Position numbers and translations under genes: made by a program
Source of the DNA: a phage
Strand: one strand, 5' to 3'
DNA length: 64,000 bases
Sequence record: PZ445428.1
The notes under the pieces: generated by a model
The model's input: only the letters and a program-made list of their open reading frames with translations
Databases searched by the model: none
Told to the model about the DNA's origin: nothing
Part shown: in pieces, positions 1-64,000 of the stretch
Numbering within the stretch: the first letter of the stretch is position 1
Layout of the letters: every line of letters begins with the position of its first letter

Positions 1-1317
1 ATGGAAGTCTCAAGACCGTATATTAACACTACGGATATTATTGACTTTGGTATAGACAAGCGATTCTTTCGTCTACCAGTCTCTAGCATCCTAGCCCAAG
101 AGGGGATTATACCTAATGCCCCTCAGGTAGCAATTATTAATGCTCTAGAAGATCCTAGGCATCGTTTCGTAACAGCATGTGTATCACGTCGTGTAGGTAA
201 GTCATTCATAGCATATACACTTGGGTTCTTAAAACTTCTGGAACCCAATGTAAAAGTACTAGTAGTTGCACCTAACTACTCATTGGCCAACATCGGTTGG
301 TCACAGATTCGTGGTCTTATTAAGAAGTATGGATTGCAGACTGAACGTGAGAACGCCAAAGATAAAGAGATTGAGCTGGCAAACGGCTCGCTCTTCAAAC
401 TGGCTTCTGCGGCACAAGCTGACTCCGCGGTTGGACGTTCGTATGATTTCATCATCTTTGACGAAGCAGCGATTTCCGACGTTGGTGGTGCAGCATTTGA
501 CATTCAGCTACGTCCTACTCTAGATAAGCCAAACTCTAAAGCTCTATTTATCTCTACTCCTCGTGGTGGTAACTGGTTTAAAGAGTTCTATGAGAAAGGG
601 TTTAACGAAACGTTACCTGGCTGGGTATCTATTCATGGTACATATCGTGACAACCCACGTGCTGACCTGAACGATATCGAGGAGGCGCGTCGTACTGTTA
701 GTAAAAACTATTTCCGCCAAGAGTATGAGGCTGACTTCTCCGTATTCGAAGGTCAGATCTTTGATACCTTTAATGCTATTGAGCACGTTAAAGATCTCAA
801 GGGTATGCGTCACTTCTTTAAAGATGATGAAGCATTCGAAACGTTACTTGGTATTGACGTTGGTTATCGTGACCCAACAGCTGTTCTTACTATCAAATAT
901 CATTACGATACCGATATCTACTACGTACTGGAAGAGTATCAACAGGCAGAGAAAACTACTGCCCAACATGCTGCTTATATCCAGCACTGTATAGATCGTT
1001 ATAACGTTGACCGTATATTTGTAGACTCCGCTGCTGCTCAGTTCCGTCAGGACTTAGCATACGAACACGAGATCGCTTCTGCACCCGCTAAGAAATCTGT
1101 CCTAGATGGTTTAGCATGCCTGCAAGCACTCTTCCAGCAGGGTAAGATCATCGTAGATGCTTCATGCACCTCATTGATTCACGCACTGGCCAACTACAAA
1201 TGGGACTTCCAAGAAGGTGAAGAAAAATTATCACGTGAAAAACCACGTCATGATGCAAGTTCACACCTTTGTGACGCCCTGCGTTATGGAATTTACTCAA
1301 TTTCCCGTGGGAAATAA
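1..1317 (+). CDS. Terminase large subunit (ATPase/nuclease); N-terminus may be cut by the window edge
   Basis: 438-aa ORF with Walker A-like VSRRVGKSF and acidic Walker B-like FIIFDEAA; sits directly upstream of portal in a head-morphogenesis order. Confidence 0.8.
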   Translation: MEVSRPYINTTDIIDFGIDKRFFRLPVSSILAQEGIIPNAPQVAIINALEDPRHRFVTACVSRRVGKSFIAYTLGFLKLLEPNVKVLVVAPNYSLANIGWSQIRGLIKKYGLQTERENAKDKEIELANGSLFKLASAAQADSAVGRSYDFIIFDEAAISDVGGAAFDIQLRPTLDKPNSKALFISTPRGGNWFKEFYEKGFNETLPGWVSIHGTYRDNPRADLNDIEEARRTVSKNYFRQEYEADFSVFEGQIFDTFNAIEHVKDLKGMRHFFKDDEAFETLLGIDVGYRDPTAVLTIKYHYDTDIYYVLEEYQQAEKTTAQHAAYIQHCIDRYNVDRIFVDSAAAQFRQDLAYEHEIASAPAKKSVLDGLACLQALFQQGKIIVDASCTSLIHALANYKWDFQEGEEKLSREKPRHDASSHLCDALRYGIYSISRGK

Positions 1318-1376
1318 ATAAGTTTAGGATGGGATACTACTCAGTTGGTATCCCATTCCTACATTTTAAAATCCCC

Positions 1377-1405
1377 TTTACAAATTCGACATGATTATGT
1401 ATACT
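1377..1405 (+). promoter_or_regulatory. Candidate sigma70-type promoter upstream of HNH gene
   Basis: TTTACA-17 nt-TATACT. Confidence 0.3.
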
Positions 1406-1431
1406 ATATTCATACAGTTGAGGAGAATACT

Positions 1432-1869
1432 GTGGCGAGTAATGTAAAATACAAACGTGATGCAATATCACTCATGCGAGACGGTATAAAAAGTCAATAT
1501 AAAAAAGCCGCTTGCTGCGAAATCTGTGGTTGTGAAGAAGAATTAGAGCTTCATCATTACCATACAGTGTCTCTACTAGTTAAAAAATTTGCTAAAGAAC
1601 TCCAATTGGATTTCACTGACGAAGAAACAGTCCTCTCAAATAGGACGGCATTCTATGAAAGATATAGGCATGAGCTAGTAGATGACACTGTTACCCTTTG
1701 TGTCCACCATCACCAACTATTACACAAGGTGTACACTAAAGAGCCTCCCCTTTTCTCTGCTAATAAGCAGAAGGCATGGGTTCTTAAACAAAAGGAAAAG
1801 CTACAGAATCCTCACAAAGAGACACAAGTCAAGACTGAAAATAAATCAGGATTCGCAAGGTTCTTATAA
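1432..1869 (+). CDS. HNH endonuclease
   Basis: CCEICGCEE...LELHHYH...CVHHHQLLH motif (Cys pairs plus His-rich HNH core). Start moved to GTG at 1432, which follows GAGGAG (1420-1425); the track ORF begins at TTG 1345 with no SD. Confidence 0.65.
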   Translation: MASNVKYKRDAISLMRDGIKSQYKKAACCEICGCEEELELHHYHTVSLLVKKFAKELQLDFTDEETVLSNRTAFYERYRHELVDDTVTLCVHHHQLLHKVYTKEPPLFSANKQKAWVLKQKEKLQNPHKETQVKTENKSGFARFL

Positions 1870-3086
1870 TGGGTTTAAAAAGCTGGATTACTGAAAAGCT
1901 AAATCCGGGTCAACGTATTATAAGAGACATGGAACCAGTTAGTCATCGTACTAACCGAAAGCCCTATACCACAGGTCAAGCCTACAGTAAGATTGAGATT
2001 CTCAACCGAACTGCTAACATGGTCATTGATAGTGCGGCTGAGTGTTCTTATACTGTCGGAGCAAAATATAATATTGTCACGTATGCTAATGGCGTCAAGG
2101 CAAAGACTCTAGACACTCTCTTAAATGTACGACCTAATCCATTCATGGATATAAGCACATTCCGTAGACTTGTAGTCACTGACCTACTTTTTGAAGGTTG
2201 TGCGTATATCTATTGGGATGGCACAGCACTTTACCATGTCCCGGCTGCTCTTATGCAGGTCGAGGCAGATGCCAATAAGTTTATCAAAAAATTTATATTT
2301 AATAATCAGATAGACTATCGCGTAGATGAGATTATCTTTATAAAGGATAACAGTTACGTGTGTGGCACAAACTCTCAAATTTCTGGACAATCTCGTGTTG
2401 CTACTGTTATTGACTCTCTTGAGAAGCGTTCTAAAATGCTCAACTTTAAAGAGAAGTTCCTCGATAACGGCACCGTGATTGGTCTTATTCTTGAGACGGA
2501 TGAAATCCTGAACAAGAAATTGCGTGAGCGTAAACAAGAAGAATTACAACTCGATTATAATCCTAGTACGGGTCAGTCTACTGTCCTGATTCTAGATGGT
2601 GGTATGAAAGCAAAACCGTACTCCCAAATATCCTCATTTAAAGATCTAGACTTTAAAGACGACATTGAACGTTTCGATAAGAGCGTCTGTCTGGCTTTTG
2701 GTGTTCCGCAAGTTCTGATTGATGGTGGTAATAACGCTAATATTCGACCAAACATCGAATTGTTCTACTACATGACAATCGTTCCTATGCTGAACAAACT
2801 GACTAGTTCTCTTACTTTCTTCTTTGGTTACAAGATTACTCCTGATACTAAGGAAGTAGTTGCGTTAACTCCAGATAAGGAAGCTGAGGCTAAACATTTA
2901 ACCTCTCTGGTTAATAACGGTATCATGACTGGTAACGAAGCTCGACAAGAGCTGAACCTTGAACCTTTAGATGATGAGCAGATGAATAAGATTCGTATTC
3001 CTGCTAACGTTGCTGGTTCTGCTACAGGTGTATCTGGTCAAGAAGGTGGTAGACCGCAAGGTTCCGCCGAAGGGGATGAAGAATGA
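1869..3086 (+). CDS. Portal protein
   Basis: 405-aa ORF between terminase and protease/capsid genes; start overlaps upstream stop (TAATG); size and position typical of siphovirus portal. Confidence 0.75.
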   Translation: MGLKSWITEKLNPGQRIIRDMEPVSHRTNRKPYTTGQAYSKIEILNRTANMVIDSAAECSYTVGAKYNIVTYANGVKAKTLDTLLNVRPNPFMDISTFRRLVVTDLLFEGCAYIYWDGTALYHVPAALMQVEADANKFIKKFIFNNQIDYRVDEIIFIKDNSYVCGTNSQISGQSRVATVIDSLEKRSKMLNFKEKFLDNGTVIGLILETDEILNKKLRERKQEELQLDYNPSTGQSTVLILDGGMKAKPYSQISSFKDLDFKDDIERFDKSVCLAFGVPQVLIDGGNNANIRPNIELFYYMTIVPMLNKLTSSLTFFFGYKITPDTKEVVALTPDKEAEAKHLTSLVNNGIMTGNEARQELNLEPLDDEQMNKIRIPANVAGSATGVSGQEGGRPQGSAEGDEE

Positions 3087-3565
3087 TTGATTATGATGGT
3101 CTGAAGGCCATTTTTGGTGAGAAGTTACCAGAATCTCATATCTTCTTTGCTACGGTTGCAGCACACAAGTTTGTTCCGAACTACACTACTCTACGTAAAG
3201 AGTTCGGAATGACCACTGCACATACCAACCGCAAGGTTTGGAATAAGTTCAAAGAAGCTTACGAAGTTACTGCTCCGGTTGTCCCGGCTCTAGCTTTCAC
3301 GAAGAATCTGGCTAAAACTCTAGCTATTGAAGAAGGCACAGCAATTAATCTAGGTGTTACGGTTACTGGTGGTACTGCACCATATACGTATGCTTGGACT
3401 AAAGATGGTTCTCCACTGAGTGGTGCTACCGGCCCTAACTTCAATAAAGCAACCGCGGCTGCAGGAGATGCAGGTACTTACAAAGTCGTAGTAACGGATA
3501 GTAAATCTACCGCCATTACTTCTAACGAGTGTGTAACTACTGTTAATCCTGCTGCTGGAGGCTAA
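3083..3565 (+). CDS. Capsid decoration protein with C-terminal Ig-like domain
   Basis: 160 aa; C-terminal TVTGGTAPYTYAWTKDGSPL...GTYKVVVTD is an Ig-like fold signature; position between portal and protease matches T5-type decoration protein. Confidence 0.55.
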   Translation: MIDYDGLKAIFGEKLPESHIFFATVAAHKFVPNYTTLRKEFGMTTAHTNRKVWNKFKEAYEVTAPVVPALAFTKNLAKTLAIEEGTAINLGVTVTGGTAPYTYAWTKDGSPLSGATGPNFNKATAAAGDAGTYKVVVTDSKSTAITSNECVTTVNPAAGG

Positions 3566-3568
3566 TAA

Positions 3569-4198
3569 ATGACAAATGCTGCAATTGACTATAACAAGTT
3601 AAAATCAGCACCGGTTCATTTAGACGCTTACGTTAAGTCTATTGATAGCGAGTCCGAAGGTGTAGTTAAGATCCGTGGATTCGCTAATACAATTAGTAAA
3701 GATCGCGCTGGTGATGTGATTCCTGCTTCGGCATGGAAAACATCAAATGCACTTACTAACTACATGAAAAACCCGATTATTCTTTTCGGCCACGACCATC
3801 GTCGTCCAATCGGTAAGTGTATTGATCTTAATCCTACAGAGATGGGGCTTGAGATTGAATGTGAAGTTTATGAAGCTTCCGACCCTGCGATTTTTGCACT
3901 AATTAAAAACGGTGTACTGAAAACTTTTAGTATTGGATTCCGCTGCCTAGATGCAGAATGGGATGAAGCTACTGATATTTTTATTATTAAAGATTTAGAA
4001 CTATACGAAGTCTCGGTAGTTTCTGTACCGTGTAACCAAGACTCTACTTTTAACCTAGCTAAGAGTATGAATGGTCATGATTACACTGAATGGCGTAAAT
4101 CTTTTACTGCAACAAGTTCTAAAGCTGTCCCAGCTCAAGAACGTAATCTTTCTGAACTAGAAAAACTTGCGATAGCTTTAGGCTACGTTAAAGAATAA
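3569..4198 (+). CDS. Prohead maturation protease
   Basis: 209-aa ORF immediately upstream of major capsid gene, preceded by GGAGGC RBS; HK97-like head module order. Confidence 0.6.
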   Translation: MTNAAIDYNKLKSAPVHLDAYVKSIDSESEGVVKIRGFANTISKDRAGDVIPASAWKTSNALTNYMKNPIILFGHDHRRPIGKCIDLNPTEMGLEIECEVYEASDPAIFALIKNGVLKTFSIGFRCLDAEWDEATDIFIIKDLELYEVSVVSVPCNQDSTFNLAKSMNGHDYTEWRKSFTATSSKAVPAQERNLSELEKLAIALGYVKE

Positions 4199-4215
4199 CG
4201 GAGAATTATTTAAAA

Positions 4216-5592
4216 ATGACTATTGATATTAATAAGCTGAAGGAAGAACTTGGTCTGGGTGATCTGGCTAAATCTCTGGAAGGTCTGACTGCTGCTCAGA
4301 AAGCTGCGGAAGCTAAGCGTCTGCGTGAAGAGCAGGAAGAAAAAGAACTGGCTCGTATGAATGACCTGGTTGCTAAAGCTGTTGGCGAAGATCGTCAGAA
4401 AATGCAGGAAGCTCTGGATCTGGTTAAATCTCTGGACGAAAAGTCTAAGAAGAGCGCAGAACTGTTTGCACAGACGGTAGAGAAGCAGCAGGAAACCATC
4501 GTTGGTCTTCAGGACGAAATCAAATCTCTCCTGGCGGCACGTGACGGTCGTTCTTTCGTAGCTGACAACATCTCCAAAGCACTTCGTGGTGATCAGAACG
4601 CTTTCGAGGACGAAGTTGAAAAACTGGTTCTTCTGTCCTATGTAATGGAGAAAGGCGTATTTGATACTGACCATGGTCAGGCTCACCTGAAAGCTGTAAA
4701 CGCTTCATCTTCTGTTGAAGTATCTAGCGAATCTTACGAAACTATCTTCTCCCAGCGTATCATCCGTGATCTGCAGAAAGAACTGGTAGTTGGTGCTCTG
4801 TTCGAAGAACTGCCAATGTCCAGCAAACTTCTGACTATGCTGGTTGAGCCAGATGCTGGTCGCGCTACTTGGGTAGATGCTTCTACTTACGGTACTGATG
4901 CTACTACTGGTAACGAAGTTAAAGGTGCTCTGACTGAAATTCAGTTCAAGACCTACAAACTGGCTGCTAAGTCCTTCATCACTGATGAAACTGAAGAAGA
5001 TGCTATCTTCTCCCTGCTGCCTCTGTTACGTAAGCGTCTGATCGAAGCACACGCTGTTTCTATCGAAGAAGCTTTCATGACTGGTGACGGTTCTGGTAAG
5101 CCTAAAGGTCTGTTGACTCTGGCTTCCGAAGACAGTGCTAAAGTTGTTACCGAAGCTAAAGCTGACGGTTCCGTACTGGTAACTGCTAAGACTATCTCTA
5201 AGCTGCGTCGTAAACTGGGTCGCCACGGTCTGAAGCTTTCCAAGCTGGTACTGATCGTGTCTATGGATGCTTATTACGATCTGCTGGAAGATGAAGAATG
5301 GCAGGACGTTGCTCAGGTTGGTAACGATGCTGTTAAACTGCAGGGTCAGGTTGGTCGTATTTACGGTCTGCCGGTTGTAGTTTCTGAGTACTTCCCAGCT
5401 AAGGCTGCTTCTGCAGAATTCGCAGTAATCGTCTACAAGGACAACTTCGTAATGCCGCGTCAGCGTGCTGTTACTGTTGAACGTGAGCGCCAAGCTGGCA
5501 AACAGCGTGACGCATACTACGTTACTCAGCGTGTTAACCTGCAACGTTACTTCGAGAACGGCGTTGTATCCGGTGCTTACGCTGCATCTTAA
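4216..5592 (+). CDS. Major capsid protein precursor (N-terminal coiled-coil scaffold/delta domain)
   Basis: 458 aa; N-terminal roughly 150 aa strongly coiled-coil and charged; highly biased codon usage (ctg/cgt/gct); followed by a strong hairpin terminator. Confidence 0.85.
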   Translation: MTIDINKLKEELGLGDLAKSLEGLTAAQKAAEAKRLREEQEEKELARMNDLVAKAVGEDRQKMQEALDLVKSLDEKSKKSAELFAQTVEKQQETIVGLQDEIKSLLAARDGRSFVADNISKALRGDQNAFEDEVEKLVLLSYVMEKGVFDTDHGQAHLKAVNASSSVEVSSESYETIFSQRIIRDLQKELVVGALFEELPMSSKLLTMLVEPDAGRATWVDASTYGTDATTGNEVKGALTEIQFKTYKLAAKSFITDETEEDAIFSLLPLLRKRLIEAHAVSIEEAFMTGDGSGKPKGLLTLASEDSAKVVTEAKADGSVLVTAKTISKLRRKLGRHGLKLSKLVLIVSMDAYYDLLEDEEWQDVAQVGNDAVKLQGQVGRIYGLPVVVSEYFPAKAASAEFAVIVYKDNFVMPRQRAVTVERERQAGKQRDAYYVTQRVNLQRYFENGVVSGAYAAS

Positions 5593-5613
5593 TACAGGCT
5601 TTTCAGCCGATAA

Positions 5614-5637
5614 GGAGAGCTTCGGCTCTCCTTTTTT
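5614..5637 (+). terminator. Rho-independent terminator after major capsid gene
   Basis: GGAGAGC-TTCG-GCTCTCC hairpin followed by TTTTTT. Confidence 0.7.
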
Positions 5638-5651
5638 ATTGGGAAAAATAA

Positions 5652-6164
5652 ATGCAAATCATCACTGTTGAAGATTACAGACTATATGCTAACGCAAAAC
5701 GTCCTGAAATTGAAACACAAGTAGATATGATGATTAAAGCTGCCAATACGCTGATTACTAGCCTTCTAGGTATGGACGACGCGGATGCGGTAGATCAATT
5801 AATCACTACTAAACCTAGCCGTAGGAAATACTTTTTGAGTTCTCCTTCTGCTACATCAGTCACAAAGATGACTATTAATGAGAATGAAATAGCCCCGGAA
5901 CAGTATAAACTGTATCCAGATGGTGTTATTCTCCTTAAATTTAATCCACCAGAAGGGTATATGGATGTAGAATATACGCAAGGTGGTTTCAACCCAATGC
6001 CTGAAGATCTCAAGCTGGCTGCATGTCTATTAGTAGATCACTGGCATAAACAAGATTATCGTCAAGCCAAGACTATTGGTGGTGAAACAGTAACGTTTAA
6101 CAATACTAAGTCAGGTATTCCTGAGCATATTCGTACAATCATCGAAGTCTATAGGAGAGTATAA
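5652..6164 (+). CDS. Head completion / head-tail adaptor protein (putative)
   Basis: 170-aa ORF directly after capsid gene terminator; assignment by gene order only. Confidence 0.4.
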   Translation: MQIITVEDYRLYANAKRPEIETQVDMMIKAANTLITSLLGMDDADAVDQLITTKPSRRKYFLSSPSATSVTKMTINENEIAPEQYKLYPDGVILLKFNPPEGYMDVEYTQGGFNPMPEDLKLAACLLVDHWHKQDYRQAKTIGGETVTFNNTKSGIPEHIRTIIEVYRRV

Positions 6165-6931
6165 TGTCTCTTTCTGATCTAGCTAGACAGATTATCAAAG
6201 AGCAGCTAGATACAGCAGGACGATCTGAAAATAATAAGAACACTGTTGTGTATACTGTTGAAACTGGGCTTAAAGATCCGAAAAGGGATGGTACTGTTGC
6301 GCAAGTATCATTCAAGTTCTCTAAACCAGTATCGCAGGACTTATTAAACGTGAGGACAGCCTCTATCTTGAAGGCTGTTTCCGCCAACTTAGATCTTTCT
6401 GGTGACTTAGGCGCTCTGGAAAATCTCATACAAGCCACGGCAGGCAAAAGATCAGCCGTTGGTAAGAAACGCTCAACTGGTAGGGTTCAAGTAAACTTTG
6501 GTGATCCTAGAGATACTGAAGATGGTTATTCAGGTGCAGTTACAGGTGCGGCTGGACGATTCGTTTCAAATAGTAACATGAAGGCTATCTTGGAGATAGT
6601 AGCTAAAGAATATCTTATTAAGGATATGAAGAAAGCAGGAGCGCCACTGAAATTCAGAACTGGACGTTTTGCTAACTCCCTTAAAATCAAAGATGTTATG
6701 TTACGTGATGCTGAAACAAGTCGTGGTGCTCCTGAACTTAATGTGACCTACAATTATATGGTTAGACCTTACTCAGTATTCAACCCCGCAGTATCCACCT
6801 ATCGCAGACTGTCTTTACGTCCTTACCCTGGGGCGAGAAACCCACAAAAACTTATTGGGGAAGCGATAGCTAAAGCTGCAAGAGACCTGATTCACTCTAG
6901 ATATAAAATCAAGGTTAATCAAGGAACCTAA
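6164..6931 (+). CDS. Structural protein, head-tail joining region (hypothetical)
   Basis: 255-aa ORF with AGGAGAG RBS, start overlaps upstream stop; synteny only. Confidence 0.35.
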   Translation: MSLSDLARQIIKEQLDTAGRSENNKNTVVYTVETGLKDPKRDGTVAQVSFKFSKPVSQDLLNVRTASILKAVSANLDLSGDLGALENLIQATAGKRSAVGKKRSTGRVQVNFGDPRDTEDGYSGAVTGAAGRFVSNSNMKAILEIVAKEYLIKDMKKAGAPLKFRTGRFANSLKIKDVMLRDAETSRGAPELNVTYNYMVRPYSVFNPAVSTYRRLSLRPYPGARNPQKLIGEAIAKAARDLIHSRYKIKVNQGT

Positions 6932-6934
6932 TAA

Positions 6935-7420
6935 ATGGATCACAGAACAAGTATTGCACAAGCGCTGGTTGATCGAATCTCCAAGCAAATGGACGGATCT
7001 CAGCCAGATGAGTATTTTAACAACCTTTATGGAAACGTTTCTCGTCAAACTTATAGATTTGAGGAAATCCGAGAATTCCCTTACGTGGCAGTTCATATAG
7101 GAACTGAAACTGGGCAGTATCTTCCTTCAGGTCAACAGTGGATGTTTTTAGAACTTCCAATTCTGGTCTATGACAAAGAAGAAACAGATATTCAAGAGCA
7201 ACTTGAAAAACTCGTAGCTGACATAAAAACCGTCATTGACACAGGTGGAAATTTAGAATATACTGTTAGTAAACCTAATGGATCGACCTTCCCATGTGAG
7301 GCAACTGATATGAGCATCACGTCAGTTAGTACAGATGAGGGTCTACTGGCCCCATATGGTTTAGCGGAAATAAATGTAACAGTGCGCTATATGCCACCTA
7401 AGCGTGCATTACGCAGATAA
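6935..7420 (+). CDS. Tail terminator/completion protein (putative)
   Basis: 161-aa ORF immediately upstream of tail tube gene; synteny only. Confidence 0.35.
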   Translation: MDHRTSIAQALVDRISKQMDGSQPDEYFNNLYGNVSRQTYRFEEIREFPYVAVHIGTETGQYLPSGQQWMFLELPILVYDKEETDIQEQLEKLVADIKTVIDTGGNLEYTVSKPNGSTFPCEATDMSITSVSTDEGLLAPYGLAEINVTVRYMPPKRALRR

Positions 7421-7446
7421 GTTACAGATTAGGAGAATATAAATAA

Positions 7447-8856
7447 ATGTCTTTACAACTATTACGTAATACTCGAATCTTCGTGTCTACGGTTAAGACT
7501 GGTCACACCAAAGAAAACACGCAAGAGATTCTAGTTCAAGATGATATTTCTTGGGGTCAGGACAGTAACTCAACCGATATTACTGTTAACGAAGCTGGTC
7601 CGCGTCCAACTCGTGGTTCAAAACGTTTCAACGACTCCTTGAACGCTGCTGAGTGGAGCTTCTCTACTTACATCCTGCCTTACGCGGATAAAACTACTGG
7701 TAAGCAGATCGTTCCAGACTATATGTTATGGCATGCGCTCTCTAGTGGTAAGCCTATCGATCTCGATGGTGATACTGGAGCTCATACTAACGAAACCAAC
7801 TTCATGGTTAACTTTAAGGATAACGCATATCACGAACTGGCTATGCTGCACATTTATATCCTTACTGATAAAGCCTGGAGTTACATTGATTCCTGTCAGA
7901 TCAACCAAGCCGAAGTAAACGTAGATATCGAAGATATCGGTCGTGTAACTTGGTCGGGTAACGGTAACCAGCTGATTCCTTTGGATTCACAGCCATTTGA
8001 CCCTGATACTGTAGGTATCGATGATGAAACTTACATGACTATCCAGAGTTCTTATATTAAGAACAAATTAACTATCCTGAAGATCAAGGATATGGATACT
8101 GGTAAGGCATATGATATTCCGATCACTGGTGGTAGCTTCACAATCAACAACAACATCACCTACCTGACTCCGAACATCATGTCCCGTGTAAACATTCCAA
8201 TCGGTTCCTTTACTGGTGCATTCGAACTAACTGGTTCTCTGACTGCTTATCTGAACGATAAAGCTCTAGGTTCTATGGATCTGTACAAAGATCTGATTAA
8301 GACCCTGAAAGTAGTTAACCGTTTCGAAATTGCCCTGATTCTTGGTGGTGAATACGATGATGAGCGCCCTGCAGCTGTTCTGGTCGCTAAGCAAGCCCAC
8401 GTTAACATCCCAACTATCGAGACTGACGATGTACTTGGTACTTCTGTTGAGTTCAAGGCTATCCCTACCGATCTGGATACAGGTGATGAAGGTTACCTTG
8501 GTTTCTCTAACAAGTATACCAAAACTACTATCGCTAACCTGATTGCTACAGGTGACGGTGGTCAAGTTGCTCCGGTTCCAGTTACTGGCATTACTGTTAA
8601 GTCTGCTGGTGACGCTACTTCAGTTGAAAACAGCGCAACTCTTCAGATGACTGTAGATGTTCTGCCTGCTGAAGCTACGAACAAGGCTGTAACTTGGTCT
8701 ATCTCTTCTGGTACTGCTGCTACTATTGACGCAACTTCTGGTCTTCTGACTGCTGATGCTTCTAAAACTGGTGCAATTACGGTCAAAGCGGTAGCTAAAG
8801 ACGGTTCTGGTGTAGAAGGTACTAAGAGCATTACAGTTACTGCTTCTGGTGGCTAA
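7447..8856 (+). CDS. Major tail tube protein with C-terminal Ig-like (Big_2-type) domain
   Basis: 469 aa; AGGAGA RBS; C-terminal ITVKSAGDATSVENSATLQMTVDVLPAEATNKAVTWSISSG...ITVKAVAKDGSG resembles bacterial Ig-like domains; position upstream of tape measure. Confidence 0.75.
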   Translation: MSLQLLRNTRIFVSTVKTGHTKENTQEILVQDDISWGQDSNSTDITVNEAGPRPTRGSKRFNDSLNAAEWSFSTYILPYADKTTGKQIVPDYMLWHALSSGKPIDLDGDTGAHTNETNFMVNFKDNAYHELAMLHIYILTDKAWSYIDSCQINQAEVNVDIEDIGRVTWSGNGNQLIPLDSQPFDPDTVGIDDETYMTIQSSYIKNKLTILKIKDMDTGKAYDIPITGGSFTINNNITYLTPNIMSRVNIPIGSFTGAFELTGSLTAYLNDKALGSMDLYKDLIKTLKVVNRFEIALILGGEYDDERPAAVLVAKQAHVNIPTIETDDVLGTSVEFKAIPTDLDTGDEGYLGFSNKYTKTTIANLIATGDGGQVAPVPVTGITVKSAGDATSVENSATLQMTVDVLPAEATNKAVTWSISSGTAATIDATSGLLTADASKTGAITVKAVAKDGSGVEGTKSITVTASGG

Positions 8857-8860
8857 TTAA

Positions 8861-9757
8861 ATGTACTACTCTCTAATGCGAGAGTCGAAAGTTATAGTTG
8901 AGTACGATGGCAGGGCGTATCACTTTGACGCTCTGTCAAACTATGATATCAATACCTCCTACGAGGAATTTAAAACTCTTCGTAGGACTATTCATCGCAG
9001 AACCAACTATGCTGACTCTGTTATTAACGCACAAGCTCCATCATCAATATCGCTGGCTATAAATTTTAGTAATACCCTTACTGAGGCTAACTTCTTTGAA
9101 TGGATGGGCTTTGATAGAGAGGGTACTACCTTCCTACTACCACTTTATAGCACGAATATTGAACCAACAATGTTTAATATCTACATAGTTAATAAAGATA
9201 ATAACTGTGTATATTTTGAAAACTGTTTTGTATCTAACGTTGACTTCTCACTTGATAAGAATGTCCCTGTGCTGAATGTTGGTATTGAGTCTGGTAAGTT
9301 CTCTGAGGTATCCACGTACACTCCTGCTGGTATTGTTCAAGGCGAGGTTATGTCTTACAGCCCTCCTAGAGTAGCTACAAACAGTAATATTTTACCTGCT
9401 CTTTTATCCGCTTCTATGTCCTTCCAGCAGCAATGCTCTTGGAGAGAAGATAAAAGCGTATTTGACATAAACAAAATATATAATAATAAAAGAGCTTATG
9501 TTAATGAGATGAATGCTTCGGCAACAATTGCGTTCTACTACACCAAGCGATTTGCTGGTGATATGTTCTACAATATTGAACCTGAGACTGATATCCCTTT
9601 AACTATACGAAATGAACATATTTCGGTTGATTTCCCTTCAGCACGTATAACAAAACGCCTACAATTCTCGGATCTGTACAGGATTGAGTGGGATGTAATT
9701 CCTACTGCTGATTCTGATCCGGTAAGAATCGACTTCTTTGGAGAAATAAAGAAATGA
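8861..9757 (+). CDS. Minor tail protein (tail-tube-like, putative)
   Basis: 298-aa ORF between tail tube and tape measure genes; synteny only. Confidence 0.4.
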   Translation: MYYSLMRESKVIVEYDGRAYHFDALSNYDINTSYEEFKTLRRTIHRRTNYADSVINAQAPSSISLAINFSNTLTEANFFEWMGFDREGTTFLLPLYSTNIEPTMFNIYIVNKDNNCVYFENCFVSNVDFSLDKNVPVLNVGIESGKFSEVSTYTPAGIVQGEVMSYSPPRVATNSNILPALLSASMSFQQQCSWREDKSVFDINKIYNNKRAYVNEMNASATIAFYYTKRFAGDMFYNIEPETDIPLTIRNEHISVDFPSARITKRLQFSDLYRIEWDVIPTADSDPVRIDFFGEIKK

Positions 9758-10158
9758 TTAACTTAAAAGATATTACCCTAGATACTCGCTCTGTTACGCT
9801 TTCCTACCCTGGTATGCCTAACTTTAAGCTTGAACTGAACTACATGTCTCGTGCTACCTCTAAGCGTGTTATTGCTTCTGCAAAACGTGATGAGTGGGTT
9901 AACGGTACACTGTTACAAGTTCAGGATGATGACAAGTTCATCGAAGCTTTCGTTGACTCTGCTATCAAAGGTTGGACTGGTCTGACTATTGGTGATGTTG
10001 AGAAGCTGATGCTGATTGAAACTGAAGCTGATCCATCTACCGAAGTTCCTTTTAGCCGCGATAATGCTGTGATGCTAATGCAGAACTCTGCTGCGTTTGA
10101 TTCTTGGATCAACCAGACAGTGTTCCACTTAGACACTTTTCGTAGCCCAAAAGCGTAA
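9754..10158 (+). CDS. Tail assembly chaperone candidate
   Basis: 134-aa acidic ORF directly upstream of tape measure region; position typical of chaperone. Confidence 0.35.
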   Translation: MINLKDITLDTRSVTLSYPGMPNFKLELNYMSRATSKRVIASAKRDEWVNGTLLQVQDDDKFIEAFVDSAIKGWTGLTIGDVEKLMLIETEADPSTEVPFSRDNAVMLMQNSAAFDSWINQTVFHLDTFRSPKA

Positions 10159-10163
10159 ACAAC

Positions 10164-10220
10164 TTTTAGATGCCGTTGCCAAATTCGCAGACAAATGCGT
10201 TAAATCTTCGGCATCTAAAA
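10164..10220 (+). promoter_or_regulatory. 12-bp perfect inverted repeat enclosing the start of ORF 10220
   Basis: TTTTAGATGCCG (10164-10175) and CGGCATCTAAAA (10209-10220); right arm ends on the A of the ATG. Confidence 0.5.
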
Positions 10221-10588
10221 TGACTAAAGAACAATACTTAATAATGTGCGAGTCAATGGGTATCGAACCAGATCCTGATGTGATGCCTGTTGAACTCGAA
10301 GATTTTCCACCTATCGTATCTACTAGTATGCAAATTTATAACAGTCTCATTGATTGTTTCATACCGGGTGACTTTCCTATCTTTATAGGCAAAGACAAGG
10401 GTGCATTAGGTGTTTTATTTGATATCTATGGGATTACTGATCCGATAGAGAAAGAGTTCGTTCTACATATCATCAATATATTTGATTCGAAAGCAGTAGA
10501 CGCAGCTCGTAAGAGAGCCGAGAAACATGGGAAACAGAATGGTCGCACTCCGAACATTAAACCTCATGGAAGATCTCGAGCTCAGTAA
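10220..10588 (+). CDS. Hypothetical protein (tail assembly region)
   Basis: 122-aa ORF; ATG has no SD and lies inside a 12-bp inverted repeat; frame is open upstream from 10136. Confidence 0.3.
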   Translation: MTKEQYLIMCESMGIEPDPDVMPVELEDFPPIVSTSMQIYNSLIDCFIPGDFPIFIGKDKGALGVLFDIYGITDPIEKEFVLHIINIFDSKAVDAARKRAEKHGKQNGRTPNIKPHGRSRAQ

Positions 10589-10625
10589 AAGTTTCCTCCA
10601 ATGGGCGTTCCACGATGAGGCTTGG

Positions 10626-10656
10626 CTCTGGGTGATTTGCCCAGAGCCTTTTTTAT
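10626..10656 (+). terminator. Rho-independent terminator upstream of tape measure gene
   Basis: GGCTCTGGG-TGATTTG-CCCAGAGCC hairpin followed by TTTTTT. Confidence 0.65.
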
Positions 10657-10668
10657 TGGGAAAAATAA

Positions 10669-13600
10669 ATGACTGATAAGCTAATACGAGAACTACTGAT
10701 AGACGTAAAGCAGAAAGGGGCAACCCGTACTGCTAAATCTATTGAAAATGTTTCCAATGCGTTAGAGGATGCTGCTGCCGCTTCTGAACTGACTAATGAA
10801 CAGTTAGGAAAGATGCCCAAAACTCTTTATTCCATTGAGAGGGCGGCGGATAGAGCAGCAAAAAGTCTAACGAAGATGCAAGCAAACCGTGGTATGGCTA
10901 GTATAACTACTTCAATAACAAAAATTGGAGATAAGTTAGATGACTTAGCACTAGCAATGCTAGATGTTGCAGATAAAATGGAAAGTGGTTTTGACCACGT
11001 TGGTAAATCTGTAAAGGCTATGGGCAATGACGTAGCTTCTGCAACTGAAAAAGTTCAAGATAGGTTATACGATACAAATAGAGCCTTAGCAGGTACCTCT
11101 AGAGGCTTTAATGATACCACTACGGCAGCAGGACGCGCTAGCCGAGCAATCGGTAATACTTCTGGGTCAGCACGTGGCGCAACTCGTGACTTCGCAGCTA
11201 TGGCTAAAGTAGGAGGTGGTTTACCTCTAATGTATGCTGCAATCGCATCTAACGTGTTCGTTCTGCAATCTGCTTTCGAACAACTGAAGATGGGTGACCA
11301 GTTAAACCGTCTAGAGAAGTTTGGTACTATAGTTGGTACTCAGACGGGTACTCCAGTACAGACGTTGGCTAGATCTCTACAAGAAGCTGCTGGTTATGCA
11401 ATTTCTTTTGAAGAAGCAATGAGACAGGCATCTTCTGCTTCTGCATATGGTTTTGATGCAGAACAACTTAATAAGTTCGGTCTAGTAGCTCGTCGTGCTG
11501 CTGCTGTTCTTGGTGTAGATATGACTGATGCGCTTAACCGTGTAATCAAGGGTGTATCCAAACAAGAAATCGAACTTCTGGATGAGCTTGGTGTTACTAT
11601 TCGTCTTAATGATGCCTTCGCTGATTACGTTAAACAGCTTAATGCTGCTAACACTGGTATTACATATAATATTAATAGCCTTTCTTCCTTCCAGAAGCAA
11701 CAAGCATACGCTAACGCAGTAATCGCTGAATCTACTAAACGTTTCGGCTACCTGGACGACGTGCTTCGTGCAACTCCATGGGAACAGTTTGCTGCTAACG
11801 CTGATGCTGCCTTACGTAAGATTCAACAAGCTGCTGCTAAGTACCTTGGTCCAGTTATTGATTCTATTAACGCAGTATTCTATACTTCTCAAGCTTCTAT
11901 CTCTGCAACTGCGGCTAGGGCACAGGAGCAGACAAACAAATCGATTGATCCTAGTAACGTGGGTGCTGTAGCTCTTGGGCTCGAGGCATCAGAAGCTGGG
12001 TACAATAAGGCTCTCGATATGTATAGAGAATCTCTAGATAAGCGTAATAAGTTAAAGGCTGATCTAGATAAACGTATGCAGCAAGCTGACTTCTTTACCA
12101 CTGGTGCAATCCGCTCTGTGGCTCAAGGAGTTCCTTTAAGTGCTGCTGCATTGGGTGCTTCCGAGGAGAATAAGAAGTTTGTTGCTGATACCGCTGCAAT
12201 GGCATTACAAGTAGAACGTCTTGATAAGGAAGTTGCTGACTCTACAGATAACTTAGGAGCCTGGAAATCTGCGTATCAAGCTGCTGGAGCGGCTGCTGCT
12301 AAGGCAAATCCTGAGTTCCAAAAACAAATTAATCTGCAGAAAGATGCTAATGATCCGAGTGCAGTTTACGACTTCAATTCTGAAACTCTAAAAGGATTAA
12401 CGGAGCAGCAGAAAGCGTACAACCAGACTAAGAAAACTGCTAGTGACTTAGCAAATGATATTCAGAACATTGCTCAAAATACTAACACTGCTGCTAAGAC
12501 AAGTGCATCATTAGCTGATACAATTAAGACTATTGAATCGCTATCAGCTGGTACTGGTAAGAATGCTGATGAGTATGTTAAGAGCCTGAACTTAGGTTAT
12601 AATACTCTAAGTGAAATGAAAACTGCTTCCCAAGCACTTGCTGGGTACGTAAAACTAACTGGTGATGAAACTAAGAATCAGTTAGCTGTTCAGCAGAAGA
12701 TTGCCGAAGTATACAACCAGACTAAGGACAAAGAAAAGGCTCAGGAAGCTGGTAGACGTCTGGAAGTTCAACAGCTAGAAGAACAGGAAGCCGCACTTAA
12801 GCGTGTACTGGAAACTAACCAAGGTAATAAAGCAATTGAAAATGAGATTGCTAAAATCCAGTTAGAGAAGATCAAAATCGCTAACCAGAACATGGAAGCT
12901 CAGAAGAAGGTTAAGGATTATACGGATAAGATCCTTGGTGTCGATCGTGAAATTGCTCTGCTTAACAACCGTACTATGACGGATACTCAATATAAGTTAG
13001 CTCAGTTGAATCTTGAACTGACTATCGAGAAAGAGAAGTATGCGTGGTACTCTAAGCAGGTTGACAAACAGAAGGATGCTGAGCAATCAAGACGTGCTCA
13101 GGCACAGATTGAACGTGAAATCTGGAAGTTCCGTCAAGACCAGCAAATGGAAATGGCCAGTGGGCGCGAGAGAGCCTTAGGGATATCCCAAACCGAACGT
13201 AACGTTACTGGTGAATCTCAGCGTTTAACTGAACAGCAAGCTCTGTACCAAAGTCTACTGGAGATTACAAAAGGAAACGCACAAGCTCAGGAAGAGTATA
13301 AGCGTAAGATCCAAGAAACTTCGGCAGCTCTAGCACAACTCAAGATGCAACGTGATGCTCAAATGCAGCAATCTGTTACTTCTTCTGTTGGTGGCACTTA
13401 TACACCTACTACTGGACTGGAGGGTGATGATAAGGCCAATATGGATATGCAGAATAGAATGGCATCCTATGACCAGGCTATCTCTAAATTATCTGAGCTG
13501 AACTCTGAAGCAGCTGCAGTAGCACAAAGTATGGGTAATCTAACTAATGCTATGATTCAGTTCTCCCAAGGATCTCTGGATACCACATCTTTAGTAGCTG

Positions 13601-14349
13601 CTGGTATGCAAACTGTATCTTCAATGATTCAGTATAGTGTTGGTCAACAGGTAAGTGCGATTGATCAGGCTATTGCGGCAGAACAGAAGCGTGATGGTAA
13701 ATCAGAGGCATCTAAGGCTAAGATCAAGAAGTTAGAAGCTGAAAAGCTTAAGATCCAACAAGATGCAGCTAAGAAGCAAATCATCATCCAAACAGCAGTT
13801 GCAGTTATGCAGGCAGCTACTGCAGTACCTTATCCATTCTCTATCCCATTAATGGTGGCGGCTGGATTGGCAGGTGCTATGGCATTAGCTCAGGCGTCTT
13901 CCGCATCTGGTATGTCTAGTATTGGAGACACGGGTGGAGACACTGCTAGTTATTTAACTCTTGGTGAGCGCCAGAAGAACGTTGATGTTTCTATGTCGGC
14001 TAATGCTGGTGAATTATCCTACGTGCGGGGTGATCAAGGTATCGGCAATGCCAACTCCTTTGTCCCTCGTGCAGAAGGTGGTAATATGTACCCAGGAGTT
14101 AGTTACCAGATGGGTGAACATGGTACCGAGGTAATTACTCCTATGGTTCCCATGAAGGCTACTCCTGCTGATGAAGTTAAAGGCTCAGCTAGAGGATCAT
14201 CTGGTAGACCTATTGTACTGAACATCAATACAATGGATGCGGCGAGCTTCCGAGATTTTGCTTCGAGTAACAGTGCTGCGTTCAGGGATGCCGTGGAACA
14301 GGCTCTTAATGAGAATGGAACCACCCTGAAATCACTTGGTAATTCTTAA
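10669..14349 (+). CDS. Tape measure protein
   Basis: 1226 aa, long alpha-helical/coiled-coil Ala/Gln/Lys-rich body with hydrophobic segment near C-terminus; canonical position. Confidence 0.85.
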   Translation: MTDKLIRELLIDVKQKGATRTAKSIENVSNALEDAAAASELTNEQLGKMPKTLYSIERAADRAAKSLTKMQANRGMASITTSITKIGDKLDDLALAMLDVADKMESGFDHVGKSVKAMGNDVASATEKVQDRLYDTNRALAGTSRGFNDTTTAAGRASRAIGNTSGSARGATRDFAAMAKVGGGLPLMYAAIASNVFVLQSAFEQLKMGDQLNRLEKFGTIVGTQTGTPVQTLARSLQEAAGYAISFEEAMRQASSASAYGFDAEQLNKFGLVARRAAAVLGVDMTDALNRVIKGVSKQEIELLDELGVTIRLNDAFADYVKQLNAANTGITYNINSLSSFQKQQAYANAVIAESTKRFGYLDDVLRATPWEQFAANADAALRKIQQAAAKYLGPVIDSINAVFYTSQASISATAARAQEQTNKSIDPSNVGAVALGLEASEAGYNKALDMYRESLDKRNKLKADLDKRMQQADFFTTGAIRSVAQGVPLSAAALGASEENKKFVADTAAMALQVERLDKEVADSTDNLGAWKSAYQAAGAAAAKANPEFQKQINLQKDANDPSAVYDFNSETLKGLTEQQKAYNQTKKTASDLANDIQNIAQNTNTAAKTSASLADTIKTIESLSAGTGKNADEYVKSLNLGYNTLSEMKTASQALAGYVKLTGDETKNQLAVQQKIAEVYNQTKDKEKAQEAGRRLEVQQLEEQEAALKRVLETNQGNKAIENEIAKIQLEKIKIANQNMEAQKKVKDYTDKILGVDREIALLNNRTMTDTQYKLAQLNLELTIEKEKYAWYSKQVDKQKDAEQSRRAQAQIEREIWKFRQDQQMEMASGRERALGISQTERNVTGESQRLTEQQALYQSLLEITKGNAQAQEEYKRKIQETSAALAQLKMQRDAQMQQSVTSSVGGTYTPTTGLEGDDKANMDMQNRMASYDQAISKLSELNSEAAAVAQSMGNLTNAMIQFSQGSLDTTSLVAAGMQTVSSMIQYSVGQQVSAIDQAIAAEQKRDGKSEASKAKIKKLEAEKLKIQQDAAKKQIIIQTAVAVMQAATAVPYPFSIPLMVAAGLAGAMALAQASSASGMSSIGDTGGDTASYLTLGERQKNVDVSMSANAGELSYVRGDQGIGNANSFVPRAEGGNMYPGVSYQMGEHGTEVITPMVPMKATPADEVKGSARGSSGRPIVLNINTMDAASFRDFASSNSAAFRDAVEQALNENGTTLKSLGNS

Positions 14350-14353
14350 TATT

Positions 14354-14384
14354 GGAGGAGGACTTTATGTCCTCCTTTTCTTTA
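14354..14384 (+). terminator. Rho-independent terminator after tape measure gene
   Basis: GGAGGAC-TTTAT-GTCCTCC hairpin then TTTTCTTT. Confidence 0.6.
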
Positions 14385-14402
14385 TGGAAAAATAAAAATT
14401 TC

Positions 14403-14431
14403 TTGATAAAATTTTCCAATCCTATTATAAT
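14403..14431 (+). promoter_or_regulatory. Sigma70-type promoter upstream of distal tail protein gene
   Basis: TTGATA-17 nt-TATAAT, directly after terminator hairpin. Confidence 0.5.
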
Positions 14432-14457
14432 ATTGTTATTAAGAGGAGAAATTAACT

Positions 14458-15072
14458 ATGAGACTACCAGACCCATACACGAACCCAGAGCTATCAGGGT
14501 TAGGTTTTGAAAGCGTTAACTTAGTAGACAATGACCCTATGATTCGTGATGAATTACCTAATGGTAAAGTTAGGGAGGTTAAGGTGTCTGCTCAATATTG
14601 GGGTATTAATATCTCTTATCCAGAATTATTCCCAGATGAGTTTGCAAAATTAGACTCATTTATACTTGACTATAAAAGAAAGGGTGATTATATTGATGTT
14701 CTACTACCTCAATATGAAGCTTTTAGAGTACGTGGTGATACTAGTGCTGTGAATATTCCAGCAGGTCAAAAAGGTTCCACTGTTATGATGGATACTAAAG
14801 GAACACTACGTGGGCTACCAAAGCCAGGAGATTTATTTAAACTCTCCAATCATCCTAAAGTATATAAAATCACTTCTATCACTACAGCAGGCAACTCATG
14901 GCAACTGAGTATTTATCCTGATCTGTTCATTACTACTACAGGTAGTGAAAAGCCAGTATTCAATGGTATTTTATTCAGAACTAAGCTCATGAATGGGGAT
15001 AGTTTTGGCTCTACGTTAAATAATAACGGTACTTATTCTGGTATTTCACTTTCCTTGAGGGAAAGTCTATGA
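14458..15072 (+). CDS. Distal tail protein
   Basis: 204-aa ORF immediately after tape measure gene, own promoter and AGAGGAG RBS; synteny with T5-type tail tip. Confidence 0.55.
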   Translation: MRLPDPYTNPELSGLGFESVNLVDNDPMIRDELPNGKVREVKVSAQYWGINISYPELFPDEFAKLDSFILDYKRKGDYIDVLLPQYEAFRVRGDTSAVNIPAGQKGSTVMMDTKGTLRGLPKPGDLFKLSNHPKVYKITSITTAGNSWQLSIYPDLFITTTGSEKPVFNGILFRTKLMNGDSFGSTLNNNGTYSGISLSLRESL

Positions 15073-17918
15073 AGAAAATTCTTGACACAGCTAGAGAGTA
15101 TTTAAGATCACACAATAAAATAAAAACAGCGTGTCTTATTACTCTTGAGCTTCCTAGCTCTACTGGATCTAGTGCAGCTTACATATATCTAACTGATTAT
15201 TTCAGAGATGTTATGTATAATGGTATTCTATATACATCTGGTAAAGTTAAGTCTATTGCAACTCACAAACAAAACAGAGATCTTTCCATTGGTAGCCTTT
15301 CTTTTACTATTACGGGTACAGCAGAGGATGAAGTTTTAAAACTCGTTCAAAATGGTGTATCCTTCCTAGATAGATCTATATCTATTCATCAAGCTGTTAT
15401 TGATGAAGATGGTAACATTCTTCCAGTAGATCCAGATACTAATGGTCCTTTATTATACTTCCGTGGTAAGATTACTGGTGGAGGTATTAAAGATAATATT
15501 GGTACTTCAGGCATCAGTACCTCAGTAATTACATGGAATTGTTCAAACCAGTTCTATGACTTCGATAGAGTTAACGGTCGTTTTACTGATGATGCTGACC
15601 ATCGCGGATTAGAAATTGTTGCTGGTCAATTAGTTCCTTCTAATGGTGCTAAGCGTCCAGAGTATCAAGAGGATTATGGTTTCTTCCACGCTAATAAGAG
15701 TATCTCTATTCTTGCTAAGTATCAGGTGCAGGAAGAGAGATATAAACTGCAATCCAAGAAGAAATTATTTGGTCTATCAAGAAGTTATAGTCTTAAGAAG
15801 TATTATGAGACTGTAACTAAAGAAGTTGATCTTGATTTCAACCTTGCAGCTAAATTCCTTCCAGTAGTATATGGAGTTCAGAAAGTTCCTGGTATTCCAG
15901 TGTTTGCAGATACTGAACTACATAATCCAAATATTGTGTATGTAGTATACGCCTTTGCAGAAGGGGAGATTGACGGGTTCCTAGACTTCTACTTTGGCGA
16001 CGTTCCTATGATTTGTGTTGATCCAAATGATAGTAAAAACCGTACATGTTTTGGTACTAAAAAGACTGCTGGTGATACAATCCAACGTATTGCTTCTGGA
16101 TTGCCAGACTCTTCTCCTTCTATTCACGGACAGGAATATAAGTATAACGATGGTAATGGGGATATTAGGGTATGGACATTCCACGGTAAACCAGATCAAA
16201 CCGCAGCAGATGTTTTAGTAAACATTGCTAAAGAAAAAGGTTTCTATCTCCAGAACATGAATGAGAATGGCCCTGAATATTGGGATTCTCGTTATAAACT
16301 TCTAGATACTGCGTATGCTATTGTTCGTTTTACTATTAACGAAAACAGAACAGAAATTCCTGAGGTTAGTGCTGAGCTTCAAGGTAAGAAGATTAAGATC
16401 TACCATTCTGATGGTAAAGTAACTGCTGATCGTACTAGTTTAAACGGTATTTGGCAGACTCTTGACTACCTGACTTCAGATCGTTATGGTGCTAATATTA
16501 CTATTGACCAGTTTCCACTAAAACAACTAATTCAAGAGGCTGCTATTTTAGATATCATTGATGAGTCATATCAAGTATCTTGGCAACCTTATTGGAGATA
16601 CGTTGGATGGACAGATGCAATAGGTGAACATCGTCAGATAGTACAGATGAACACTATTTTAGATACTTCTGAATCTGTGTTTAAAAACGTACAAGGTTTA
16701 TTAGAATCTTTTGGTGGTGCGATAAATAACCTGTCAGGACAGTATCGTATAACTGTTGAAAAGTACTCCAATACTCCATTAGAGATTAACTTTATGGATA
16801 CTTATGGGGACTTAGAGTTGTCTGATACAACTGGTAGGAATAAGTTTAACTCTGTTCAGGCCTCTATCCTAGACCCTGCATTAAGTTGGAAAACCAACTC
16901 TATCACATTCTTTAACTCTATATTTAAAGAGCAGGATAAAGGATTAGATAAAAAGCTGCAACTATCCTTTGCAAACATTACTAACTACTACACTGCACGT
17001 AGTTTTGCTGATAGAGAACTTAAAAAGTCTCGTTACTCTCGAACTCTATCTTTCTCTCTACCATACCATTTCATTGGTATTGAACCTAACGATCCAATAG
17101 CATTTACTTATGACCGTTATGGGTGGAATAAGAAATACTTCCTAGTAGACGAGGTTGAGAACTCAAGAGAAGGCAAGATTAATATTACTCTACAAGAGTA
17201 CGGAGAAGATGTATTTATTAACTCCGAGCAGGTAGATAACAGTGGTAATGATATTCCTGATGTAAGTAATAACGTTCTGCCTCCAAGAGATTTTATTTAT
17301 ACGCCAACTCCTGGCGGTACTGTTGGAGCTATAGGTAAGAATGGTGAGTTATCTTGGCTTCCAAGTCTTACAAATAACGTTGTTTATTATTCTATTGTTC
17401 ATTCTGGCCATGCAGAACCGTATATCGTTCAGCAGTTAGAATCTAATCCAAATCTACGAATGATTCAAGAAATCATAGGAGAACCTGCTGGTTTAGCAGT
17501 ATTTGAGATTAGAGCAGTAGATATAAATGGTAGAAGAAGTTCTCCAGTAACTTTATCTGTAGAGCTTAATTCTGCTAAAAACTTAAGCGTTGTTAGTAAC
17601 TTTAGGGTAACTAATACAGCTTCAGGAGATGCATCGGAATTTGTAGGGCCAGATGTTAAATTGGCCTGGGATAGGATTCCAGAAGAGGACATTATTGATG
17701 GTATCTACTATACTCTCGAAATCTACGATAATCTAGATCGTTTATTAAGAAGTGTACGTATTGAGGATCAATATGTTTATGATTATCTACTGATATACAA
17801 TAAGGCAGACTATGCTTTGCTAAATGAAGATGCTCTTGGTATTAACAGGAAATTACGTTTCCGAATTAGAGCAGAAGGTGATAATGGCGAGCAATCTGTG
17901 GATTGGGCATCTATTTAA
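15069..17918 (+). CDS. Baseplate hub / tail-tip protein
   Basis: 949-aa ORF following distal tail protein; size and order match T5-type hub protein. Confidence 0.65.
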   Translation: MKKILDTAREYLRSHNKIKTACLITLELPSSTGSSAAYIYLTDYFRDVMYNGILYTSGKVKSIATHKQNRDLSIGSLSFTITGTAEDEVLKLVQNGVSFLDRSISIHQAVIDEDGNILPVDPDTNGPLLYFRGKITGGGIKDNIGTSGISTSVITWNCSNQFYDFDRVNGRFTDDADHRGLEIVAGQLVPSNGAKRPEYQEDYGFFHANKSISILAKYQVQEERYKLQSKKKLFGLSRSYSLKKYYETVTKEVDLDFNLAAKFLPVVYGVQKVPGIPVFADTELHNPNIVYVVYAFAEGEIDGFLDFYFGDVPMICVDPNDSKNRTCFGTKKTAGDTIQRIASGLPDSSPSIHGQEYKYNDGNGDIRVWTFHGKPDQTAADVLVNIAKEKGFYLQNMNENGPEYWDSRYKLLDTAYAIVRFTINENRTEIPEVSAELQGKKIKIYHSDGKVTADRTSLNGIWQTLDYLTSDRYGANITIDQFPLKQLIQEAAILDIIDESYQVSWQPYWRYVGWTDAIGEHRQIVQMNTILDTSESVFKNVQGLLESFGGAINNLSGQYRITVEKYSNTPLEINFMDTYGDLELSDTTGRNKFNSVQASILDPALSWKTNSITFFNSIFKEQDKGLDKKLQLSFANITNYYTARSFADRELKKSRYSRTLSFSLPYHFIGIEPNDPIAFTYDRYGWNKKYFLVDEVENSREGKINITLQEYGEDVFINSEQVDNSGNDIPDVSNNVLPPRDFIYTPTPGGTVGAIGKNGELSWLPSLTNNVVYYSIVHSGHAEPYIVQQLESNPNLRMIQEIIGEPAGLAVFEIRAVDINGRRSSPVTLSVELNSAKNLSVVSNFRVTNTASGDASEFVGPDVKLAWDRIPEEDIIDGIYYTLEIYDNLDRLLRSVRIEDQYVYDYLLIYNKADYALLNEDALGINRKLRFRIRAEGDNGEQSVDWASI

Positions 17919-19976
17919 ATGATTTCGAATAATGCACCAGCCAAGATGGTCTTAAATAGTATTATGACTGGATATACAATGGCGTATATCCAGCATTCTA
18001 TCTATACCGACTACGATGTTATCGGTAGATCATTCTGGCTAAAGATTGGGGAAGATATTGACAGACGTGACTATACCGGTGTCGATACTTTCTTTGTTAT
18101 GATTAATAACTTAACTCCCTCTTCCATTTATCAGGTTCAGGGAGCTTTCTATGACTCGATTATAGATGAAGAACTTCTTGAAGCGAAGATTGGTATTAAC
18201 CTCTCTAATGAAACTAATTTTAAAACAAAAGAGAGGCCAGTCATTGTTGCTGCAAGATCAGAATCAGAACCTGTTGACGTGGGTGTTGGTGCTCCAATAG
18301 TTGTTGTAGAAACTACTGGTGAAGCTAGTTACTGCACTATTGAGTTAAGAAGCACTGCATCAGAAGATAGTGAATGGGTTAAGTATTACATAGGTGCAAT
18401 GGGGGCTACTATTAAGTTTGGTGGTGTTCCTATTGGTGACTATAAGATTAGAATATCTGGCCAAGTAACTATGCCAGACGGTGTTACAGTAGACTCTTCA
18501 GGATACTATGAACTCCCTAGTATTCTTACTGTTGCATATAATTTCATTCCACCTACTGCTCCAACTAACATTACTTTCAAAGCTGCTAGAATTGCAGATG
18601 GTAAAGAACGTTATGATGTTAGGATTGAGTGGGATTGGCAAAAGGGTGGTGGTTCTAACGTTCGTGAGTTTCTAGTTACTTATATAGATTCTGCGGAATT
18701 TGCTAGAACTGGATGGGCTAAAGCTCAGAAAATAAACGTAGGTGCTGCGCAGGCTGCAACAATTGTTTCCTTCCCATGGAAAGTTGATCATACCTTCAAG
18801 GTAGCATCAATTGCCTGGGGTCCTGATAAACAAGACATTACAGAATCTGCTCCTGTAACGTTTATACTAAATGAAGATACTCCACTCGATAACAGCTTTG
18901 TTAATGAGACTGGTATCGAAGTTAACTATGCATACATTAAAGGTAAACTTAATGACAATGGTACGTGGAGACAGACTTTCTTAATTGATGCCGCAACTGG
19001 TGCTATTAACATTGGCCTATTAGATGAAGAGGGTAAAGCTCCAATTTCCTTTGACCCAATAAATCACGTTGTTAACGTTGATGGTAAAGTAATTACTAGA
19101 GATATTAATGCTGCAAACTTTATTATGACTAACCTGTCTGGTAAAGATAACCCTGCAATTTACACTCAAGGTAAATCTTGGGGAGATAATAACTCTGGTA
19201 TCTGGATGGGGATGGATAATGCCTCGGCCAAAGCAAAATTAGATATTGGTAACGCCACACAATGGATTCGTTATGACGGTGATGTACTGCGTATCTCTAG
19301 TGGAGTAGTTATTGGAACCCCTAATGGTGACGTTGACATTGGGACAGGTCTGCAAGGTAAGCAAACAGTATTTGTTTATAAGTTAGCAACCTCACTTCCA
19401 GCAAAACCATTAGAGCAAGATTACCCACCTCCCGGTTGGTCGAAAACTCCACCTAACCGTACAGATATGACTCAAAATATCTATGCGACTACAGGTACAC
19501 TTGATCCAGTTACTAATAAACTGCTTGCAGGTACTAGCTGGTCAGACGTGGTTCAATGGAGTGGTACTGAAGGTACCATCGGTCATGATGGTCAGCGTGG
19601 TCCTGGGATGTATTCCTTAGGAATTGCTGGATTGAGTGGGTGGAATGATGCTCAGGCTAACGCTTTCTTCCAAAATAACTTTGGAGGTCCTCCAGTTAAG
19701 TATGATGTATTGACTGAGTTTAATAGTAGTGCTCCACAAACTGCATTTACTCGTCAATGGAATGGCTCTAGTTGGGTTAGTCCTGCAATGGTGTTGCATG
19801 GAGACATGATTGTTAATGGCACGGTAACTGCTAGCAAGATTGTTGCGAATAATGCTTTCTTATCTCAGATTGGTGTTAACATCATTTATGATAGAAATGC
19901 TGCACTATCTGGAAACCCCGAGGCATACTACAAGATGAAGATAGACCTAAATAGTGGGTATATCCATATAAGGTAA
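17919..19976 (+). CDS. Tail-tip (central fibre) protein
   Basis: 685-aa ORF after hub gene; Gly/Thr/Asn-rich beta-like sequence; synteny. Confidence 0.5.
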   Translation: MISNNAPAKMVLNSIMTGYTMAYIQHSIYTDYDVIGRSFWLKIGEDIDRRDYTGVDTFFVMINNLTPSSIYQVQGAFYDSIIDEELLEAKIGINLSNETNFKTKERPVIVAARSESEPVDVGVGAPIVVVETTGEASYCTIELRSTASEDSEWVKYYIGAMGATIKFGGVPIGDYKIRISGQVTMPDGVTVDSSGYYELPSILTVAYNFIPPTAPTNITFKAARIADGKERYDVRIEWDWQKGGGSNVREFLVTYIDSAEFARTGWAKAQKINVGAAQAATIVSFPWKVDHTFKVASIAWGPDKQDITESAPVTFILNEDTPLDNSFVNETGIEVNYAYIKGKLNDNGTWRQTFLIDAATGAINIGLLDEEGKAPISFDPINHVVNVDGKVITRDINAANFIMTNLSGKDNPAIYTQGKSWGDNNSGIWMGMDNASAKAKLDIGNATQWIRYDGDVLRISSGVVIGTPNGDVDIGTGLQGKQTVFVYKLATSLPAKPLEQDYPPPGWSKTPPNRTDMTQNIYATTGTLDPVTNKLLAGTSWSDVVQWSGTEGTIGHDGQRGPGMYSLGIAGLSGWNDAQANAFFQNNFGGPPVKYDVLTEFNSSAPQTAFTRQWNGSSWVSPAMVLHGDMIVNGTVTASKIVANNAFLSQIGVNIIYDRNAALSGNPEAYYKMKIDLNSGYIHIR

Positions 19977-19982
19977 CAAATA

Positions 19983-20405
19983 ATGAGTACAGAAAATAGA
20001 GTTATTGATATTGTTGTTGATGAGAAAGTACCTTATGGTCTTATTATGCAGTTTATGGATGTTGATGATAGTGTCTATCCTCCAACTGAAGTTCCTGTAA
20101 ATTTAGAGGGCTACTCACTTCGTGGAACAATTAAATCTAGCCTTGATGAAAACGCCGAGATTCTAGCAAATTTTAAGGCTCGTGTAGTGGATGCCTCTCA
20201 GGGAGCCGCAGCGATTAGTCTTACTGTTGAAGATGTTACTAACATTGGTAACAAAGCATCTAAAGAACGTGATAAGTATAACCCAAGACAACGTTTCGCT
20301 GGTTATTACGACATTCTAATGACTCGTGATGTTATTGGCTCAGAAGTCAGCTCATTCCGTATCATGGAAGGTAAGATCTACATCAGCGATGGAGTAACTC
20401 AATAA
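19983..20405 (+). CDS. Collar/fibre-attachment protein (putative)
   Basis: 140-aa ORF immediately upstream of long tail fibre gene; synteny only. Confidence 0.4.
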
Positions 20406-23400
20406 TGGCGATCAGAACTAAAATTATTGTACAGCAGATTCTGAACATAGATGACACTACAACTACTGCTAGTAAGTATCCTAAGTATACAGTAGTTTTA
20501 GGTAACTCTATTAGTTCTATTACTGCTGGTGAGCTGACTGCAGCTGTGGAATCATCCGCAGCTTCAGCTGCTGCTGCTAAAGATTCTGAAATTGCAGCAA
20601 AATCATCCGAAACTAATGCTAGAGACTCAGAAAATAGAGCCGCTATCTATGCTGATTCTTCTGAAGCTTCTGCTACTCAATCAGCTACTTCTGCTACAGA
20701 ATCTGAGAGACAGGCTGAATTATCTAAGGCTAGCGCTGAAGAATCCGCTGCATCTGCTACAGAAGCTGGTACACACAAAGATGCGGCTCAGTTAGCTGCT
20801 CAAAATGCTGAGAGAAGTAGAGAACTAGCCGAACAAGCTAAAACTGCTGCTCAACAAGCCCAGGTAGCCGCGGAGACTGCTAAGACGGGAGCTGAAACAG
20901 CTAAAGAAGGAGCAGATGCTGCTGCGACAACGGCTGGAGAACATGCTGCTGCTGCTAAACAATCAGAACTAAATGCTAAAGTTTCCGAAACTAATGCTGC
21001 TGGTTCTGCTACCGAAGCTGGTGATAAAGCTATCGATGCTACTGCTGAGGCAGACCGTGCTAAAGCAGAAGCCGATCGTGCATCCCAGGTTGTTGATGGT
21101 AAACTTGATAAAGTAGACATCTCTGGTTTTATCAAAGTTTATAAGACAAAAGCAGAAGCTGATGCGGATGTTGCAAACCGTGTTCTAGATGAAAAGATCT
21201 TAGTTTGGAATCAAACTGAGTCAAAATATGGTTGGTATAAAGTTGCAGGTACTACTAAAGCTCCTGTCCTAGAGTTAGTAGAAACTGAACAGAAACTTGT
21301 ATCAATCAATAACGTTCACGCTGATGATGCTGGTAACGTACAGATTACACTTCCAGGCGGTAACCCTTCTCTATGGTTAGGTGAAGTTACTTGGTTCCCT
21401 TATGATAAAGATTCTGGTGTTGGCTACCCTGGTGTTCTGCCTGCTGATGGACGTGAAGTACTTCGCGTAGACTATCCAGATACTTGGGAAGCTATCGAAG
21501 CTGGTCTGATCCCCTCTGTTACTGAGACTGAATGGCAGGCGGGTGCAATTCTTTACTTCTCCACTGGTGATGGTTCTACAACGTTCCGTTTACCAGATAT
21601 GATGCAAGGGCAAGCCTTCCGTGCACCAACTAAAGGCGAAGAAGATGCTGGCGTTATTAAAGATCAGATTCCTTATGTTGTGACAGTTAATGGTATCTCT
21701 CCAGATGATATAACTGGTAACGTTGAAATTGATACCTCACTACAAGGTACTGTTAATATTAATCAAGGAGGTACTGGTGCAACAACTAAAGAAGACGCCC
21801 GTATAGCCCTCGAGCTATATAGTACTACGGAAGTTGATTCTGCTTTAGCAGATAAGGCCGATATTGCTACCACGTATACTAAGATGGAAGTTGATTCTGC
21901 TTTAGCAGATAAGGCCGATATTGCTACCACGTATACTAAGATGGAAGTTGATTCTGCTTTAGCAGACGCTAAAACTCAGTCAGATACTAACTACTTATTA
22001 AAAGCAAATAACTTGAGTGATCTCGGAGACCGTACTGCTGCATGGCTTAACGTGCGACCACTTGGCTCTACTCCACTGGCGTCAGACCCTGTAAGTGACT
22101 ATGACGCCACAACTAAGCGCTGGGTGCAGAACTTAATCGGCGCAGGGACTGTAGGCCCGACAATGAACGGGGTCATGAATTATGGTGTTGGGGATTTCCA
22201 CCTACGGGATAGCAGGGCGTATATTCAACCTTATGAGGTATTATCAGACGGTCAATTGCTTAATCGTGCAGCATGGCCTGAATTGTGGGCATATGCTCAG
22301 ATGCTATCCCCTATCAGTGATGCTGAGTGGCTTAGTTCTGCGGAAAAACGTGGGCGTTATTCCACCGGTGATGGGTCAACAACCTTCCGTGTTCCAGACC
22401 GAAACGGTGTGCAGCCTGGGTCAACGACTAGTCTTTTTGGACGAGGGGATGGTGGTACTTCATCAGAGAACGGTAGGGTTTATGAAGCTGCTGCACCTAA
22501 TATATTGGGGACATTTGCAAATGATACCAGCGGAAAGGTGTGGATGCCTGCTCCAAAATCAGTAACGGGATCTTTTGGTTATGCCCCAACAACAGAAATG
22601 ACATTTTTACCTAATGATGGTTCCTTTGTAAAAGTCAATAACAATGCTACTACGACCTTTAATGCGAGATTGAGCGACGAGGTATATGGTAAATACGAAG
22701 TTAAAAATCAGATACTGCCCAAAAGTTTTGTAGGTGTTTGGGTTATTCGCGCATCCGGAGGTTTTACTGCTGCAAATACGTCATGGTCTGTGATCAATGC
22801 GGATGCTGTGGTTCCTGGAGCTAATGTTACTACTTATGGTGGTGATATGTGGTCAACATACCAAGTGGCTGGTGCTGATTATGTCAAATTAGGCTATCGT
22901 GCGAAAGTCACTATTGATGGTGCGTCTACAGGAGAAATCCGTCTAATGGATAGCAGGGTAGGGGGTACTAGCAAAACCTGGGAAATGCCTACTGTCAGTG
23001 GTACGCTTCTTAGTAGTGCGGATATAGGAACTTCAGGAGCTAAAATCCCTTTACTTAACGTTCAGAACATGTGGACAAAAACTCAGGTTTTCCAAGAATC
23101 AGGTGTTGTCACTCAATCGGTGCTGCCATCGGATGCTACTTTAAATGATCACGGCGGTCCTCATTTTGTTTCATATGTTATAACTGATAATCAAATTCGT
23201 TTAGGCGCTAAATTCTTTTCTAGTTTTGATTCTACGAATTTAAGAAGAGCCGTTGTCCAAGTCACAACAGATAACGATGCTTCCGCCCAGATATTTGCAT
23301 TTGATCAGAGAGGGGATATTTCATCTGCGAAAGGTATTGTACAGTGGAGTGGCTCTGATACCCGTATTAAGACTAACTTTGAACCTGTGCAAAGTGGGTC

Positions 23401-23803
23401 GTGGGAGCGTATTTCTAAGATTAGTATCTGTGAATATACCTATAAGGTAAACCCTACTCCTCAGCGTGGGTATCTCGCTCAGCAAATGAGGGAAATAGAC
23501 CCGTTATATGTCTTTGAAGGGGGTAGGTCTATTGATGATAACGGCAAAGAGTTTGAAATACTAAACGTGAACGATAAAGCTGTTACAGCAGATTTAATCA
23601 TAGTTGTGCAGCAAATGCAGGAAAAACTAGCTGTGCTTGAAGAGCATAATAAAAAGATTATCCCCTTAGAGGAAGAAATAGCTACTTTAAAAGATGAAGT
23701 TAATACTCTTAAAAAGTTACTTGTAGAGATTAATCAATCATTAGCTATCACTAGTCGTGTCTCAGCTTTAGAGTCCGAAGTTAATGAATTAAAACGTCCT
23801 TAA
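20405..23803 (+). CDS. Long (L-shaped-type) tail fibre protein with C-terminal intramolecular chaperone-like domain
   Basis: 1132 aa; N-terminal Ala/Ser/Glu-rich helical repeats; in-frame 19-aa tandem repeat; C-terminus has SDTRIKTN...QRGYLAQQ motif followed by coiled coil, resembling peptidase S74-type fibre chaperone domains. Confidence 0.7.
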   Translation: MAIRTKIIVQQILNIDDTTTTASKYPKYTVVLGNSISSITAGELTAAVESSAASAAAAKDSEIAAKSSETNARDSENRAAIYADSSEASATQSATSATESERQAELSKASAEESAASATEAGTHKDAAQLAAQNAERSRELAEQAKTAAQQAQVAAETAKTGAETAKEGADAAATTAGEHAAAAKQSELNAKVSETNAAGSATEAGDKAIDATAEADRAKAEADRASQVVDGKLDKVDISGFIKVYKTKAEADADVANRVLDEKILVWNQTESKYGWYKVAGTTKAPVLELVETEQKLVSINNVHADDAGNVQITLPGGNPSLWLGEVTWFPYDKDSGVGYPGVLPADGREVLRVDYPDTWEAIEAGLIPSVTETEWQAGAILYFSTGDGSTTFRLPDMMQGQAFRAPTKGEEDAGVIKDQIPYVVTVNGISPDDITGNVEIDTSLQGTVNINQGGTGATTKEDARIALELYSTTEVDSALADKADIATTYTKMEVDSALADKADIATTYTKMEVDSALADAKTQSDTNYLLKANNLSDLGDRTAAWLNVRPLGSTPLASDPVSDYDATTKRWVQNLIGAGTVGPTMNGVMNYGVGDFHLRDSRAYIQPYEVLSDGQLLNRAAWPELWAYAQMLSPISDAEWLSSAEKRGRYSTGDGSTTFRVPDRNGVQPGSTTSLFGRGDGGTSSENGRVYEAAAPNILGTFANDTSGKVWMPAPKSVTGSFGYAPTTEMTFLPNDGSFVKVNNNATTTFNARLSDEVYGKYEVKNQILPKSFVGVWVIRASGGFTAANTSWSVINADAVVPGANVTTYGGDMWSTYQVAGADYVKLGYRAKVTIDGASTGEIRLMDSRVGGTSKTWEMPTVSGTLLSSADIGTSGAKIPLLNVQNMWTKTQVFQESGVVTQSVLPSDATLNDHGGPHFVSYVITDNQIRLGAKFFSSFDSTNLRRAVVQVTTDNDASAQIFAFDQRGDISSAKGIVQWSGSDTRIKTNFEPVQSGSWERISKISICEYTYKVNPTPQRGYLAQQMREIDPLYVFEGGRSIDDNGKEFEILNVNDKAVTADLIIVVQQMQEKLAVLEEHNKKIIPLEEEIATLKDEVNTLKKLLVEINQSLAITSRVSALESEVNELKRP
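21830..21966 (+). repeat. In-frame 57-bp direct tandem repeat (about 2.4 copies) inside long tail fibre gene
   Basis: GAAGTTGATTCTGCTTTAGCAGATAAGGCCGATATTGCTACCACGTATACTAAGATG occurs twice perfectly, then a 23-nt partial third copy; encodes EVDSALADKADIATTYTKM. Confidence 0.9.
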
Positions 23804-23819
23804 TAATTATTAGGTAAAT

Positions 23820-23841
23820 ACCTGTGAGATATCTCACAGGT
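23820..23841. repeat. Perfect 22-bp palindrome between the two tail-fibre genes
   Basis: ACCTGTGAGATATCTCACAGGT, self-complementary around GATATC. Confidence 0.85.
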
Positions 23842-23915
23842 ATCCCCTAGTACTAATTTATTAAAAAAGTAAAGAAGATTATAGTATATACTACTAGGTC
23901 TTTCTAGGAAATACT

Positions 23916-25682
23916 ATGTCACGTAATTTAATGCCTAAATCCGGCGCAATGGCGCCTTACGTTGTAGTTAACAGAGATGCTGCGGTTGCTGGTGTTTTCT
24001 CTGTTGATGGAGAGGCTGGTGCTGTTGTACTAACTTCCAAATACCTACAAATTACAAAGTATACTACTGATAAGACAGCTACTGATGCTGCGATCAAGAG
24101 TATTAATGATTCAATTGGTAACATCAATACTGCACTTGGTGGTATCAACACTACTCTAGATACTAAGGCTGCAAAAGGTGCTAATAACGATATTATAGAA
24201 CTAAACGCACTGACTAAGGCTATTACTATTGCTCAGGGAGGTACTGGTGCTACTACCTTACCAGACGCAAAAACAGCTTTACAAGTAGATCGTTTAAGGC
24301 AGCAGGATAATGGTACTTTTGTAACCTCTCCAGATGGGAAGTACTCTTTATTTATCTATAATAGTGGAGATTTTGGACTGATTAATAGTTCTACTGCTGC
24401 AGTCCAAGCTATGAAAGTGCAGTTCGGAGGAACAGGGGCTTATGACGCAAAAACAGCAAGAAAGAACCTAGATGTTCCTGTAGGAGCTACAGCTGTAAAT
24501 ATTCCCCCTAATAGTAACGTTCTTGCATATATTGCTACTATGGGGCAGAGTGGATACTACTCTTCAGGTGAGCTAATCACATTTGGTCCTCCTGTACAAG
24601 AAGGTTGGTGGACTTTTAACTTCCACTGTCATGGTGTAGATATCAATGGTGTTGCACAGTATGGGGTTCTTAAGGCAACCGGGATATCAGGTAGTTCTTG
24701 GATCAATATTCTCAGCGGATCAGGTAATTGGACAGGCTGGCAAGAGCAGTTTAATGTACAGTCTACAATCTCTATTGCTAATGGAGGTACTGGTGGTAAT
24801 ACATATGGTCAAGCTAGAGAGAATCTAGGTATTACACGTTTTGTTCAAGGTTCCTCCTCAACAGTAGTACAGTCTGCTGATGGGTTGCATAGCTTCAGTC
24901 TTGCGGATACCGGAGAATGGGGTGTTACTAAGAAAGGGCAGCCAGGTTGGATTACTTTAGGGATCGCCCAAGGAGGTACTGGTGGGGGAGATATTAATAC
25001 TGCTCGTAACAACCTTAATCTAGGAACTGGTCAGCAGGCAGTATTTGACTCAGTATATTTGCCTAACTATAAGGCTGCTGATTGGTCTTATGGGGTAGGT
25101 TGTAGAATCAATGGTGGTGCATTATCTAGTTGGTCTTCTAGGCCTGTAGCTGTTAGTGTTGATGGTAATACTACTGATGTGGCTGTAGGTATTGCTAAAG
25201 TTACTATTCCAGGAAAAGGATACGCTTGTAACGTTGATGGCATACTTTGGAACGACGGAACCTCTGAGCTAGATATAATGACTGGTGCTTCTAGATTCTA
25301 TTTCCATAGTGATGGTGGTGGTAGAGCATCTAACTGGATTAACGTCTCAGATATTAGAACTAAATCTAATTTAGCTAAGATCGAAAATCCATTAAGTAAG
25401 ATCAATTTACTATGTGGTTATACTTATCAGAAACGAACTAACATTGATGATCCTGAAAGCAAAGATTATTCTATGGAAGCAGGTATTATTGCTCAGGATC
25501 TCCAGAAAGTATTGCCTGAAGCTGTATACCAAGTAAGTCAGGACGGTTACCTTGGTGTTAGTTATGGTGGTGTTTCTGCCCTTCTAGTTAGCGCTGTTAA
25601 TGAGCTTAGTGGGATTGTTGAGCAACAGAAGCAAGAAATTGATGAACTCAAGGAATTGGTAAAACAACTACTTGCTAAGTAA
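23916..25682 (+). CDS. Second tail fibre protein with C-terminal intramolecular chaperone-like domain
   Basis: 588 aa; Gly-rich beta-like body; C-terminal SDIRTKSN...GYTYQKR...coiled coil parallels the C-terminus of the upstream fibre. Confidence 0.6.
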   Translation: MSRNLMPKSGAMAPYVVVNRDAAVAGVFSVDGEAGAVVLTSKYLQITKYTTDKTATDAAIKSINDSIGNINTALGGINTTLDTKAAKGANNDIIELNALTKAITIAQGGTGATTLPDAKTALQVDRLRQQDNGTFVTSPDGKYSLFIYNSGDFGLINSSTAAVQAMKVQFGGTGAYDAKTARKNLDVPVGATAVNIPPNSNVLAYIATMGQSGYYSSGELITFGPPVQEGWWTFNFHCHGVDINGVAQYGVLKATGISGSSWINILSGSGNWTGWQEQFNVQSTISIANGGTGGNTYGQARENLGITRFVQGSSSTVVQSADGLHSFSLADTGEWGVTKKGQPGWITLGIAQGGTGGGDINTARNNLNLGTGQQAVFDSVYLPNYKAADWSYGVGCRINGGALSSWSSRPVAVSVDGNTTDVAVGIAKVTIPGKGYACNVDGILWNDGTSELDIMTGASRFYFHSDGGGRASNWINVSDIRTKSNLAKIENPLSKINLLCGYTYQKRTNIDDPESKDYSMEAGIIAQDLQKVLPEAVYQVSQDGYLGVSYGGVSALLVSAVNELSGIVEQQKQEIDELKELVKQLLAK

Positions 25683-25688
25683 AAGAAA

Positions 25689-25716
25689 ACCCCAGTGGAT
25701 TGTCCACTGGGGTTTA
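25689..25716. terminator. Bidirectional terminator between convergent late (+) and early (-) modules
   Basis: AACCCCAGTGGA-TTGT-CCACTGGGGTT hairpin flanked by A-run on one side and T-rich run on the other. Confidence 0.65.
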
Positions 25717-25719
25717 TTA

Positions 25720-25989
25720 TTATCTACTTCCGGTAATAATACCTAAGTTAAATACTGCTAACATAGCTCTGAGAGTAGGATCTTCGGACTTGCTACATAA
25801 TTCGACAAAAGCATCTTCGTCCCAATAAATTACATTACCTTCTCGATCTACTTTAAGAACTACATTATTCAGGTTAGGTTCAGCAACTGCAACATGATAA
25901 GTATTTGACTGCTCAAAATTACCTACCATATTAGGATCTGAATAGTTATAATTATTTACTTCCTGAGCTTCCAAATCCACCTTCTCCAC
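25720..25989 (-). CDS. Hypothetical protein
   Basis: 89-aa ORF, GTG start, overlaps end of dUTPase gene; weak. Confidence 0.25.
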   Translation of the reverse strand: MEKVDLEAQEVNNYNYSDPNMVGNFEQSNTYHVAVAEPNLNNVVLKVDREGNVIYWDEDAFVELCSKSEDPTLRAMLAVFNLGIITGSR

Positions 25990-26398
25990 GTACAGTCTCC
26001 TCTAATTCGTCGACGATTTCAAAATGATGAGTTGAATAGTGTGGTAGTACCACTAGCTGGCAAAGTCTCTCGAAATTCTCCAGTGTTTGAATTTCAGAAC
26101 CGTAGTTAAACAGATTCATCTTAATAGTCCCACGATAGTCTGAGTCGATCACACCTGAGGTGTTTGCGATCATCAGATGACGCTTACCTAAAGAGCTACG
26201 AGGAACTACTAAACCGAACCAACCTTGCGGAATTTCCACCGCAACACCGGTATCAATCATAAGGGCTTTGCCCGGTGCAATAGCTTTTAAATCTGCATTT
26301 GGGTTAGTACCGAAGAATGCGCGCAGATCCATTCCTGCGGCATCTTCAGATCCAATCTTCGGCATGCAATCTGGGTGAGTTAGTTTAATTTTAATCAT
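25952..26398 (-). CDS. dut: dUTPase
   Basis: 148 aa with dUTPase motifs AGMDL, PRSSL, GVIDSDYRG, RGEGGFGSSG. Confidence 0.85.
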   Translation of the reverse strand: MIKIKLTHPDCMPKIGSEDAAGMDLRAFFGTNPNADLKAIAPGKALMIDTGVAVEIPQGWFGLVVPRSSLGKRHLMIANTSGVIDSDYRGTIKMNLFNYGSEIQTLENFERLCQLVVLPHYSTHHFEIVDELEETVRGEGGFGSSGSK

Positions 26399-27270
26399 TG
26401 TCCAGCAATCTCCAAAATATCTTTCGTAAACTTATCAAGTACGTCTTGACCAACCGCAGCAATAGCATCTATACAGTAAGTCGGTAAATCAACCAGAATC
26501 AGATTTCGGAAAAGCAACTCCTCCGATGCGTTCAGATTCTGTATATATTTTTGTTTCCCAGGCAAAGGAAGTTGGTCAATAATATCCAGAACGTTTCCAA
26601 ATTCACGGATAATATTATAGCCACGTTTTGCACCAATCCCTTCAACACCACGGATGTTATCACCAAGATCTCCCATGATTGCTTTTAAAGAGATAAACTG
26701 GTCAACATCATCAACGTTGTGGTGCTCATACATATCACGAAGATGATACTCACGACGTGTGGTAAATGAGAAGCGAGAAACTCGATCTGTTAAGAGAGTA
26801 TCCCAGTCACCATCGGTAGAGATTAACCAAACGTGATCATAATAATGACCAATGAGCTTAACAATATAAGCTGCCATGTCATCTGCTTCTACACCACGGA
26901 TAGTGAAGGTCGGGAATGTAGTTTCACACAACTCGAAAGCATCACGCAGATACTCGAAGAACTGCTCGTCTAGAGCTTTCTCTTCTTCTGTACGTTGTGC
27001 ATACTTTTCATCCCGGTTGCCCTTATAATCTGGAAGATGTTCAAGACGGAATACAGACTTCCCTTTATCACCAAGAACAATCGTAGTTCTAGCAGAATAA
27101 GATTTCGCCAAAGATTGAATCGTCGATACATAACTAGAAGCAAAAGGTTTCTTACTATTATTATGTTTAAAGCGGAAGCCTAAGTTAGTTCCGTCAACAA
27201 TCATAAGATTACGACGAGAAGCCAGCTCAGCTTCTTCCTCTTCAATAAATTTTCCCCAGGATTTACTCAT
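26395..27270 (-). CDS. Flap endonuclease / 5'-3' exonuclease (T5 D15-type)
   Basis: 291 aa; acidic clusters typical of FEN family (MIVDGTNL, GDKGKSVFR, EADDMAAY, STDGDWD) and C-terminal helix-hairpin-helix-like GIGAKRG. Confidence 0.8.
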   Translation of the reverse strand: MSKSWGKFIEEEEAELASRRNLMIVDGTNLGFRFKHNNSKKPFASSYVSTIQSLAKSYSARTTIVLGDKGKSVFRLEHLPDYKGNRDEKYAQRTEEEKALDEQFFEYLRDAFELCETTFPTFTIRGVEADDMAAYIVKLIGHYYDHVWLISTDGDWDTLLTDRVSRFSFTTRREYHLRDMYEHHNVDDVDQFISLKAIMGDLGDNIRGVEGIGAKRGYNIIREFGNVLDIIDQLPLPGKQKYIQNLNASEELLFRNLILVDLPTYCIDAIAAVGQDVLDKFTKDILEIAGQ

Positions 27271-27752
27271 TATTTAATTAAGTCCTCAACAGATAAGTGA
27301 TGTAACCACGGCTCAAATAAACCGATTACGATTTCCATGTCTTTCTTATTTAGCACCATATGGGTACGACTCATTAAGTTGTCAACCATCGGGTCTGAGC
27401 TATCCAATGCAACTAACCACTGTCCTCTGTCTTTCTTGAATATCAATGCTGGTTTGGAGTTCATCTGCTCACCTTCACGGGAACATTGCTGCCACCACTT
27501 CTCTAGAGTGGATTCACCAACATTGAATAAATTACTTGAAATATTATCATCTTTATACCACTTAACTTCGAAGCAGTATTTACTAATGTGTCCGCTTTGT
27601 GGTGGGAGGTAGATGTCACCCTTTAGTCCATGGCTCTGGCCAAAAGCACCAGAGCCTGGAACACGTTCCCACTCAAGACCTGTACGTTCACGCAGTATAT
27701 CTCTTACCTGATATTCACCACGTTTACCTTTCTCTCTACTATCTACGGCCAT
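27270..27752 (-). CDS. Hypothetical protein (possible nuclease-fold)
   Basis: 160-aa ORF between SbcC-like and FEN genes; E...D...EVK spacing vaguely like PD-(D/E)xK; not confirmed. Confidence 0.3.
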   Translation of the reverse strand: MAVDSREKGKRGEYQVRDILRERTGLEWERVPGSGAFGQSHGLKGDIYLPPQSGHISKYCFEVKWYKDDNISSNLFNVGESTLEKWWQQCSREGEQMNSKPALIFKKDRGQWLVALDSSDPMVDNLMSRTHMVLNKKDMEIVIGLFEPWLHHLSVEDLIK

Positions 27753-27756
27753 GTTT

Positions 27757-29595
27757 TTATTCTAAGTAGGAAAATCCTTCTGCATCTTTTTTGACAGTAA
27801 TCTTATGGGCTAATGGATGCGTATGCCCATGAGAAACAATGATAGAGTTCAGACTATCTTCCTCATTTAATAATTCAACGAGAGTGTCAAGCCCTTTCGT
27901 ATCAATAAAGCTAATCACTTCATCAAGGAACAGAAGATTAATGTTAACTTTACTAATAGATGTTAACAGCATACGAATCGCTAACAGTGTTGCTAGGTTA
28001 ATTCGACTTTGCTGACCAGTAGAGCAGTTCTCCATACTGGTTCTATTTCCATCATTGAAGATTACTACCTGTAATTTCGTTTCATCAAGCTCAAATCCAA
28101 GTGCGAACTTACCAGCAGTCATAATAGAAAGATATTTATTAATTAATTCTTCAAACACTTTCACACTATGCTCTAGTTTATATCCTACCAGATTTTTCAA
28201 AGCAGCAATCAGAATATCAAGATCAGCTACAGCTTCGGCTACTCCATCAAGTTTGGAAGTAATCTCAGTCATTTCTGCTTCTGCTTTCTCTATCTGTTCT
28301 AGCTTTGCTTTATACCTTGCATTGGCAACTTCAACATTTGAGTTATGCTCTTTAGCCCTTGCAACTTTGGAACGGCCATCCGCTATTTCCTGTTCAAGCT
28401 GTAGGATTTGCACCTGTAGGATTTGCACATTGAGTTCTTCAAAAGAGGAATCACTCATTGAATTTTTGAACTCGTCTCTAGCTGCTACTGCCTTATCCAA
28501 AGCATCTTTAGCTCTAGTGTACGCAGTGTACTCGAGTTGTTCTTTCTTTAATACTTCCAGTTGCGCTTCGAGTGTCTGCTTCTCTTTAAATAGAGGATCA
28601 TATTCCACTCGTGCCATATCCATAGCTTTTTGTGCAGCCGTTGTATCCAGATGAGTTCCGCAGGTAGGACATTCAGTTGCTGAAGCCTCATGCTTGAACT
28701 TCTGATAACGTTTCTTGACTTCGCCCGCACGTGAGGTAACAATCGTTAGGTCACGCGTAACATTCGAGATATCGTCGTTTTTGCACATGGGCGCGGGAAG
28801 ATTTTGATAAGGCTCGAAAGATTTTTCGGCAACTTGTACAGCTTTGTCCAAATTACGTAACTTAGTAATATTAGCTTCTTGTGCTTTAGCTAATGCCGCC
28901 TTGACTTTCGACTCAGTCAACTCTTGTGACAGTGGTTCTTCATCAAACTCAGGAACTTCAACTGGCTCCTGCAAACTTCCGAGATTGTCTTTACTATTGA
29001 GAATCTTCGTAATTACAGCCATTTGGCCTTGCAGATTACTTAATGTAGCTGCCACTTCTTTACGATCAGTCTTAATAGTTTCAGACATTTCTTTATATTG
29101 CTCTTGATTAAACAAGTTAACAAGAAATGCTTTACGTGTTGCATCAGTAGCTTTGAGGAAGTCTAGATTTGAACCAACAGATTGATAGATCAATTTGGTG
29201 AACGTTTGGAAATCTCCACCCATAATCTCTTCGATCATCTTGTACGTTTGAGTTGCTGTGTGTCCACTGACATCTTCTCCGTTCTTAATCAGTGTAACTT
29301 TAGCAGTTGATTTAACAACTTTATGCAGCTCGTACTCATCTTCATCTTTCGAGAAGTAAGCGTGCATTTCGTACTCTTTCTTCGGAGCGCTCCATGAGAA
29401 GAGGGCGTCCTTCTTGATACCACGTGAGTTCTTATTATAAAAGAGTTCCTCAAGAACAGTAGCAATAGTGGACTTCCCTAAACCATTTTCTCCGATTAAC
29501 TGAGTAACTGGGTTCTTATCGAAATGAATCACGATATCCTTACCGTAAGACATAACGTTGCTGAATTTTAGTGTCTTAATTATAATCTTTGACAT
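27757..29595 (-). CDS. SbcC/Rad50-like recombination ATPase
   Basis: Walker A ENGLGKST, long central coiled coil with CPTCG zinc-hook-like motif, C-terminal LLFLDEV Walker B. Start set to ATG at 29595 (MSKIII); track ORF begins at TTG 29625. Confidence 0.75.
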   Translation of the reverse strand: MSKIIIKTLKFSNVMSYGKDIVIHFDKNPVTQLIGENGLGKSTIATVLEELFYNKNSRGIKKDALFSWSAPKKEYEMHAYFSKDEDEYELHKVVKSTAKVTLIKNGEDVSGHTATQTYKMIEEIMGGDFQTFTKLIYQSVGSNLDFLKATDATRKAFLVNLFNQEQYKEMSETIKTDRKEVAATLSNLQGQMAVITKILNSKDNLGSLQEPVEVPEFDEEPLSQELTESKVKAALAKAQEANITKLRNLDKAVQVAEKSFEPYQNLPAPMCKNDDISNVTRDLTIVTSRAGEVKKRYQKFKHEASATECPTCGTHLDTTAAQKAMDMARVEYDPLFKEKQTLEAQLEVLKKEQLEYTAYTRAKDALDKAVAARDEFKNSMSDSSFEELNVQILQVQILQLEQEIADGRSKVARAKEHNSNVEVANARYKAKLEQIEKAEAEMTEITSKLDGVAEAVADLDILIAALKNLVGYKLEHSVKVFEELINKYLSIMTAGKFALGFELDETKLQVVIFNDGNRTSMENCSTGQQSRINLATLLAIRMLLTSISKVNINLLFLDEVISFIDTKGLDTLVELLNEEDSLNSIIVSHGHTHPLAHKITVKKDAEGFSYLE

Positions 29596-30553
29596 ATTTA
29601 GCAGCTCTAGCCAAAATTCGATCAATATCGTCTTGGGTCAGCTTTTCAACTTCACGGAAGTAAAGTTCTAGCTCGCCTAACATATCAAGATCGACAAGAT
29701 TTAATTTAGCATCTTTAGTAACTCGATGGTTAATCTTTTTATCTAAGAGATCGGAGTTCTTAACAGACTTCAACTGAACAACGTCACCAGTGACTTCATA
29801 GATTACACGGTCATAATCACTTGGTTCCATTTCTTCGCCAACCTCGATTGTCCTACGAATCAATTGAGGTAAATCACCAAGTTCAATCCATTCTACTTTT
29901 AATGTGTCGGTATCGATGATGAAACAACCATTCGTACCTTTTGTGCGTTCTCTATGGAACGATGTAGTTAACGGAGATCCTGGATAAAGAAGTTTAGTAG
30001 AACCAATAGTTTGACTATTAGTATAAGAATGTAAATCGCCAGCAATTACAGTGTCATAACAGTTATACCTCGTTAGATCAATCTCTGGTTTTACATGTGG
30101 AGGGATTTCACCACGAACATGCGTGAAACATAGTTTTGATTCAGATGGTTTCCACTTCGGTTTGTGGATTTCAGCGTAGGGAACTATATCATATTCTGGT
30201 GAACGATAGGGCTTAGTAACAACATCCCATTTTCCATTAGTTACCTTATGGATAACTCCAGCATAGTGATACAAACATGAAATTGTTTTGGTTAACATTT
30301 CATGGTTTCCGGTGAAGATCTTACCGGGATGATCAAGTCTTGACATGAATTGTTCAAGAAGTTCTACTTCTTCCGACGACGGGTCGGAATGGTCAAATAA
30401 ATCACCACCAATAATATGAAGATCACAGTTATGATTATGGAATACATCATTTAAACGGCCCCCCAACATTAAGAATCTCTTCTTTTGCCATTCTTTGGGG
30501 ATTTTGTCCTGTCCAAGTTTTATATGATGATCTGCGCTAAAGAGTATTTTCAT
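29576..30553 (-). CDS. SbcD/Mre11-like nuclease (calcineurin-type phosphoesterase)
   Basis: LFSADHH, GGDLFDH, GNHE, HVRG metallophosphatase motifs; adjacent to SbcC-like gene. Confidence 0.8.
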   Translation of the reverse strand: MKILFSADHHIKLGQDKIPKEWQKKRFLMLGGRLNDVFHNHNCDLHIIGGDLFDHSDPSSEEVELLEQFMSRLDHPGKIFTGNHEMLTKTISCLYHYAGVIHKVTNGKWDVVTKPYRSPEYDIVPYAEIHKPKWKPSESKLCFTHVRGEIPPHVKPEIDLTRYNCYDTVIAGDLHSYTNSQTIGSTKLLYPGSPLTTSFHRERTKGTNGCFIIDTDTLKVEWIELGDLPQLIRRTIEVGEEMEPSDYDRVIYEVTGDVVQLKSVKNSDLLDKKINHRVTKDAKLNLVDLDMLGELELYFREVEKLTQDDIDRILARAAKYVKDYN

Positions 30554-31074
30554 CTTTGTGCATACTTTCGCTTTATCTCTTGAATATCTATTCCTTGTTT
30601 CAGTTCACTCAAAACCTGGACTAAGATGCCCTCGAGATCTTTTCGTTCTTTACTAGCCATTATATGGTAGTGTTTTTTTTTTTTTTTATTATAATACAAA
30701 CGTAGAGTATATGTACTTGATTTGACATTGTAGCTTATATTTCCAGAATAATTTTCTATATTCTGCATGTTAGATCGGTGATCACCGTTTTTGAGGTTGT
30801 CCCATCTATTATCGTGTCGTATGCGATTATCATGGTCAATTTCTTCTGGCATCTCCCCGGTTTGCATTAACCAAATAAGTCTGTGCAACCTATATTTAGT
30901 TCCAAATACCATAGCATCTAAATATCCAGACTGCTTAGAGGGAGTTCCTACAGGTTTTCCTACACAATCTTTAGGAAGTCCATTTGACCATACTTTATAG
31001 GTTACAATACCTGTATCTGGATCATATGAGAATCTACGATGACATTCATTGTACAACTTAACTAAATCATCCAT
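30550..31074 (-). CDS. HNH homing endonuclease (HNH_3-like)
   Basis: GKPVG...GY...YRLHRL...IDHDNR...DNRWDNL motif set; paralogous to ORF 57161-57679; contains an A15 run (KKKKK). Confidence 0.6.
   Translation of the reverse strand: MDDLVKLYNECHRRFSYDPDTGIVTYKVWSNGLPKDCVGKPVGTPSKQSGYLDAMVFGTKYRLHRLIWLMQTGEMPEEIDHDNRIRHDNRWDNLKNGDHRSNMQNIENYSGNISYNVKSSTYTLRLYYNKKKKKHYHIMASKERKDLEGILVQVLSELKQGIDIQEIKRKYAQR
30673..30687 (-). repeat. Homopolymer run (T15 on plus strand, A15 on coding strand) inside HNH ORF
   Basis: 15 consecutive T at 30673-30687; encodes KKKKK in the minus-strand ORF. Confidence 0.9.
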
Positions 31075-31080
31075 AAGTTA

Positions 31081-31106
31081 AAAATAAAGGGGCATGAAGC
31101 CCCTTT
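31081..31106 (-). terminator. Rho-independent terminator
   Basis: Minus strand GGGGC-TTCAT-GCCCC hairpin followed by TTTATTTTT. Confidence 0.6.
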
Positions 31107-31111
31107 GGTTA

Positions 31112-31885
31112 TTAGTCGTCCAGATCGCTAGCAGCTTCTGCATCGATACCTTTCTGGGAACCAGCTTCGGAACCACCCTTAGCATCGCCACCTTCCTGCT
31201 TCTCACGTCCTTCCATGAAGGCATCTACTGCTTCTTTCTGTTCTTCGTAAGACGGAACCGGATAGGTTTCTTCCAGAGAAGGAACTTTCTCGAACTTCAG
31301 GAAATCGCCATTTTCATCGCTCAGTGCTTCACCGAGGATATCTACATCAGCAGCGTGTAACTTAGACTCAGCACTGTTAGGATCTTTCAGTTTCATCTGG
31401 AACTGCATTGCTGCAATCTGTTGTACATCGTACTCAGTTTCGAAGCCTTTACCTTTCTTCTCGATAGAGATATCGATATCGAACGGATCGGATAGTTCAA
31501 GCTGTTTCATGATAGACTTGATGCCTTTCAGGATAGTAGCTTTAACTTCCATTACTTTCAGTTTGTTATCAGAACGGTCGATAACGAAAGCGATGTAGTT
31601 CTTCTTAGGTTTCAGCGGAACACGATTACCCTCTTTGTCCAGATCTTTCTCGAAGAAGCCCATTTCATGGATCGGGTCAGCTTTACCACGAACAAAGCTC
31701 TCTTTAGTACGGTTGAAACGCAGGCACTCAAACGGAGCTGCATTACCATCTTTGTTAGTCAGCCAGTAGACATAACGCGGAAGAACACCAGAAACGATAC
31801 GAACACGAGTGATACCGTTGTTGAATTTCAGGAAGTCGATTTTATCGTTAGAACCGCCAGTAGTTTCGCCCCAAGACTTAGCCAT
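31112..31885 (-). CDS. Hypothetical protein with acidic C-terminal tail
   Basis: 257 aa, GAGGAA RBS, C-terminus ...GGDAKGGSEAGSQKGIDAEAASDLDD; an ssDNA-binding role is speculation. Confidence 0.3.
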   Translation of the reverse strand: MAKSWGETTGGSNDKIDFLKFNNGITRVRIVSGVLPRYVYWLTNKDGNAAPFECLRFNRTKESFVRGKADPIHEMGFFEKDLDKEGNRVPLKPKKNYIAFVIDRSDNKLKVMEVKATILKGIKSIMKQLELSDPFDIDISIEKKGKGFETEYDVQQIAAMQFQMKLKDPNSAESKLHAADVDILGEALSDENGDFLKFEKVPSLEETYPVPSYEEQKEAVDAFMEGREKQEGGDAKGGSEAGSQKGIDAEAASDLDD

Positions 31886-32162
31886 ATTTTATTTCCTCAA
31901 TAAATGTTAATTTCGATTTGTTAATTGCGATTAGTGGGTTAGTGTCGATTACAGAACGTGGTATCCATATCGGAACATATTGCATGTCCAAACTCGGATC
32001 GTTTGTAAACTTGTATTCGGCATAATTTCGTAGACTTAAAATTCCTAGATATTCTGCCAGTTGTCTATTAGACAGTTTGCGTGGATTATCAACTATCGTT
32101 GATTCATTCAAAATGAATGAGGAGCCGACCAGCAATTGGTGAGCATCAGGCTCTGCAAGCAT
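31878..32162 (-). CDS. Hypothetical protein
   Basis: 94-aa ORF; no SD at ATG; weak. Confidence 0.25.
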   Translation of the reverse strand: MLAEPDAHQLLVGSSFILNESTIVDNPRKLSNRQLAEYLGILSLRNYAEYKFTNDPSLDMQYVPIWIPRSVIDTNPLIAINKSKLTFIEEIKYG

Positions 32163-32269
32163 TCTATTAAATAACTTAACAATCAGGTCGGAATTTCCTC
32201 TAGCTAGTAAGTATAGCTTTTCATAGTCGAAGAATTTAATTTTTGTTTTCTCCTCGAATTTATGTATAT

Positions 32270-32299
32270 ATTATACTAGATTTCGAGAGAATTTAGCAA
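32270..32299 (-). promoter_or_regulatory. Early promoter cassette (copy B of a tandem pair)
   Basis: Minus strand TTGCTA-18 nt-TATAAT then ATATACATAAATTCGAGGAG. Confidence 0.45.
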
Positions 32300-32370
32300 G
32301 TACAATTTTTATTTTTCTGCTTCGGACTTTCTTATCAATCCGAAACTTTCTCTCTCAAATTTATGTATAT

Positions 32371-32399
32371 ATTATACAATAATTATGAACTGTTGCCAA
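32371..32399 (-). promoter_or_regulatory. Early promoter cassette (copy A of a tandem pair)
   Basis: Minus strand TATAAT then ATATACATAAATTTGAGAGAG; -35 region weak (TTGGCA) and inside the 3' end of the helicase gene. Confidence 0.35.
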
Positions 32400-33735
32400 A
32401 TGCAATTTTAGCTAACTGTACTGCTTTCTCCGGAGTCATAGTAATAGTTTTCCATGCATTATTGCGATACACGGCCATACGTCCGGAAGCCTGTCTTAAA
32501 CCAGTGCCACCTTTCATAATTAGGTCTACTACTATCGGATCTAACTTCCCATCAACTATACGTTGTACACGACCTGCTAACTGTTCTATTAACGATTCGT
32601 TATTAATGAGACTTCCCATTATTAAACAAGACAGCTCGTTAAGAGAAATACCTTCGGAGAAGATACTTTGTGCAGCAGCAAGACAACATGGACCACCTTC
32701 TGCTACTTCCTTCTGGATTCGCAGACGATCATCGAGTGGAGTTGCACCAATAATCTCGTAGGTTGTAACACCTCGCTGAGACAGTGCTTCTAGTATCGTT
32801 TGTATTAGTTCTGTCCTGTCACTCACAAACAGAACCTTATGTCCCATGTTCACATACAGATGCGCCAGATTAATAATAGTCTGACGATATTCAGGGTTAG
32901 AATACACATCATTAGCACGTAAAGCCCACGGAACGTTCTGGTTTCCAGACAATTCAACCGGTACGGAGTACCTGTGGATTGTAGGAGCGACAGTATTATT
33001 AACCGGAGGGCTAAAGATCTTATATCCAAAGAAATCTTTGAACATAACCTGCAAACCATCCTTACGTTTTAACGTACCGGATAGCCCAATCTTGTAGCGG
33101 GCACAGGAAATTTCCAAGAAATTAGTAAATGTAGTTGCAACACAATGGTGAACTTCATCCACAATAACTGTTCCAAACACTTTGGACAGCTGATTAGCGT
33201 GTTTATTTACTGTTTGTATATTACTAACCACAATAGGTGGGTCAATATTATACTTTCCTGAACCAATAACTCCAGGTTCAAACCCAAACCATTTACGAAC
33301 TTCGGCCATCCACATTTCACGGATGGAAGTATTCGTACAGATTACCAGAGTTTTCTGTCCAAACTTATACGCAAGTGCTAATGCTAGGATAGTTTTACCA
33401 AATCCTGGCTTACCATTGATAATGCAGGTATCATCACACTCTTCATAAATAGGTAACTGATCTTCTTCACGCAGTTTAAAAGATGGTTCTGGAATATAAA
33501 CCGGAGCCAATGTGCGTTTATCAACCAGTTCGTACTTCACTCCCTTAGCATCTAGTAAATCCAGACGTGTAATGGGAATCCACTTAATCTCTTTAGCAAC
33601 AACACCGCTATTCTTATACATAATAGGGTATTTACTTGTCATTGTCTCGACATGGTAAGTGGTTTGCTTACTACAATAATCCCAAAGTTCATCATCGGGC
33701 TTGAAATAGGCTTTATTAGATATAACAACCTTCAT
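32383..33735 (-). CDS. SF2 DExH-box helicase
   Basis: Walker A GKPGFGKT, DEVHH box, downstream helicase C-terminal motifs; located between polymerase and SbcCD genes. Confidence 0.75.
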   Translation of the reverse strand: MKVVISNKAYFKPDDELWDYCSKQTTYHVETMTSKYPIMYKNSGVVAKEIKWIPITRLDLLDAKGVKYELVDKRTLAPVYIPEPSFKLREEDQLPIYEECDDTCIINGKPGFGKTILALALAYKFGQKTLVICTNTSIREMWMAEVRKWFGFEPGVIGSGKYNIDPPIVVSNIQTVNKHANQLSKVFGTVIVDEVHHCVATTFTNFLEISCARYKIGLSGTLKRKDGLQVMFKDFFGYKIFSPPVNNTVAPTIHRYSVPVELSGNQNVPWALRANDVYSNPEYRQTIINLAHLYVNMGHKVLFVSDRTELIQTILEALSQRGVTTYEIIGATPLDDRLRIQKEVAEGGPCCLAAAQSIFSEGISLNELSCLIMGSLINNESLIEQLAGRVQRIVDGKLDPIVVDLIMKGGTGLRQASGRMAVYRNNAWKTITMTPEKAVQLAKIAFGNSS

Positions 33736-34229
33736 AATTTTATTCTAAGTCTAGGAATTTCAGGCTCCTCTTGATGGACTTGATAAATAACAGGGCTATT
33801 ATTTACCAGAATATAGCTTATATAAGCTGGTACACTAGAAAGCACGAATGGATACGGAACCTTCGCTACGTAACATTGATACTTTCCATTATAAATTCTT
33901 GCAGAATGCAGAACTTTCGCAGTCACAACATCATAGAACGTAGTTTTCTTCCAGTTAATAAGATTTCCATCAGAATCTATAAACTGGGTACGTTTCGATC
34001 CCACTAACTGGGACAGCATTGATATTCTACCACGAATAGGATAGAGTTTGTAAGGTAATTCCTTTCGTTCCTCGTATAGAACAAGCCTACGTTGAGAAAA
34101 TGTGCCAGGCAACTTCCTGTTATCCAGCACATATTTGTTATATCTTGTAGTTATTACGGAATAATCACCTTCTTGCTCAATTCTTTCAAAAGCCCGCAGT
34201 GCGTATACGGGCAGTTTGAAATTAAGCAC
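33732..34229 (-). CDS. Hypothetical protein
   Basis: 165-aa ORF coupled between polymerase and helicase genes; GTG start per track. Confidence 0.3.
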   Translation of the reverse strand: MLNFKLPVYALRAFERIEQEGDYSVITTRYNKYVLDNRKLPGTFSQRRLVLYEERKELPYKLYPIRGRISMLSQLVGSKRTQFIDSDGNLINWKKTTFYDVVTAKVLHSARIYNGKYQCYVAKVPYPFVLSSVPAYISYILVNNSPVIYQVHQEEPEIPRLRIKL

Positions 34230-36789
34230 CGAGAATCCTTTTCACGTTATCCAGATCTTTACATACAGCGATAAACTTATCATCCTTGTACTTGCTGTGG
34301 TCTGGATGCTCTTTATCCATAGCTGCTAACTTCTTGTATTCGAAGTCTGCGTCTAATAATACACCCTTAACATAACGAGTATATTCATCATCATCGATAC
34401 ACGCAATAGACGGGTGCTGTTTCTTCATCTTACCGCAGGAGTAGTCACGAGAACCCCCAGCTTCGGAGTCAGAATCAATACCGATTGGGCAATCAGGAAT
34501 ACTGATACCACGGTCTTTCTGAATGTTACGAATCAGAATCTGGTTATACTGCTCAATCAGATCTTCACGTACAATGGCAACCACGGAGTCGTGAACCAAC
34601 ATGACGATCTTCATCTCCTTTCCTAGACCCAGGGACAGGATTTCTTCATCAGCATCAATAGCACCTAATAGGAGACTGTCAGAAGATGCAGACTGAATGA
34701 TTGCGTTAAATCCAGAACGGATTTCTTCACCCTGAACACCACGATCTTCGGAGTGGATGTTGTGAAGACGACGTTTACGACCAAAGTGACTATAGATGAA
34801 TCCAAAGTTCTTGATCTGATCGTGGCACTTATCAATCCAACGCTTAAGCTGAGGGAACTGACCGAAGTAAGTTTCGATGTAATCTTTCGCATCTGCAACA
34901 GTACATTCAGTGAACGGTTCACCAGTTTTAGCTGCTTGCTCAAGCAATGCTTCGTTAACAGAATGAGCTACCTTAGCTGGGCCAGAACCATACAGAATAC
35001 CGAAGGTAATTGCCTTAGCTGCCTGACGCAGGGCTGGGAACAGTTTCTTAACATCACGTGGTTCACAGGATAACTTAAATACCATGTGGGCGATGTTAGA
35101 GTGGAAGTCAGGATACTTATCCGGCTCATTTTTCATGTTGATGAATACTTGTTGCATGTTTCTGTCACCAGACAGTACAGCAGCATAGTAAACTTCAGCA
35201 GTTGTTAAGTCCCATGCGATTACACGATATCCAGGTGGTGCAACTACACAACCCTTGATAATAGATTCATCACGAGGTAACTGTTGCAAGTTCAGTTTAC
35301 CAGAAGAACTCAGACGACCAGAAGTAGTCATGTGTTCGTGGAAACCTGTACGGATGCAACCATCGGCATCGATACTCAGAAGAATCTTCTCAACATAAGT
35401 AGAGATCAGCTTAGTCAGCTTACGAATCTCTAGCAGAGTCTTAGCAATCGGATGTTGAGTTGCTAATTCATTCAGAGCTTCTGCGTTCGTAGAATCTGCA
35501 CCAGTATCCGTCAACTTACCAGTTGGAGCCAAACCAACATAATCGAACAGAAGAACACGGAGCTGCTTAACAGAGTTCGGGTTAAACGCTTCATTCTGAT
35601 CCTGTTCTAGTTGCTTAACTTCTGGATAAGTATACAGATGCTCACGAGCCTTATTCAGACGATGAGTCAATTGATACTGAGCTTCTTTCAGACGATCTAC
35701 GGAAATAGGTACACCACGATCTTCAACACGTTGCAGGAATACACAACCGGGCATCAGAACTTCGTAATACAGATCACGCAGTTTCTCGTTCTTCTCAATC
35801 TTCGGTAAGAAGAAATTGTGCAGACGCAGAGTCGCATCGGTATCCTTCGCAGCATATGGCCACATAATATCAAATGGAATCAGATCATAGCTGAAATCCT
35901 CTTTCTTGATCTTATGCGCTTTGCAATAATCGTCCTTGAACTTATCGAGTTCAAAGTCGTAGTCACCCATGTCAGTATACTTCATAGCCAAAGATTTCAG
36001 GCCGTGAGTACCACGACGTTCATCGAGAACATAGTGCTGTAACATGGTATCATGAAGTCTACGCTCTTTACTTGCTTTCTCGAAGGAAAGTCCTAGATGG
36101 TAGGAGTAAAAGTGCATATCGAACTTCAAGTTATGGAAAACAATGTCATGCTTCTCACTGTCCAGGATCTTCTGGAGATAATGGACTGTCACTTCCGTAA
36201 GCACATCGGCATCAATATAAACACCCTGATACTCTTGGTGAGAAATGGAAACACCAAGCAGATAACCATCACGGCAATACAGAGCCGAGGTTTCGGAGTC
36301 AAATGCGATCGGGCCGATAACCATGGTATACACCATCTTGATGTATTCTTCGGCTTCATCAGGATCTGTAATCGGGCGATAATCACCAGCTTTAGCAATT
36401 TTCTCCCGACCATTAATAATGTCATGAATGCTTTCAACAGTTGCTTCAAAGACTGGTTTCATTTCAGGTTTAAAGTGTAACTGGGCTGGACTAATACTTG
36501 CAATCCAGTTCGCATAGCCATTATGCTCTACACGTTTACCGGTATAATCACCAATACCTTTCTTGCCTGCAAAATACAGGAAAGGTTCAGCACCAACTAG
36601 TACAACAAAATCGTAATCATTCGGATCGAATGGATTCTCTGGAGTTCCAATGGTAATATGCTTTTTCAGCAAACGCCCAGATAACTTCTCGTTACACATA
36701 TGGAATACATCAACTTCCTCACCGTAAAGCTGGAAGTGTTTATCATAACGAGTATTATTTAGAGCTTTATCAACTACTGCAATTTTCAA
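34222..36789 (-). CDS. DNA polymerase, family A, with 3'-5' exonuclease domain
   Basis: 855 aa; exo-like N-terminal region, motif B RQAAKAITFGILYGSG, motif C LVHDSVV; TTG start with AAAGGAG RBS. Confidence 0.9.
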   Translation of the reverse strand: MKIAVVDKALNNTRYDKHFQLYGEEVDVFHMCNEKLSGRLLKKHITIGTPENPFDPNDYDFVVLVGAEPFLYFAGKKGIGDYTGKRVEHNGYANWIASISPAQLHFKPEMKPVFEATVESIHDIINGREKIAKAGDYRPITDPDEAEEYIKMVYTMVIGPIAFDSETSALYCRDGYLLGVSISHQEYQGVYIDADVLTEVTVHYLQKILDSEKHDIVFHNLKFDMHFYSYHLGLSFEKASKERRLHDTMLQHYVLDERRGTHGLKSLAMKYTDMGDYDFELDKFKDDYCKAHKIKKEDFSYDLIPFDIMWPYAAKDTDATLRLHNFFLPKIEKNEKLRDLYYEVLMPGCVFLQRVEDRGVPISVDRLKEAQYQLTHRLNKAREHLYTYPEVKQLEQDQNEAFNPNSVKQLRVLLFDYVGLAPTGKLTDTGADSTNAEALNELATQHPIAKTLLEIRKLTKLISTYVEKILLSIDADGCIRTGFHEHMTTSGRLSSSGKLNLQQLPRDESIIKGCVVAPPGYRVIAWDLTTAEVYYAAVLSGDRNMQQVFINMKNEPDKYPDFHSNIAHMVFKLSCEPRDVKKLFPALRQAAKAITFGILYGSGPAKVAHSVNEALLEQAAKTGEPFTECTVADAKDYIETYFGQFPQLKRWIDKCHDQIKNFGFIYSHFGRKRRLHNIHSEDRGVQGEEIRSGFNAIIQSASSDSLLLGAIDADEEILSLGLGKEMKIVMLVHDSVVAIVREDLIEQYNQILIRNIQKDRGISIPDCPIGIDSDSEAGGSRDYSCGKMKKQHPSIACIDDDEYTRYVKGVLLDADFEYKKLAAMDKEHPDHSKYKDDKFIAVCKDLDNVKRILGA

Positions 36790-36802
36790 ATTTAGTCTCC
36801 TT

Positions 36803-36848
36803 TTGGTAAGTAAGTATAACTTCAGTGTTTCTTCTCTAACTTACCAAT
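36803..36848 (-). promoter_or_regulatory. 9-bp inverted repeat in the 5' leader of the DNA polymerase gene
   Basis: Plus-strand arms TTGGTAAGT (36803-36811) and ACTTACCAA (36840-36848) between the candidate -10 and the RBS. Confidence 0.4.
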
Positions 36849-36850
36849 AT

Positions 36851-36880
36851 ATTATACCAAATCTTTAAGCGATTCAGCAA
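36851..36880 (-). promoter_or_regulatory. Candidate promoter for DNA polymerase gene
   Basis: Minus strand TTGCTG-18 nt-TATAAT; lies in the 3' end of the primase gene. Confidence 0.35.
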
Positions 36881-37742
36881 CTAAAATTTCAATACGTTGT
36901 GCTAACGTATCGATCTCTTCTTTATTAAGATCACCTGGGTCTTTTCCTTCAGGAAGAAGGAAGTTACCAACTACAGGTGTTAAACGTGTTTTTGTACGGA
37001 TTAATTTAGCCAATGCTTGGGCAGCTTTATTACCCGAAGCATCGTTATCTAGTAAGATAACTACTACTCTAACTCCAGCAATAATATATGGGCTGAACTT
37101 ATCTGCAATGTTATCAGAAGTAAACTGATGTGTACCAAAGCAACAAGAGGCATAGTTTATCCCATTATCTTCTAGGTTCAACATATCAAAGATGCCTTCA
37201 ACTAGAACGAGAACTGGAGTATTATATCGTACAGGAAAAATCGGGGGTGAAACTTGTTTAGGTTTTACTAAGTATTTAGGAGGGGCAGAACTGTTTATAG
37301 AACGACCCAGGAATAGGATATTACGTCCAACAGCATCTGTTATTGGGAACACGATTCTGCCTTCCCAGTCTGCTTGATGTTGGAAAGCAAAATATTTCTT
37401 CAAGGTCTTAGAACTGATACCTCGGAAATCACCTTCGAAAAGGTAAGCAGATTCAGGAATTGCAAGATTCGTAGATCCATTCCTGATCTCTGAAATCTTT
37501 TTACGTACTTGTGACAATCTTGGTGACTGTCTGTACTGAGTCTCATTAAAATAATGGTAAATGCTCGGTATACCTTTACCGAAGCCGCAACTCAAGCAAT
37601 GCATAACTCCTGATTCAGGATCAATACGTAAACTTGGGTGCTTATCATCATGATCTGGGTTGAGACAACAGATGAGGATGTCCCCACCTGTGTCTTTGTA
37701 TTCAATGCCTTTCAGATCAAGTAGTTCTGTTATCCTACTCAT
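36852..37742 (-). CDS. DNA primase (DnaG-like, zinc finger plus TOPRIM)
   Basis: CLNPDHDDKHPSLRI...HCLSCG zinc-binding motif and VEGIFDM TOPRIM-like motif. Confidence 0.7.
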   Translation of the reverse strand: MSRITELLDLKGIEYKDTGGDILICCLNPDHDDKHPSLRIDPESGVMHCLSCGFGKGIPSIYHYFNETQYRQSPRLSQVRKKISEIRNGSTNLAIPESAYLFEGDFRGISSKTLKKYFAFQHQADWEGRIVFPITDAVGRNILFLGRSINSSAPPKYLVKPKQVSPPIFPVRYNTPVLVLVEGIFDMLNLEDNGINYASCCFGTHQFTSDNIADKFSPYIIAGVRVVVILLDNDASGNKAAQALAKLIRTKTRLTPVVGNFLLPEGKDPGDLNKEEIDTLAQRIEILVAESLKDLV

Positions 37743-39211
37743 ATATCTTTGGCCTCTTCACCTGAGGAATTTTCTGGTTTTTCTTTCTTAGCACGTTTAG
37801 GTTGGGCTGGTTTATCCTTCTCGATCGGAATAACAAATTCAGCTTCCATTTGAGTGATATCTTCCATTGCCAAGTTAGTAGTGTTATCCATTCGTAGAGT
37901 TTCCCAGTTCATCTTAGGCATAAACTTCACACTATCAGAGGAACGAGTCTTAACGAAGTCAAACATAATAGCACCCTGACCATTATCAGCTTTAGCAGCA
38001 TTAAGGTTGGCAGCCATGTCTGCGGAATCAAGGATACCTTTAGACATACGAGTTCTACCGTCTTGATCAATCTGGTAAGGAGCTACACCAGCAACATTAT
38101 GTTTCTGGCATATAGATTTGAAAGATGAACTTACAACCATCTGCTCTTTCCAGTCATACATGTCAATGGTTTTGGAATCTGGAAGTCTAGTCTGGTTAAT
38201 GTAGTCCAGTAGAGCTACAGTAACTTTATCACCATACTTAGCAACTAGTTTGTTTAGTTCTACGTCTACTGTAGTAATGGAGAGTTCGGGATCATACACA
38301 ACGATCATTGGAGTATGTAACTCATGACTTTCTAACAGCTTACTTTCCATATCATAGAAGTCGCTCATTCTAGCCATTGTGTACTGCTTAACGAAGTTAT
38401 CGAAAAGTTCTTCACCACCATTAAACATTCTAGCCCTAGTTCTTGCTAATCTCAAAAGAGGAGCGCCATCAAGGGTGTTGTTACGCATTGCCAGTGCAGA
38501 TACACCAGCTAACATTGCTAAATTACGCCTAAACACTTCGTGCTCTTTCATCTCAATTGAGAAATATGGAGCAATGTCTCCATTCAAATATTGCTGAACC
38601 TGTATGTTTGAACAGATAATGGATTTACCAGTACCACGCCAACCACCAAGCAGTAACGTTTCTGTACGAGCTAAACCAATTTGCGCGTCGAACTCATTAC
38701 AAATACCAAGAGCAATCATGTTAAGTTTGGTATCTTCTTCTCTCTGGAAAATACGCATTGTGTCTGCGTTGAATACCTTTCCAGTATTCGTTACTTTCTC
38801 TTCTAATTTTAAGTGAAGGGAGGCAACCCTGTTGAGAATTTCTCCCTGATCCAGCATTGTTAAATCTTGAAGCACGTCTGTTTCTAGAAGTTTCAGGAAT
38901 AGATCCTGTGTATATTCAGCTTCTAGGACTTCAAGTGCCTGTTCCATGCTCACTTCTGGAATTTGAGTGTTAGCTAAGACGACTAGAGCTTGAGAAAGGC
39001 GGGCGTTCCTGTTGGCCTCAAGCATAAGTGCGTCAATGGACGGCATTGCGTTATATTTTTTATAATAATTCTGGACGGCTTGGTAAATTGAGGAGAAAGC
39101 GTCATTAAAATGATCTTTATGCAGTTTTGAGAATGTTTCCAATGCTATTTGTTTCTGTTCAGAAGCCAGAAGCATCTTCAACACTACAGCTTGCACGTTA
39201 AACAAGGTCAT
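37739..39211 (-). CDS. DnaB-like replicative helicase
   Basis: Walker A LLGGWRGTGKS in C-terminal RecA-like domain. Start set to ATG 39211 after AAGGAGAA; track ORF begins at 39262. Confidence 0.65.
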   Translation of the reverse strand: MTLFNVQAVVLKMLLASEQKQIALETFSKLHKDHFNDAFSSIYQAVQNYYKKYNAMPSIDALMLEANRNARLSQALVVLANTQIPEVSMEQALEVLEAEYTQDLFLKLLETDVLQDLTMLDQGEILNRVASLHLKLEEKVTNTGKVFNADTMRIFQREEDTKLNMIALGICNEFDAQIGLARTETLLLGGWRGTGKSIICSNIQVQQYLNGDIAPYFSIEMKEHEVFRRNLAMLAGVSALAMRNNTLDGAPLLRLARTRARMFNGGEELFDNFVKQYTMARMSDFYDMESKLLESHELHTPMIVVYDPELSITTVDVELNKLVAKYGDKVTVALLDYINQTRLPDSKTIDMYDWKEQMVVSSSFKSICQKHNVAGVAPYQIDQDGRTRMSKGILDSADMAANLNAAKADNGQGAIMFDFVKTRSSDSVKFMPKMNWETLRMDNTTNLAMEDITQMEAEFVIPIEKDKPAQPKRAKKEKPENSSGEEAKDI

Positions 39212-39216
39212 TCTCC

Positions 39217-39262
39217 TTTGCACGCTTTCGTGCCTTCTAAATGCAAAAAGGGGAAGGAGCAT
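39217..39262 (-). terminator. Terminator-like GC-rich hairpins after DNA-binding repeat protein gene
   Basis: Minus strand GGGGAGGGGG...CCTTCCCC then TTTTT, and GCACGAAAGCGTGC (GAAA loop) just before the next RBS. Confidence 0.4.
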
Positions 39263-39293
39263 AGCCCCCTCCCCTTAGGTTTAATTTACCAGA

Positions 39294-40061
39294 TTATTCA
39301 GCAGCCGCAGCTTTTGCATCCAGTTTAGCACGCTTAGCAGCACCATCATAGTCCTTAGCAACCAGACCACGACGAGACAGCATAGATTTAACACCGCGCT
39401 CAGACTTACCAGTTTTCTCAGCGATATCAGCAACAGTCATGTTAGCCAGATCCAGACCTTCTAACAGATCTTCGCGAGTTTTAGCGCTTGAAGTTTCCTG
39501 TACCGGCATTGCAGCGATACGACCTTCACGAAGCAGGCTCAGAGCTTTACCACGGATCTGCTTGATATTGCGACCGAAGTGAGCAGCGATAGCTTCAATA
39601 GTTGCACCAGCAACAACCTGATTAACGAAATCAGTTTCTTCGTCAGGAGTGAAGGAACGAACGGCAGCAGCTTTTTCAGTTGGCTTAACAGCAGCAGTCA
39701 TTTCCAGACTCAGAATCTTACCCTGTACCTGCTTAGCACCGAACTGACCACCAGCTACAGCAGCAGCGATTTCAGCGTAGGTATACTGACCAGCATGAGA
39801 GTTCAGGAAATCAACCAGTTCAGCTTCCTGCTCAGGAGTCCACGGGGATTTCTGTACTTCGTTAGCTTTCTGTACTTCGAAGCCTTCTTTACGCAGCTTA
39901 GAACCAACAGAGCGGGCGGTTACGTCCTTGCCAGTTTCAGCAGCCAGTTCTACAGCGATAGCAGCAACTTGTTCTTGAGAGATTACAGCTACACCCAGAG
40001 CAACGGCTTTAGCTTTCAGAGACTCGGTTACACCTTCTACGTTCCAGTTCAGTTTAGACAT
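39294..40061 (-). CDS. DNA-binding protein with four internal HTH-like repeats
   Basis: 255 aa; four repeats of about 50 aa each ending in an HTH-like segment (e.g. TVADIAEKTGKSERGVKSMLSRRGL); strongly biased codon usage. Confidence 0.5.
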   Translation of the reverse strand: MSKLNWNVEGVTESLKAKAVALGVAVISQEQVAAIAVELAAETGKDVTARSVGSKLRKEGFEVQKANEVQKSPWTPEQEAELVDFLNSHAGQYTYAEIAAAVAGGQFGAKQVQGKILSLEMTAAVKPTEKAAAVRSFTPDEETDFVNQVVAGATIEAIAAHFGRNIKQIRGKALSLLREGRIAAMPVQETSSAKTREDLLEGLDLANMTVADIAEKTGKSERGVKSMLSRRGLVAKDYDGAAKRAKLDAKAAAAE

Positions 40062-40063
40062 TA

Positions 40064-40834
40064 TTATTTTTTCTCCAATAGTTCTTTAATCGACAGGATT
40101 TCTATCCCATTCGTTTCGGCTTTCTTATAAGATGAGGAAGAACGCTTTGATTCATCCTCACAGATGAGGTAGTTTACGTCTTTGGTAACGGACTTCTTAA
40201 CCGTATATCCTAGACTTTCTAAGTAGTTTGTTGCATCCGTTCTATTTGCAAAATCTTGCAAAGAACCGGTAATACATACCACGATTCCGTTCGGTTGAGC
40301 AACTAAATCATCGATAAAGATGATATCAGCTTTTGTGCCCCGAATACCAGAACTAAATTTCCATGGTAGTTCGATAACATCCTTGCCTTGTGGGGAATTT
40401 AGCCAGGCTTTATAATTTTCTCCAGCTTTGCCGTCAGCCTTAACATCATTAAAACTAATGCAACCCTGGGATAGCTTTTTAGCAGCAACCTCTCCAATCA
40501 GAGGGATTCCTAAAGAACCGAGAACTGAACCAAAGTCAATGTCTCCGCGAACCTTAGTATTTAACTCGCTAATTAACTTAGCGGCAACCTTACTTCCCAC
40601 AGCTCCGACCAAATCTTCTTCGGTCAGGTAAAACAGTTCTGAGATCTTAGTCAGTTCCAGCTTTTCAATTGTTTTCGGGCCAAAGCCCTTTAACTTCATC
40701 TTTGTGCAGAAGTTCTCAATTAACTTACTTGACTGAGCTGGACAGTTGGACTTATTCCGACAGAATAATTGTCCGTTGACAAGATCTAGCTTAGAACCAC
40801 AAGAGGGACATTGTGTTGGAATTTCGATTTTCAT
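40064..40834 (-). CDS. ligB: NAD-dependent DNA ligase, C-terminal part (zinc finger/HhH/BRCT-like)
   Basis: Begins CPSCGSKLDLVNGQLFCRNKSNCPAQ (LigA-type Cys4 zinc finger) then HhH-like GFGPKTIEKL. ATG at 40834 after AAGGAAG. Confidence 0.7.
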   Translation of the reverse strand: MKIEIPTQCPSCGSKLDLVNGQLFCRNKSNCPAQSSKLIENFCTKMKLKGFGPKTIEKLELTKISELFYLTEEDLVGAVGSKVAAKLISELNTKVRGDIDFGSVLGSLGIPLIGEVAAKKLSQGCISFNDVKADGKAGENYKAWLNSPQGKDVIELPWKFSSGIRGTKADIIFIDDLVAQPNGIVVCITGSLQDFANRTDATNYLESLGYTVKKSVTKDVNYLICEDESKRSSSSYKKAETNGIEILSIKELLEKK

Positions 40835-40866
40835 CAAATTTCTTCCTTATCAATTTATATAACTAT

Positions 40867-40895
40867 TATAGCAAGTATTTAAGCATTTAGCAACT
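40867..40895 (-). promoter_or_regulatory. Early promoter cassette inside the ligA-ligB spacer
   Basis: Minus strand TTGCTA-17 nt-TATAAT then AGTTATATAAATTGATAAGGAAG and ATG 40834. Confidence 0.5.
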
Positions 40896-41040
40896 ACAAT
40901 TTTAACTAACTTTGCTTACCCTCGCCATAACTTTCTATCCCTCAACTGAATGATAATAGTATATACCTAAGCGGCGAAAATGTCAATAACCACTTTATAA
41001 TTCCGACATGGGAAACGGGTAGCAAAGGGTTATGAATTAC

Positions 41041-42012
41041 TTAATCTACTCGCTCTACAATACATGGGATTACACCACCAGCACGAATCACTCGAATCTG
41101 GCAACCGATCTCTAAATCGAGAGCGTTAATGTAATCAACGTTATTGAGAGTTGCTTTAATAATCTTGGCATCGTCAATAATTACCGGTTCGAAATATCCA
41201 ACAGGAGTTACTTTACCAGAAGCCCCTACCTGCCACTCAACTTTGAGAAGAGTTGTAATTTCGCCTTCTTCATCTTGTTTAATTGCATAAGCACCACGAG
41301 GATGTTTATTTGTCCAACCTTCACGGAAGAATTTGTTGTTGTCATTAATACGAACAACTTTACCATCCATTGGATACCAGTTGAAGTAGTTTTTAATATT
41401 CAGTACAGTGATGAAATCTTCGTTAGCTAACCAAGACATATCATCTAAGTAAGAGCCTGTAATACCTACAGAATCTTCGGAACACTGAATACCATAAGCT
41501 ACAAAGATCAATCCACCTTCCGCAATACGTTCGATGAAGTCATCTTCTTCTTTTAAGTTAATAGCACCAGAAGCGTAGTTACGTTTGTTTTCTACTTCTT
41601 TAGTGATAAGAACTTCACCAGTGATTTGAGTTGGTACTTTCTGAGAAATCTTTTTCGGAATGTTCAGCAATCTAACGTTGCTTGTGACATCATTTCCTAG
41701 AATACCATTACCACGAGTTAACGCTTGAACAAACGTTCCGTCGATATACAACAGAGAAATTGCGCAACCGTCTAGCTTATCAGTTTCTACATCATCAAGA
41801 GTAGTGAATGGAGCTTTATCACCCCGATCGAAGTAAACTTTCTGCAAAGAATACATACGATACAGATGTGGGATATCACCTTTCGGACCGATGGCATCTT
41901 CCGCTGTTGGGAAACGTTTAAGCAGACGATCATACTCAGCATCAGAGATAATACTATAACCCTGATAATACGCTTCTTGACAACGTTGGATAAACTCTTT
42001 TACATTATTCAT
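41041..42012 (-). CDS. ligA: NAD-dependent DNA ligase, N-terminal adenylation/OB part
   Basis: KLDGCAIS (KxDG adenylation motif), N-terminal AYYQGYSIISDAEYDRL NAD-binding-like segment. Start set to ATG 42012 (MNNVKEF); track begins at TTG 42054. Confidence 0.75.
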   Translation of the reverse strand: MNNVKEFIQRCQEAYYQGYSIISDAEYDRLLKRFPTAEDAIGPKGDIPHLYRMYSLQKVYFDRGDKAPFTTLDDVETDKLDGCAISLLYIDGTFVQALTRGNGILGNDVTSNVRLLNIPKKISQKVPTQITGEVLITKEVENKRNYASGAINLKEEDDFIERIAEGGLIFVAYGIQCSEDSVGITGSYLDDMSWLANEDFITVLNIKNYFNWYPMDGKVVRINDNNKFFREGWTNKHPRGAYAIKQDEEGEITTLLKVEWQVGASGKVTPVGYFEPVIIDDAKIIKATLNNVDYINALDLEIGCQIRVIRAGGVIPCIVERVD

Positions 42013-42205
42013 CGTCGGCGATTTCCATCTTGAGTTCTTTATTATACTGCGCAACCATACCAGCTAAATCAGCAGATTCTTTCAGAAACGCATCTCTGTA
42101 CGCTTTTTGATTTACTGTGCCGATACTATCTTGATATTTAATGCGAGCCATTGAAAGCAAATTAAGTTTTGCTTGAATTTTGGGAAGTGTTACTGTCATT
42201 GCCAT
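42005..42205 (-). CDS. Hypothetical small protein
   Basis: 66 aa from ATG 42205, which follows the conserved GAGAGGA cassette RBS; stop overlaps ligA start. Confidence 0.35.
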   Translation of the reverse strand: MAMTVTLPKIQAKLNLLSMARIKYQDSIGTVNQKAYRDAFLKESADLAGMVAQYNKELKMEIADDE

Positions 42206-42234
42206 AATTGATCCTCTCATCAATTTATATAAAT

Positions 42235-42263
42235 ATTATATATTAAAATTGAGCTGAAAGCAA
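42235..42263 (-). promoter_or_regulatory. Early promoter cassette
   Basis: Minus strand TTGCTT-17 nt-TATAAT then ATTTATATAAATTGATGAGAGGA and ATG 42205. Confidence 0.5.
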
Positions 42264-42269
42264 GTACAT

Positions 42270-42308
42270 TTATAAAGAAAAAGCCAAGAACTATTCAGTC
42301 TTGGCTTT
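42270..42308 (-). terminator. Rho-independent terminator
   Basis: Minus strand AAAGCCAAGA...TCTTGGCTTT hairpin then TTTTTCTTT; overlaps stop codon of the 42291 gene. Confidence 0.55.
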
Positions 42309-42599
42309 GAGTTCCTCAGCTCTTTTCTGAACTTCGGCAAGAACCTCAGATTCACTAAGGATTTGCGTAAAAGCATAGAATAGCTGTGAAGTAGTTTCTA
42401 GAGTGTACGGAAAAGAGAAGCCGGATTTCGTTGGAAACCATTCTCCAGTAATATCCTGGAGCCAATATCTAATTCCCATGTATAGATTCCCACGAAATTC
42501 AGATACTGTCAATCTTACTTGTTCACCTTCCTTTTCCCATAGAAGGATTGACTGATCATCAATGTGTCCTTCATAGTTTTGGTTTACCTGATCGCTCAT
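42291..42599 (-). CDS. Hypothetical protein
   Basis: 102-aa ORF bounded by hairpin terminators. Confidence 0.35.
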   Translation of the reverse strand: MSDQVNQNYEGHIDDQSILLWEKEGEQVRLTVSEFRGNLYMGIRYWLQDITGEWFPTKSGFSFPYTLETTSQLFYAFTQILSESEVLAEVQKRAEELKAKTE

Positions 42600-42610
42600 T
42601 TACGTTTCTC

Positions 42611-42640
42611 AAATAGACAAAAAGCCCCATATAGGGGCTA
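42611..42640 (-). terminator. Rho-independent terminator
   Basis: Minus strand AGCCCC-TATAT-GGGGCT hairpin followed by TTTTTGTCTATTT. Confidence 0.6.
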
Positions 42641-42649
42641 ATTGCTTTC

Positions 42650-42946
42650 TTATCGGCCTACTGGAGAAGCACGATCTAACTCTGACTGAAGGCTCGTAAT
42701 GCGACGAACTTTCGCAACAGGAATGAAACGGAAGCTATCGTTAGTACGGGAGAAAACGAGGATCTCGTCGTCTTTATCCTTACGAATACGTTCACGTTTA
42801 ATGCGCTCTGCTAGGTATTTATCCTGAGCAGGATCAAACTCCATCGTACCCTGAAGATACGTGGTTCCTTTCTGACGCAGTTTCTCATAATGGAGATAAA
42901 ACTCACCAAATTTGTTGCATTGTGCAATGATTTCAGCTTTATTCAT
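42650..42946 (-). CDS. Hypothetical protein
   Basis: 98-aa ORF with AAGGAAA RBS. Confidence 0.35.
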   Translation of the reverse strand: MNKAEIIAQCNKFGEFYLHYEKLRQKGTTYLQGTMEFDPAQDKYLAERIKRERIRKDKDDEILVFSRTNDSFRFIPVAKVRRITSLQSELDRASPVGR

Positions 42947-42983
42947 AACTGTATTTCCTTGTGTGGTGGATTTATCTTGAGAA

Positions 42984-43394
42984 TTATTTAGTGATAGCTC
43001 GGACAGCTTCTGCCAGATGAGCAGCTGCTTTACCAGTCAGCTTGTCGATAATCGCTGAATCCAGGAAGTCTGGAGCCAGACCTGCATCAGAGAATGCAGA
43101 CAGAAGATCGGCATGAGCCTGAGCTTTAGAAGTACGAGAACCGCCAGAAGCTTTTTCTCCAGTAGATGCAGTTGATTTGGAAGCAGAGCCAGCAGCTTTC
43201 TTGATATACAGACCCGCTTTAGTCAACTTCATACGGAAGCCGTTCGGAGTTACACCGTTTTCCTGAGCGATTTCGCTAACAATTTCCATGCTAACGCCCG
43301 GACGCTCATCTTCTGGGAATTGCTCCATACGAGCAACGTAATCGGAAGACATTTTTTCGAACAGTTCATCAGTCCACTGAGTTGGAGTAGTCAT
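42984..43394 (-). CDS. Hypothetical protein
   Basis: 136-aa ORF with biased codon usage, own promoter. Confidence 0.4.
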   Translation of the reverse strand: MTTPTQWTDELFEKMSSDYVARMEQFPEDERPGVSMEIVSEIAQENGVTPNGFRMKLTKAGLYIKKAAGSASKSTASTGEKASGGSRTSKAQAHADLLSAFSDAGLAPDFLDSAIIDKLTGKAAAHLAEAVRAITK

Positions 43395-43452
43395 ATTTTT
43401 GAATTTCCTTAATTAAGAATTAAACAGAATAGTTCTTTCAAACTATGAGAAT

Positions 43453-43481
43453 ATTATATCAAGAATTACAGGATTAAGCAA
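43453..43481 (-). promoter_or_regulatory. Early promoter
   Basis: Minus strand TTGCTT-17 nt-TATAAT; -35 overlaps a short palindrome ACTGAAA..TTTCAGT. Confidence 0.5.
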
Positions 43482-43731
43482 CTGAAATTTTTCAGTAACT
43501 GCTACACATCAAGCTCAACGATCTCCCAATCATCGGCCAGTGCTTCTTCTAGGGTCAGCTCACACACTTCGTCACTAGGCATTAGTGACGTATCGGAGGG
43601 CATCCACACGTACTGGCGTACGGTGTTGCTATCTACGAAGAATTTCAGGATTACTGTGTAATCCTTGTTGTTTTCCCAACTAGTCCGCTGGAGATATTTT
43701 TACGTCTCTAGCTTTTAACAGATCAGTTAAT

Positions 43732-44436
43732 TTACTCGCTGCGTCTTCCTTTTTCTTTATCAAGTTTCAGGGCAGCCTTAACAGCTTCATTAACTAACGT
43801 GATTACTTCTTCACGAGTATATTTGAAACCTAAAGCCTTAACATCGACTCCCAGCTCTTGCAGATGTTTTACAGAAGCTAATTCGTAGTTCATATAATGA
43901 ACGTTCTGTTGTTTACCCTCGCTTAACAACCAAACACGATAAGCTCCTACCGGATTAGTCAATGCTTTCTTAACTTCACCGATACACTGATAGCCAGGAA
44001 CCCAAACAAGCTCACCAACTTCAAATTCTTCTGCCATTGCATCATCTGGAACCAGCGGTGGATTCAACGGATCAACGATATCATTGATACGAAGCAGAGC
44101 ACCATAACGTTCAAGGACAGATTTAACCATAGCTACAGAACGATAGTTACGATCGGCAATTTCTTCGAAAGAATCACCAGATAAATACTGTTCAATTACG
44201 TTTGCGAGCTCAACACCTTGAATTAGTGTGCCACGCTTCTTTTTCTTCATTTCCGCGACTTGAACTTGGCGATCCTGCCATTCTTCAATCATTCGTTCCA
44301 TCGTCGGGTTAGAAGAAACTCCCAGCATTTCACAAGCAGCTTTCTTCGTTCCACCGTTCTCTAGATGTTCAATAACCTTCTTGAATACATCATCGGAGAT
44401 TTCGTGGATTTGCTTTTTTCTACGAGAACCAGCCAT
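43732..44436 (-). CDS. Putative transcription regulator (HTH; sigma-70 region-4-like segment)
   Basis: 234 aa; N-terminal KKAACEMLGVSSNPTMERMIEEW HTH-like; SFEEIADRNYRSVAMVKSVLERYGAL resembles sigma region 4.2. Confidence 0.4.
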   Translation of the reverse strand: MAGSRRKKQIHEISDDVFKKVIEHLENGGTKKAACEMLGVSSNPTMERMIEEWQDRQVQVAEMKKKKRGTLIQGVELANVIEQYLSGDSFEEIADRNYRSVAMVKSVLERYGALLRINDIVDPLNPPLVPDDAMAEEFEVGELVWVPGYQCIGEVKKALTNPVGAYRVWLLSEGKQQNVHYMNYELASVKHLQELGVDVKALGFKYTREEVITLVNEAVKAALKLDKEKGRRSE

Positions 44437-44467
44437 TTAAATACTCCTCTCTCAAATTTATGAATCT

Positions 44468-44496
44468 ATTATACAGAAAATTTTTGCAAGATGCAA
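44468..44496 (-). promoter_or_regulatory. Early promoter cassette
   Basis: Minus strand TTGCAT-17 nt-TATAAT then AGATTCATAAATTTGAGAGAGGAG and ATG 44436. Confidence 0.5.
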
Positions 44497-44504
44497 ATAA
44501 ATTT

Positions 44505-44738
44505 TTACGATTCCTTGAGCAAAGAAGCCAGCTCAGCATAAACTTTATCTAACTCAAATCCAACGCGAAGGGACACACGAGTCTTCCGTTGTTTCAGAAG
44601 CCATATAGATACGTTAGGGATACCAGCGAGACGAGGTGGTACAACCCTACATAACTTTTCCGCAGTGTCATATCCGGAACGTTTACTCTCTTTTACGGGG
44701 AACTTCCTTGTTTCCCATTTTTTATTCTTCGCTGTCAT
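44505..44738 (-). CDS. Hypothetical small protein
   Basis: Start moved to internal ATG 44738 (MTAKNKK) after GGGAG; track ORF begins at 44789. Confidence 0.25.
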   Translation of the reverse strand: MTAKNKKWETRKFPVKESKRSGYDTAEKLCRVVPPRLAGIPNVSIWLLKQRKTRVSLRVGFELDKVYAELASLLKES

Positions 44739-47577
44739 TTCTAGCTCCCAGTTCTGCCAAAGCCTCTTCATGCATCTGACGTTCTTCATCAGTCATGAAC
44801 TTAACTGGAATCGGCATACACTCGATCTTACAGTAAGTTCTGTACCAGTCCACAATCTTTTCTGTATCCAAATCCTTTCCGATACCCATCATTCCCAAGT
44901 ACATACGAGCATACTTTGGGTTTGCACTCTGACCTGTTTTAAGGAAGAAATCTTTCTTCTTACCTTTCAGAGCTTCGATAAATGGTTTGATTGTGACATT
45001 TGAACACTTCTTAATATCTTCCCAGAACATCTCGTGCATCTTATGGAAGAATGCAGCCCGATCGTTTGGTTTATCCTTGATATACTGTTCAACATGTTCA
45101 ACTGTTACATCTTTAATAGAATCAAGATGATAGTAACGAACTAGCAGAAGTTTTGCTTCATAAGCATCAGCATGACGTGGTGCACAATAATCAGGAGTTG
45201 AGTGCAGGATAGCTTTAATTCGCTCTTCTGTGTACTCTTTGTTTGCACCTTCGATAGTCCCCCAGCTTTCACTGAAGATATCAATAGTCGCACCCTGATC
45301 AAGCAGATAATAGCGTAGAGTACTAGTATAATTCCTAGACTCCAGCTCACGACGACGTGCATAAAGTTGCTGTGCTAACTCAATCCAACCTTCGTCAATA
45401 TTATACTGCTCGGAACCCGCAGAAAATCCACTTGTAGACTTATCAATAAAGTAATAGATATTCTGAGCACCACGGTCGCGCCTGATTGCTTGAAAACGCA
45501 TGTTTGGCGCTTGGTTACTGGTTCGAGTAATAACGAATACGTTATCGAAATAGTTAAAGTCAACCCCACTCGTTACAGAGGGACTACATAATAAACAATC
45601 AATCTGCTGATCAATTAGCTCATTAGTTGTGTAATCCAGAATACGACGAATATCCACATCTGATGTGGAATTTGAGTGAATTTCTTTAACTAACGCACCA
45701 GTATTACGACGTAACGCCATACCTTTTTCGTTCAGTTCATCCGGACCACAGTCAGATACTAGGATAGATTTCTCACCCATCTCTAGAGATGTTTGTAAGG
45801 CAACCCAAATGCTGGATTCATCAGGGAACTCATAAGCATGAGCTTTTGCCAGCATTTTACGGTGATGATTATAGAACGCTACCGGTTTATCAAAGTCGAT
45901 CAGAGAGCCATAGGCTTCAATCGTTTCAGCACTAATATCACCATCAGACAGAATAACTGTTTTAGCTGTCATGAGAATATCACGAAGAACCTGAATACAT
46001 TCACGACGGTTCTTAACAACTGGAGCAAACAACAGGTCATTCATTACCGCGTCACATTCATCGATAAAGATTGTATCAATCTGACCAACAAAACTCTTGA
46101 ATTTATGGATTGAGTGAATCGTAGTTGACATACGATCAATCGCACCACGCTTGAAGTTCAGCATATCTACAGACTTATCATACTGACCAGCACTAAATTT
46201 CTTTGCGTTTGAAGATACCAGAGCACGAGTGTTTGTTACCGCGATGAAATTCCCAGGAAGAACGCCAGCATCCAGCCACTTCGTTACCGCCGTAGTTTTA
46301 CCTGTACCAAGACTTGCCTTAACAAATGTTAGGTGATCTTTTGGAGGTACAATGTTAATCTTCAGATATGGGACTTCCGCTGGAGAATCCGTATTTAACT
46401 GTTTTAGAGGAACACCTTTCAAGTTTTGTGGAATATCTCTACGACTATTGTTAACAAACGCTTTTAACGCCTGTTTACGACCGTTATTGAAGTAATCCTG
46501 AATATTACGACTATTATCTTTAGTTGCAATGTATTCAGACAAGGCAGGTTTAATCTCACGTTCTAACCACGCAAAATCAACACCATCCTCTAACGCTCGG
46601 TGATATAGTTTTGGAATAATACGCAGGTACACTCCATCCTCAGCTTCTTCTAATTCGCTGATGGTTTCCTCTACTTTTTCAGAAGCAGCCTTCTTACCTT
46701 TGATTTGATCGAGTAAAGAGTAGAACTCTTCTTTGAACTCACCCCTAGTTGTTTCATAGTCAACTAGGTTGTTTGGCAGATTTACTTTCGAACCCTTAAC
46801 ATACACAAGGCGTGGCTTATTCTCCGCTTTAAACGGATCAACTATACCATCGCTAAATAAAGGGTCGGCAAAATAGTGAAGCTGTACAGAAGAATAATAA
46901 GCTAAGTCAGCAATATCAAAACCATACTTTTGCTTACTACTATCGTTGATAGACGTAAATAAGAACTTTAACTGTCCCTGCGTCACCTTAACATTAGATT
47001 CCAGCATTAAGTGCATTCGGATACCTGATTTTAATCCAGCCGAAGACGATGCATGAGCAATAAACCCTGCATCAAGAGGAAACATATCCTCACTAATACT
47101 ATGTAACATCTTAATGATATGACGTGCCATGCCAACAAGATTAAACTTGTCGTAACCACCAGTATCCTGAATACCATCCACGTCCATTGCAATAATGTGA
47201 CTAGGATTAGAAACGTTAAAGTTTCCACGAGTACGACGGACATTATCCTTTGGAGCCAAACATTTACCACGAATAGCCACAATATGAGGATCTTGGGTTA
47301 GCCTACGCATAATAGGCAGCATTTCAGCAAGGCTTTGCGGGTCAAGCTCTTCAAGTACATCAAATTTGAAGGGCATGGAAGCTGGTTTACCTTCCGGATG
47401 CTCTTTCGAGAATCGCTTAGCAAAGGTGTAATCTTCCACTTTAATTTCTTTCCAGATGCCTGTTGCTTTATCTCTGGAAAATCCTGCATGACCTTGTAGG
47501 ATTGAGAACACAACAATACTCCTATGCTGGTTATTCGAATACTTTTCTTTAGGACTATTCAAAAAAGAATAGAACAA
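44722..47577 (-). CDS. Replication initiator-like protein (N-terminal primase-polymerase-like region plus P-loop NTPase/helicase)
   Basis: 951 aa; Walker A LGTGKTTAV and Walker B IFIDECDAV in C-terminal half; N-terminal IAMDVDGI acidic motif; start codon uncertain (TTG, no clear SD). Confidence 0.55.
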   Translation of the reverse strand: MFYSFLNSPKEKYSNNQHRSIVVFSILQGHAGFSRDKATGIWKEIKVEDYTFAKRFSKEHPEGKPASMPFKFDVLEELDPQSLAEMLPIMRRLTQDPHIVAIRGKCLAPKDNVRRTRGNFNVSNPSHIIAMDVDGIQDTGGYDKFNLVGMARHIIKMLHSISEDMFPLDAGFIAHASSSAGLKSGIRMHLMLESNVKVTQGQLKFLFTSINDSSKQKYGFDIADLAYYSSVQLHYFADPLFSDGIVDPFKAENKPRLVYVKGSKVNLPNNLVDYETTRGEFKEEFYSLLDQIKGKKAASEKVEETISELEEAEDGVYLRIIPKLYHRALEDGVDFAWLEREIKPALSEYIATKDNSRNIQDYFNNGRKQALKAFVNNSRRDIPQNLKGVPLKQLNTDSPAEVPYLKINIVPPKDHLTFVKASLGTGKTTAVTKWLDAGVLPGNFIAVTNTRALVSSNAKKFSAGQYDKSVDMLNFKRGAIDRMSTTIHSIHKFKSFVGQIDTIFIDECDAVMNDLLFAPVVKNRRECIQVLRDILMTAKTVILSDGDISAETIEAYGSLIDFDKPVAFYNHHRKMLAKAHAYEFPDESSIWVALQTSLEMGEKSILVSDCGPDELNEKGMALRRNTGALVKEIHSNSTSDVDIRRILDYTTNELIDQQIDCLLCSPSVTSGVDFNYFDNVFVITRTSNQAPNMRFQAIRRDRGAQNIYYFIDKSTSGFSAGSEQYNIDEGWIELAQQLYARRRELESRNYTSTLRYYLLDQGATIDIFSESWGTIEGANKEYTEERIKAILHSTPDYCAPRHADAYEAKLLLVRYYHLDSIKDVTVEHVEQYIKDKPNDRAAFFHKMHEMFWEDIKKCSNVTIKPFIEALKGKKKDFFLKTGQSANPKYARMYLGMMGIGKDLDTEKIVDWYRTYCKIECMPIPVKFMTDEERQMHEEALAELGARNDSEE

Positions 47578-48010
47578 CTATTACTAACGTCAACACAAAT
47601 ATTAATCATCATCAAGCAGTATGGATAAGTTACCATACCTCAGTGCTGTGCTCTCTATACTCATATCCAGAATAGAAATTAGGTCTATCGGCCGCTAAGC
47701 CATTTCTATTTGTCCTCACTATCCTATTGGTAGGTGACTACTGGACGTGTTACCATTCGCAGCTCTTTTCGTTCGCACCCCCATAAAAGCCTCTCCCTAT
47801 CTAACGAAGCTAATATGCACGGTTTGGATTTACCTTTCCGAATTCAGGGTACACAGATCACTTAATTGACAACCAACTAATATCGTATAAACATTAGTAA
47901 TAGTTAAAACAACCTTTAATGGGGCAGCCGAACTGTTCCGTATTGCGGATTGTAAACAAGAAAAATTAGTAAAATCAATTTTTACTAATGTCTCTCAATT
48001 CAATATAAAT

Positions 48011-48039
48011 ATTATATCAACTTTTGGAGCATCCTGCAA
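48011..48039 (-). promoter_or_regulatory. Early promoter cassette at the distal end of the 550-bp ORF-free region
   Basis: Minus strand TTGCAG-17 nt-TATAAT then ATTTATATTGAATTGAGAGA. Confidence 0.45.
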
Positions 48040-48130
48040 GTAAAATTTTCCCGACGGTGCTATCAGTGGCCTTGAGTACGGAGAAAACCGAGCCAAAGTG
48101 ACTCGGTAATCAGGATTGTGCTAAGGAAAA

Positions 48131-48538
48131 TCAATCATCATTTAGACCTGGAACATAGATTCCAATACGGTTTAATTGATGTTTGGCTTCTTCGAGAATA
48201 TCTGGAGTGTACTCCCAAATATCATCTTCCACAAATAACAAATAAGGGGACTCACCTGTTTCGGGGTCACGTGTAATGGCGTAACCGCGTGGGTGGAACA
48301 GGGAGAAGTTTAGGGCAACAATAAGACCCATACGAGATAGCTCATTCCAGTGCATCTCAAAATCTACAGGAACATCATTTTGATCTCTACTGGTAACAAA
48401 GATTCCTAGACAAGGATCTGTCGGGTCAGTAAAGGGGAAAGTTACACTAACCTTTTCAACCCCCAACCAACGTGCAAGGAGCCCTTCAGCCCGCTCCACT
48501 AAACTAGGATCAATAAGACGCCAAGATACTTGTTCCAT
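48131..48538 (-). CDS. Hypothetical protein (paralogue of 48549-48977)
   Basis: 135 aa, strong AAAGGAGG RBS; shares C-terminal motifs with neighbour. Confidence 0.4.
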   Translation of the reverse strand: MEQVSWRLIDPSLVERAEGLLARWLGVEKVSVTFPFTDPTDPCLGIFVTSRDQNDVPVDFEMHWNELSRMGLIVALNFSLFHPRGYAITRDPETGESPYLLFVEDDIWEYTPDILEEAKHQLNRIGIYVPGLNDD

Positions 48539-48548
48539 TCTGCCTCCT

Positions 48549-48977
48549 TTAAGCAGTTAAACCAGGGATCTGATAGCCGAAATGACGCAGCTTCTGGATA
48601 CCCTCATTTATTTCTTCGGGCGAATAATGCCAGCCCTCACGTTCATTTACCTGGAAAGCCGGAGCCTCCCCATTACGATAGTTTACTATCAAACGATGTT
48701 TAATAGGCATGAACAGTTTGTAGTTCAATGCAAAAACCAATCCCATGTAGTCCAGTTCTTTCCAGTCTACAATCTCTTCTACCCCATCTTCCAACATTAC
48801 ACTGATACCAATGCAGCTAGCTTCATCAGAGTCTGAAGTAAACGCGAAAGCAATCTCATTATTCTCACACCAAATCTTGAGAGTATTAATGGCTTCCTCA
48901 AACAGATTATCCGGCAGAGAACGCCAGAAGTTGATAAGAAGTGGATTGATATTGGTTTCAAATAGGTTATTAAACAT
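48549..48977 (-). CDS. Hypothetical protein (paralogue of 48131-48538)
   Basis: 142 aa; shares MGLxxALNxxLFxP and VPGL/IPGL motifs with neighbour. Confidence 0.4.
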   Translation of the reverse strand: MFNNLFETNINPLLINFWRSLPDNLFEEAINTLKIWCENNEIAFAFTSDSDEASCIGISVMLEDGVEEIVDWKELDYMGLVFALNYKLFMPIKHRLIVNYRNGEAPAFQVNEREGWHYSPEEINEGIQKLRHFGYQIPGLTA

Positions 48978-48979
48978 AG

Positions 48980-49519
48980 CTATACCTTTAAGTTTTGAAG
49001 GGCTTTACACATTGCAAGATCAGGACTAAACTCCAGCATATAGCTGATAGCATTCAGATCCTGCATATTTATTCCAGTTCTACCATTGACAATAACTGTT
49101 GGATACTGGTACATCATAGCTCCAGCATCATCTAGGACACACCAGTGCTTGAGTTTGTACTTTTCCACAAACCGAAGAACAGAATTGCCTCTAGATAATC
49201 CACCACCAGTAAAATCAGTAGTACCAAGAAAACGATCAACCAGACCTAACGCGGTCATGATCTCAACATTCTCCACCTCGTTACGTACTGTAAACCATGA
49301 TGAAACCCCAACAATCATTATACCGGATGGTTTTAAGAAGTTCTGGAAAGCCTGTAGTAAAGGTTTGAAAACCCAGTCTCCACCAAAGAAGATCTTCTCT
49401 TCATCTGGAGCATGGTGGTGAGAGATGCTCGAATTGAGCACCCCATCAATATCCAGAAAAATAATTGGAGTATTACTTAGATCCACCGGATTTGTCCCAT
49501 TGCAGAGTTTTAGCTTCAT
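48980..49519 (-). CDS. HAD-superfamily phosphatase-like protein
   Basis: 179 aa; IIFLDIDGVLN (HAD motif I DxDG) and later VLDD. Confidence 0.5.
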   Translation of the reverse strand: MKLKLCNGTNPVDLSNTPIIFLDIDGVLNSSISHHHAPDEEKIFFGGDWVFKPLLQAFQNFLKPSGIMIVGVSSWFTVRNEVENVEIMTALGLVDRFLGTTDFTGGGLSRGNSVLRFVEKYKLKHWCVLDDAGAMMYQYPTVIVNGRTGINMQDLNAISYMLEFSPDLAMCKALQNLKV

Positions 49520-49798
49520 CGGAGAAAGGAATATGGTAGTCTACCTTACCCTTACCAAACATAGCCGCCAAAAATACAGTATAGATAGTAATCATACCAA
49601 TCAGGTTTACAGTCCACACCAATACTTTCCAGATACCCTTAAAAATCTTCTTCACCATATTCTTCCTCCTTAATCAGGAATTCTTTCCATTCTGCTGTAT
49701 CCTCATAGATAACGCAGAAATCATCACTCTTGCACGAGAAATCATCAGTAGCATATTCAAAACGGTAGCACCAACTACCATCTGGCCATACTAAAAGA

Positions 49799-50575
49799 TC
49801 ACACATGCTTTTGCGGTGCATAAATAGTTCCTTCCATAAAAGCCCCTACTTGGCCAATAAAGTGTTTGTTACCAAAAACTTCGGCAGCCCCAGCACGCCA
49901 TACAGTAACACCACGTTTCTCATACAAGGACTGTTCTAAGTAGTTGATAGTTGGGTTAACAACCATCATCTTAGTACCCCGTGCCACCGCAGGAAATAGT
50001 TCCCAGTTGAAGTTGATAACTTGGTTACTGCACCCAACCACGATAACCATATCATTAGCCGTAAGACTATCGAAAGTAGCGTTCATCAAAGCGTATTCAG
50101 GGGCTACTTCACCGAAGAATACAACGTTAGGCTTAGCCCAATAAAACTCATCAGGATCTATGGCAGTATAACCCACATCTAGGATATACTCTTTTCGATC
50201 TGGCAATTCCTTAATACGAACTTCTGGTAAATAACCATGAACGTGTAGAACTTCACTTTTTGGCACACCAGCCCTTTCCAGTAGATCATCCACGTTAGTA
50301 GTGATGTTCAGTACAGTCTCTGGATATCGTTGGAACCACTCCCCAATGCGGAGATGCGCAATGTTAGGTTCAACAGTCTGCAATTCCTGACGACGCTTGT
50401 TGTAGAACTCGTGGGTTTTCCAGTAGAACTGTCCACGGAAAGCATGAATATCACATACTTCTTCCAGATCGTATTCATCCCACATTGCCTTGCCACTAGC
50501 AGTATCTGTACGGAATGCACGGATACCACTATCAACACTTAAACCTGCACCACTAACAATAATTAGTCTACGCAT
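49799..50575 (-). CDS. Sir2-like (sirtuin-fold) NAD-binding protein, no zinc-ribbon cysteines
   Basis: 258 aa; GAGLSVDSGIRAFR (sirtuin GAGxSxxSGIPxFR-type), HVHG, VVFFGE, VVVGCS; the CxxC...CxxC zinc motif is absent. Confidence 0.65.
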   Translation of the reverse strand: MRRLIIVSGAGLSVDSGIRAFRTDTASGKAMWDEYDLEEVCDIHAFRGQFYWKTHEFYNKRRQELQTVEPNIAHLRIGEWFQRYPETVLNITTNVDDLLERAGVPKSEVLHVHGYLPEVRIKELPDRKEYILDVGYTAIDPDEFYWAKPNVVFFGEVAPEYALMNATFDSLTANDMVIVVGCSNQVINFNWELFPAVARGTKMMVVNPTINYLEQSLYEKRGVTVWRAGAAEVFGNKHFIGQVGAFMEGTIYAPQKHV

Positions 50576-50813
50576 TTTTCACCTGCTCTCGGAAATTTTG
50601 ACCAATACTATCTAATAGCTCAGCTAATTCTTTATTACCTTTTTCTACTAAGGTATTAGCAATAACTTCCAGCATAGTAGCACAAGATTCAACACCATCT
50701 TTGTAACCAGTTTCCCAGTGTTTCATTAAAACACCCTGAAACTCTTCATTGAGCTTGTTTAGGTCAATGAGGCTAACATTTTCACTTGGTAGCTTCTGAC
50801 TCGAGAATGCCAT
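50568..50813 (-). CDS. Hypothetical small protein
   Basis: Start set to ATG 50813 after GGAGGA; track ORF begins at 50945 but its N-terminal 44 aa look non-coding. Confidence 0.35.
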   Translation of the reverse strand: MAFSSQKLPSENVSLIDLNKLNEEFQGVLMKHWETGYKDGVESCATMLEVIANTLVEKGNKELAELLDSIGQNFREQVKNA

Positions 50814-50985
50814 ACAGTTTGTCCTCCAGTTCCATAATACGATTTTCATAGGAAGCACGCAGCTTCTCGATGGATAAAGCACGAACCGTAACCTCATCTG
50901 AGTTAATCGCCAGTTGAGCGAGGTCTTCCGTTTCCATGCGGCCATTGTAAATTAAGCGATATTTAAGATGTTTTACGTTTTTCAT
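50782..50985 (-). CDS. Hypothetical small protein
   Basis: 67-aa ORF with AAGGAAG RBS; overlaps the next gene by about 32 nt. Confidence 0.35.
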   Translation of the reverse strand: MKNVKHLKYRLIYNGRMETEDLAQLAINSDEVTVRALSIEKLRASYENRIMELEDKLYGILESEATK

Positions 50986-50994
50986 TCTTCTTCC

Positions 50995-51276
50995 TTAGTT
51001 CTGTACTGTAAATGCGTTTTTATCGGCATGAGCATTATAAGGATCATTCATGCGATAGATTTTCACAGCTTTAGTAGACCCTTTTGATTCTTCATAATCA
51101 ATCCAGAGCCACTTGTCTTTGCCTACATAATGTACCCGAAATTTCTTAACTTTCTTATCGTTCCACGTTGCTACAACTCTACGATAATCAAAGCCACCTA
51201 ACCAATCAAGAGCCTTACGTTCTTCACTAGGCTCTCCCAAATGTGAAACGTCCACTTTAGGAAGCAATTCGCTCAT
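50995..51276 (-). CDS. Hypothetical protein
   Basis: 93-aa ORF directly downstream of a conserved promoter/RBS cassette. Confidence 0.4.
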   Translation of the reverse strand: MSELLPKVDVSHLGEPSEERKALDWLGGFDYRRVVATWNDKKVKKFRVHYVGKDKWLWIDYEESKGSTKAVKIYRMNDPYNAHADKNAFTVQN

Positions 51277-51304
51277 AGCTTTCTCCTCTCAAATTTATAA
51301 ATCT

Positions 51305-51333
51305 ATTATACACAAATTTTTAGCTGAAAGCAA
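51305..51333 (-). promoter_or_regulatory. Early promoter cassette
   Basis: Minus strand TTGCTT-17 nt-TATAAT then AGATTTATAAATTTGAGAGGAG and ATG. Confidence 0.55.
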
Positions 51334-51367
51334 ATAAAATAAAAGCCAGGTCGACTAGCAACCTGGC
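51334..51367 (-). terminator. Rho-independent terminator after nrdD
   Basis: Minus strand GCCAGGT...ACCTGGC hairpin followed by TTTTATTTTATTT. Confidence 0.6.
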
Positions 51368-51375
51368 TGATTCAC

Positions 51376-53250
51376 TTATTTAGCGCGAACGTCTCTATGT
51401 TTCACTCGACCCATAACCTCATGTTGTTTACCAGGGTTAAAAGGACGTGCTCCTGGGTTCCCAAGATAACCACAAACTCGACGAGTTACCTCTAAAGTTT
51501 CAGGATCATGGTTTCCACAGATAGGACATTTGAATCCATCCTCAGAAGCGATAGTCTCACCCAAGAATCCACACTCACCACAGGAATCTACGGGGGTATT
51601 AATACCGAAGTAATGAACCTTACTTGCAGCATAATTAATAACCCATTCCAATGCATCAGGGAATTTCTTCATATCAGGTAATTCCACATAGGAAATGCAC
51701 CCACCAGAAGCAATTGGGGTAAAGTTAGACTCATAATCAAACTTCACGTTTGGAGCAACCTTACGTTCCACATCAAGGTGATGTGAGTTAGTATAGTATC
51801 CTTTACCAAGAATATCTTCATGCTCTGGGAAATATTCACGGTCTAGACGACAGAAGCGATCACATAGGGATTCAGAAGGCGTTGCATACAAACTGTACCC
51901 TAACTGAGTTTCTTCCTTCTTCTGATCTGCACGATCACGCATATATTGTAAAACACGCTGTACAAACTTAATGCAGGTGTCAGACATTGTATCTACATCC
52001 TTACCAAACATAAACTGTAACATTTCATGGCAGCCAATGTACCCTAGTGATACAGAAGCACGCTTGTAGAAATGATCAAACACATATTCATCGGGCCCCA
52101 GACGTAATCCAAAGGCTCCTGACATATAGAGGATGGGCGCAGCTTTAGCTTGAATGTATTTTAAGCGATCAACCCTCCACTCCAATGCTTTAAGTGCAGT
52201 ATCAACACGCAGCTCAAGCAGATCGAAAAACAGATCAATATCTCCATCGGCTTCGATAGCGATTCGAGGAAGGTTTACAGAAACGACACCTAAGTTATTA
52301 CGACCTGATGTTTCTCCATCTTCCGCAGCAGCTAAGAATGAGCGGCAGCCCATAGAAACTTTGTAGTCTCCAGTAACTTCAACTACCTTATCATAGCTGA
52401 TATAGTCAGGATACATACGTTCGGCAGTACACTTCATAGCTAACTTCTTGATATCGTAGTTTACATCACCAGGTTTCATATTAACGCCATCACGAAGTAC
52501 AAATACCAGTTTAGGGAAGATTGCAGTACGTTTATTGATACCCAGACCATCCATACGTACTTCTAGGATTGCTTTCTGTACAAGACGAGCTTCCCAAGAA
52601 GTTCCTAAACCAAAGCCAAAGGTGATAAAAGGACTCTGACCATTAGAGTTGAACATCGTATTGATCTCATACTCTAGACCCTGACAGGCGTCGTAAACTT
52701 CTTTCTCAGTCATTTCCGTAGCCATTACAGATGCTTTGGCTTCGTCCTTAGTCCAACGCTTAGCGAACGCATGGTTCTTATCATAAGATTTACGAACGTA
52801 AGGGGCTAATACTTCATCAAGACGGTCAACAGAAGTACCGCCATATTGATGGGAGCTAACCTGAGTAATAATCTGAGCTGTAATAGCAGCCGCAGTAGTG
52901 ATAGAATTTGGCGTACTGATTTCAGCATTACCAACCTTCATACCATTCTTCAACATATCTTCCAAAGCAACGAGGCAACAGTTAGTCATACCTAAAGCTG
53001 CATAGTCAGCATCGTGGAAGTGAATATCACCAATCATATGAGCATTTCGAATCTGAATCGGCATTTCTTCTAGAATCAGATACTTACTCAACTCACCTGC
53101 TAGCATATCCCTTTGAGTAGGGAAGCGTTCTGAAGGTTTATTGGCGTTATTAAACAGCAGCTCTTCATCTGCTGAACCTTCGATAATTTCCTTGCAGTTT
53201 GTAATTAAAGACTGCATTCTTTTAATCTTCATCTGATCATTGTGATTCAT
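51376..53250 (-). CDS. nrdD: Anaerobic ribonucleoside-triphosphate reductase (class III)
   Basis: 624 aa; C-terminal CPICGNHD zinc site and RVCGYLG glycyl-radical motif; GAGAAGGAG RBS. Confidence 0.85.
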   Translation of the reverse strand: MNHNDQMKIKRMQSLITNCKEIIEGSADEELLFNNANKPSERFPTQRDMLAGELSKYLILEEMPIQIRNAHMIGDIHFHDADYAALGMTNCCLVALEDMLKNGMKVGNAEISTPNSITTAAAITAQIITQVSSHQYGGTSVDRLDEVLAPYVRKSYDKNHAFAKRWTKDEAKASVMATEMTEKEVYDACQGLEYEINTMFNSNGQSPFITFGFGLGTSWEARLVQKAILEVRMDGLGINKRTAIFPKLVFVLRDGVNMKPGDVNYDIKKLAMKCTAERMYPDYISYDKVVEVTGDYKVSMGCRSFLAAAEDGETSGRNNLGVVSVNLPRIAIEADGDIDLFFDLLELRVDTALKALEWRVDRLKYIQAKAAPILYMSGAFGLRLGPDEYVFDHFYKRASVSLGYIGCHEMLQFMFGKDVDTMSDTCIKFVQRVLQYMRDRADQKKEETQLGYSLYATPSESLCDRFCRLDREYFPEHEDILGKGYYTNSHHLDVERKVAPNVKFDYESNFTPIASGGCISYVELPDMKKFPDALEWVINYAASKVHYFGINTPVDSCGECGFLGETIASEDGFKCPICGNHDPETLEVTRRVCGYLGNPGARPFNPGKQHEVMGRVKHRDVRAK

Positions 53251-53279
53251 TATATTCTCCTTCTCTAACTAAGACTACT

Positions 53280-53308
53280 ATTATAGCTCATTTGAAGGCG
53301 TATGTCAA
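53280..53308 (-). promoter_or_regulatory. Sigma70-type promoter for nrdD (divergent from phoH promoters)
   Basis: Minus strand TTGACA-17 nt-TATAAT then GAGAAGGAG RBS. Confidence 0.55.
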
Positions 53309-53366
53309 TATAAATTTTCTAAAGAGCTAAGTAACTTGATCTGGCTCAATTTTTGGAAAATTGTTG

Positions 53367-53396
53367 TTGACACCTTACCCTATTTTATACTATAAT
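53367..53396 (+). promoter_or_regulatory. Sigma70-type promoter (phoH operon, distal)
   Basis: TTGACA-18 nt-TATAAT. Confidence 0.5.
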
Positions 53397-53508
53397 CCCG
53401 CGCCCATGTACGCGATATAAAATGATTATCTAGTATCATACATCTCCCTCTATAAGCAAGCAAATTTTTTATTTAACTGCAATGTCATAGGCTTATTTAA
53501 AATTGTAG

Positions 53509-53537
53509 TTGCTTTTTACTGTAGATATTGGTATAAT
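53509..53537 (+). promoter_or_regulatory. Sigma70-type promoter with extended -10 (phoH operon, proximal)
   Basis: TTGCTT-17 nt-TATAAT preceded by TGG (TGn-type extended -10). Confidence 0.45.
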
Positions 53538-53610
53538 ATATTTGTAAGTTGATAAACAAGATCTTTTTGTTGATCCTCTGTTAGCGAAGTACACTATAGG
53601 AGTGTTATTT

Positions 53611-54360
53611 ATGGGAAAACTGCGTCAGAAAAGAGAAACCCGTAACGGGTCAAGAAAGCGTAACAGCAACTACGAAGATAACATTATTCAGGGAAACTTC
53701 TCTGATTTTGCTATTCCCGTTGCTAAGTCCCTAGAAGGTAAAAACAAAGAGCAAAAATCATATATCAATATGATCAAGAACAACACCATTACCGTTGGTA
53801 TTGGTGAACCAGGTACGGGTAAGACTTTTATCCCTTCCGTTCTTGCTGCTCAGGAACTTACTAATCCTCGCTCTAATATTGAGCAAGTGATTTTAGTGCG
53901 TCCTAACGAACCTCTAGGCAAATCTCTTGGGATGCTACCGGGTGACCTGGCTGAGAAGCTAGAACCTTGGCTGGAACCGATTGCAGATGGCATGAAATGG
54001 GCTATAGGTGATCAGGCATATAAAGGGTATGTAGAACGTCAGAAAGTTAAATTCCTGGCTATCGAGCATGCTCGTGGACGAACTTTCAACAACTCCTATG
54101 TGATTGTCGATGAAGCTCAGAATATCTCAGTCGAAGCAATGATCTGTCTCCTAACTCGTGTAGGACAAGATTGTCGCTTAGTCATTTGCGGAGATATCGC
54201 TCAGAAAGACATTAAGGGTGACTCAGGCTTAGCACTTCTAATGGAAGTGTATAAGAGGTATGATTACTCTCCATTCTCAATGATTGAACTTATTGAGAAC
54301 GTACGTTCCCGAGAATCTAAAGCATTCTATGACATCTTTAAAGAGATGGGGCTGGTGTAA
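53611..54360 (+). CDS. phoH: PhoH-like ATPase
   Basis: Walker A GEPGTGKTF, Walker B VIVDEAQN; ATG 53611 after TAGGAG (track begins at GTG 53602). Confidence 0.85.
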   Translation: MGKLRQKRETRNGSRKRNSNYEDNIIQGNFSDFAIPVAKSLEGKNKEQKSYINMIKNNTITVGIGEPGTGKTFIPSVLAAQELTNPRSNIEQVILVRPNEPLGKSLGMLPGDLAEKLEPWLEPIADGMKWAIGDQAYKGYVERQKVKFLAIEHARGRTFNNSYVIVDEAQNISVEAMICLLTRVGQDCRLVICGDIAQKDIKGDSGLALLMEVYKRYDYSPFSMIELIENVRSRESKAFYDIFKEMGLV

Positions 54361-54361
54361 T

Positions 54362-54604
54362 ATGGGAAATGTCGTACATCTACATCGCAAAACTAAAATT
54401 CACCGCACTTCGCTGAGTGCTGCAAACATGATTACCCGTAAAGAGGGTGAAGAAAGTCCTAAGACTTCTCTAGCATGGAAAATTGTAGCCTCTAATCCAA
54501 ATCGACCGTTCAACTATAATGAATTGAATACTTCCGTAGATATTTTAATGGCTAAGGAAATACGAGAGAAATTAAGAGATATGGCCGATAAAATTAAACG
54601 GTAA
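54362..54604 (+). CDS. Hypothetical small protein
   Basis: About 80 aa from ATG 54362 overlapping phoH stop; followed by hairpin terminator. Confidence 0.3.
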   Translation: MGNVVHLHRKTKIHRTSLSAANMITRKEGEESPKTSLAWKIVASNPNRPFNYNELNTSVDILMAKEIREKLRDMADKIKR

Positions 54605-54611
54605 GACAGAT

Positions 54612-54646
54612 GAGCCTGGGTATGAAAATATCCGGGCTCTTTTTAT
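54612..54646 (+). terminator. Terminator-like hairpin upstream of nrdA
   Basis: GAGCCTGGG...CCGGGCTC imperfect hairpin followed by TTTTTAT. Confidence 0.45.
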
Positions 54647-54660
54647 CTGTAAAATTGTAC

Positions 54661-54689
54661 TTGCATAATGACTCAAAACAAAGTAGAAT
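54661..54689 (+). promoter_or_regulatory. Candidate promoter for nrdA
   Basis: TTGCAT-17 nt-TAGAAT, about 40 nt upstream of the nrdA ATG. Confidence 0.4.
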
Positions 54690-54727
54690 ATTTCCTAAAT
54701 CCTGAGAACTACAAAAAGGAAACTGCA

Positions 54728-57061
54728 ATGGACTTTCGAATCACAAAAGTAATTAAACGCGACGGTACGATCCAGGACTTTGCTCCTGAAAAACTCAACG
54801 ACTGGGCTGCGTGGGCATGTAAGAATGCTAACGTTAGCTGGTCTGCCGTAGTTATGGCTGCACTGAAAAATCTACCTAAAGGGGTTGTAGATTCCGATAC
54901 ACTTCAAGATGTATTAATCAAAGCAGCAGAAGGTTTGATCAAAGATAACCCTGCGTATGATGAAGTAGCGAAGGAATTACGTCTTGCACAGATGCGTAAA
55001 CGCCTGTATGATTCCTATGAACCACCTTCTTTACGTTTCTTCCATGACCACATGGTTAAAGTTGGGGCTTGGGAAGATATGAGTGCATGGATTTCCGATG
55101 AACAGTTTGACGCTTTGAATGGTGTTATTGATCATGAACGTGATCGTCTCTTCACTAGCGGTGGTCTGAAACAGTTCTTCGATAAGTATTCCCGTCGTAA
55201 TATCGCAACTGGCGAAATTTACGAAACCCCGCAATTTGCCTACATGGGTATGGCAATGGCGATGTTATCTCAACCTAACTGGACAATTCTGGATGCAATC
55301 GACCTCTACAATGCAATGTCGCTCCATAAAATCAACGTTCCTACTCCGCCACTGGTTGGTCTGCGCTCTAGTGACCGTGGATTTGCTAGTTGCTGCCTCG
55401 TGGATTCCACGGACACGCTGGATTCAATCGACACAGCCGAGCACATCGTTTTCAAAATGGTCGCAGCCAGAGCGGGAATCGGGTATCATCTTGAAAGCCG
55501 ATCAATTGCTGATCCGGTGCGAAATGGGGCGTTCCCGCATTCCGGAAAACTGCCATATTATAGACACATCGACCGTTCAGTAAAAGCGAACACTCAGCAA
55601 ACCCGTGGTGGTTCTGCTACTGTATCTTATCCGTACTTCGATCCTGAAATCATTCAGTTGATGCAGGTTAAACAGCAACGTGCTACAGACGAGAACAAAA
55701 TCGATAAGATGGACTACTCTCTGAGCTTTAACAACCTTCTATTGAAACGTTATCTGAAAAACGAAGATATTACGCTCATGTCTTACTTCTATGCACCAGA
55801 AGTCCACGAAGCGTTTTATGGGGAAGATGAGGCTAAGTTTGAAGAAATCTATGTGGCAGCGGAGAAACGTGTGGCATCTCTTACAAAGATCGACCACGAA
55901 GGAAAAACAATTCCAGCAGCTCCTAAAATCCCTGCAAAAGAAATCCTAGATACTTGGTTACGTATCCGTATGGAAACAGGTCGTATGTACGCTCATCACA
56001 TTGGGGAATCTAACCGTCATGGTAACTTCCTTGACCCGATTCGTATGACCAACCTTTGTGTAGAGATTACCCAGCCAACTCGTCCATTCCAGCACATTAC
56101 GGAACTGTACAAAACTCCAGATCAACTGGATGATATGCGTCCAGAAGATATTGGTGAAGTATCTCTGTGTAACCTGGGTGGTGTTGTTCTAGGCCGTATG
56201 AGTTCTCTGGCAGAATGGGAGAAAACTTGCTACATCCTTCTGAAATTCGTTGATACTATCATTGAAATTCAGGACTATCCGTTCCCAACTATGGAATACA
56301 CGGCTAAGAAGCGTCGTAACGTAGGTATTGGTCTGATGAATGCAGCAGGTGCAATGGCAGCAGAAGGTCTGGCTTACGAAGGTGAAGAAGCTCGTAACTG
56401 GATTCACCGTGAAGCTGAGAAGCTCTCTTACTTCCTGCATAAAGCCTCTGTACGTCTGGCAAAAGAACAAGGTGCATGTGATTGGTTTAACCGTACCAAA
56501 CCTTCTCAAGGAACTCTGGTAATCGACACCTATAAGAAAACTGTTGATGAACTGGTATCCGTAGGTCTAGAAATGGATTGGGAATCTCTGCGTGCAGATA
56601 TCCTGAAATACGGTATGCGTAACTCTGTTCTGACAGCTCAGATGCCTGGTGAAAGTTCTTCTGTACTGTTAGGTGTTACCAACTCAATTGAGCCACCTCG
56701 TAAGATTGTATCTATCAAGGGTAGTGCAGTGAACAAAGTAATTGCAATTGCTCCAGGTGCAACTGATTGGGATACTCTCATGAGCTATAAACTAGCCTAT
56801 GATGTAGATCGCATTGAGTGGATCAAGTGGGTAGCAACTATGCAGAAATTCTTCAGCCAGTCTATTAGTACGAACATGTACTATGACTACACCAAGTTTG
56901 AGAATGAAATCATTCCTGGCCCAGTAGTAGTTCGTGATTTCATGACTGCTGTTAAGTACGGATGGAAGACTTGGTACTACGCTAACTTCAACACTGAAAA
57001 CGGTGGTGGAGCAGGTGAAGAAGCCGCAGCTGGTTGTGCATCAGGTGGTTGCCAACTTTAA
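54728..57061 (+). CDS. nrdA: Ribonucleotide reductase large subunit (class I alpha)
   Basis: N-terminal ATP-cone-like MDFRITKVIKRDGT; C-terminal tail ...AAGCASGGCQL with Cys pair; start set to ATG 54728 after AAAAAGGA (track start 54668 overlaps the promoter). Confidence 0.9.
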   Translation: MDFRITKVIKRDGTIQDFAPEKLNDWAAWACKNANVSWSAVVMAALKNLPKGVVDSDTLQDVLIKAAEGLIKDNPAYDEVAKELRLAQMRKRLYDSYEPPSLRFFHDHMVKVGAWEDMSAWISDEQFDALNGVIDHERDRLFTSGGLKQFFDKYSRRNIATGEIYETPQFAYMGMAMAMLSQPNWTILDAIDLYNAMSLHKINVPTPPLVGLRSSDRGFASCCLVDSTDTLDSIDTAEHIVFKMVAARAGIGYHLESRSIADPVRNGAFPHSGKLPYYRHIDRSVKANTQQTRGGSATVSYPYFDPEIIQLMQVKQQRATDENKIDKMDYSLSFNNLLLKRYLKNEDITLMSYFYAPEVHEAFYGEDEAKFEEIYVAAEKRVASLTKIDHEGKTIPAAPKIPAKEILDTWLRIRMETGRMYAHHIGESNRHGNFLDPIRMTNLCVEITQPTRPFQHITELYKTPDQLDDMRPEDIGEVSLCNLGGVVLGRMSSLAEWEKTCYILLKFVDTIIEIQDYPFPTMEYTAKKRRNVGIGLMNAAGAMAAEGLAYEGEEARNWIHREAEKLSYFLHKASVRLAKEQGACDWFNRTKPSQGTLVIDTYKKTVDELVSVGLEMDWESLRADILKYGMRNSVLTAQMPGESSSVLLGVTNSIEPPRKIVSIKGSAVNKVIAIAPGATDWDTLMSYKLAYDVDRIEWIKWVATMQKFFSQSISTNMYYDYTKFENEIIPGPVVVRDFMTAVKYGWKTWYYANFNTENGGGAGEEAAAGCASGGCQL

Positions 57062-57070
57062 TAAAACTAA

Positions 57071-57097
57071 GGAGATCTTCGGGTCTCCTTTTTCTTT
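57071..57097 (+). terminator. Rho-independent terminator after nrdA
   Basis: GGAGATC-TTCG-GGTCTCC hairpin followed by TTTTTCTTT. Confidence 0.65.
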
Positions 57098-57107
57098 GAA
57101 ATTTTAC

Positions 57108-57136
57108 TTGCTAATCGCGACCTGATTTGCTATAAT
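57108..57136 (+). promoter_or_regulatory. Sigma70-type promoter upstream of HNH gene
   Basis: TTGCTA-17 nt-TATAAT followed by AAGGAGA RBS. Confidence 0.55.
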
Positions 57137-57160
57137 ATCTCTATATTAAGGAGATATACT

Positions 57161-57679
57161 GTGAAACCTCAATTAACAAAAGAATTTCTAGAGAAATACC
57201 TAGAACTCAGAGAAGATACACTCTATTGGAAGCCAAGAGAAACTAACAAGGGTGGATTTAACACTAGATTTGCTGGAAAACCTGTAGGAGCCGTCAATGG
57301 AAATGGCTACCTATGCTTCCGACTTAATGTGGAAGGTTATAGATGGGAGTTAAGAAATCATGTAGTAATCTTCTGTCTCTATTATGGATATTACCCTACT
57401 AAGACAGTAGATCATAAAGATACAAATAAACTTAATAACCACCCTTTAAGTCTAAGGGAATCAACCGATGCTGGTAACGCCCAAAATAGAGGAGCTGGTA
57501 AAAACAATACTCATGGGCATAAAAACCTAGAGCCTCTTAGTTCAGGAAACTGGAGGGTTAGGATAACACACAACGGTACTGTTTATAGATCTTCCGCAAT
57601 GCCTTTAGAAAAAGCTCTAGAACATAGAGATATTAAACTTAAAGAATTTCATGGTGAATACGCTAATAATGGAGAATAA
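57161..57679 (+). CDS. HNH homing endonuclease (HNH_3-like), free-standing between nrdA and nrdB
   Basis: GKPVGAVNGNGY...YRWELRNHV...VDHKDTNKLNNHPLSLRE motif set; GTG start after AAGGAGA; own promoter and terminator. Confidence 0.7.
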   Translation: MKPQLTKEFLEKYLELREDTLYWKPRETNKGGFNTRFAGKPVGAVNGNGYLCFRLNVEGYRWELRNHVVIFCLYYGYYPTKTVDHKDTNKLNNHPLSLRESTDAGNAQNRGAGKNNTHGHKNLEPLSSGNWRVRITHNGTVYRSSAMPLEKALEHRDIKLKEFHGEYANNGE

Positions 57680-57682
57680 TTA

Positions 57683-58828
57683 ATGACAACCTTACTAAAT
57701 CTGAACTGGAATCCTGATTCTGAAGAGCTATTTCTGGGTGATGCTTTGGGAGTAGCAGACTATGTTCGTGTTGCTCATCCAGAGCTAGAACGACTTGCAC
57801 TATTGCAGAGGAGCCAGTTTTGGACTGAAACAGAAATCAGTCTAGAAAGTGACAAAAAGCAATGGCCTAATCTCCCAAGAGAAATACAAGAAATCACTCT
57901 GCTGAATTTAGCTTGGCAGGTTCAAACAGATTCATTTATTAGTAGAGCACCAGAAGCCGCAGTACTTCCTTTGGTTAGTCGCCCTGAGTTAGAGGGAATG
58001 CTAAAGCAGTGGAGCTACTTCGAAGATCTGCACAGCCGTGCTTATAGCAACATTATCCGTAACGTTCTGACTGATCCAGCAGAATTTATCGATTCTGTTA
58101 CAAAAAACCAAGAAGCATTCGCACGTATCGCTGATTCCGTAGAACTGTTCGATGAACTGTATCAATTAGGTCAGTATTTCATCGCAGTACGTGACCATCG
58201 TGGTGACAATACTTATCCAGAAACCGAGTTTCCTGAAGTTAAACGTGAAACTCAGGCTAAACTGTTAGATGCCTATTTTGCAATCTATGGTCTGGAAGCA
58301 ATGCAGTTCTACGCATCTTTTGCTTGTACCTTTGCTCTAGCAGAAAACGATATTCTGCAAGGTATTGCTAAGAACCTGCAATTGATTGCTAAAGATGAAG
58401 CTCTGCATACTCAAATGTCCAAAGCAGTTATCCAGATCATGTTCCAGCAGTTCGACCAAGATCTGATTGATGAAGCTCTGGCTAAAGCACCAGCGCAGCT
58501 TTTGAAAACTCTGCAAACTGAAATCAACTGGGGCCACTTTATCTTTAAAGGCCGTAGTCTGATTGGTCTGAACGCAGAACTTCTGGAAGAATACCTTTAC
58601 TTTGTAGGACGTAACGCATTTATGCATATTGGCGTAGAATGGCCGAGCAATCTGCCAGTAATTACTAAGAACCCAATTCCGTGGATCATGAACTGGCTGG
58701 ATACTACCTCTTTACAACCTGCTCCACAGGAAATCCAGATTGGTGCAGCTTATCGTGTAGGTCAGGTAACTGAGACTTCAACTGATACCTTGAAAGACCT
58801 GGGTAATGAATTTGAGGGCATGTTCTAA
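57683..58828 (+). CDS. nrdB: Ribonucleotide reductase small subunit (class I beta)
   Basis: 381 aa; di-iron ligand-like ExxH segments (EDLHSRAYS, DEALHTQ); adjacent to nrdA. Confidence 0.85.
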   Translation: MTTLLNLNWNPDSEELFLGDALGVADYVRVAHPELERLALLQRSQFWTETEISLESDKKQWPNLPREIQEITLLNLAWQVQTDSFISRAPEAAVLPLVSRPELEGMLKQWSYFEDLHSRAYSNIIRNVLTDPAEFIDSVTKNQEAFARIADSVELFDELYQLGQYFIAVRDHRGDNTYPETEFPEVKRETQAKLLDAYFAIYGLEAMQFYASFACTFALAENDILQGIAKNLQLIAKDEALHTQMSKAVIQIMFQQFDQDLIDEALAKAPAQLLKTLQTEINWGHFIFKGRSLIGLNAELLEEYLYFVGRNAFMHIGVEWPSNLPVITKNPIPWIMNWLDTTSLQPAPQEIQIGAAYRVGQVTETSTDTLKDLGNEFEGMF

Positions 58829-59364
58829 TGATAGCAGCAATCTATGCAACTGGGCCGAAAGGGGAGTTCGGCCTCAATGGTAGACTCCCTTGGGGTTCCT
58901 TCAAAGAGGAACTAGATATATTTTATGCCACACTAGATTCTCTAGCACCTGATAACATCATCATTGGTGCAGGTACGTGGTTGGGCTTTCCTGAAACGCT
59001 TCAAAAGCGGATTTTAGGGGATTCTGATCTGTTTATTTATGCCAATGCCCACAAGCCTTTACCAGAAACTATTGGGTGCCCTACTCGAATTACTAGCATT
59101 GGGTATACTTTGCCTGAATTCTTTAAGGAAGAAGTAACAGTAGTATTGGGCGGAGCAGCTTTGCTCCTAGAGATGTATGCTAAAAATCACTTAGACATGG
59201 CATATGTTTCGACAATCGCATCAGCAACACCATTATCAGCTGATGTACACTTGCATCCACATATTACTATGACTAACTCGATGGCAACCAGAATGGAGTA
59301 TGCATCAGGGGAGAATGCGGATAAAACCCTTTCCTTCCTACAGGAGCTGGTAACGTTTAAATGA
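58828..59364 (+). CDS. Dihydrofolate reductase
   Basis: 178 aa; [23 protein letters not shown] matches DHFR N-terminal substrate-binding signature; immediately upstream of thyA. Confidence 0.7.
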
Positions 59365-60215
59365 AACAATATATTGAAACAGGAAAACGTATTCTCGAAG
59401 AAGGTCAGTGGGTAACTAATCCTAGAACAGGTGTACGTTGCCTCACTATTATTGATGCAGATTTCACTTTTAATGTGGGGGCTAATGAATTTCCTCTTAT
59501 TACTACTCGTAAGGCATTTGCAAAACAAGCAATAATGGAAATGATTGGCTATCTACGTGGTTATGACTCCGCAGCACAATTCCGCGATATCGGGGTTAAT
59601 ACGTGGAACGCTAATGCAAATGAAAACCTTGCATGGTTGGATAATCCATATCGTAAAGGCGAGGATGATATGGGACGGGTCTATGGTGTTCAAGGACGTC
59701 ATTGGACAAACTCTGATGGTCTTATGTTTGACCAATTATCCAAGATCTATCGTAACCTGAAAAGAGGGATTGATGATCGTGGGGAAATTCTAACTTTCTG
59801 GAATCCGGGGGAGTTCTCAAAGGGCTGCTTGCGTCCTTGTATGCACACCCATCAGTTCTCTATTCTAGGTGATACCTTATATCTGAATTCATTTCAGAGG
59901 TCTAATGACTTCCTGCTAGGCCAGGTATTTAACATGGTTCAATGCTACGCTTTGCTTGCAATCATGGCTCAAATCACTGGATATAAACCTGGGATCGCTC
60001 GCCAAAAGATCGTGAATCTTCACATCTATGAGAATCAGTATGAAGTTCTAATGGAACACAAACAGTTTGATCGTGAACCTTTTGAGCCGCCTCATCTGAT
60101 TATTAATCCAGATATTCGAACTTTGGATGATGTATTAACTTGGGTAAGTAAGGATGATTTTACTGTTCGTGGCTATGAACATCATCCTGCTATTGCATAT
60201 CCATTTACGGTGTAA
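59361..60215 (+). CDS. thyA: Thymidylate synthase
   Basis: 284 aa; [17 protein letters not shown], catalytic-Cys region [25 protein letters not shown]. Confidence 0.9.
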
Positions 60216-60218
60216 CAT

Positions 60219-60572
60219 ATGTTAATTATACTATTATTTGTAATATTCTTTCTAAAACATTTTATGGCCGATTATCCTCTCCAAACACCATATATGCTAA
60301 GAAAGACTCATAAAATAGGGTGGAAACTTCCATTATTAACCCATTCTCTAGTACATGCTGTATTAACATTTGCAATTCTAATTCTATTCACATCACTAGG
60401 GATGGCTATAGCTTTAGCTATTATGGAATTAATTTTACACTTTATTATAGATTATTGGAAAGCACAACGCTGTAAGTACGCTATAAGCGATGCTAAGTTT
60501 TGGATAGCTTTAGGATTTGATCAGTTACTGCACTATCTGACATACGCCTTAATAATCTTGATTATAATCTAA
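60219..60572 (+). CDS. Small integral membrane protein (hypothetical)
   Basis: 117 aa with about three hydrophobic helices (LIILLFVIFFL, AVLTFAILILFTSLGMAIALAIM, ALIILIII). Confidence 0.4.
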   Translation: MLIILLFVIFFLKHFMADYPLQTPYMLRKTHKIGWKLPLLTHSLVHAVLTFAILILFTSLGMAIALAIMELILHFIIDYWKAQRCKYAISDAKFWIALGFDQLLHYLTYALIILIII

Positions 60573-60577
60573 CTCAA

Positions 60578-60603
60578 ATAGCCCTTCGGGGCTATTATAT
60601 TTA
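60578..60603 (+). terminator. Terminator-like hairpin after membrane protein gene
   Basis: ATAGCCC-TTCG-GGGCTAT hairpin followed by T-rich TATATTT. Confidence 0.5.
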
Positions 60604-60611
60604 AATTTCAT

Positions 60612-60640
60612 TTGCTTACTGAGTGAAATTCAAATATAAT
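60612..60640 (+). promoter_or_regulatory. Sigma70-type promoter
   Basis: TTGCTT-17 nt-TATAAT then GGAG RBS and ATG 60665. Confidence 0.55.
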
Positions 60641-60664
60641 ATATTTTATAAATTGGAGACACCT

Positions 60665-60919
60665 ATGGGACTCTTTAAAAAGAAAGTTTATTTAACACAA
60701 AGTCAAGAACGCAGGTTCTTAACTCTGTCTCAGTATTATCACTTACCTTTCGATCATTTCGTAGAACGGGCGATAGAACAATTCCTAGAAAAGGAACTAA
60801 GGGCAATAAGACCCGAACCGCCAAGAGTACCCAATGATGCACAGAGAGGCCACCCACGTATTCCTCCTATGCCGCCAATTCCTCAGGCGACTAGGGTCAT
60901 TGTAGAGGGCGAAAAATAA
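60665..60919 (+). CDS. Hypothetical protein, Pro-rich C-terminus
   Basis: ATG 60665 after GGAG (track start 60623 lies inside the promoter). Confidence 0.3.
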   Translation: MGLFKKKVYLTQSQERRFLTLSQYYHLPFDHFVERAIEQFLEKELRAIRPEPPRVPNDAQRGHPRIPPMPPIPQATRVIVEGEK

Positions 60920-61188
60920 TGTCTATTCTTTTATCTGCTTTAGAAGCAAAACAAAATACTATTGCTGTTATTAAACAGGAAGTAATTGACCTAGAATCAC
61001 TTATTGCCGTAGAGATTGATAAAGCAATCAAAGAAAAAGAATTTAACTGCCATATTCAGGGATTAACTGAATATTCAGAAAACGCCAGAAACAGCGTTAT
61101 GCAACGACTTACTAAACTAGGCTATATCGTAGAGGCTAAGTATGAGCAGCGTGAAGGTTTTTGGCTTGAAATTGACTGGAGCAAATAA
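60919..61188 (+). CDS. Hypothetical protein
   Basis: 89-aa ORF, start overlaps upstream stop. Confidence 0.3.
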   Translation: MSILLSALEAKQNTIAVIKQEVIDLESLIAVEIDKAIKEKEFNCHIQGLTEYSENARNSVMQRLTKLGYIVEAKYEQREGFWLEIDWSK

Positions 61189-61664
61189 TGTCGGTTTTCC
61201 ACATATATACAGATGGTGCATGTAAAGGTAATCCTGGGTTAGGCGCTTGGGGTTTTGTAGTATATGATCCTACTGATGAACGTTTAGGTTCTAAATCCGG
61301 TTTTAATCCAAAAACCACAAATAATGAGATGGAACTCACAGCTATTGTTGAAGTTCTACGTTGGGCTACTAAAAATGATAAGCGCCCAGCTATGATCTAC
61401 ACTGACTCTACATACTGTAAAAATGGCATGGAAAGCTGGGTTTTCTCCTGGCAGAAAAAAGGCTGGAAGAAAGCCGATGGAGAAGCCCCTCTTAACCTAG
61501 AGTTGTGGAAAGAAGCATTCTCATTACTACAAAAATACATAAACTTCCACGACACCACACCGACCTTCGTTAAAGTCAAGGGGCACTCAGGTGGTCCTAG
61601 AAATGACGAAGTAGACGCTCTATGTAATACAGTTATAACAGAGCAAGAGTTAGCTGAGATGTAA
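61188..61664 (+). CDS. Ribonuclease H
   Basis: HIYTDGACKGNPG, TNNEMELTAIVE, IYTDSTYC, VKGHSGGPRNDEVDALCN (RNase HI DEDD catalytic pattern). Confidence 0.8.
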   Translation: MSVFHIYTDGACKGNPGLGAWGFVVYDPTDERLGSKSGFNPKTTNNEMELTAIVEVLRWATKNDKRPAMIYTDSTYCKNGMESWVFSWQKKGWKKADGEAPLNLELWKEAFSLLQKYINFHDTTPTFVKVKGHSGGPRNDEVDALCNTVITEQELAEM

Positions 61665-61684
61665 TAAATAAATTAAAAATTCAG

Positions 61685-61713
61685 TTGCTTAAAGCCCTCG
61701 ATTTTAGTATAAT
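61685..61713 (+). promoter_or_regulatory. Sigma70-type promoter
   Basis: TTGCTT-17 nt-TATAAT; 9-bp inverted repeat AAAGCCCTC/GAGGGCTTT brackets the -10 and the RBS. Confidence 0.5.
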
Positions 61714-61740
61714 ATTCATATTGAAAGTGAGGAGGGCTTT

Positions 61741-62019
61741 ATGCGAATTTATAACTCAAATTCATTAGGTTTCAAACCATTGAGAAAACGTGCACAATCT
61801 CCGCGTCAGATCAGAAAGGCTAATATCGGAGAACCAGAAACGCGTCTTCCGCCACCTCCTGAACAACGTTTAGTTTATCTAGACGAGGAATTGGCAGAAC
61901 GTGAACGTAAAGCTCAAGAAGAAATTGAGCGTAAGAAGATGTGTACTGCTCCGGCATATAATAAAGGTGCATATCAATACGTTTCTGATGAAGAACAAGC
62001 TAAGATGGTCGGCAGATAA
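61741..62019 (+). CDS. Hypothetical protein
   Basis: 92-aa ORF with GAGGAGG RBS and own promoter. Confidence 0.3.
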   Translation: MRIYNSNSLGFKPLRKRAQSPRQIRKANIGEPETRLPPPPEQRLVYLDEELAERERKAQEEIERKKMCTAPAYNKGAYQYVSDEEQAKMVGR

Positions 62020-62035
62020 TTTTTAAAAAATTCAT

Positions 62036-62064
62036 TTGCTAAACGCTTCAAAATCTCGTATAAT
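62036..62064 (+). promoter_or_regulatory. Sigma70-type promoter for basic protein gene
   Basis: TTGCTA-17 nt-TATAAT. Confidence 0.55.
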
Positions 62065-62102
62065 ATACTTCATAAATTGATCAACAAAAAGGAAAATAAA
62101 TA

Positions 62103-62618
62103 ATGGCTAAGCAGAAAAACGCAAAAACTCAGGCAGCTCCAGCAGTTAAGACTTTCCCGCAGACCGAAGCTAATCGTAAGGCTCGTCTGGAACGTCATCT
62201 GCGTAAGCATCCTGAAGATGTTCAGGCTGCACAAGCTCTGGGTCGTCCGGCTCCTGTTCGTCAGAAACCGAAGGCTAAAAACTCAACCCGAGCTGTAGCT
62301 AAACAGGTTGTGTTCATCAAAGGTGAAGGCCACAAGTCTGTACCTGTAACCCTGGGCTTCAACGGTGGAGCTGAAATGTTCTCCCGTAAGGACATGTCCC
62401 CGAAAGAGTACGAAAAAGCAGTTAATCAGAAACGTAAGCCAATGGCCGACGTATTCCGTGAAACTCGCGGCCAGTTCGGCTCTGTTAAACCGAATATCTT
62501 CGGTGTAGAGTATAGCCGTGACAACGTTCGCGCTCTGTGCTACGGCATTGGCATCAAGTTCACTGGTGCTTCTGATCGTAAATCCGCTAAACCGGCTCGT
62601 AAGCGTAAAGCGAAGTAA
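62103..62618 (+). CDS. Highly basic protein, codon-optimised (putative abundant nucleic-acid-binding protein)
   Basis: 171 aa, Lys/Arg-rich termini (…KPARKRKAK), codon usage like capsid gene; strong promoter upstream, hairpin downstream. Confidence 0.4.
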   Translation: MAKQKNAKTQAAPAVKTFPQTEANRKARLERHLRKHPEDVQAAQALGRPAPVRQKPKAKNSTRAVAKQVVFIKGEGHKSVPVTLGFNGGAEMFSRKDMSPKEYEKAVNQKRKPMADVFRETRGQFGSVKPNIFGVEYSRDNVRALCYGIGIKFTGASDRKSAKPARKRKAK

Positions 62619-62626
62619 TGATTGAT

Positions 62627-62640
62627 GGGGCGAAAGCCCC
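62627..62640 (+). terminator. GC hairpin with GAAA tetraloop (terminator or RNA processing site)
   Basis: GGGGC-GAAA-GCCCC; no clean U-run. Confidence 0.35.
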
Positions 62641-62676
62641 ATATACTAACTCTCTTTCTAACTAAGGATATTTTTT

Positions 62677-62892
62677 ATGTTCTCTAAGAAACCACGTTCC
62701 GTTACTGAAATCGTTGCTTCCTTTACCACAATTACTGACGAACTTCAAGCTCGTATTGATGCTGATCAGAAAACCGCTGCTGAAATTCAGAAACAGCAGG
62801 AAGAACTTGCTCTGAAATTGGCTGAAACCAATAAGAGCGAAAAATCTGCTCAAACTATTAAGGAAAACATCCTTAAACTGCTGGGTAAGTAA
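62677..62892 (+). CDS. Hypothetical small helical protein
   Basis: 71-aa ORF with AAGGATA RBS, biased codons. Confidence 0.3.
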   Translation: MFSKKPRSVTEIVASFTTITDELQARIDADQKTAAEIQKQQEELALKLAETNKSEKSAQTIKENILKLLGK

Positions 62893-62893
62893 T

Positions 62894-63154
62894 ATGAGAC
62901 ATAATAACTCACGTATTATGTCTGGTATGCTTCAACGACTATTTAACGATGGAGCGGTGAGGGCTTATCGGACAGACATTACCAATATTTGGAAACTAGA
63001 GTTTAGGTTATCAGATGATTCCGAAGCCATAAACAACCGTACCTTTACTTGGTATGAATTTGAAGATGAAGTTCAGCAGTTTAGCGAGGGTTACTTTGTA
63101 ACACCTGGAGAAGCTCAGGCTGCCCTAGAGCACTACTGTAGGACTTATCTCTGA
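62894..63154 (+). CDS. Hypothetical protein
   Basis: 86-aa ORF. Confidence 0.3.
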   Translation: MRHNNSRIMSGMLQRLFNDGAVRAYRTDITNIWKLEFRLSDDSEAINNRTFTWYEFEDEVQQFSEGYFVTPGEAQAALEHYCRTYL

Positions 63155-63161
63155 TATACTA

Positions 63162-63177
63162 GGGGGCGAAAGCCCCT
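63162..63177 (+). terminator. Second copy of GAAA-tetraloop hairpin
   Basis: GGGGGC-GAAA-GCCCC(T); same element as at 62627. Confidence 0.35.
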
Positions 63178-63193
63178 CTCATTTGGAGAAACT

Positions 63194-63409
63194 ATGCGTA
63201 ACTTCGTTGCAAAGAATGATTTTAACCGTGCTAGCACTCATAAGTCTGCTAGAGATTATACTCGTCTTTCTAAACATGAGCTTCTAGAAGAAATCATGGA
63301 AGAAAACTGGGATGTTAATGAAAATGGAACAGACCTGTTTGAAGAAGAAGAAATTCCCTTGAAAGACCCCAAGCAGTGGGAGTCTAACAAAGAGACCACT
63401 CTTTGTTAG
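63194..63409 (+). CDS. Hypothetical acidic protein
   Basis: 71-aa ORF after GGAGAA RBS. Confidence 0.3.
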   Translation: MRNFVAKNDFNRASTHKSARDYTRLSKHELLEEIMEENWDVNENGTDLFEEEEIPLKDPKQWESNKETTLC

Positions 63410-63433
63410 TTTTCTACACAATAAGGATAAGTT

Positions 63434-64000
63434 ATGAAAGTAAAACCATTTGGTATGCTGGACATTGAATCCCTAGGGACTCCAGATAACTGTGGAACAA
63501 CCCATATCGCAATGCCGTCTTTCGCTTTCGTAGCCATGCACGGAATTGATACAGACCCTGACCTGATCTTCGTAACCCTAGACGTTCAAGATCAACTTAA
63601 TGCAGGTGCTAAAGTTACTGCATCTACATTTGCTTTCTGGATGGATCAGGCTAAAAATAGCCCATCTGCCCTCCACATTATGGAAGCTTTACAAAGCAAA
63701 GGTGCAAAACTCATTGCATTCCGTGATGGTAAACACCAGTGCACTAATGAACTAGGTTCAAACTATGGAGCTTACCTCATGGCTAAGAACATGATGGAAA
63801 TCTTCCTAGACGAAAATGCACTGTACTACGGCAATGGCCCAGAATTTGATATGACTATCTACTCTGCTAATACGTTCCATGCTGGAACTAATGAAGCAGT
63901 CGTTCCATGGAAATTCTGGAATCTGGGTAACGTTCGTTCTTTCCGTAATCTGTGGATGCAAGCAGGTTATAATTACAAAGAACTGGAAGCCGAAGGTGCT
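63434..64000 (+). CDS. DnaQ-like 3'-5' exonuclease candidate, 3' end cut by the window
   Basis: Open frame from ATG 63434 (AAGGATAA RBS) to window end with no stop; FGMLDIESLG resembles the exonuclease D-x-E motif; not in the ORF track because it is unterminated. Confidence 0.3.
   Translation, partial: MKVKPFGMLDIESLGTPDNCGTTHIAMPSFAFVAMHGIDTDPDLIFVTLDVQDQLNAGAKVTASTFAFWMDQAKNSPSALHIMEALQSKGAKLIAFRDGKHQCTNELGSNYGAYLMAKNMMEIFLDENALYYGNGPEFDMTIYSANTFHAGTNEAVVPWKFWNLGNVRSFRNLWMQAGYNYKELEAEGA

Follow-up and report, generated by a model that had tools for sequence, protein, structure and literature searches.

Tandem T5-type promoter cassettes and a probable AUU start codon precede the T5.125 homologue of the T5-like phage TrudiGerster

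The classical strong promoters of phage T5, such as PN25, reportedly have a conserved transcribed region, as known from the Bujard laboratory. For AUU as translation start codon two confirmed genes are described in E. coli, infC and pcnB, and the AUU codon of infC underlies the autoregulation of this gene by IF3. In E. coli reporters AUU supports only ~1-2% of AUG-level initiation (10.1101/063800). For tandem promoters it is documented that polymerases arriving from upstream can be blocked or terminated by RNA polymerase bound to the downstream one, and the literature predicts interference via downstream-promoter occupancy (PMC8830795, PMC11339919). In T5 itself (AY543070, AY587007) a homologous sequence is located between D10 and T5.125. 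The homologous sites are labelled 'promoter P31A' and 'promoter P31B' in AY543070, whereas AY587007 has 'repeat c copy 7' for the former and 'putative early promoter T5P38' for the latter; these T5 promoter annotations may themselves be predictions. No T5 dataset that resolves starts of transcription or translation was found in the literature and, for this locus, neither transcript 5' ends nor ribosome profiling nor an N-terminal peptide.

TrudiGerster is an Epseptimavirus and a relative of T5, of which a stretch of 64,000 nt (PZ445428.1, hereafter the window) was analyzed. Its 220-bp gap behind the D10 helicase gene is ~95% identical to the T5 gap and shares arrangement, hairpin and ATT codon with it, whereas, unlike in T5, the T5-type P31B/Shine-Dalgarno (SD)/ATT block of TrudiGerster is a recombinant patch. 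With considerable confidence we read this gap as the control region of an early T5.125-D11 unit, in which P31A and P31B are arranged in tandem in front of an AUU-started gene of 120 codons (Table 1). D11 is assigned to the same transcription unit because its ATG overlaps the stop codon of the T5.125 homologue. The locus is mostly ordinary biology, and P31A and P31B are already known from the T5 records; what is corrected here is the start codon of the downstream gene.

Table 1. Features of the D10-D11 region of TrudiGerster (positions in the window).
Feature	Position	Strand	Description
D10 helicase gene	32383..33735	-	3' end holds the P31A -35 box and half of its spacer
P31A core (putative promoter)	32371..32399	-	-35 TTGGCA 32399-32394, 17-nt spacer, -10 TATAAT 32376-32371; annotated in T5
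P31A initial transcribed sequence	32350..32364	-	ATAAATTTGAGAGAG; conserved; presumed start at A 32364
P31A-leader hairpin	32319..32346	-	GTTTCGGATT / GATAAGAA loop / AGTCCGAAGC; predicted
A-rich tract	32304..32318	-	AGAAAAATAAAAATT; upstream of P31B -35; resembles an UP element
P31B core (putative promoter)	32270..32299	-	-35 TTGCTA 32299-32294, 18-nt spacer, -10 TATAAT 32275-32270
T5-type allelic block	32193..32296	-	P31B -35 box to ~codon 16; 29 consecutive informative sites of T5 type, 0 of Seafire type
Shine-Dalgarno sequence of the T5.125 homologue	32250..32255	-	GAGGAG; 9 nt upstream of ATT
Putative ATT (AUU) initiation codon of the T5.125 homologue	32238..32240	-	Seafire-type genomes have ATG here
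Codons 2-26	32163..32237	-	KFFDYEKLYLLARGNSDLIVKLFNR; absent from the deposited annotation; conserved family-wide
120-codon ORF and stop, T5.125 homologue	31878..32240	-	PHROG 4258; weak winged-helix-like fold
D11 / ssDNA-binding protein gene	31112..31885	-	ATG overlaps the stop of the T5.125 homologue (ATGGCTAA)

An earlier note on this DNA had reported two minus-strand cassettes ~100 bp apart, and these are real. The 25-nt cassette is located at 32352-32376 without mismatch and at 32251-32275 with one mismatch, i.e. at a distance of 101 bp, and the window contains four matches with up to three mismatches (0.01 expected from shuffles) as well as eight T5-type cassettes with ATATAC-ATAAATT(T/C)GAG downstream. 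Both copies own a -35 box and an A/T-rich tract further upstream (AAAATTG / AAAAATAAAAATTG), matching 11 of 12 (P31A) and 10 of 12 (P31B) consensus positions of -35 and -10 with spacers inside the expected 16-18 nt; the spacer of P31A ends in TG (extended -10) and harbors the helicase stop codon (32385-32383). With the PN25-type promoters of T5 the cassettes share the A-rich upstream tract, a TTGCTx -35 box, TATAAT and, within ~20 bases of the transcript start, (C/T)ATAAATT(T)GAGAG; a further copy in the window (44449-44473) reads TATAATAGATTCATAAATTTGAGAG. Klimuk et al. described a discriminator motif common to all T5 early promoters (PMC7472727), for which the consensus is given as ATATT, whereas ATATAC is found here. 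A generic promoter scan of the 1.5-kb region yielded 4 sites versus 4.0 in shuffles, i.e. no excess, and the identity as promoters consequently rests on the specific cassette and its homology to the annotated T5 promoters. Judged by hexamers, spacers, shared transcribed sequence and T5 homology, both cassettes are assigned as putative T5-type sigma-70 early promoters. We infer that they are active in vivo, with transcripts starting at A 32263 for P31B and, from the usual distance of 7 nt after the -10 box, at the adenine given in Table 1 for P31A.

Behind neither cassette had the earlier note recognized a plausible ORF, listing a 6-codon ATG frame, a 9-codon TTG frame and the ATG of the 94-aa ORF without preceding SD. 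All three were found as described, at 32224, 32338 and 32162, respectively, and for the upstream cassette, which is followed only by the 9-codon frame, the statement holds. For the downstream cassette it has to be revised, as the comparison of homologues unveiled a conserved ORF with a non-canonical start. The frame of the annotated 94-aa ORF is open upstream to a stop inside the second TATAAT and holds no ATG, GTG or TTG ahead of Met27; it does contain an ATT, 29 nt after the P31B -10 box, where homologues have ATG. In six other cassettes of the window an ATG follows 24-38 nt after the -10 box. The 6-codon ATG frame, for its part, is located within the conserved coding extension but in another reading frame. 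P31B would accordingly be read in the order A-rich tract, -35, -10, conserved initial transcribed sequence, GAGGAG, 9 nt and AUU.

The deposited annotation implies a different reading, in which the 94-aa protein from Met27 (32162) is the real product and the upstream frame is an untranslated leader, open by chance or by recent ATG ancestry. Indeed, 94 aa are annotated in AY543070, AY587007, BF23 and the TrudiGerster record, the ATT start being recognized in none of the four, and reporters initiate very poorly at ATT. The short calls are explained by the start-codon list of the gene callers, which lacks ATT, so that the protein is trimmed to 94 residues. Met27 lacks a preceding SD and is not kept across the family, most members of which comprise 116-122 aa. 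In a tblastn search with the extended protein, 905 of 907 records aligned from residue 1-3 onwards, with identities as low as 43%, and all but two of the 907 align in a single piece over at least 80% of its length; the N-terminal 26 residues are conserved as far as Vibrio phages. The profile of PHROG 4258 (E = 8e-61) covers residues 1-120 on positions 1-120 of 120, while Pfam contains no family for the protein.

Within the ATT genomes codons 2-26 carry eight synonymous and two conservative nonsynonymous changes, with neither stops nor indels in 24 of 24 ATT loci; the core codons carry 24 synonymous and 12 nonsynonymous changes. Judged from these counts, the 26-residue extension is under purifying selection within ATT genomes. 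In the AlphaFold model (pLDDT 93.7) residues 1-30 reach pLDDT 96-97 and fold into a strand and two helices, which are an integral part of the structure. Taken together with the separate emergence of ATT in two clades, behind the strongest SDs of the family (see below), these data render a start at Met27 highly unlikely. The P31B cassette is assigned instead as the putative promoter and ribosome binding site of a 120-codon T5.125 homologue starting at ATT, and the SD distance, which falls into the functional range of 5-10 nt, the conservation of the extension as protein and the canonical starts of the orthologues all point to AUU as the codon that ribosomes would use.

At the homologous codon ATG is found in Seafire-type, Klebsiella, Pectobacterium and some Vibrio phages and TTG or GTG in others; T5 itself carries ATT, and for Seafire the 120-aa CDS is annotated together with its RBS. 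SD and start codon vary jointly: all 20 GAGGAG loci have ATT and all six GATGAGAGAC loci have ATG, and ~213 database records carry GAGGAG and ATT versus ~221 with weak SD and ATG. Exceptions to this pairing were sought among near-matches and none was found, the change in IME178 lying within the SD-start spacer; GreteKellenberger is of the ATG type, yet annotated short. The calculated anti-SD pairing amounts to -8.9 kcal/mol for GAGGAG (ATT) versus -2.9 kcal/mol for the ATG-type allele. Sorted by lineage, the ATT alleles reach -8.9 and -8.7 kcal/mol and the ATG alleles -0.6 to -6.4 kcal/mol. The second ATT lineage (55% identity, with TTG-start sisters) reads AAGGAG, 7 nt, ATT. ATT arose independently in two clades, each time behind the family's strongest SDs.

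The strong SD would partly offset the weak AUU, and the allele of the sister phages combines a weak SD with the canonical ATG; under either allele the first cistron is probably translated poorly, D11 with its own SD being made abundantly. Since AUU initiation is so weak, only very little of the protein may be made, or another start site could be used for some product. With infC and pcnB the T5.125 homologue shares the AUU at normal SD distance and canonical codons at this position in relatives. In contrast to infC, nothing here shows feedback, the gene is a phage early gene, and AUU and AUG alleles are about equally frequent among close relatives.

For the upstream cassette no such gene was found. 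At the canonical distance behind P31A there is no ORF except the 9-codon TTG frame (32338-32309), and its SD-like GAGAGAG has no conserved ORF downstream. Expression of the corresponding micropeptide MIRKSEAEK, as considered in the earlier note, would agree with the position of the TTG 32 nt after the -10 box, inside the 24-38 nt range of real starts, and with the only two substitutions within the frame among T5-like phages, both synonymous in this tiny sample. However, GAGAGAG is weak as an SD and 11 nt away from the TTG, which is partly buried in the hairpin stem; furthermore, the homologous spacer of a Klebsiella phage has neither TTG nor ATG in this frame, its sole ATG frame being a different one, and other lineages have no comparable frame. 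We regard the micropeptide as most improbable. GAGAGAG rather belongs to the conserved transcribed region of the P31A promoter type, and its resemblance to an RBS is probably a relic from the time when P31A directly preceded the gene, as is still the case in Pectobacterium phage DU_PP_V.

DU_PP_V has a single promoter, the P31A homologue, directly before the gene, and the P31A and P31B units of TrudiGerster share an identical 19-nt core (GTATAATATATACATAAATT), which is absent from the other cassettes of the window, as well as similar UP/-35 regions. One promoter thus seems to have been duplicated to give the two units. The T5-type block of Table 1 is flanked by mostly Seafire-type sequence just upstream and by mixed sequence downstream, a pattern that clearly shows recombinational exchange of the block comprising downstream promoter, SD and start codon. 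In relatives, homing endonuclease genes insert adjacent to this site; the HNH insertions sit upstream of P31A, between helicase and promoter. The space between the cassettes was also considered as a slot for mobile genes and rejected as such, given that no relative carries an insertion there and 438 of 441 records are colinear.

Duplication, exchanged block and neighboring insertions are partly in line with the recombination scar suggested in the earlier note as far as the history of the locus is concerned, and one might go further and regard the upstream cassette as a non-functional, inactive remnant of promoter duplication or cassette-mediated recombination. P31A is, however, closer to the consensus than P31B, including its 17-nt spacer and the TG motif. 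Its core is nearly invariant among 26 unique T5-like sequences and likewise in ~440 genomes, despite varying synonymous sites in the neighborhood. Arrays of two to three promoters with a spacing of 92-117 bp and no conserved ORF between them are found in Klebsiella, Vibrio and metagenomic lineages, i.e. multi-promoter arrays are kept at this position as far as Vibrio phages. In three lineages a mere 1-2 nt separate the proximal -10 box from the start codon, which leaves an upstream promoter as the only possible source of a translatable mRNA. An inactive P31A has, in our view, very little probability, and we retain P31A as a putative active promoter of the tandem.

As to its product, the earlier note had suggested a small non-coding RNA. 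In this scenario P31A would make a regulatory RNA of ~50-100 nt with a hairpin, ending before or at P31B by processing or polymerase collision; premature termination caused by collisions at tandem promoters has been reported (PMC11339919). The spacer between P31A and P31B indeed hardly varies among T5-like phages, and it varies less than the helicase coding sequence next to it. Its folding is significant, with z-scores of -3.2 (window) and -4.3 (Seafire); of 10 spacers taken from eight lineages, six fold significantly better than their shuffles (z -2.4 to -5.3). Promoter arrays ahead of genes of the T5.125 family usually have a hairpin in the spacer, and the hairpin recurs at this position with different stem sequences. 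In a Klebsiella phage the 3' arm is kept and pairs with a new, closer 5' arm (CTTCGG-AAAGT-CCGAAG). The stems of different lineages are not positionally homologous, and within T5-like phages only five singleton changes occur, of which two keep pairs, two break pairs and one falls into the loop.

Against a separate RNA speaks that the hairpin is followed by an A-rich, not a U-rich, tract and thus not by an intrinsic terminator. No terminator-like site was detected in a scan of 31500-33000, neither between nor just after the cassettes, and no match to Rfam 15 was obtained for 31800-32600 on both strands at E<=1. Much of the spacer conservation is accounted for by the A-rich tract and the -35 box of P31B; a homologous A-rich tract precedes the proximal promoter in every lineage examined and may serve as UP element. 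Moreover, the hairpin is located upstream of the A-tract in T5 and encloses A-tract and -35 box in others, and this lineage-dependent placement argues against one conserved RNA. For both alleles a long-range helix is predicted, in which the P31A transcript would pair through its 5' end (UUUGAGAGA) with the spacer of P31B (UCUCUCGAA). Compared with dinucleotide shuffles it gave p=0.16 in the window and p=0.03 in Seafire and is absent in most lineages; being no better than shuffles in the window, this pairing was rejected as a composition effect. A small RNA is unlikely on balance, and the near-invariance and significant folding of the spacer suggest a leader function beyond our best explanation.

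According to that explanation, P31A transcripts would begin with a hairpin-bearing leader of ~100 nt and probably continue beyond P31B into the genes that P31B serves. Read-through is considered probable because no terminator was found; it is not guaranteed, as occupancy of the downstream promoter can stop polymerases from upstream. P31A and P31B resemble known tandem sigma-70 promoters in that they lie on the same strand, ~100 bp apart, and feed one transcription unit. They differ in that both are near-consensus phage promoters, that arrays of three occur in some lineages and that a hairpin recurs in the spacer.

A more far-reaching proposal, which we consider possible but rather doubtful, is that weak initiation at the first cistron is a selected and conserved operon design in Demerecviridae, reached by interchangeable routes. 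If so, AUU with a strong SD (twice independently) and AUG with a very weak SD would be two such routes. The third would be a UUG or AUG 1-4 nt after the proximal -10 box, where proximal transcripts would be leaderless or lack the start codon and a translatable message would come from the upstream promoter only. Tandem promoters and hairpin leader would then not be redundant: distal and proximal mRNAs would differ in T5.125 translation and both would feed abundant D11, and the AUU allele would tie T5.125 synthesis to the IF3 activity in the infected cell.

For the annotation of the family the consequence is more immediate. The T5 reference and ~200 related genomes appear to annotate the T5.125 protein 26 residues short, and every ATT-type record inspected carries the short annotation. 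Because the missing part comprises a strand and two helices, a cloned or modelled 94-aa version would be a broken protein. Where orphan promoter/RBS cassettes are met in T5-like genomes, a near-cognate start codon and tandem promoters should be considered before a new RNA gene. Confirmed AUU starts are very rare, and here a second, independent AUU origin is found in a distant lineage. Among close relatives AUU and AUG form a natural polymorphism of about 50:50, with the SD strength shifting in the compensating direction; these alleles would offer a natural experiment on the joint effect of start codon and SD on expression.

Between the D10 helicase gene and a hypothetical ORF annotated at 94 aa lie two copies of the early-promoter cassette, 101 bp apart, and the earlier note had described the DNA of this gap correctly, including two small frames and an ATG without SD at the annotated ORF start (see the table). 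With up to 3 mismatches the 25-nt cassette occurs four times in the window compared to 0.01 expected from shuffles, and a looser census gave eight cassettes of this type. Early-promoter cassettes also lie elsewhere in the window (see the table): the minus-strand copy at 44449-44473 (TATAATAGATTCATAAATTTGAGAGAGGAG) looks identical to the classical T5 PN25 promoter of expression vectors, and the plus-strand copy at 62059 seems to resemble PH207. The upstream cassette (P31A) has the -35 box TTGGCA and is closer to consensus (11/12 positions, 17-nt spacer, TG extended -10) than the downstream one (P31B), which has TTGCTA and an 18-nt spacer. P31A and the 3' part of the helicase gene overlap, so that the helicase stop codon falls within the promoter spacer. 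The homologous sites are labelled 'promoter P31A' and 'promoter P31B' in the T5 record AY543070, and 'repeat c copy 7' and 'putative early promoter T5P38', respectively, in AY587007.

Features of the gap region and of homologous loci (window coordinates unless a locus is named)
Feature	Position	Strand	Remark
D10 helicase gene	32383-33735	minus	borders gap
Gap	32163-32382		
P31A cassette	32352-32376	minus	exact copy
Spacer hairpin	32346-32319		10 bp
Frame MIRKSEAEK	32338		9 codons, TTG
T5-matching block	32296-32193		29 consecutive sites
P31B cassette	32251-32275	minus	one mismatch
Predicted SD fold	32223-32256	minus	
Predicted ATT start	32240-32238	minus	
Frame MKSYTY	32224		
Annotated ATG	32162	minus	no SD
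ORF, 94 aa as annotated	31878-32162	minus	borders gap
D11 ssDNA-binding protein gene	31112-31885	minus	next after 94-aa ORF
ORF with HNH-like motif	30550-31074	minus	174 aa
Further cassette	44449-44473	minus	
Further cassette	51286-51310	minus	
Further cassette	62059	plus	
Proximal TATAAT/start, L066	97-106		
Proximal TATAAT/start, L067	694-703		
Proximal TATAAT/start, L068	693-703		
Proximal TATAAT/start, L033	885-897		
Proximal TATAAT/start, L035	881-900		
HNH insertion, L002	1064-1594		Salmonella phage vB_SenS-AKM_ECS
HNH insertion, L062	1-168		GreteKellenberger
HNH insertion, L008			
HNH insertion, L009			
T5.125-homologue start region, L071	495-530		Vibrio phage JSF10, KY883654

Over the 601 bases around the gap, the window has 100% identity with Escherichia phage TrudiGerster (MZ501108; Demerecviridae, Epseptimavirus), and 441 phage records match the gap region at ≥80% identity. 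Among the matches, 98% identity with this enterobacterial T5-like locus is shown by PQ773600.1, a 41-kb record under the name 'Corynebacterium phage CPphiVTCCBPA_418', which suggests contamination or a mislabelled host; the same suspicion applies to matching 'Listeria' and 'Campylobacter' phage records.

Behind P31B the earlier note's view that no plausible ORF follows proved wrong. The frame of the 94-aa ORF is open for 37 more codons upstream, until a stop within the second TATAAT, and contains an in-frame ATT located 9 nt past GAGGAG and 29 nt past the -10 box (24-38 nt for the ATG of the six other cassettes in the window); the ORF listing had accepted ATG, GTG and TTG starts only. At the homologous codon Salmonella phage Seafire carries ATG, and its deposited annotation gives the CDS 120 aa and places a ribosome-binding site before it. 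In a tblastn search with the extended protein, 905 of the 907 phage records aligned beginning at residue 1-3, reaching Vibrio phages at 43-47% identity, and the PHROG 4258 profile (120 positions) matched residues 1-120 with E = 8e-61. Database homologues are mostly 116-122 aa long, without conservation of Met27 across the family. A comparison restricted to the ATT genomes gave at least 8 synonymous changes in codons 2-26 and 2 nonsynonymous ones, both conservative; the remaining codons had 24 and 12, and none of the 24 genomes has a stop or indel in codons 2-26. An AlphaFold model from the family alignment reached a mean pLDDT of 93.7, with residues 1-30 at 96-97 forming a beta-strand and two helices. 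Because of this homologue, profile, substitution and model evidence, the 26-residue N-terminal extension belongs to the protein, and AUU is the only plausible start of this T5.125 homologue in the window. Behind the downstream cassette, homologues thus share a conserved ORF with a non-canonical start, the outcome that the earlier note itself had named as contradicting its reading.

In a predicted fold, codons 3-5 (UUCUUCGA) are base-paired with the SD region (UCGAGGAG) and the AUU sits in the loop; this pairing, if real, would further weaken initiation in the ATT allele. The ATG of D11 overlaps the stop codon of the preceding ORF and has its own SD. The ORF with the HNH-like motif, which separates D11 from the D12 nuclease gene, appears in the record as a shorter CDS ('putative homing endonuclease'); in T5 this place holds a terminator only.

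T5 itself carries ATT behind GAGGAG, and the annotated length is only 94 aa in two independent T5 records, in BF23 and in TrudiGerster. An initial set of 31 loci comprised 24 with ATT and 7 with ATG. When exact patterns were scanned with the third base left free, GAGGAG loci had ATT (20/20) and GATGAGAGAC loci ATG (6/6), and no exception to this pairing was found among the near-matches inspected. In a large phage collection the GAGGAG...ATT 50-mer occurs in 213 records (192 exact), over almost none of which a CDS is annotated, and the GATGAGAGAC...ATG 51-mer in 221 (212 exact), usually with an annotated CDS. The metagenomic relative Logan SRR23015428 (55% identical), likewise called at 94 aa, reads AAAGGAGAAATAAA-ATT-TTA-TTC-TTT-GAT-TAC-GAA upstream, i.e. 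a strong SD, 7 nt, ATT and the family N-terminus LFFDYEK. Its sisters in the tree of the family have TTG starts, and the sister of the T5-type ATT allele has an ATG start; ATT thus arose, or was retained, in two separate clades.

Over 13 lineage representatives the start codons were ATG (6), ATT (3), TTG (3) and GTG (1). Computed SD/anti-SD pairing amounted to -8.9 and -8.7 kcal/mol for the ATT lineages, -7.9 kcal/mol for GTG, -0.6 to -6.4 kcal/mol for ATG and -2.8 to -3.7 kcal/mol for TTG; the other early cassettes of the window, all ATG, gave -5.6 to -9.1 kcal/mol. No lineage combined ATG with an SD stronger than -6.4 kcal/mol (small sample, no phylogenetic correction). This small, phylogenetically uncorrected sample suggests that the T5.125 gene is held at low translational efficiency. 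AUU yields ~1-2% of AUG in reporters, and AUU initiation in E. coli is confirmed for infC and pcnB only (10.1101/063800); AUU mRNAs compete poorly with AUG mRNAs in vitro (PMC5499595). Two other members are likewise annotated too short: the CDS of Vibrio phage JSF10 begins at a downstream TTG 33 nt behind GGAAG, 6 nt and TTG-TTA-TTT-TTT-GAT (MLFFDYQK), and P0016 (L066) is called from an internal ATG, where a TTG start would yield the family N-terminus.

For P31A the absence of a gene was borne out. The sole frame at canonical distance is the 9-codon TTG frame, whose TTG lies partly within the hairpin stem and which is absent from the Klebsiella-phage homologue of the spacer. Most simply, transcription from P31A would continue through P31B into the same genes. 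That P31A gives short RNAs is a minor possibility: for tandem promoters, interference via occupancy of the downstream promoter is predicted and premature termination on collision is possible (PMC8830795, PMC11339919), but no terminator is predicted behind P31A and the gap region has no Rfam match. Promoter arrays are found ahead of T5.125 homologues in other lineages too: a Klebsiella phage and Vibrio phage PG07 have three promoters, and Vibrio phages D30 and JSF10 as well as four metagenomic lineages have two, with spacings of 92-117 bp where measured. The proximal TATAAT lies 1-2 nt ahead of a TTG or ATG start in three lineages, 4 nt in the Klebsiella phage and 11 nt in PG07. In these lineages proximal transcripts would have little or no leader or lack the start codon, so that an mRNA fit for normal translation could come only from an upstream promoter; this speaks for functional rather than redundant upstream promoters. 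Among T5-like phages the P31A cassette and the spacer hardly vary, while adjacent synonymous sites do.

Spacers folded more stably than shuffles, with z = -3.2 in the window, -4.3 in Seafire and -3.5, -3.4, -5.3 and -2.4 in four other lineages; four further spacers were not significant. In T5 and Klebsiella phages the hairpin is located upstream of an A-rich tract; in others it encloses this tract and the -35 box. The stems thus differ in position among lineages, as they do in sequence. A structured leader is therefore likely, its exact form being undefined. A long-range helix, noticed initially, failed the shuffle control.

A 19-nt core (GTATAATATATACATAAATT) is identical in P31A and P31B and occurs in no other cassette of the window; the UP/-35 regions of the two are similar. 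In Pectobacterium phage DU_PP_V the SD and ATG of the T5.125 homologue directly follow a single promoter, a homologue of P31A that also overlaps the 3' part of the helicase gene. The shared core and this single promoter suggest that P31B and the hairpin came by duplication or insertion; the SD-like GAGAGAG of P31A would then have been left stranded. When 259 informative sites were compared between the window, T5 and Seafire, 29 consecutive ones, reaching from the -35 box of P31B to about codon 16, matched T5; the flanks were mostly Seafire-type just upstream and mixed downstream. Within this run the T5 and Seafire alleles show 29 differences in ~103 bp, a divergence far above that of the flanks. 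TrudiGerster, classed as Epseptimavirus, carries this ~100-bp T5-type (Tequintavirus) patch of P31B, SD, ATT and the first ~16 codons. Because of the consecutive T5-type sites between differing flanks, promoter, SD, start and N-terminus constitute a discrete, highly divergent allele moving as one unit. As history, the recombination proposed in the earlier note thus partly holds, with a probable duplication of the units and an exchanged P31B block, but not in the sense of a functionless scar. Homing-endonuclease genes of some relatives are inserted beside P31A, not between the cassettes; HNH insertion between helicase and P31A replaced the last helicase codons and left the P31A -35 box intact.

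In the proposed mechanism, two strong early promoters would supply the T5.125-D11 unit, the first cistron would be translated weakly from AUU, partly rescued by the strong SD, and D11, with its own SD, would be translated efficiently. Tandem promoters and AUU initiation are known phenomena, and both promoters were already annotated in T5. What appears new is the AUU start and 120-aa length of T5.125 and of its homologues in about 200 genomes, a pairing between SD strength and start codon, and the existence of a second, independent AUU lineage. The biology of the gap is mostly ordinary, and the value of the finding lies in a useful annotation correction.

Follow-up and report, generated by a model that had tools for sequence, protein, structure and literature searches.

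T5-type early promoter cassettes repeated across the early gene block of Escherichia phage TrudiGerster

Early promoters in the window

Many early genes in the 64,000-nucleotide stretch of phage DNA analysed here (the window; sequence record PZ445428.1) appear to be preceded by one and the same promoter and leader, raising the question of whether the likeness is real and what the conserved piece between the -10 hexamer and the ribosome-binding site (RBS) does. The window comes from Escherichia phage TrudiGerster (Bas27), a T5-like member of the Demerecviridae, and the repeated cassettes are the very strong early promoters of T5 and its relatives. These are annotated as T5P22-T5P38 and 'repeat a/b/c' in the T5 record (GenBank AY587007), whereas the TrudiGerster record carries no promoter annotation.

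An earlier note had listed at least eight minus-strand sites together with a variant at nrdD. All nine are present when the minus strand is read, each with TTGnnn, a spacer of 17-18 nt and TATAAT, but the list is an undercount, as the early block holds 17 promoters of the same type. Eight of the nine coordinate pairs are exact, while 40867-40895 is a 2-nt slip for 40865-40893. The proposed 17-nt spacer holds at all nine sites but 32270, where it is 18 nt, and the proposed TTGCWW -35 is found at six sites (TTGCTA, TTGCTT or TTGCAT) but not at 32371 (TTGGCA), 48011 (TTGCAG) or 53280 (TTGACA). The features are listed below; start sites (+1) in the window are predicted from the numbering of T5 N25, ITS denotes the initial transcribed sequence and SD the Shine-Dalgarno sequence.

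32244..32299, minus: early promoter, T5P38 orthologue; -35 TTGCTA 32299-32294, 18-nt spacer, -10 TATAAT 32275-32270, predicted +1 at 32263, ITS ATAAATTCGAGGAG; in alignment, the ATT at 32240 falls on the EscoHU1 homologue's ATG
32345..32399, minus: early promoter lying 101 nt upstream of the 32270 promoter, with which it forms a tandem; -35 TTGGCA 32399-32394, -10 32376-32371, predicted +1 about 32364, ITS ATAAATTTGAGAGAG, which is T5 'repeat c copy 7'; followed by a conserved hairpin (32346-32319) without a U-run
36825..36880, minus: early promoter (36880-36851) upstream of the DNA polymerase gene, missing from the earlier list; -35 TTGCTG, 18-nt spacer, -10 36856-36851, ITS GTAAGTTAGAGAAGAAAC; conserved as far as Eos and Klebsiella and Pantoea phages; a T5 early promoter 'Ppol' has been reported (PMC7472727)
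40839..40893, minus: early promoter of ligase subunit B, T5P37 orthologue; -35 TTGCTA 40893-40888, -10 40870-40865, predicted +1 about 40858, SD AAGGAAG, ATG at 40834
40932..40986, minus: tandem upstream promoter of TTGACA/TATACT type (40986-40958), T5P36 orthologue, missing from the earlier list; -10 40963-40958
42209..42263, minus: early promoter, T5P35 orthologue; -10 42240-42235, predicted +1 about 42228, SD GAGAGGA, ATG at 42205
42282..42306, minus: terminator hairpin, AGCCAAGA...TCTTGGCT and then TTTTCTTTAT; its T-tract merges with the A/T block of the 42235 promoter
43427..43481, minus: early promoter, T5P34 orthologue; -10 43458-43453, ITS ATAGTTTGAAAGAACTAT, capable of a 5′ hairpin; next start codon at 43394, about 52 nt downstream
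44442..44496, minus: early promoter, orthologue of T5P33 (T5 P_N25); -10 44473-44468, predicted +1 44461, ATG 44436
47985..48039, minus: early promoter, T5P32 orthologue; -10 48016-48011, predicted +1 about 48004, ITS ATTGAATTGAGAGAC; followed by a non-coding leader of ~490 nt and an obp-like gene
51279..51333, minus: early promoter, T5P31 orthologue; -10 51310-51305, predicted +1 about 51298, SD GAGAGGAG, ATG at 51276
51344..51368, minus: nrdD terminator hairpin, then TTTATTTTAT; its T-tract is also the A/T block 5′ of the -35 of the 51305 promoter, and the T5 record has a terminator and promoter annotated at the matching place
53254..53308, minus: nrdD promoter with consensus TTGACA-17-TATAAT, ITS CTTAGTTAGAGAAGGAG, ATG at 53250
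53509..53563, plus: divergent early promoter (53509-53537), T5P30 orthologue, upstream of a phoH-like gene
54612..54715, plus: terminator hairpin (54612-54639) and early promoter (54661-54689), T5P29 orthologue, upstream of nrdA; -35 54661-54666, -10 TAGAAT 54684-54689
57069..57162, plus: terminator hairpin (57069-57090) and early promoter (57108-57136), T5P28 orthologue; -10 57131-57136; a homing-endonuclease gene is next downstream in TrudiGerster
60577..60666, plus: hairpin (60577-60596) and early promoter (60612-60640); -10 60635-60640, ITS TATAAATTGGAGAC, ATG at 60665
61685..61739, plus: early promoter (61685-61713), T5P26 orthologue; -10 61708-61713
62036..62090, plus: early promoter (62036-62064), T5P25 orthologue; -10 62059-62064, ITS CATAAATTGATCAAC

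Orthology with T5 is established for most of the set: for 13 of the 17, the T5 record has a 'putative early promoter' within T5P25-T5P38 in the orthologous position, annotations that overlap 'repeat a/b/c', and the 32371 site makes a fourteenth match through 'repeat c copy 7'. Both phages share the A/T block, TTGCTT-like -35, 17-bp spacing, TATAAT, A/T discriminator and ATAAATTTGAGAG-type transcribed region; they differ in spacer sequences and in some flanking genes. At 44468 the sequence is the same as in T5P33/N25 for 29 bases, starting with the -10 hexamer and ending at +17 (TATAATAGATTCATAAATTTGAGAGAGGA), and agreement extends to about +19, the difference being confined to the spacer (TTGCATCTTGCAAAAATTTTCTG here, TTGCTTTCAGGAAAATTTTTCTG in T5). 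The full pattern is also found, with several copies in each genome, in many viral contigs of 104-128 kb, T5 included. The T5 early promoters (P_N25 and its siblings) are the Bujard-laboratory promoters, and N25, whose counterpart lies in the window, is the promoter sold in pQE expression vectors. The observation is confirmed but, as the cassettes belong to this long-known family, ordinary.

Comparison of the motif with chance

With a genome of about 40% GC, any AT-rich set of sigma-70 promoters might look alike, and a generic sigma-70 consensus scan indeed gave no enrichment, with 47 matches found against 49.5 expected from shuffles. The signal is therefore the extended motif rather than AT-rich composition. 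Allowing at most one mismatch, TATAATANNNNNATAAATT (TATAAT-A-N5-ATAAATT) has six matches, all on the minus strand and each at a claimed site, against 0.06 ± 0.24 in shuffles. When a weight matrix is built only from the 26 nt 3′ of the -10 and applied leave-one-out, the core sites come 2nd to 15th among 127,950 positions, and pairwise identity over these 26 nt is 0.451 compared with 0.315 ± 0.008 in letter-shuffled controls. The downstream motif is absent from 35 other TTG-N16-18-TAnnnT matches, nearly all of them intragenic. An unbiased k-mer count in early intergenic regions recovered TATAATAT, TACTTGCT, AAAATTGTA and ATAAATTTGAGAG. Generic promoter similarity, a reading to which we give almost no credence, is refuted by the pattern count, the leave-one-out ranks and the pairwise identity, the nine sites being far beyond chance. 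All 17 promoters are co-oriented with their genes, and 14 of the 22 early intergenic gaps contain a cassette.

The conserved block downstream of the -10 hexamer

In T5 N25, TATAATAGATTCAT spans -12 to +2 (PMC7472727), and the start is therefore the A located 7 nt after the -10. The conserved piece is a 6-nt A/T-rich discriminator (-6 to -1) followed by the first 10-13 transcribed bases, and with the start so placed all of it is covered by the RNA polymerase footprint of -50 to +20 (PMC12464699). The suggestion that it is longer than initiation needs is not supported. Purifying selection is established: across four close relatives, orthologue identity is 98.6% for ITS +1 to +10, 98.8% for the -10, 95.6% for the -35 and 85.4% for the spacer, and across three distant relatives it is 83.5% for ITS +1 to +10, 76.5% for the -35 hexamer and 61.2% for the spacer, the latter values being somewhat inflated since alignments had to span -35 to +20. 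The ITS is thus conserved about as well as the -10 hexamer and far better than the spacer, a pattern that fits selection on polymerase kinetics and on the mRNA 5′ end alike.

A role mainly in the RNA, as an unstructured A/U-rich 5′ end with a strong SD favouring ribosome loading or mRNA stability, is possible but doubtful. A/U-rich leaders are known translation enhancers. The SD and close start codon described for the listed sites occur within ~35 nt of the -10 at only five (53280, 51305, 44468, 42235 and 40865), with 6-7 nt from the GGAG/AAGG core to the start, or 7-9 nt by script; across the 17 promoters the arrangement is found at 10, or 11 if the ATT at 32240 is counted. The purine run at 32371, 43453 and 48011 has no start nearby, and at 32270 GAGGAG is followed by ATT 9 nt later. 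The purine-rich ITS is nevertheless retained at 32371, 36851, 43453 and 48011, sites with 50-490 nt before the next start codon, and it is therefore more than an RBS. Also against selection as RNA, the discriminator is conserved although not transcribed, and the initiation regions (-25 to +20) of cassette-led genes are not predicted to fold any less strongly (-4.6 kcal/mol) than those of the remaining 63 genes (-4.4 kcal/mol; Mann-Whitney p = 0.86).

The start site of N25 and the effect of its transcribed region are established for the T5 orthologue in the literature. When +3 to +20 are replaced, the yield of full-length RNA drops about 10-fold and more abortive product is made; escape is fastest with the native A/T-rich ITS (PMC12464699; PMC5961368). 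This control of escape by the downstream stretch is seen with polymerase alone (PMC12464699), which argues against the block being the site where a regulator from phage or host tells early from late promoters. We consider such a regulator unlikely; the candidate would be polymerase modified by an RNAP-binding protein of the T5 gp026 type, or else a DNA-binding protein (D5, for instance). In its favour, T5 uses sigma-70 for all three temporal classes with the switch unexplained, gpT5.026 makes polymerase bind the -5/+2 segment of N25 less tightly, and an ATATT-like discriminator is said to occur in all known early T5 promoters (PMC7472727). In the window, every one of the 17 sites has A directly after the -10, within an A/T-rich discriminator. 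The discriminators themselves differ, however (ATATAC, AGATTC, ATTTAT, ATTCTC, AGTAGT), the gpT5.026 effect in vitro is only moderate (PMC7472727), and no consistent dyad or direct-repeat operator was found among the cassettes, the best inverted arm averaging 4.5 nt (4.0 ± 0.23 in shuffled sequences) and differing in position from site to site.

The block also resembles sigma-70-dependent promoter-proximal pause elements, known from lambda PR' and lac and in genome-wide classes (Sun et al., 2021; PMC7876045). A consensus -10, 6-7-nt spacer and Y-R(+1)-Y start occur at 14 of 17 sites and a TAnnnT hexamer in the early transcribed region at 11 of 17, its positions +2, +3 and +7 being the most conserved of the ITS. 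The distance from the true -10 down to this -10-like hexamer is 14 bp, against 11 bp in the published distal-pause class (PMC7876045), and the hexamer that the window has at 11 bp, YATAAA, does not end in T. A literature search found no report of pausing at N25.

Cassettes and gene module boundaries

The earlier note placed hairpin terminators immediately upstream of several promoters. This is the case at 51305 (51368-51344) and 42235 (42306-42282), and more loosely at 48011 (48107-48087), where the hairpin is about 47 nt from the -35; terminator hairpins also precede the plus-strand promoters ending at 54689, 57136 and 60640, so that five of the six hairpins are directly upstream. The layout recalls the promoter-early stem-loop (PeSL) cassettes of T4-type phages (Arbiol et al., 2010, PMC2839356; Comeau et al., 2014, PMC4122927). 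These are repeated intergenic units, located where variable genes meet, that combine a stop codon within A/T-rich DNA and a stem-loop terminator with a strong early promoter of sigma-70-like type, an SD and a start codon. The two kinds of cassette are unrelated in sequence, an adjoining terminator-like hairpin is found in only 6 of 17 T5-type cassettes, always upstream, and many of the latter head core replication genes rather than ORFans.

With PeSL as precedent (PMC2839356), the cassettes could provide short stretches of homology through which recombination reassorts gene modules, a role that we regard as improbable, somewhat more so than a regulator. Homology with T5, KPP2018, EscoHU1 and STG2 ends at cassette edges (42214, 43497, 51288/51274, 57138/57155, 62013 and 60568), and the spacers and upstream blocks of paralogous cassettes resemble one another more than shuffles do (0.385 against 0.271). 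The tandem promoters 32371 and 32270 share a 19-nt exact repeat. Their array comprises three cassettes in Eos and a Klebsiella phage and two in TrudiGerster, EscoHU1 and a Pantoea phage (in T5 too, by orthologue alignments); the first TrudiGerster cassette resembles a fusion of the first and second in Eos and the Klebsiella phage. Yet none of the indels relative to four close relatives is bounded by two cassettes, a further difference from PeSL; each ends at a cassette on one side and a gene boundary on the other, and the 57138 break is the homing-endonuclease insertion. Breakpoints would fall in intergenic DNA in any case, and many of the early gaps hold a cassette; shared exact stretches reach just 19-30 nt, and function accounts for the strong ITS conservation among orthologues. 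A regulator or recombination role for the conserved piece is thus weakly supported and not required.

Proposed function of the cassettes

The interpretation in the earlier note is supported in part: these are sigma-70 promoters with a common leader, reused before early genes, and some form terminator-promoter-RBS modules. Very probably, the cassettes are strong sigma-70-dependent early promoters whose whole conserved unit is read by the host RNA polymerase holoenzyme alone. The unit would comprise an A/T-rich block 5′ of the -35, supplied in several cases by the U-tract of the terminator before it; a -35 resembling TTGCTT, a 17-bp spacer and consensus TATAAT; an A/T-rich discriminator of 6 nt whose first base is A; and a Y-A(+1)-T start leading into an ITS that is A/T-rich and later purine-rich (ATAAATTTGAGAG). 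At promoters that bind polymerase so tightly, escape would be the rate-limiting step, and the discriminator and ITS may set the speed of promoter clearance. This escape function comes from N25 and its variants, and would extend by analogy to the subtypes ATTCTCATAGTTTGAA and GTAAGTTAGAG and to every site. Where a gene lies directly downstream, the purine run would double as the Shine-Dalgarno sequence of a ~24-nt leader, and upstream hairpins may shield each unit against read-through.

An early promoter class repeated through the early region

Positions 40000-52000 of the window are 100% identical to Escherichia phage TrudiGerster (Bas27, MZ501108.1; Demerecviridae, Epseptimavirus), a T5-like phage, and window coordinates equal those of the MZ501108.1 record minus 480. 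Late structural genes occupy the plus strand as far as ~25.7 kb. Next comes a minus-strand block of early replication genes, reaching 53.25 kb, and from 53.6 kb a divergent plus-strand block of early nucleotide-metabolism genes. Seventeen promoters of the T5 type (11 minus, 6 plus) were found in the early region, all pointing the same way as the downstream gene block, and of the 22 early intergenic gaps that measure 25 nt or more, 14 hold promoters of this set. A TTGCTT-like -35 and a TATAAT -10 are separated by 17 nt in 15 promoters and by 18 nt in two. The promoters are named here by the end coordinate of the -10.

Early promoters of the window and their counterparts in phage T5
32270, minus: T5P38
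32371, minus: 'repeat c copy 7'
36851 (pol), minus: aligns with unannotated T5 sequence
40865, minus: T5P37
40958, minus: T5P36
42235, minus: T5P35
43453, minus: T5P34
44468, minus: T5P33 (N25)
48011, minus: T5P32
51305, minus: T5P31
53280 (nrdD), minus: aligns with unannotated T5 sequence
53537, plus: T5P30
54689, plus: T5P29
57136, plus: T5P28
60640, plus: the only member of the 17 without a T5 counterpart
61713, plus: T5P26
62064, plus: T5P25

An earlier note had described a repeated minus-strand promoter-leader cassette at nine of these sites (32270, 32371, 40865, 42235, 43453, 44468, 48011, 51305 and 53280). The cassette is real and present at all nine, with one set of coordinates shifted by 2 nt (40865-40893 instead of 40867-40895). 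The proposed 17-nt spacer before TATAAT holds except at 32270 (18 nt), while the proposed TTGCWW -35 occurs as TTGCTA, TTGCTT or TTGCAT at six sites but is TTGGCA at 32371 and TTGCAG at 48011; the nrdD promoter has TTGACA. Downstream of TATAAT, read on the minus strand, these sites carry an A/T-rich stretch and then a purine run. TGnTATAAT, with TG at -15/-14, is found at only six of the 17 promoters (36851, 40865, 43453, 48011, 53537 and 57136), and an extended -10 was therefore rejected as a feature of the class.

The cassette corresponds to an already known class of T5 early promoters. The T5 record AY587007 carries annotations reading "putative early promoter T5P22 ... T5P38", its "repeat a/b/c" features coincide exactly with the -35 block and the -10-to-+15 block, and annotated promoters between T5P25 and T5P38 are positional orthologues of 13 of the 17 sites. 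Equivalence to a historically named T5 promoter is asserted for N25 only; a literature search on names such as H207 and N26 returned nothing relevant.

Recurrence beyond base composition

Generic sigma-70 scans gave no enrichment over shuffled sequence (47 versus 49.5; second scan, 37 versus 44.7), so an extended motif was needed as the test, and these scans were replaced by extended-pattern, leave-one-out and k-mer analyses. The motif search over intergenic regions that had been proposed then recovered the motif well above shuffles. With at most one mismatch, TATAATANNNNNATAAATT has six matches against 0.06 ± 0.24 expected, all six at the sites first described, and in a leave-one-out test with a 26-nt matrix the core sites ranked 2nd to 15th among 127,950 positions. 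Chance or AT-rich composition alone is excluded as the source of the similarity. A matrix built from only the 24 nt after the -10 finds previously unlisted promoters, each with its own -35 and -10. Within the oriented early intergenic regions, TATAATAT occurs in 10 regions, whereas 200 shuffles gave 5 at most, and the k-mers TACTTGCT(A), AAAATTGTA and ATAAATTTGAGAG were likewise recovered. Similarity between promoters is raised in three segments: pairwise identity is 0.451 in the 26 nt after the -10 (0.315 ± 0.008 in letter-shuffled controls), 0.385 in the spacer (0.271 in shuffles) and 0.49 in the 20 nt immediately 5′ of the -35 (0.32 in shuffles), where an A/T-rich block with recurrent AAAATT(G/T)TA-type k-mers directly precedes the -35.

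Promoter anatomy and the predicted start site

The 44468 site equals T5P33 across 29 bases, from the -10 hexamer to +17. T5P33 contains TATAATAGATTCAT, which corresponds to positions -12 to +2 of T5 N25 according to Klimuk et al. (PMC7472727), so that the start is the A 7 nt after the -10. Predicted starts at the other sites were placed by reference to this N25 orthologue, and a pyrimidine-purine-pyrimidine triplet with its purine 7 or 8 nt past the -10 is present at 14 of the 17. With this numbering, the AT-rich stretch of "about 15 nt" in the earlier description resolves into a 6-nt discriminator plus +1 to +8, and the purine run covers approximately +9 to +18. The discriminator and the 'downstream sequence region' (+1 to +20) are conserved both within the genome and across orthologues.

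This block had been thought longer than initiation needs and a possible binding site for a regulator. The RNA polymerase open complex protects -50 to +20 (PMC12464699), and the whole block falls inside that footprint; it does not exceed what initiation requires. A sequence-specific regulator would fit the T5 early-to-late switch and the gp026 data, but no operator-type dyad or direct-repeat symmetry was found at a fixed position across the cassettes: the best inverted arms measure 3-6 nt (mean 4.47 versus 4.02 ± 0.23 shuffled) and shift in position from site to site. A regulator is unnecessary to account for the conservation.

Conservation in Demerecviridae

The region under study has matches in 542 Demerecviridae records. 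Its syntenic counterpart was taken from seven other members of the family (T5, EscoHU1, STG2, KPP2018, a Klebsiella phage, Pantoea phage AAS21 and Eos), and orthologous promoters, in which the motif is conserved, were aligned on the -10 hexamer. The record of Salmonella phage GE_vB_N5 (MG969412.1), marked UNVERIFIED, was left out of the conservation figures because it has many single-base deletions relative to all other relatives, some inside promoters, which are probably sequencing errors.

Identity to the window by promoter segment, for four close relatives (57 pairs) and three distant relatives (17 pairs; values somewhat inflated, since alignments were required to span the promoter)
-10 hexamer: close 98.8%, distant 98.0%
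Initial transcribed sequence (ITS), +1 to +10: close 98.6%, distant 83.5%
-35 hexamer: close 95.6%, distant 76.5%
Discriminator: close 95.0%, distant 72.5%
Spacer: close 85.4%, distant 61.2%
Far upstream: close 84.4%, distant 41.9%
+21 to +30: close 89.5%, distant 45.3%

These values indicate purifying selection on the first transcribed bases, comparable with that on the core hexamers. The analysis itself shows the motif, its orthology and the selection on it. The conservation of the ITS extends to 36851, 43453 and 48011, whose next start codon is 50-490 nt away. Selection at the RNA level for an unstructured leader is an alternative explanation, but such conservation far from any start codon argues against it, as does the predicted folding of initiation regions, which is equal in cassette-led and other genes; an unusually unstructured initiation region in cassette-led genes was accordingly rejected.

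Many viral contigs of 104-128 kb, T5 included, contain the full pattern TTGC-N19-TATAATANNTNNATAAATTKR in several copies per genome. Klebsiella phages KpGranit and Kpn02 match a 12-kb query only at 47989-48027 (36-39 nt, 95-97% identity), a stretch made up of the 48011 promoter's spacer, -10 and early transcribed region; this promoter core is thus better conserved than the neighbouring genes.

Terminators and a probable host-polymerase escape unit

Hairpins followed by a T-run lie upstream of six promoters.

Terminator-like hairpins upstream of early promoters
51368-51344, minus: directly upstream of 51305
42306-42282, minus: directly upstream of 42235
54612-54639, plus: directly upstream of 54689
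57069-57090, plus: directly upstream of 57136
60577-60596, plus: directly upstream of 60640
48107-48087, minus: upstream of 48011, ~47 nt from the -35

Several of the sites first described had been placed immediately downstream of a terminator; this is so for 51305 and 42235, where the T-tract doubles as the A/T block 5′ of the -35, whereas the hairpin at 48011 is more distant.

pQE vectors carry N25 as their 'T5 promoter', and it is the standard model for abortive initiation and promoter escape. T5 promoters were reportedly selected and sequenced in the Bujard laboratory, in work by Gentz and Bujard in 1985, and Kammerer et al. are said to have found in 1986 that the transcribed region of N25 matters. 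N25 is escape-limited and escapes fastest with its native A/T-rich ITS; changing +3 to +20 to the "antiDSR" sequence lowers full-length RNA to about one tenth and yields more abortive products (PMC12464699; PMC5961368). The A/T discriminator is conserved in all known early T5 promoters, according to Klimuk et al., and for some T5 promoters the mapped start and early kinetics during infection are known (PMC7472727).

The best-supported reading of the cassettes is a host-polymerase escape unit. The earlier view of them as sigma-70 promoters with a conserved leader was right, and each would be a compact, high-output unit read by the host sigma-70 holoenzyme alone. The upstream hairpin, where present, would block read-through; the A/T block, -35, 17-bp spacer and consensus -10 would give very tight, fast polymerase binding; and the A/T discriminator with an A/T-then-purine ITS would let polymerase leave a promoter otherwise limited by escape. 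In front of an adjacent gene, the purine run would also serve as the Shine-Dalgarno (SD) sequence of a ~24-nt leader. The ITS effect and the start site are extended to all sites by analogy with the N25 literature.

Ribosome-binding sites and gene starts

The earlier description had GAGAGGAG followed by a start codon 5-7 nt later. This arrangement occurs at 53280, 51305, 44468, 42235 and 40865 but not at 32371, 43453 and 48011, where the purine run has no nearby start codon, nor at 32270, where GAGGAG is followed 9 nt on by ATT (32240). This ATT is in frame with bas27_0030 (31878-32240, minus), whose annotated ATG is at 32162 and whose frame is open for 26 codons further up to ATT 32240; the EscoHU1 homologue has its ATG at the aligned position (MKFFDYE... 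versus IKFFDYE...), and T5 carries the same ATT. It may be a start codon, or bas27_0030 may be N-terminally truncated.

The ribonucleotide reductase alpha gene (plus) has an annotated start at 54668, upstream of the promoter -10 (54684-54689), which is probably wrong; ATG 54728, 8 nt past AAAGGAAA, is the start position used in T5 and STG2. For bas27_0039 (minus), the annotated ATG 42220 falls within the SD-like GATGAGAGGA, and the in-frame ATG 42205, with proper SD spacing, is the likelier start.

Recombination between cassettes

The cassettes had also been proposed to provide homology for the swapping of gene modules. Homology with relatives does break at cassette edges, and the tandem array holds two or three cassettes depending on lineage, yet in the four close relatives no indel lies between two cassettes: a cassette is found at just one end of each break, a homing-endonuclease insertion accounts for one of the breaks, and exact repeats span only 19-30 nt. 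The only event involving two cassettes is the change in the number of tandem copies, and a recombination role is unnecessary to explain the repeats. The nearest parallel is provided by the PeSL cassettes of T4-type phages (PMC2839356; PMC4122927), with which the T5-type cassettes share a repeated early sigma-70 promoter, an A/T-rich upstream region, an SD and a start codon. A terminator-like hairpin, a possible counterpart of the PeSL stem-loop, accompanies six of the 17 cassettes (five directly upstream, plus 48011), and unlike PeSLs the T5-type cassettes do not bound indels or replacements in pairs in the four close relatives.

The tandem promoters number three in Eos and the Klebsiella phage and two in TrudiGerster (L009 5690-6040, L011 560-910 and L010 5540-5795 in the sequences of relatives). 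At the last tandem promoter of the Klebsiella, Eos and Pantoea phages the gene ATG lies 1-4 nt past the -10, leaving no leader, while the T5/Epseptimavirus lineage has a full ITS and SD leader at this position; the comparison suggests that the leader piece itself has been copied between cassettes. The homing-endonuclease gene bas27_0060 (57137-57680, plus) is inserted between the 57136 promoter and nrdB, and homology to the endonuclease-free EscoHU1, STG2 and KPP2018 ends 2 nt after the 57136 -10 and restarts at 57672. T5 has a different endonuclease at this spot.

Sigma-70 pausing and the early-to-late switch

Proximal sigma-70 pausing is associated with a consensus -10, a 6-7-nt spacer and a Y-R(+1)-Y start (PMC7876045), a combination present in 14 of the 17 cassettes. 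A TAnnnT hexamer occupies +2 to +7 in 11 of the 17, and conservation within the ITS peaks at its T, A and T. In the distal pause class a -10-like hexamer lies at 11 bp (PMC7876045), whereas TAnnnT in the T5-type cassettes is 14 bp downstream of the -10. A literature search for sigma-dependent pausing at N25 found no report.

It is conceivable, though improbable, that the discriminator-ITS core (A-W-W-T..Y-A(+1)-TAAATT-GAGAG) acts beyond escape optimisation as a class-specific control point of the T5 early-to-late switch. The consensus -10, 6-nt spacer, YRY start and downstream TAnnnT would then hold sigma-70 paused over the SD, and early promoters would be turned down late in infection by a gp026-type RNAP-binding protein, a kind that weakens contacts at -5/+2, acting through this segment. 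The near-identical cassettes could also serve incidentally as PeSL-like recombination joints.

Other elements

An Rfam search of the whole window gave no family match. A ~490-nt non-coding leader (47512-48004, minus) separates the 48011 promoter from the obp-like bas27_0046 (start 47511), and T5 has the same gap between T5P32 and obp. This leader folds better than 100 of 100 shuffles (z = -3.3) and could be a structured 5′ UTR, a ncRNA or origin-related DNA.

Between the tandem promoters 32371 and 32270, and preceding the latter, is a hairpin (32319-32346, minus; GTTTCGGA...TCCGAAGC, ~-14 kcal/mol), which is kept in distant relatives (L009 ~5860-5890; L011 ~690-730). It is not a typical terminator; an A-rich run instead of a U-run follows the stem.

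The nrdD/phoH divergent region contains a 12/12 consensus promoter, TTGACA-18-TATAAT (53367-53396, plus), whose GC-rich discriminator, CCCGCGCCC, sets it clearly apart from the early class; no obvious gene lies before the 53537 promoter. In the late region, a TTGATA-17-TATAAT promoter (14403-14460, plus) follows a terminator hairpin. Its leader, ATTAAGAGGAGAAATTAACTATG, is almost the 'RBSII' ribosome-binding site of pQE/pDS vectors, and the vector site may derive from the T5 tail gene at this position.

Significance

The discovery value is small, as the analysis arrives, from raw sequence, at a set of bacterial promoters that ranks among the most intensively studied. It gives a BASEL-collection phage, whose record carries none, a map of promoters and terminators, and indicates small annotation corrections. 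Across Demerecviridae the ITS is as conserved as the -10 hexamer, even without a nearby gene start, in agreement with its published function in escape. The cassettes are a natural place to test temporal-class switching with a single sigma factor in T5-like phages.

Follow-up and report, generated by a model that had tools for sequence, protein, structure and literature searches.

Control of a phage gene by a promoter that lies inside a hairpin has been described for genes e (lysozyme), soc, 49 and I-TevI of bacteriophage T4 (McPheeters et al. 1986, reviewed in PMC3014915). In these genes, a helix directly in front of the ribosome-binding site (RBS) holds the Shine-Dalgarno sequence, the AUG, or both; long upstream transcripts form this helix, whereas those made from a proximal promoter, which starts RNA in the 5' strand of the helix or beyond it, are made without it, and the system switches between early and late promoters. 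A second precedent is the T4/RB69 gp43 operator, a hairpin of 16-18 nt with a UAAC/UAAA-type loop, through which a family B DNA polymerase represses its own translation (PMC3014915). As for T5, Klimuk et al. 2020 (PMC7472727) used primer extension to detect an early promoter, termed Ppol, in cells infected with the phage, and state that ATATT is present in the discriminator of every known T5 early promoter. Although T5 is a classical model, its post-transcriptional control is almost unexplored. Its early promoters, namely PN25, PH207 and others, were reportedly described by Gentz and Bujard in 1985.

Here we analyze the primase-polymerase junction of a T5-like phage in the light of these systems. 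The window, that is, the whole stretch of 64,000 nucleotides that was analyzed (PZ445428.1), is Escherichia phage TrudiGerster (100% identity), a member of the genus Epseptimavirus in the Demerecviridae. An inverted repeat in its DNA polymerase leader, which the initial annotation had put forward as a candidate translational operator, overlaps a T5-type sigma-70 early promoter, and the helix begins 3 nt after the -10 hexamer. Tentatively, and with somewhat less than even confidence, we favor the view that this promoter-embedded hairpin sorts polymerase transcripts by origin, following a logic like that of T4 gene e. As in T4, the element stands directly in front of the RBS of a phage gene, the proximal promoter is predicted to start RNA within the 5' strand of the helix, at base 4 of 9, and the complete helix is predicted for long upstream transcripts and not for promoter-made ones. 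Unlike in T4, the Shine-Dalgarno sequence is predicted to be open, with the helix stopping 1 nt short of AAGGAG, and both transcripts belong to the early class. Since the Shine-Dalgarno sequence is not sequestered, we describe the element as working like the T4 system and not as a member of it.

The polymerase promoter and its predicted start

The minus strand carries two co-directional genes around the repeat, namely, a DnaG-type primase (37742 to 36852) and an 855-aa family A DNA polymerase with a 3'-5' exonuclease domain (36789 to 34222; Pfam DNA_pol_A, 1.7e-65, and DNA_pol_A_exo1, 1e-36). The gap between them is 62 nt long and reads, 5' to 3' on the minus strand, gatTTGGTATAATATATTGGTAAGTTAGAGAAGAAACACTGAAGTTATACTTACTTACCAAAAGGAGACTAAATTTG. 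In this direction the order is TATAAT (36856-36851), the 5' arm of the repeat (36847-36839), its 3' arm (36811-36803), the Shine-Dalgarno AAGGAG (36802-36797, or -13 to -8, 7 nt from the start codon) and the TTG start codon of the polymerase (36789-36787). This TTG, already chosen as the start in the initial annotation, is supported by the 30 residues downstream of it (MKIAVVDK...), which are kept in relatives, by the ATG that distant relatives have at the same position, and by the T5 RefSeq polymerase CDS, which begins at the same TTG. The CDS in the GenBank record of TrudiGerster begins at Met31 instead and is probably short by 30 codons. An N-terminal extension or leader ORF was rejected: an in-frame CTG occurs 12 codons 5' of the TTG with a TAG just before it, there is no canonical start, and relatives have their ATG at the TTG position.

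The repeat itself consists of TTGGTAAGT (36847-36839), which pairs on the minus strand with ACTTACCAA (36811-36803) in nine perfect pairs around a 27-nt loop (36838-36812); in the plus-strand reading, TTGGTAAGT stands at 36803-36811 and ACTTACCAA at 36839-36847. The 9-bp stem originally noted is therefore an exact inverted repeat, with two small corrections: the loop, given as about 28 nt, is of 27 nt, and the end coordinate 36848 is one base too many, as the repeat stops at 36847.

Just upstream of the repeat lies a T5-type early promoter, TTGCTG-18-TGgTATAAT-ATATT, to which we refer as Ppol. Its -35 hexamer TTGCTG (36880-36875) is preceded by an A/T-rich block (gaaattttag) and followed by the 18-nt spacer; the extended -10 TGgTATAAT (36859-36851, hexamer 36856-36851) has the primase stop codon TAA (36854-36852) inside it. 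The discriminator ATATTG (36850-36845) contains the ATATT motif that defines the T5 early class, the full context being TATAAT-ATATT-G, and it ends in TTG, three bases that are also the outermost of the 5' arm. A -35 of the form TTGCTx is common to other T5-type promoters of the window and of T5, and Ppol aligns with nine of the former and 22 of the latter. A generic promoter scan left Ppol uncalled, because its -35 matches just three of six consensus positions. The promoter is in fact already known, being annotated in T5: the RefSeq record has an unnamed 75-bp promoter feature, within which the -35 falls, at exactly the homologous site. Moreover, TATAAT is invariant in all clades with an intergenic promoter at the polymerase, including Vibrio phages, where it is located beyond the primase stop codon. 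The -10 is genuine, and the position first given for the stem, between the -10 and the polymerase RBS, is confirmed.

The transcription start was predicted following the T5 annotation convention. All T5 RefSeq promoter features span -55 to +20, and they split at +1 between TATAATAGATTC and ATAAATTTGAG in PN25, and between ...TATAATATATTG and GTAAGTTAGAG in the polymerase promoter. Other promoters in the window and in T5 have TATAAT-N6-ATAAATTTGAGAG in common, and we therefore place the predicted +1 of Ppol at G36844, which is nucleotide 7 after the -10 and base 4 of the 5' arm. In the nine other window promoters the sequence is TATAAT-N6-[A/G]TAA[A/G]TT[T]GAGAG, so that GTAAGT of the 5' arm together with the start of the loop (TAGAGAAG) is the Ppol copy of that initial transcribed region; the GTAAGTT part of the arm (36847-36839) is this promoter's version of the T5 motif [A/G]TAA[A/G]TT. 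Ppol thus resembles the other T5 early promoters not only in its -35, upstream block, TATAAT and discriminator, but also in keeping the initial transcribed motif (GTAAGTTAGAGAAG against ATAAATTTGAGAGAG). It differs from them in having G rather than A at +1 and +5, an 18-nt spacer and a long structured leader, which at 55 nt is unusual against the roughly 20-25 nt of most T5 promoters; most of the others reach the Shine-Dalgarno within about 15 nt.

Because the predicted +1 lies inside the 5' arm, only six of the nine pairs would be encoded in RNA made from Ppol. A transcription start downstream of the repeat had been named at the outset as evidence against an operator; the predicted start comes close to this, although it falls within the arm and six pairs remain. 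The same geometry, with the predicted +1 in or after the 5' strand, is found in the other hairpin-bearing clades. When the literature was searched for mapped T5 transcription starts or for accounts of the polymerase leader, Klimuk et al. 2020 was the only paper found. A search for the leader hairpin, its covariation, its overlap with the start site or the homologous terminator described below found no description of them, Leavitt and Ito 1989 and Gentz and Bujard 1985 being outside this search.

Conservation and covariation of the leader hairpin

Taken alone, the repeat is within chance expectation. Perfect 9-mer repeats with loops of 3-40 nt amount to 35 seeds in the window, compared with 13.8 ± 4.1 in order-1 Markov resamples, which preserve average dinucleotide content, and the single-sequence fold has a z of -1.56, with 15 of 200 shuffles folding equally well. 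It is counted as real because it is conserved and covaries in relatives. An alternative is that the palindrome has no function, being a chance or relic occurrence, or that it acts at the DNA level, as a symmetric site for a dimeric regulator of Ppol. In its favor, the repeat overlaps the promoter, such 9-bp repeats are expected several times per window, and in symmetric operators, too, the half-sites can change in a correlated way; the evidence from relatives that follows makes this alternative very unlikely.

Polymerase upstream regions were gathered from IMG/VR, metagenomes and GenBank. A promoter is present immediately 5' of the polymerase gene in most sampled lineages; in some environmental contigs there is no evident -10, and the primase coding sequence reaches the polymerase start codon. 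The hairpin was found in seven clades, where it starts 3-4 nt after the -10 and ends adjoining the Shine-Dalgarno. Its arms are TTGGTAAGT / ACTTACCAA in T5 and Epseptimavirus, TATGTAAG / CTTACATA in Enterobacter phage KKP_3711, TTGGGTAAGT / GCTTACCTAA in Sugarlandvirus, GGTAAGT / ACTTGCC in Serratia phage Slocum, and GTTGGAT / ATCCAAC in Proteus phages Stubb and PM135; Providencia phage PR1 has an imperfect stem, and the Vibrio phages of the pVp-1 group have one of 13 bp. The outer pairs of the stem are broken in Slocum and PR1. No such hairpin occurs in Pectobacterium phages My1 and DU_PP_V, in Vibrio phages D51 and D151, or in the environmental relatives, whose leaders are short, and a metagenome scan added almost no further hairpin-bearing clades.

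A consensus structure was predicted by RNAalifold on 10 distinct enterobacterial leaders. The repeat provides the basal helix, P1, in a leader hairpin of three helices that fills the primase-polymerase gap, and the 27-nt 'loop' holds two short inner helices, supported by the RNAalifold consensus and pair counts: P2 (AAG/CUU; AAG 36833-36831 with CTT 36814-36812) and P3 (AAC/GUU; AAC 36829-36827 with GTT 36820-36818), the latter closing the apical hexaloop ACUGAA (ACTGAA, 36826-36821). Of the cells in the pair count, 92.7% are paired, whereas shuffles give 85.8 ± 1.5 (0 of 500 are as high) and slid controls give 26-49%. Seven of the 15 hairpin pairs are altered on both sides in at least one sequence, compared with 2.1 ± 1.0 doubly changed pairs in shuffles, where again 0 of 500 reach this number. 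Examples are the change from C-G to U-A in P3 of the Providencia and Proteus clades, and from A-U to G-C in P2 of Proteus; the inner six pairs of P1 are the most conserved. With about six independent lineages, the support from covariation is solid but not overwhelming. Lack of conservation in relatives, another result that would have counted against the initial annotation, was not found: the stem is conserved, with compensatory changes.

The most informative pairs are the outer three of P1, which lie upstream of the predicted +1. In KKP_3711 (TATGTAAG/CTTACATA) relative to T5 (TTGGTAAG/CTTACCAA) there are two double compensations, G-C to U-A and U-A to A-U, both in the discriminator, and in the Vibrio phages the outer three pairs are G-C, A-U and G-C. 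When discriminators were swapped among the seven clades, the mean gain was -5.1 kcal/mol for cognate combinations versus -2.1 for swapped ones; the own discriminator was the most stabilizing in each clade, and the natural assignment of discriminators to leaders was the best of 5040 permutations. The three P1 pairs upstream of the predicted +1 co-evolve with their partners and, being upstream of the Ppol start, they suggest that the functional RNA reads through from the primase gene. A general rule by which T5 discriminators pair with their leaders was rejected: across the 22 annotated T5 promoters, three are at or below -4.5 kcal/mol, against a null of 6.9%, which is not a significant enrichment (P = 0.19). 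For the discriminator-leader pairing of Ppol itself, P is about 0.05 on the single sequence.

These data also bear on whether the repeat acts as RNA or DNA. First, the transition mismatches in the arms are all sense-strand G.U, and none is A.C. Second, the arms are 4 to 27 nt apart, depending on the clade. Together with the co-evolving pairs, the G.U-only mismatches and the variable loop argue for a sense-strand RNA helix rather than a symmetric DNA site. Third, P2 and P3 covary too, forming one continuous hairpin with P1. A long spacer between arms disfavors cruciform extrusion, and here it is of 27 nt. The symmetric DNA operator and the cruciform are thus disfavored by the variable spacing, the G.U-only mismatches and the covariation of the inner helices, and both the DNA-level and the chance readings are at odds with a conservation far above that of synonymous sites.

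This conservation was assessed against the polymerase coding sequence. Over the first 290 polymerase codons, third-codon identity of TrudiGerster is 64% to T5 and about 52% to KKP_3711, Sugarlandvirus and Slocum; from +1 to +39 of the leader, identity is 100% to T5 and about 87% to the other three. By this comparison the leader is clearly under purifying selection, being far more conserved than synonymous sites. The apical loop has the consensus A[C/U]UGA[A/C], with UGA invariant. The latter hints at sequence-specific recognition, which the origin-sorting model leaves unexplained. A scan of 36500-37100 against Rfam 15 at E <= 10 returned a single chance-level match, to SpR08 (15.6 bits, where the gathering score is 80; E = 9.5). 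No extra copy of the loop motif GAAGAAACACTGAAGTT was found in the window with up to three mismatches, and hence there is no sign of a regulon.

In the Vibrio phages of the pVp-1 group (loci L035-L038), the element takes a different form. The strong promoter TTGCAA-17-TGaTATAAT is followed, 3 nt on, by GAGGTAATTCGGA-GAAG-TCTGGATTGCCTC and then by TTTTTATTT. By its sequence this is a canonical intrinsic terminator, whose 13-bp stem and 4-nt loop precede a T5AT3 tract. It occupies the place of the T5-type hairpin, with the TGnTATAAT of the polymerase promoter ending 3 nt before it; the two 5' arms are homologous (GAGGTAATTCGGAGAAG against TTGGTAAGTTAGAGAAG); and the Vibrio helix takes in three bases upstream of the predicted +1. 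In contrast, the TrudiGerster hairpin has a 27-nt interrupted loop and an A-U-rich stem, and is followed by AAAAGGAG instead of a U-tract, while the Vibrio leader continues for a further 45 nt or so before the RBS. Vibrio RNA started at the predicted +1 would be made without the three basal pairs, and CUC would be left between the shortened stem and the U-tract. In intrinsic termination, spacing between the stem and the U-tract should weaken termination. The promoter's own transcripts may accordingly be terminated weakly in these phages, and read-through RNA stopped.

Predicted read-through and promoter-made polymerase RNAs

The folds predicted for the two kinds of TrudiGerster RNA differ in P1. 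Its pair probability is 0.8-1.0 in read-through RNA, compared with about 0.17 in Ppol RNA with coding sequence (115 nt), and the predicted energy is -10.7 kcal/mol with the discriminator versus -4.9 from +1, a trend that is the same in all seven clades. The bases of the Shine-Dalgarno have unpaired probabilities of 0.59-0.97 in read-through RNA, where the helix stops 1 nt 5' of AAGGAG, and neither they nor the start codon are covered by the helix in any predicted fold. An intrinsic terminator in TrudiGerster was rejected: a terminator scan called none at 36803-36847, where the tail AAAAGGAG has no U-tract, and the stem is A-U-rich with a 27-nt interrupted loop.

From these predictions the origin-sorting mechanism can be laid out as follows. 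Assuming read-through, the complete 9-bp helix would form only in RNA that comes from the helicase-primase genes, whereas Ppol mRNA would start inside the 5' arm and have a weak 6-bp helix with its first base paired; the element would therefore distinguish transcripts by origin. T5-like phages have no U-tract, and in them the full helix would most likely insulate the polymerase RBS on read-through RNA, since a helix beside the RBS would limit standby access and so impose a translational penalty; alternatively, it might act as a barrier, or as a processing hairpin, on the 3' side of the primase message. The transcripts made from Ppol, in which the binding site is open and the 5' end is paired, would be the well-translated form.

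The paired 5' end suggests another role, namely, that of a 5'-terminal stabilizer, in which pairing of the first base of Ppol mRNA (GUAAGU/ACUUAC) shields it from decay by RppH and RNase E, in the way that 5' hairpins protect ompA mRNA from 5'-end-dependent decay. We regard this as unlikely, even if it is compatible with origin sorting. In folds of the UTR alone, and given the predicted +1, five of seven clades have a helix that begins at nucleotide 1, without a 5' tail, while in Providencia PR1 it begins at +2; in the minimum-free-energy fold of Enterobacter KKP_3711 from +1, the first 7 nt are unpaired. The unusual length of the polymerase leader and the high conservation of the six inner P1 pairs also fit a stabilizer. 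However, the truncated helix is weak, both in its energy and in the low pair probability it has once coding sequence is included, and neither the co-evolution of the three pairs upstream of +1 nor the Vibrio terminator is explained.

Early RNA of T7 has intercistronic RNase III sites that separate messages, and the leader hairpin, an irregular structure with a lower stem, an internal loop and an upper stem, might likewise be cut by RNase III or another endonuclease to separate the primase and polymerase messages. Its intercistronic position immediately 5' of the Shine-Dalgarno, the prediction that the full helix exists only in read-through RNA, and the larger hairpin of Sugarlandvirus (about 19 pairs, -15.9 to -16.4 kcal/mol) are all consistent with this. 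Nevertheless, the pairs of the T5-like hairpin are interrupted, A-U-rich and just 15 in number, few for an RNase III substrate, the Rfam scan gave no match, and a literature search found no experimental hint of RNase III processing in T5, which makes a processing site rather improbable.

The operator first proposed would have the T5-type polymerase, or another phage protein, bind the hairpin beside the Shine-Dalgarno, block the 30S subunit and repress polymerase synthesis. Several parts of this proposal stood up, namely the stem, its placement and the conservation of the leader: the hairpin ends 1 nt before AAGGAG, its stems covary, the loop with its invariant UGA is strongly conserved, leader identity (about 87%) exceeds that at synonymous sites (about 52%), and a weak TTG start would leave expression sensitive to repression. 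The precedent is gp43 of T4 (PMC3014915). As there, a phage DNA polymerase gene has a hairpin in its 5' leader near the RBS, and the loop sequence is conserved between relatives. The resemblance ends there, however. The polymerase here is of family A and not of family B, and the hairpin has 45 nt, three helices and an ACUGAA loop, against the 16-18 nt and UAAC-type loop of the gp43 operator; it ends at -14, where the 3' arm abuts AAGGAG, with no overlap of the RBS. We know of no RNA binding or autoregulation by a T5-type family A polymerase, and literature searches found none.

Other features of the locus also weigh against the operator. The predicted transcription start inside the helix, in its 5' arm, would leave only a weak helix in the polymerase mRNA proper, with the Shine-Dalgarno uncovered, and an operator acting on Ppol mRNA would not call for the co-evolution of pairs upstream of +1. 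There are Pectobacterium phages with a polymerase that is 77-80% identical in its N-terminal region (over the first 290 codons) and yet with an unrelated leader that has no hairpin, and the loop motif has no second copy in the window. We thus consider a translational operator unlikely. A combined version, in which the family A polymerase, or another early phage protein, binds the ACUGAA hairpin and represses its own TTG-initiated translation on top of a promoter-embedded hairpin that sorts read-through from promoter-made RNA, appears to us quite improbable; if true, it would be, as far as we know, the first case of a family A DNA polymerase with an autogenous translational operator.

If the origin-sorting reading is right, the primase-polymerase junction of the Demerecviridae would carry an ancient element in which a promoter and a hairpin are coupled. 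Its form in Vibrio phages would be a terminator bypassed by the promoter's own transcripts, which start inside the stem; in enterobacterial phages, it would be a non-terminating hairpin beside the RBS. The 'promoter inside a hairpin' logic of T4 would then extend to an unrelated phage family and to transcription termination, and the 45-nt element would offer a clean, mutable target for how polymerase dosage is uncoupled from that of helicase and primase.

Two minor observations concern the same RNAs. A weak terminator-like hairpin lies inside the 3' end of the primase gene (36913-36889), and it could reduce read-through. In addition, the loop of the leader hairpin has an alternative pairing with the early coding sequence of the polymerase, with a duplex energy of -10.8 kcal/mol.

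The polymerase start codon and the deposited coding sequence

Translation of the DNA polymerase gene was placed at the TTG codon at window 36789, which yields a protein of 855 aa, because the N-terminus thus gained is conserved, and on the basis of the ATG starts of relatives and of the RefSeq CDS of T5. The polymerase CDS deposited for phage TrudiGerster (bas27_0033, GenBank MZ501108) starts at Met31, at record position 37179, and encodes 825 aa. As judged by sequence comparison, this CDS probably lacks its first 30 codons, with the missing N-terminal stretch encoded at window 36700-36789 on the (-) strand.

T5-type promoters and their discriminators

The window contains a family of T5-type promoters, with -10 hexamers starting at 32275, 32376, 40870, 44473 and 51310 on the (-) strand, and at 53532, 60635 and 62059 on the (+) strand. 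Their architecture, almost identical throughout, comprises an aaaatt block, TTGCTx, a spacing of 17-18 nt, TATAAT and N6, followed by ATAAATTTGAGAG; with at most one mismatch allowed, there are 13 occurrences of the pattern TATAATATATT, where 3.3 would be expected. Ppol, the early promoter of the polymerase gene, has an unusual GTAAGTT start in common with the promoter at 53532 (+).

At two further annotated promoters of T5 (NC_005859), both on the (-) strand, the discriminator is complementary to the region where translation of the promoter's own gene starts: those of the HNH endonuclease gene hegH (10062-10136; ATCTCC versus GGAGAT) and of T5.090 (6338-6412; ATTCGT versus ATGCGAAT). Masking of these two start regions would be confined to read-through RNA, as for I-TevI of T4, in which only long upstream transcripts form the helix. 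Throughout the T5 genome, such complementarity between discriminator and start is not significant as a trend (P = 0.19).

Hairpins near the helicase and primase genes

Two terminator-like hairpins were found on the (-) strand. First, a strong one lies at the junction of the D5-like gene with the helicase gene (window 39248-39276; AAGGGGAGGGGGCTATGCTCCTTCCCCTT then TTTGC), with 13 pairs, 8 of them G-C, a 5' arm that contains GGAGG, and a loop that contains the helicase ATG (39262). This hairpin, for which the T5 annotation has no counterpart feature, could have a dual role, both terminating transcription and masking the helicase start. Second, a hairpin within the 3' coding region of primase (window 36889-36913; TCGATACGTT-AGCAC-AACGTATTGA then AATTTTAG) lies immediately upstream of the Ppol -35, where it could lower read-through into the polymerase gene. 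Its pairing is retained in T5 via a U.G pair, and it is seemingly missing from clades more distant than T5.

The primase-polymerase junction among relatives

The database matches include records labelled as Corynebacterium, Campylobacter, Listeria or Obesumbacterium phages (for example, PQ773600.1 and MG065692.1), which are probably contaminated or mislabelled entries. The two individually listed, one Corynebacterium and one Obesumbacterium record, share about 96% DNA identity with this T5-like junction; the remainder appear in the hit summary only, Campylobacter C13 being a match at the protein level only (78%).

In environmental relatives (L082-L125, L139-L210), 38 distinct contexts have ATACGCTATAA[T/G]AAAGTAT in common just upstream of the polymerase gene, forming an inverted repeat, ATAC/GTAT, on both sides of the -10. 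Of these contexts, 33 have a complementary flanking pair (A..T in 23, G..C in 10), which suggests covariation; in the other five the pair is G..T (3) or T..T (2). In some environmental contigs the polymerase gene seems to begin almost without a leader.

In a T5-like metagenome contig (L133, SKEH01000150.1; 270-400), the sequence upstream of the promoter differs and lacks the primase 3' end, and yet the -35, the -10 and the complete leader hairpin adjoining the polymerase Shine-Dalgarno are unchanged, suggesting that promoter and leader move as a single unit. Other Vibrio lineages carry insertions at the junction, which appears to be an insertion hot spot: in phage D51 (L130, 303-392), an ORF of 29 aa that is rich in Cys pairs and has a TATAATATATT promoter of its own; in phage D151 (L131, 1-354), an HNH endonuclease gene.
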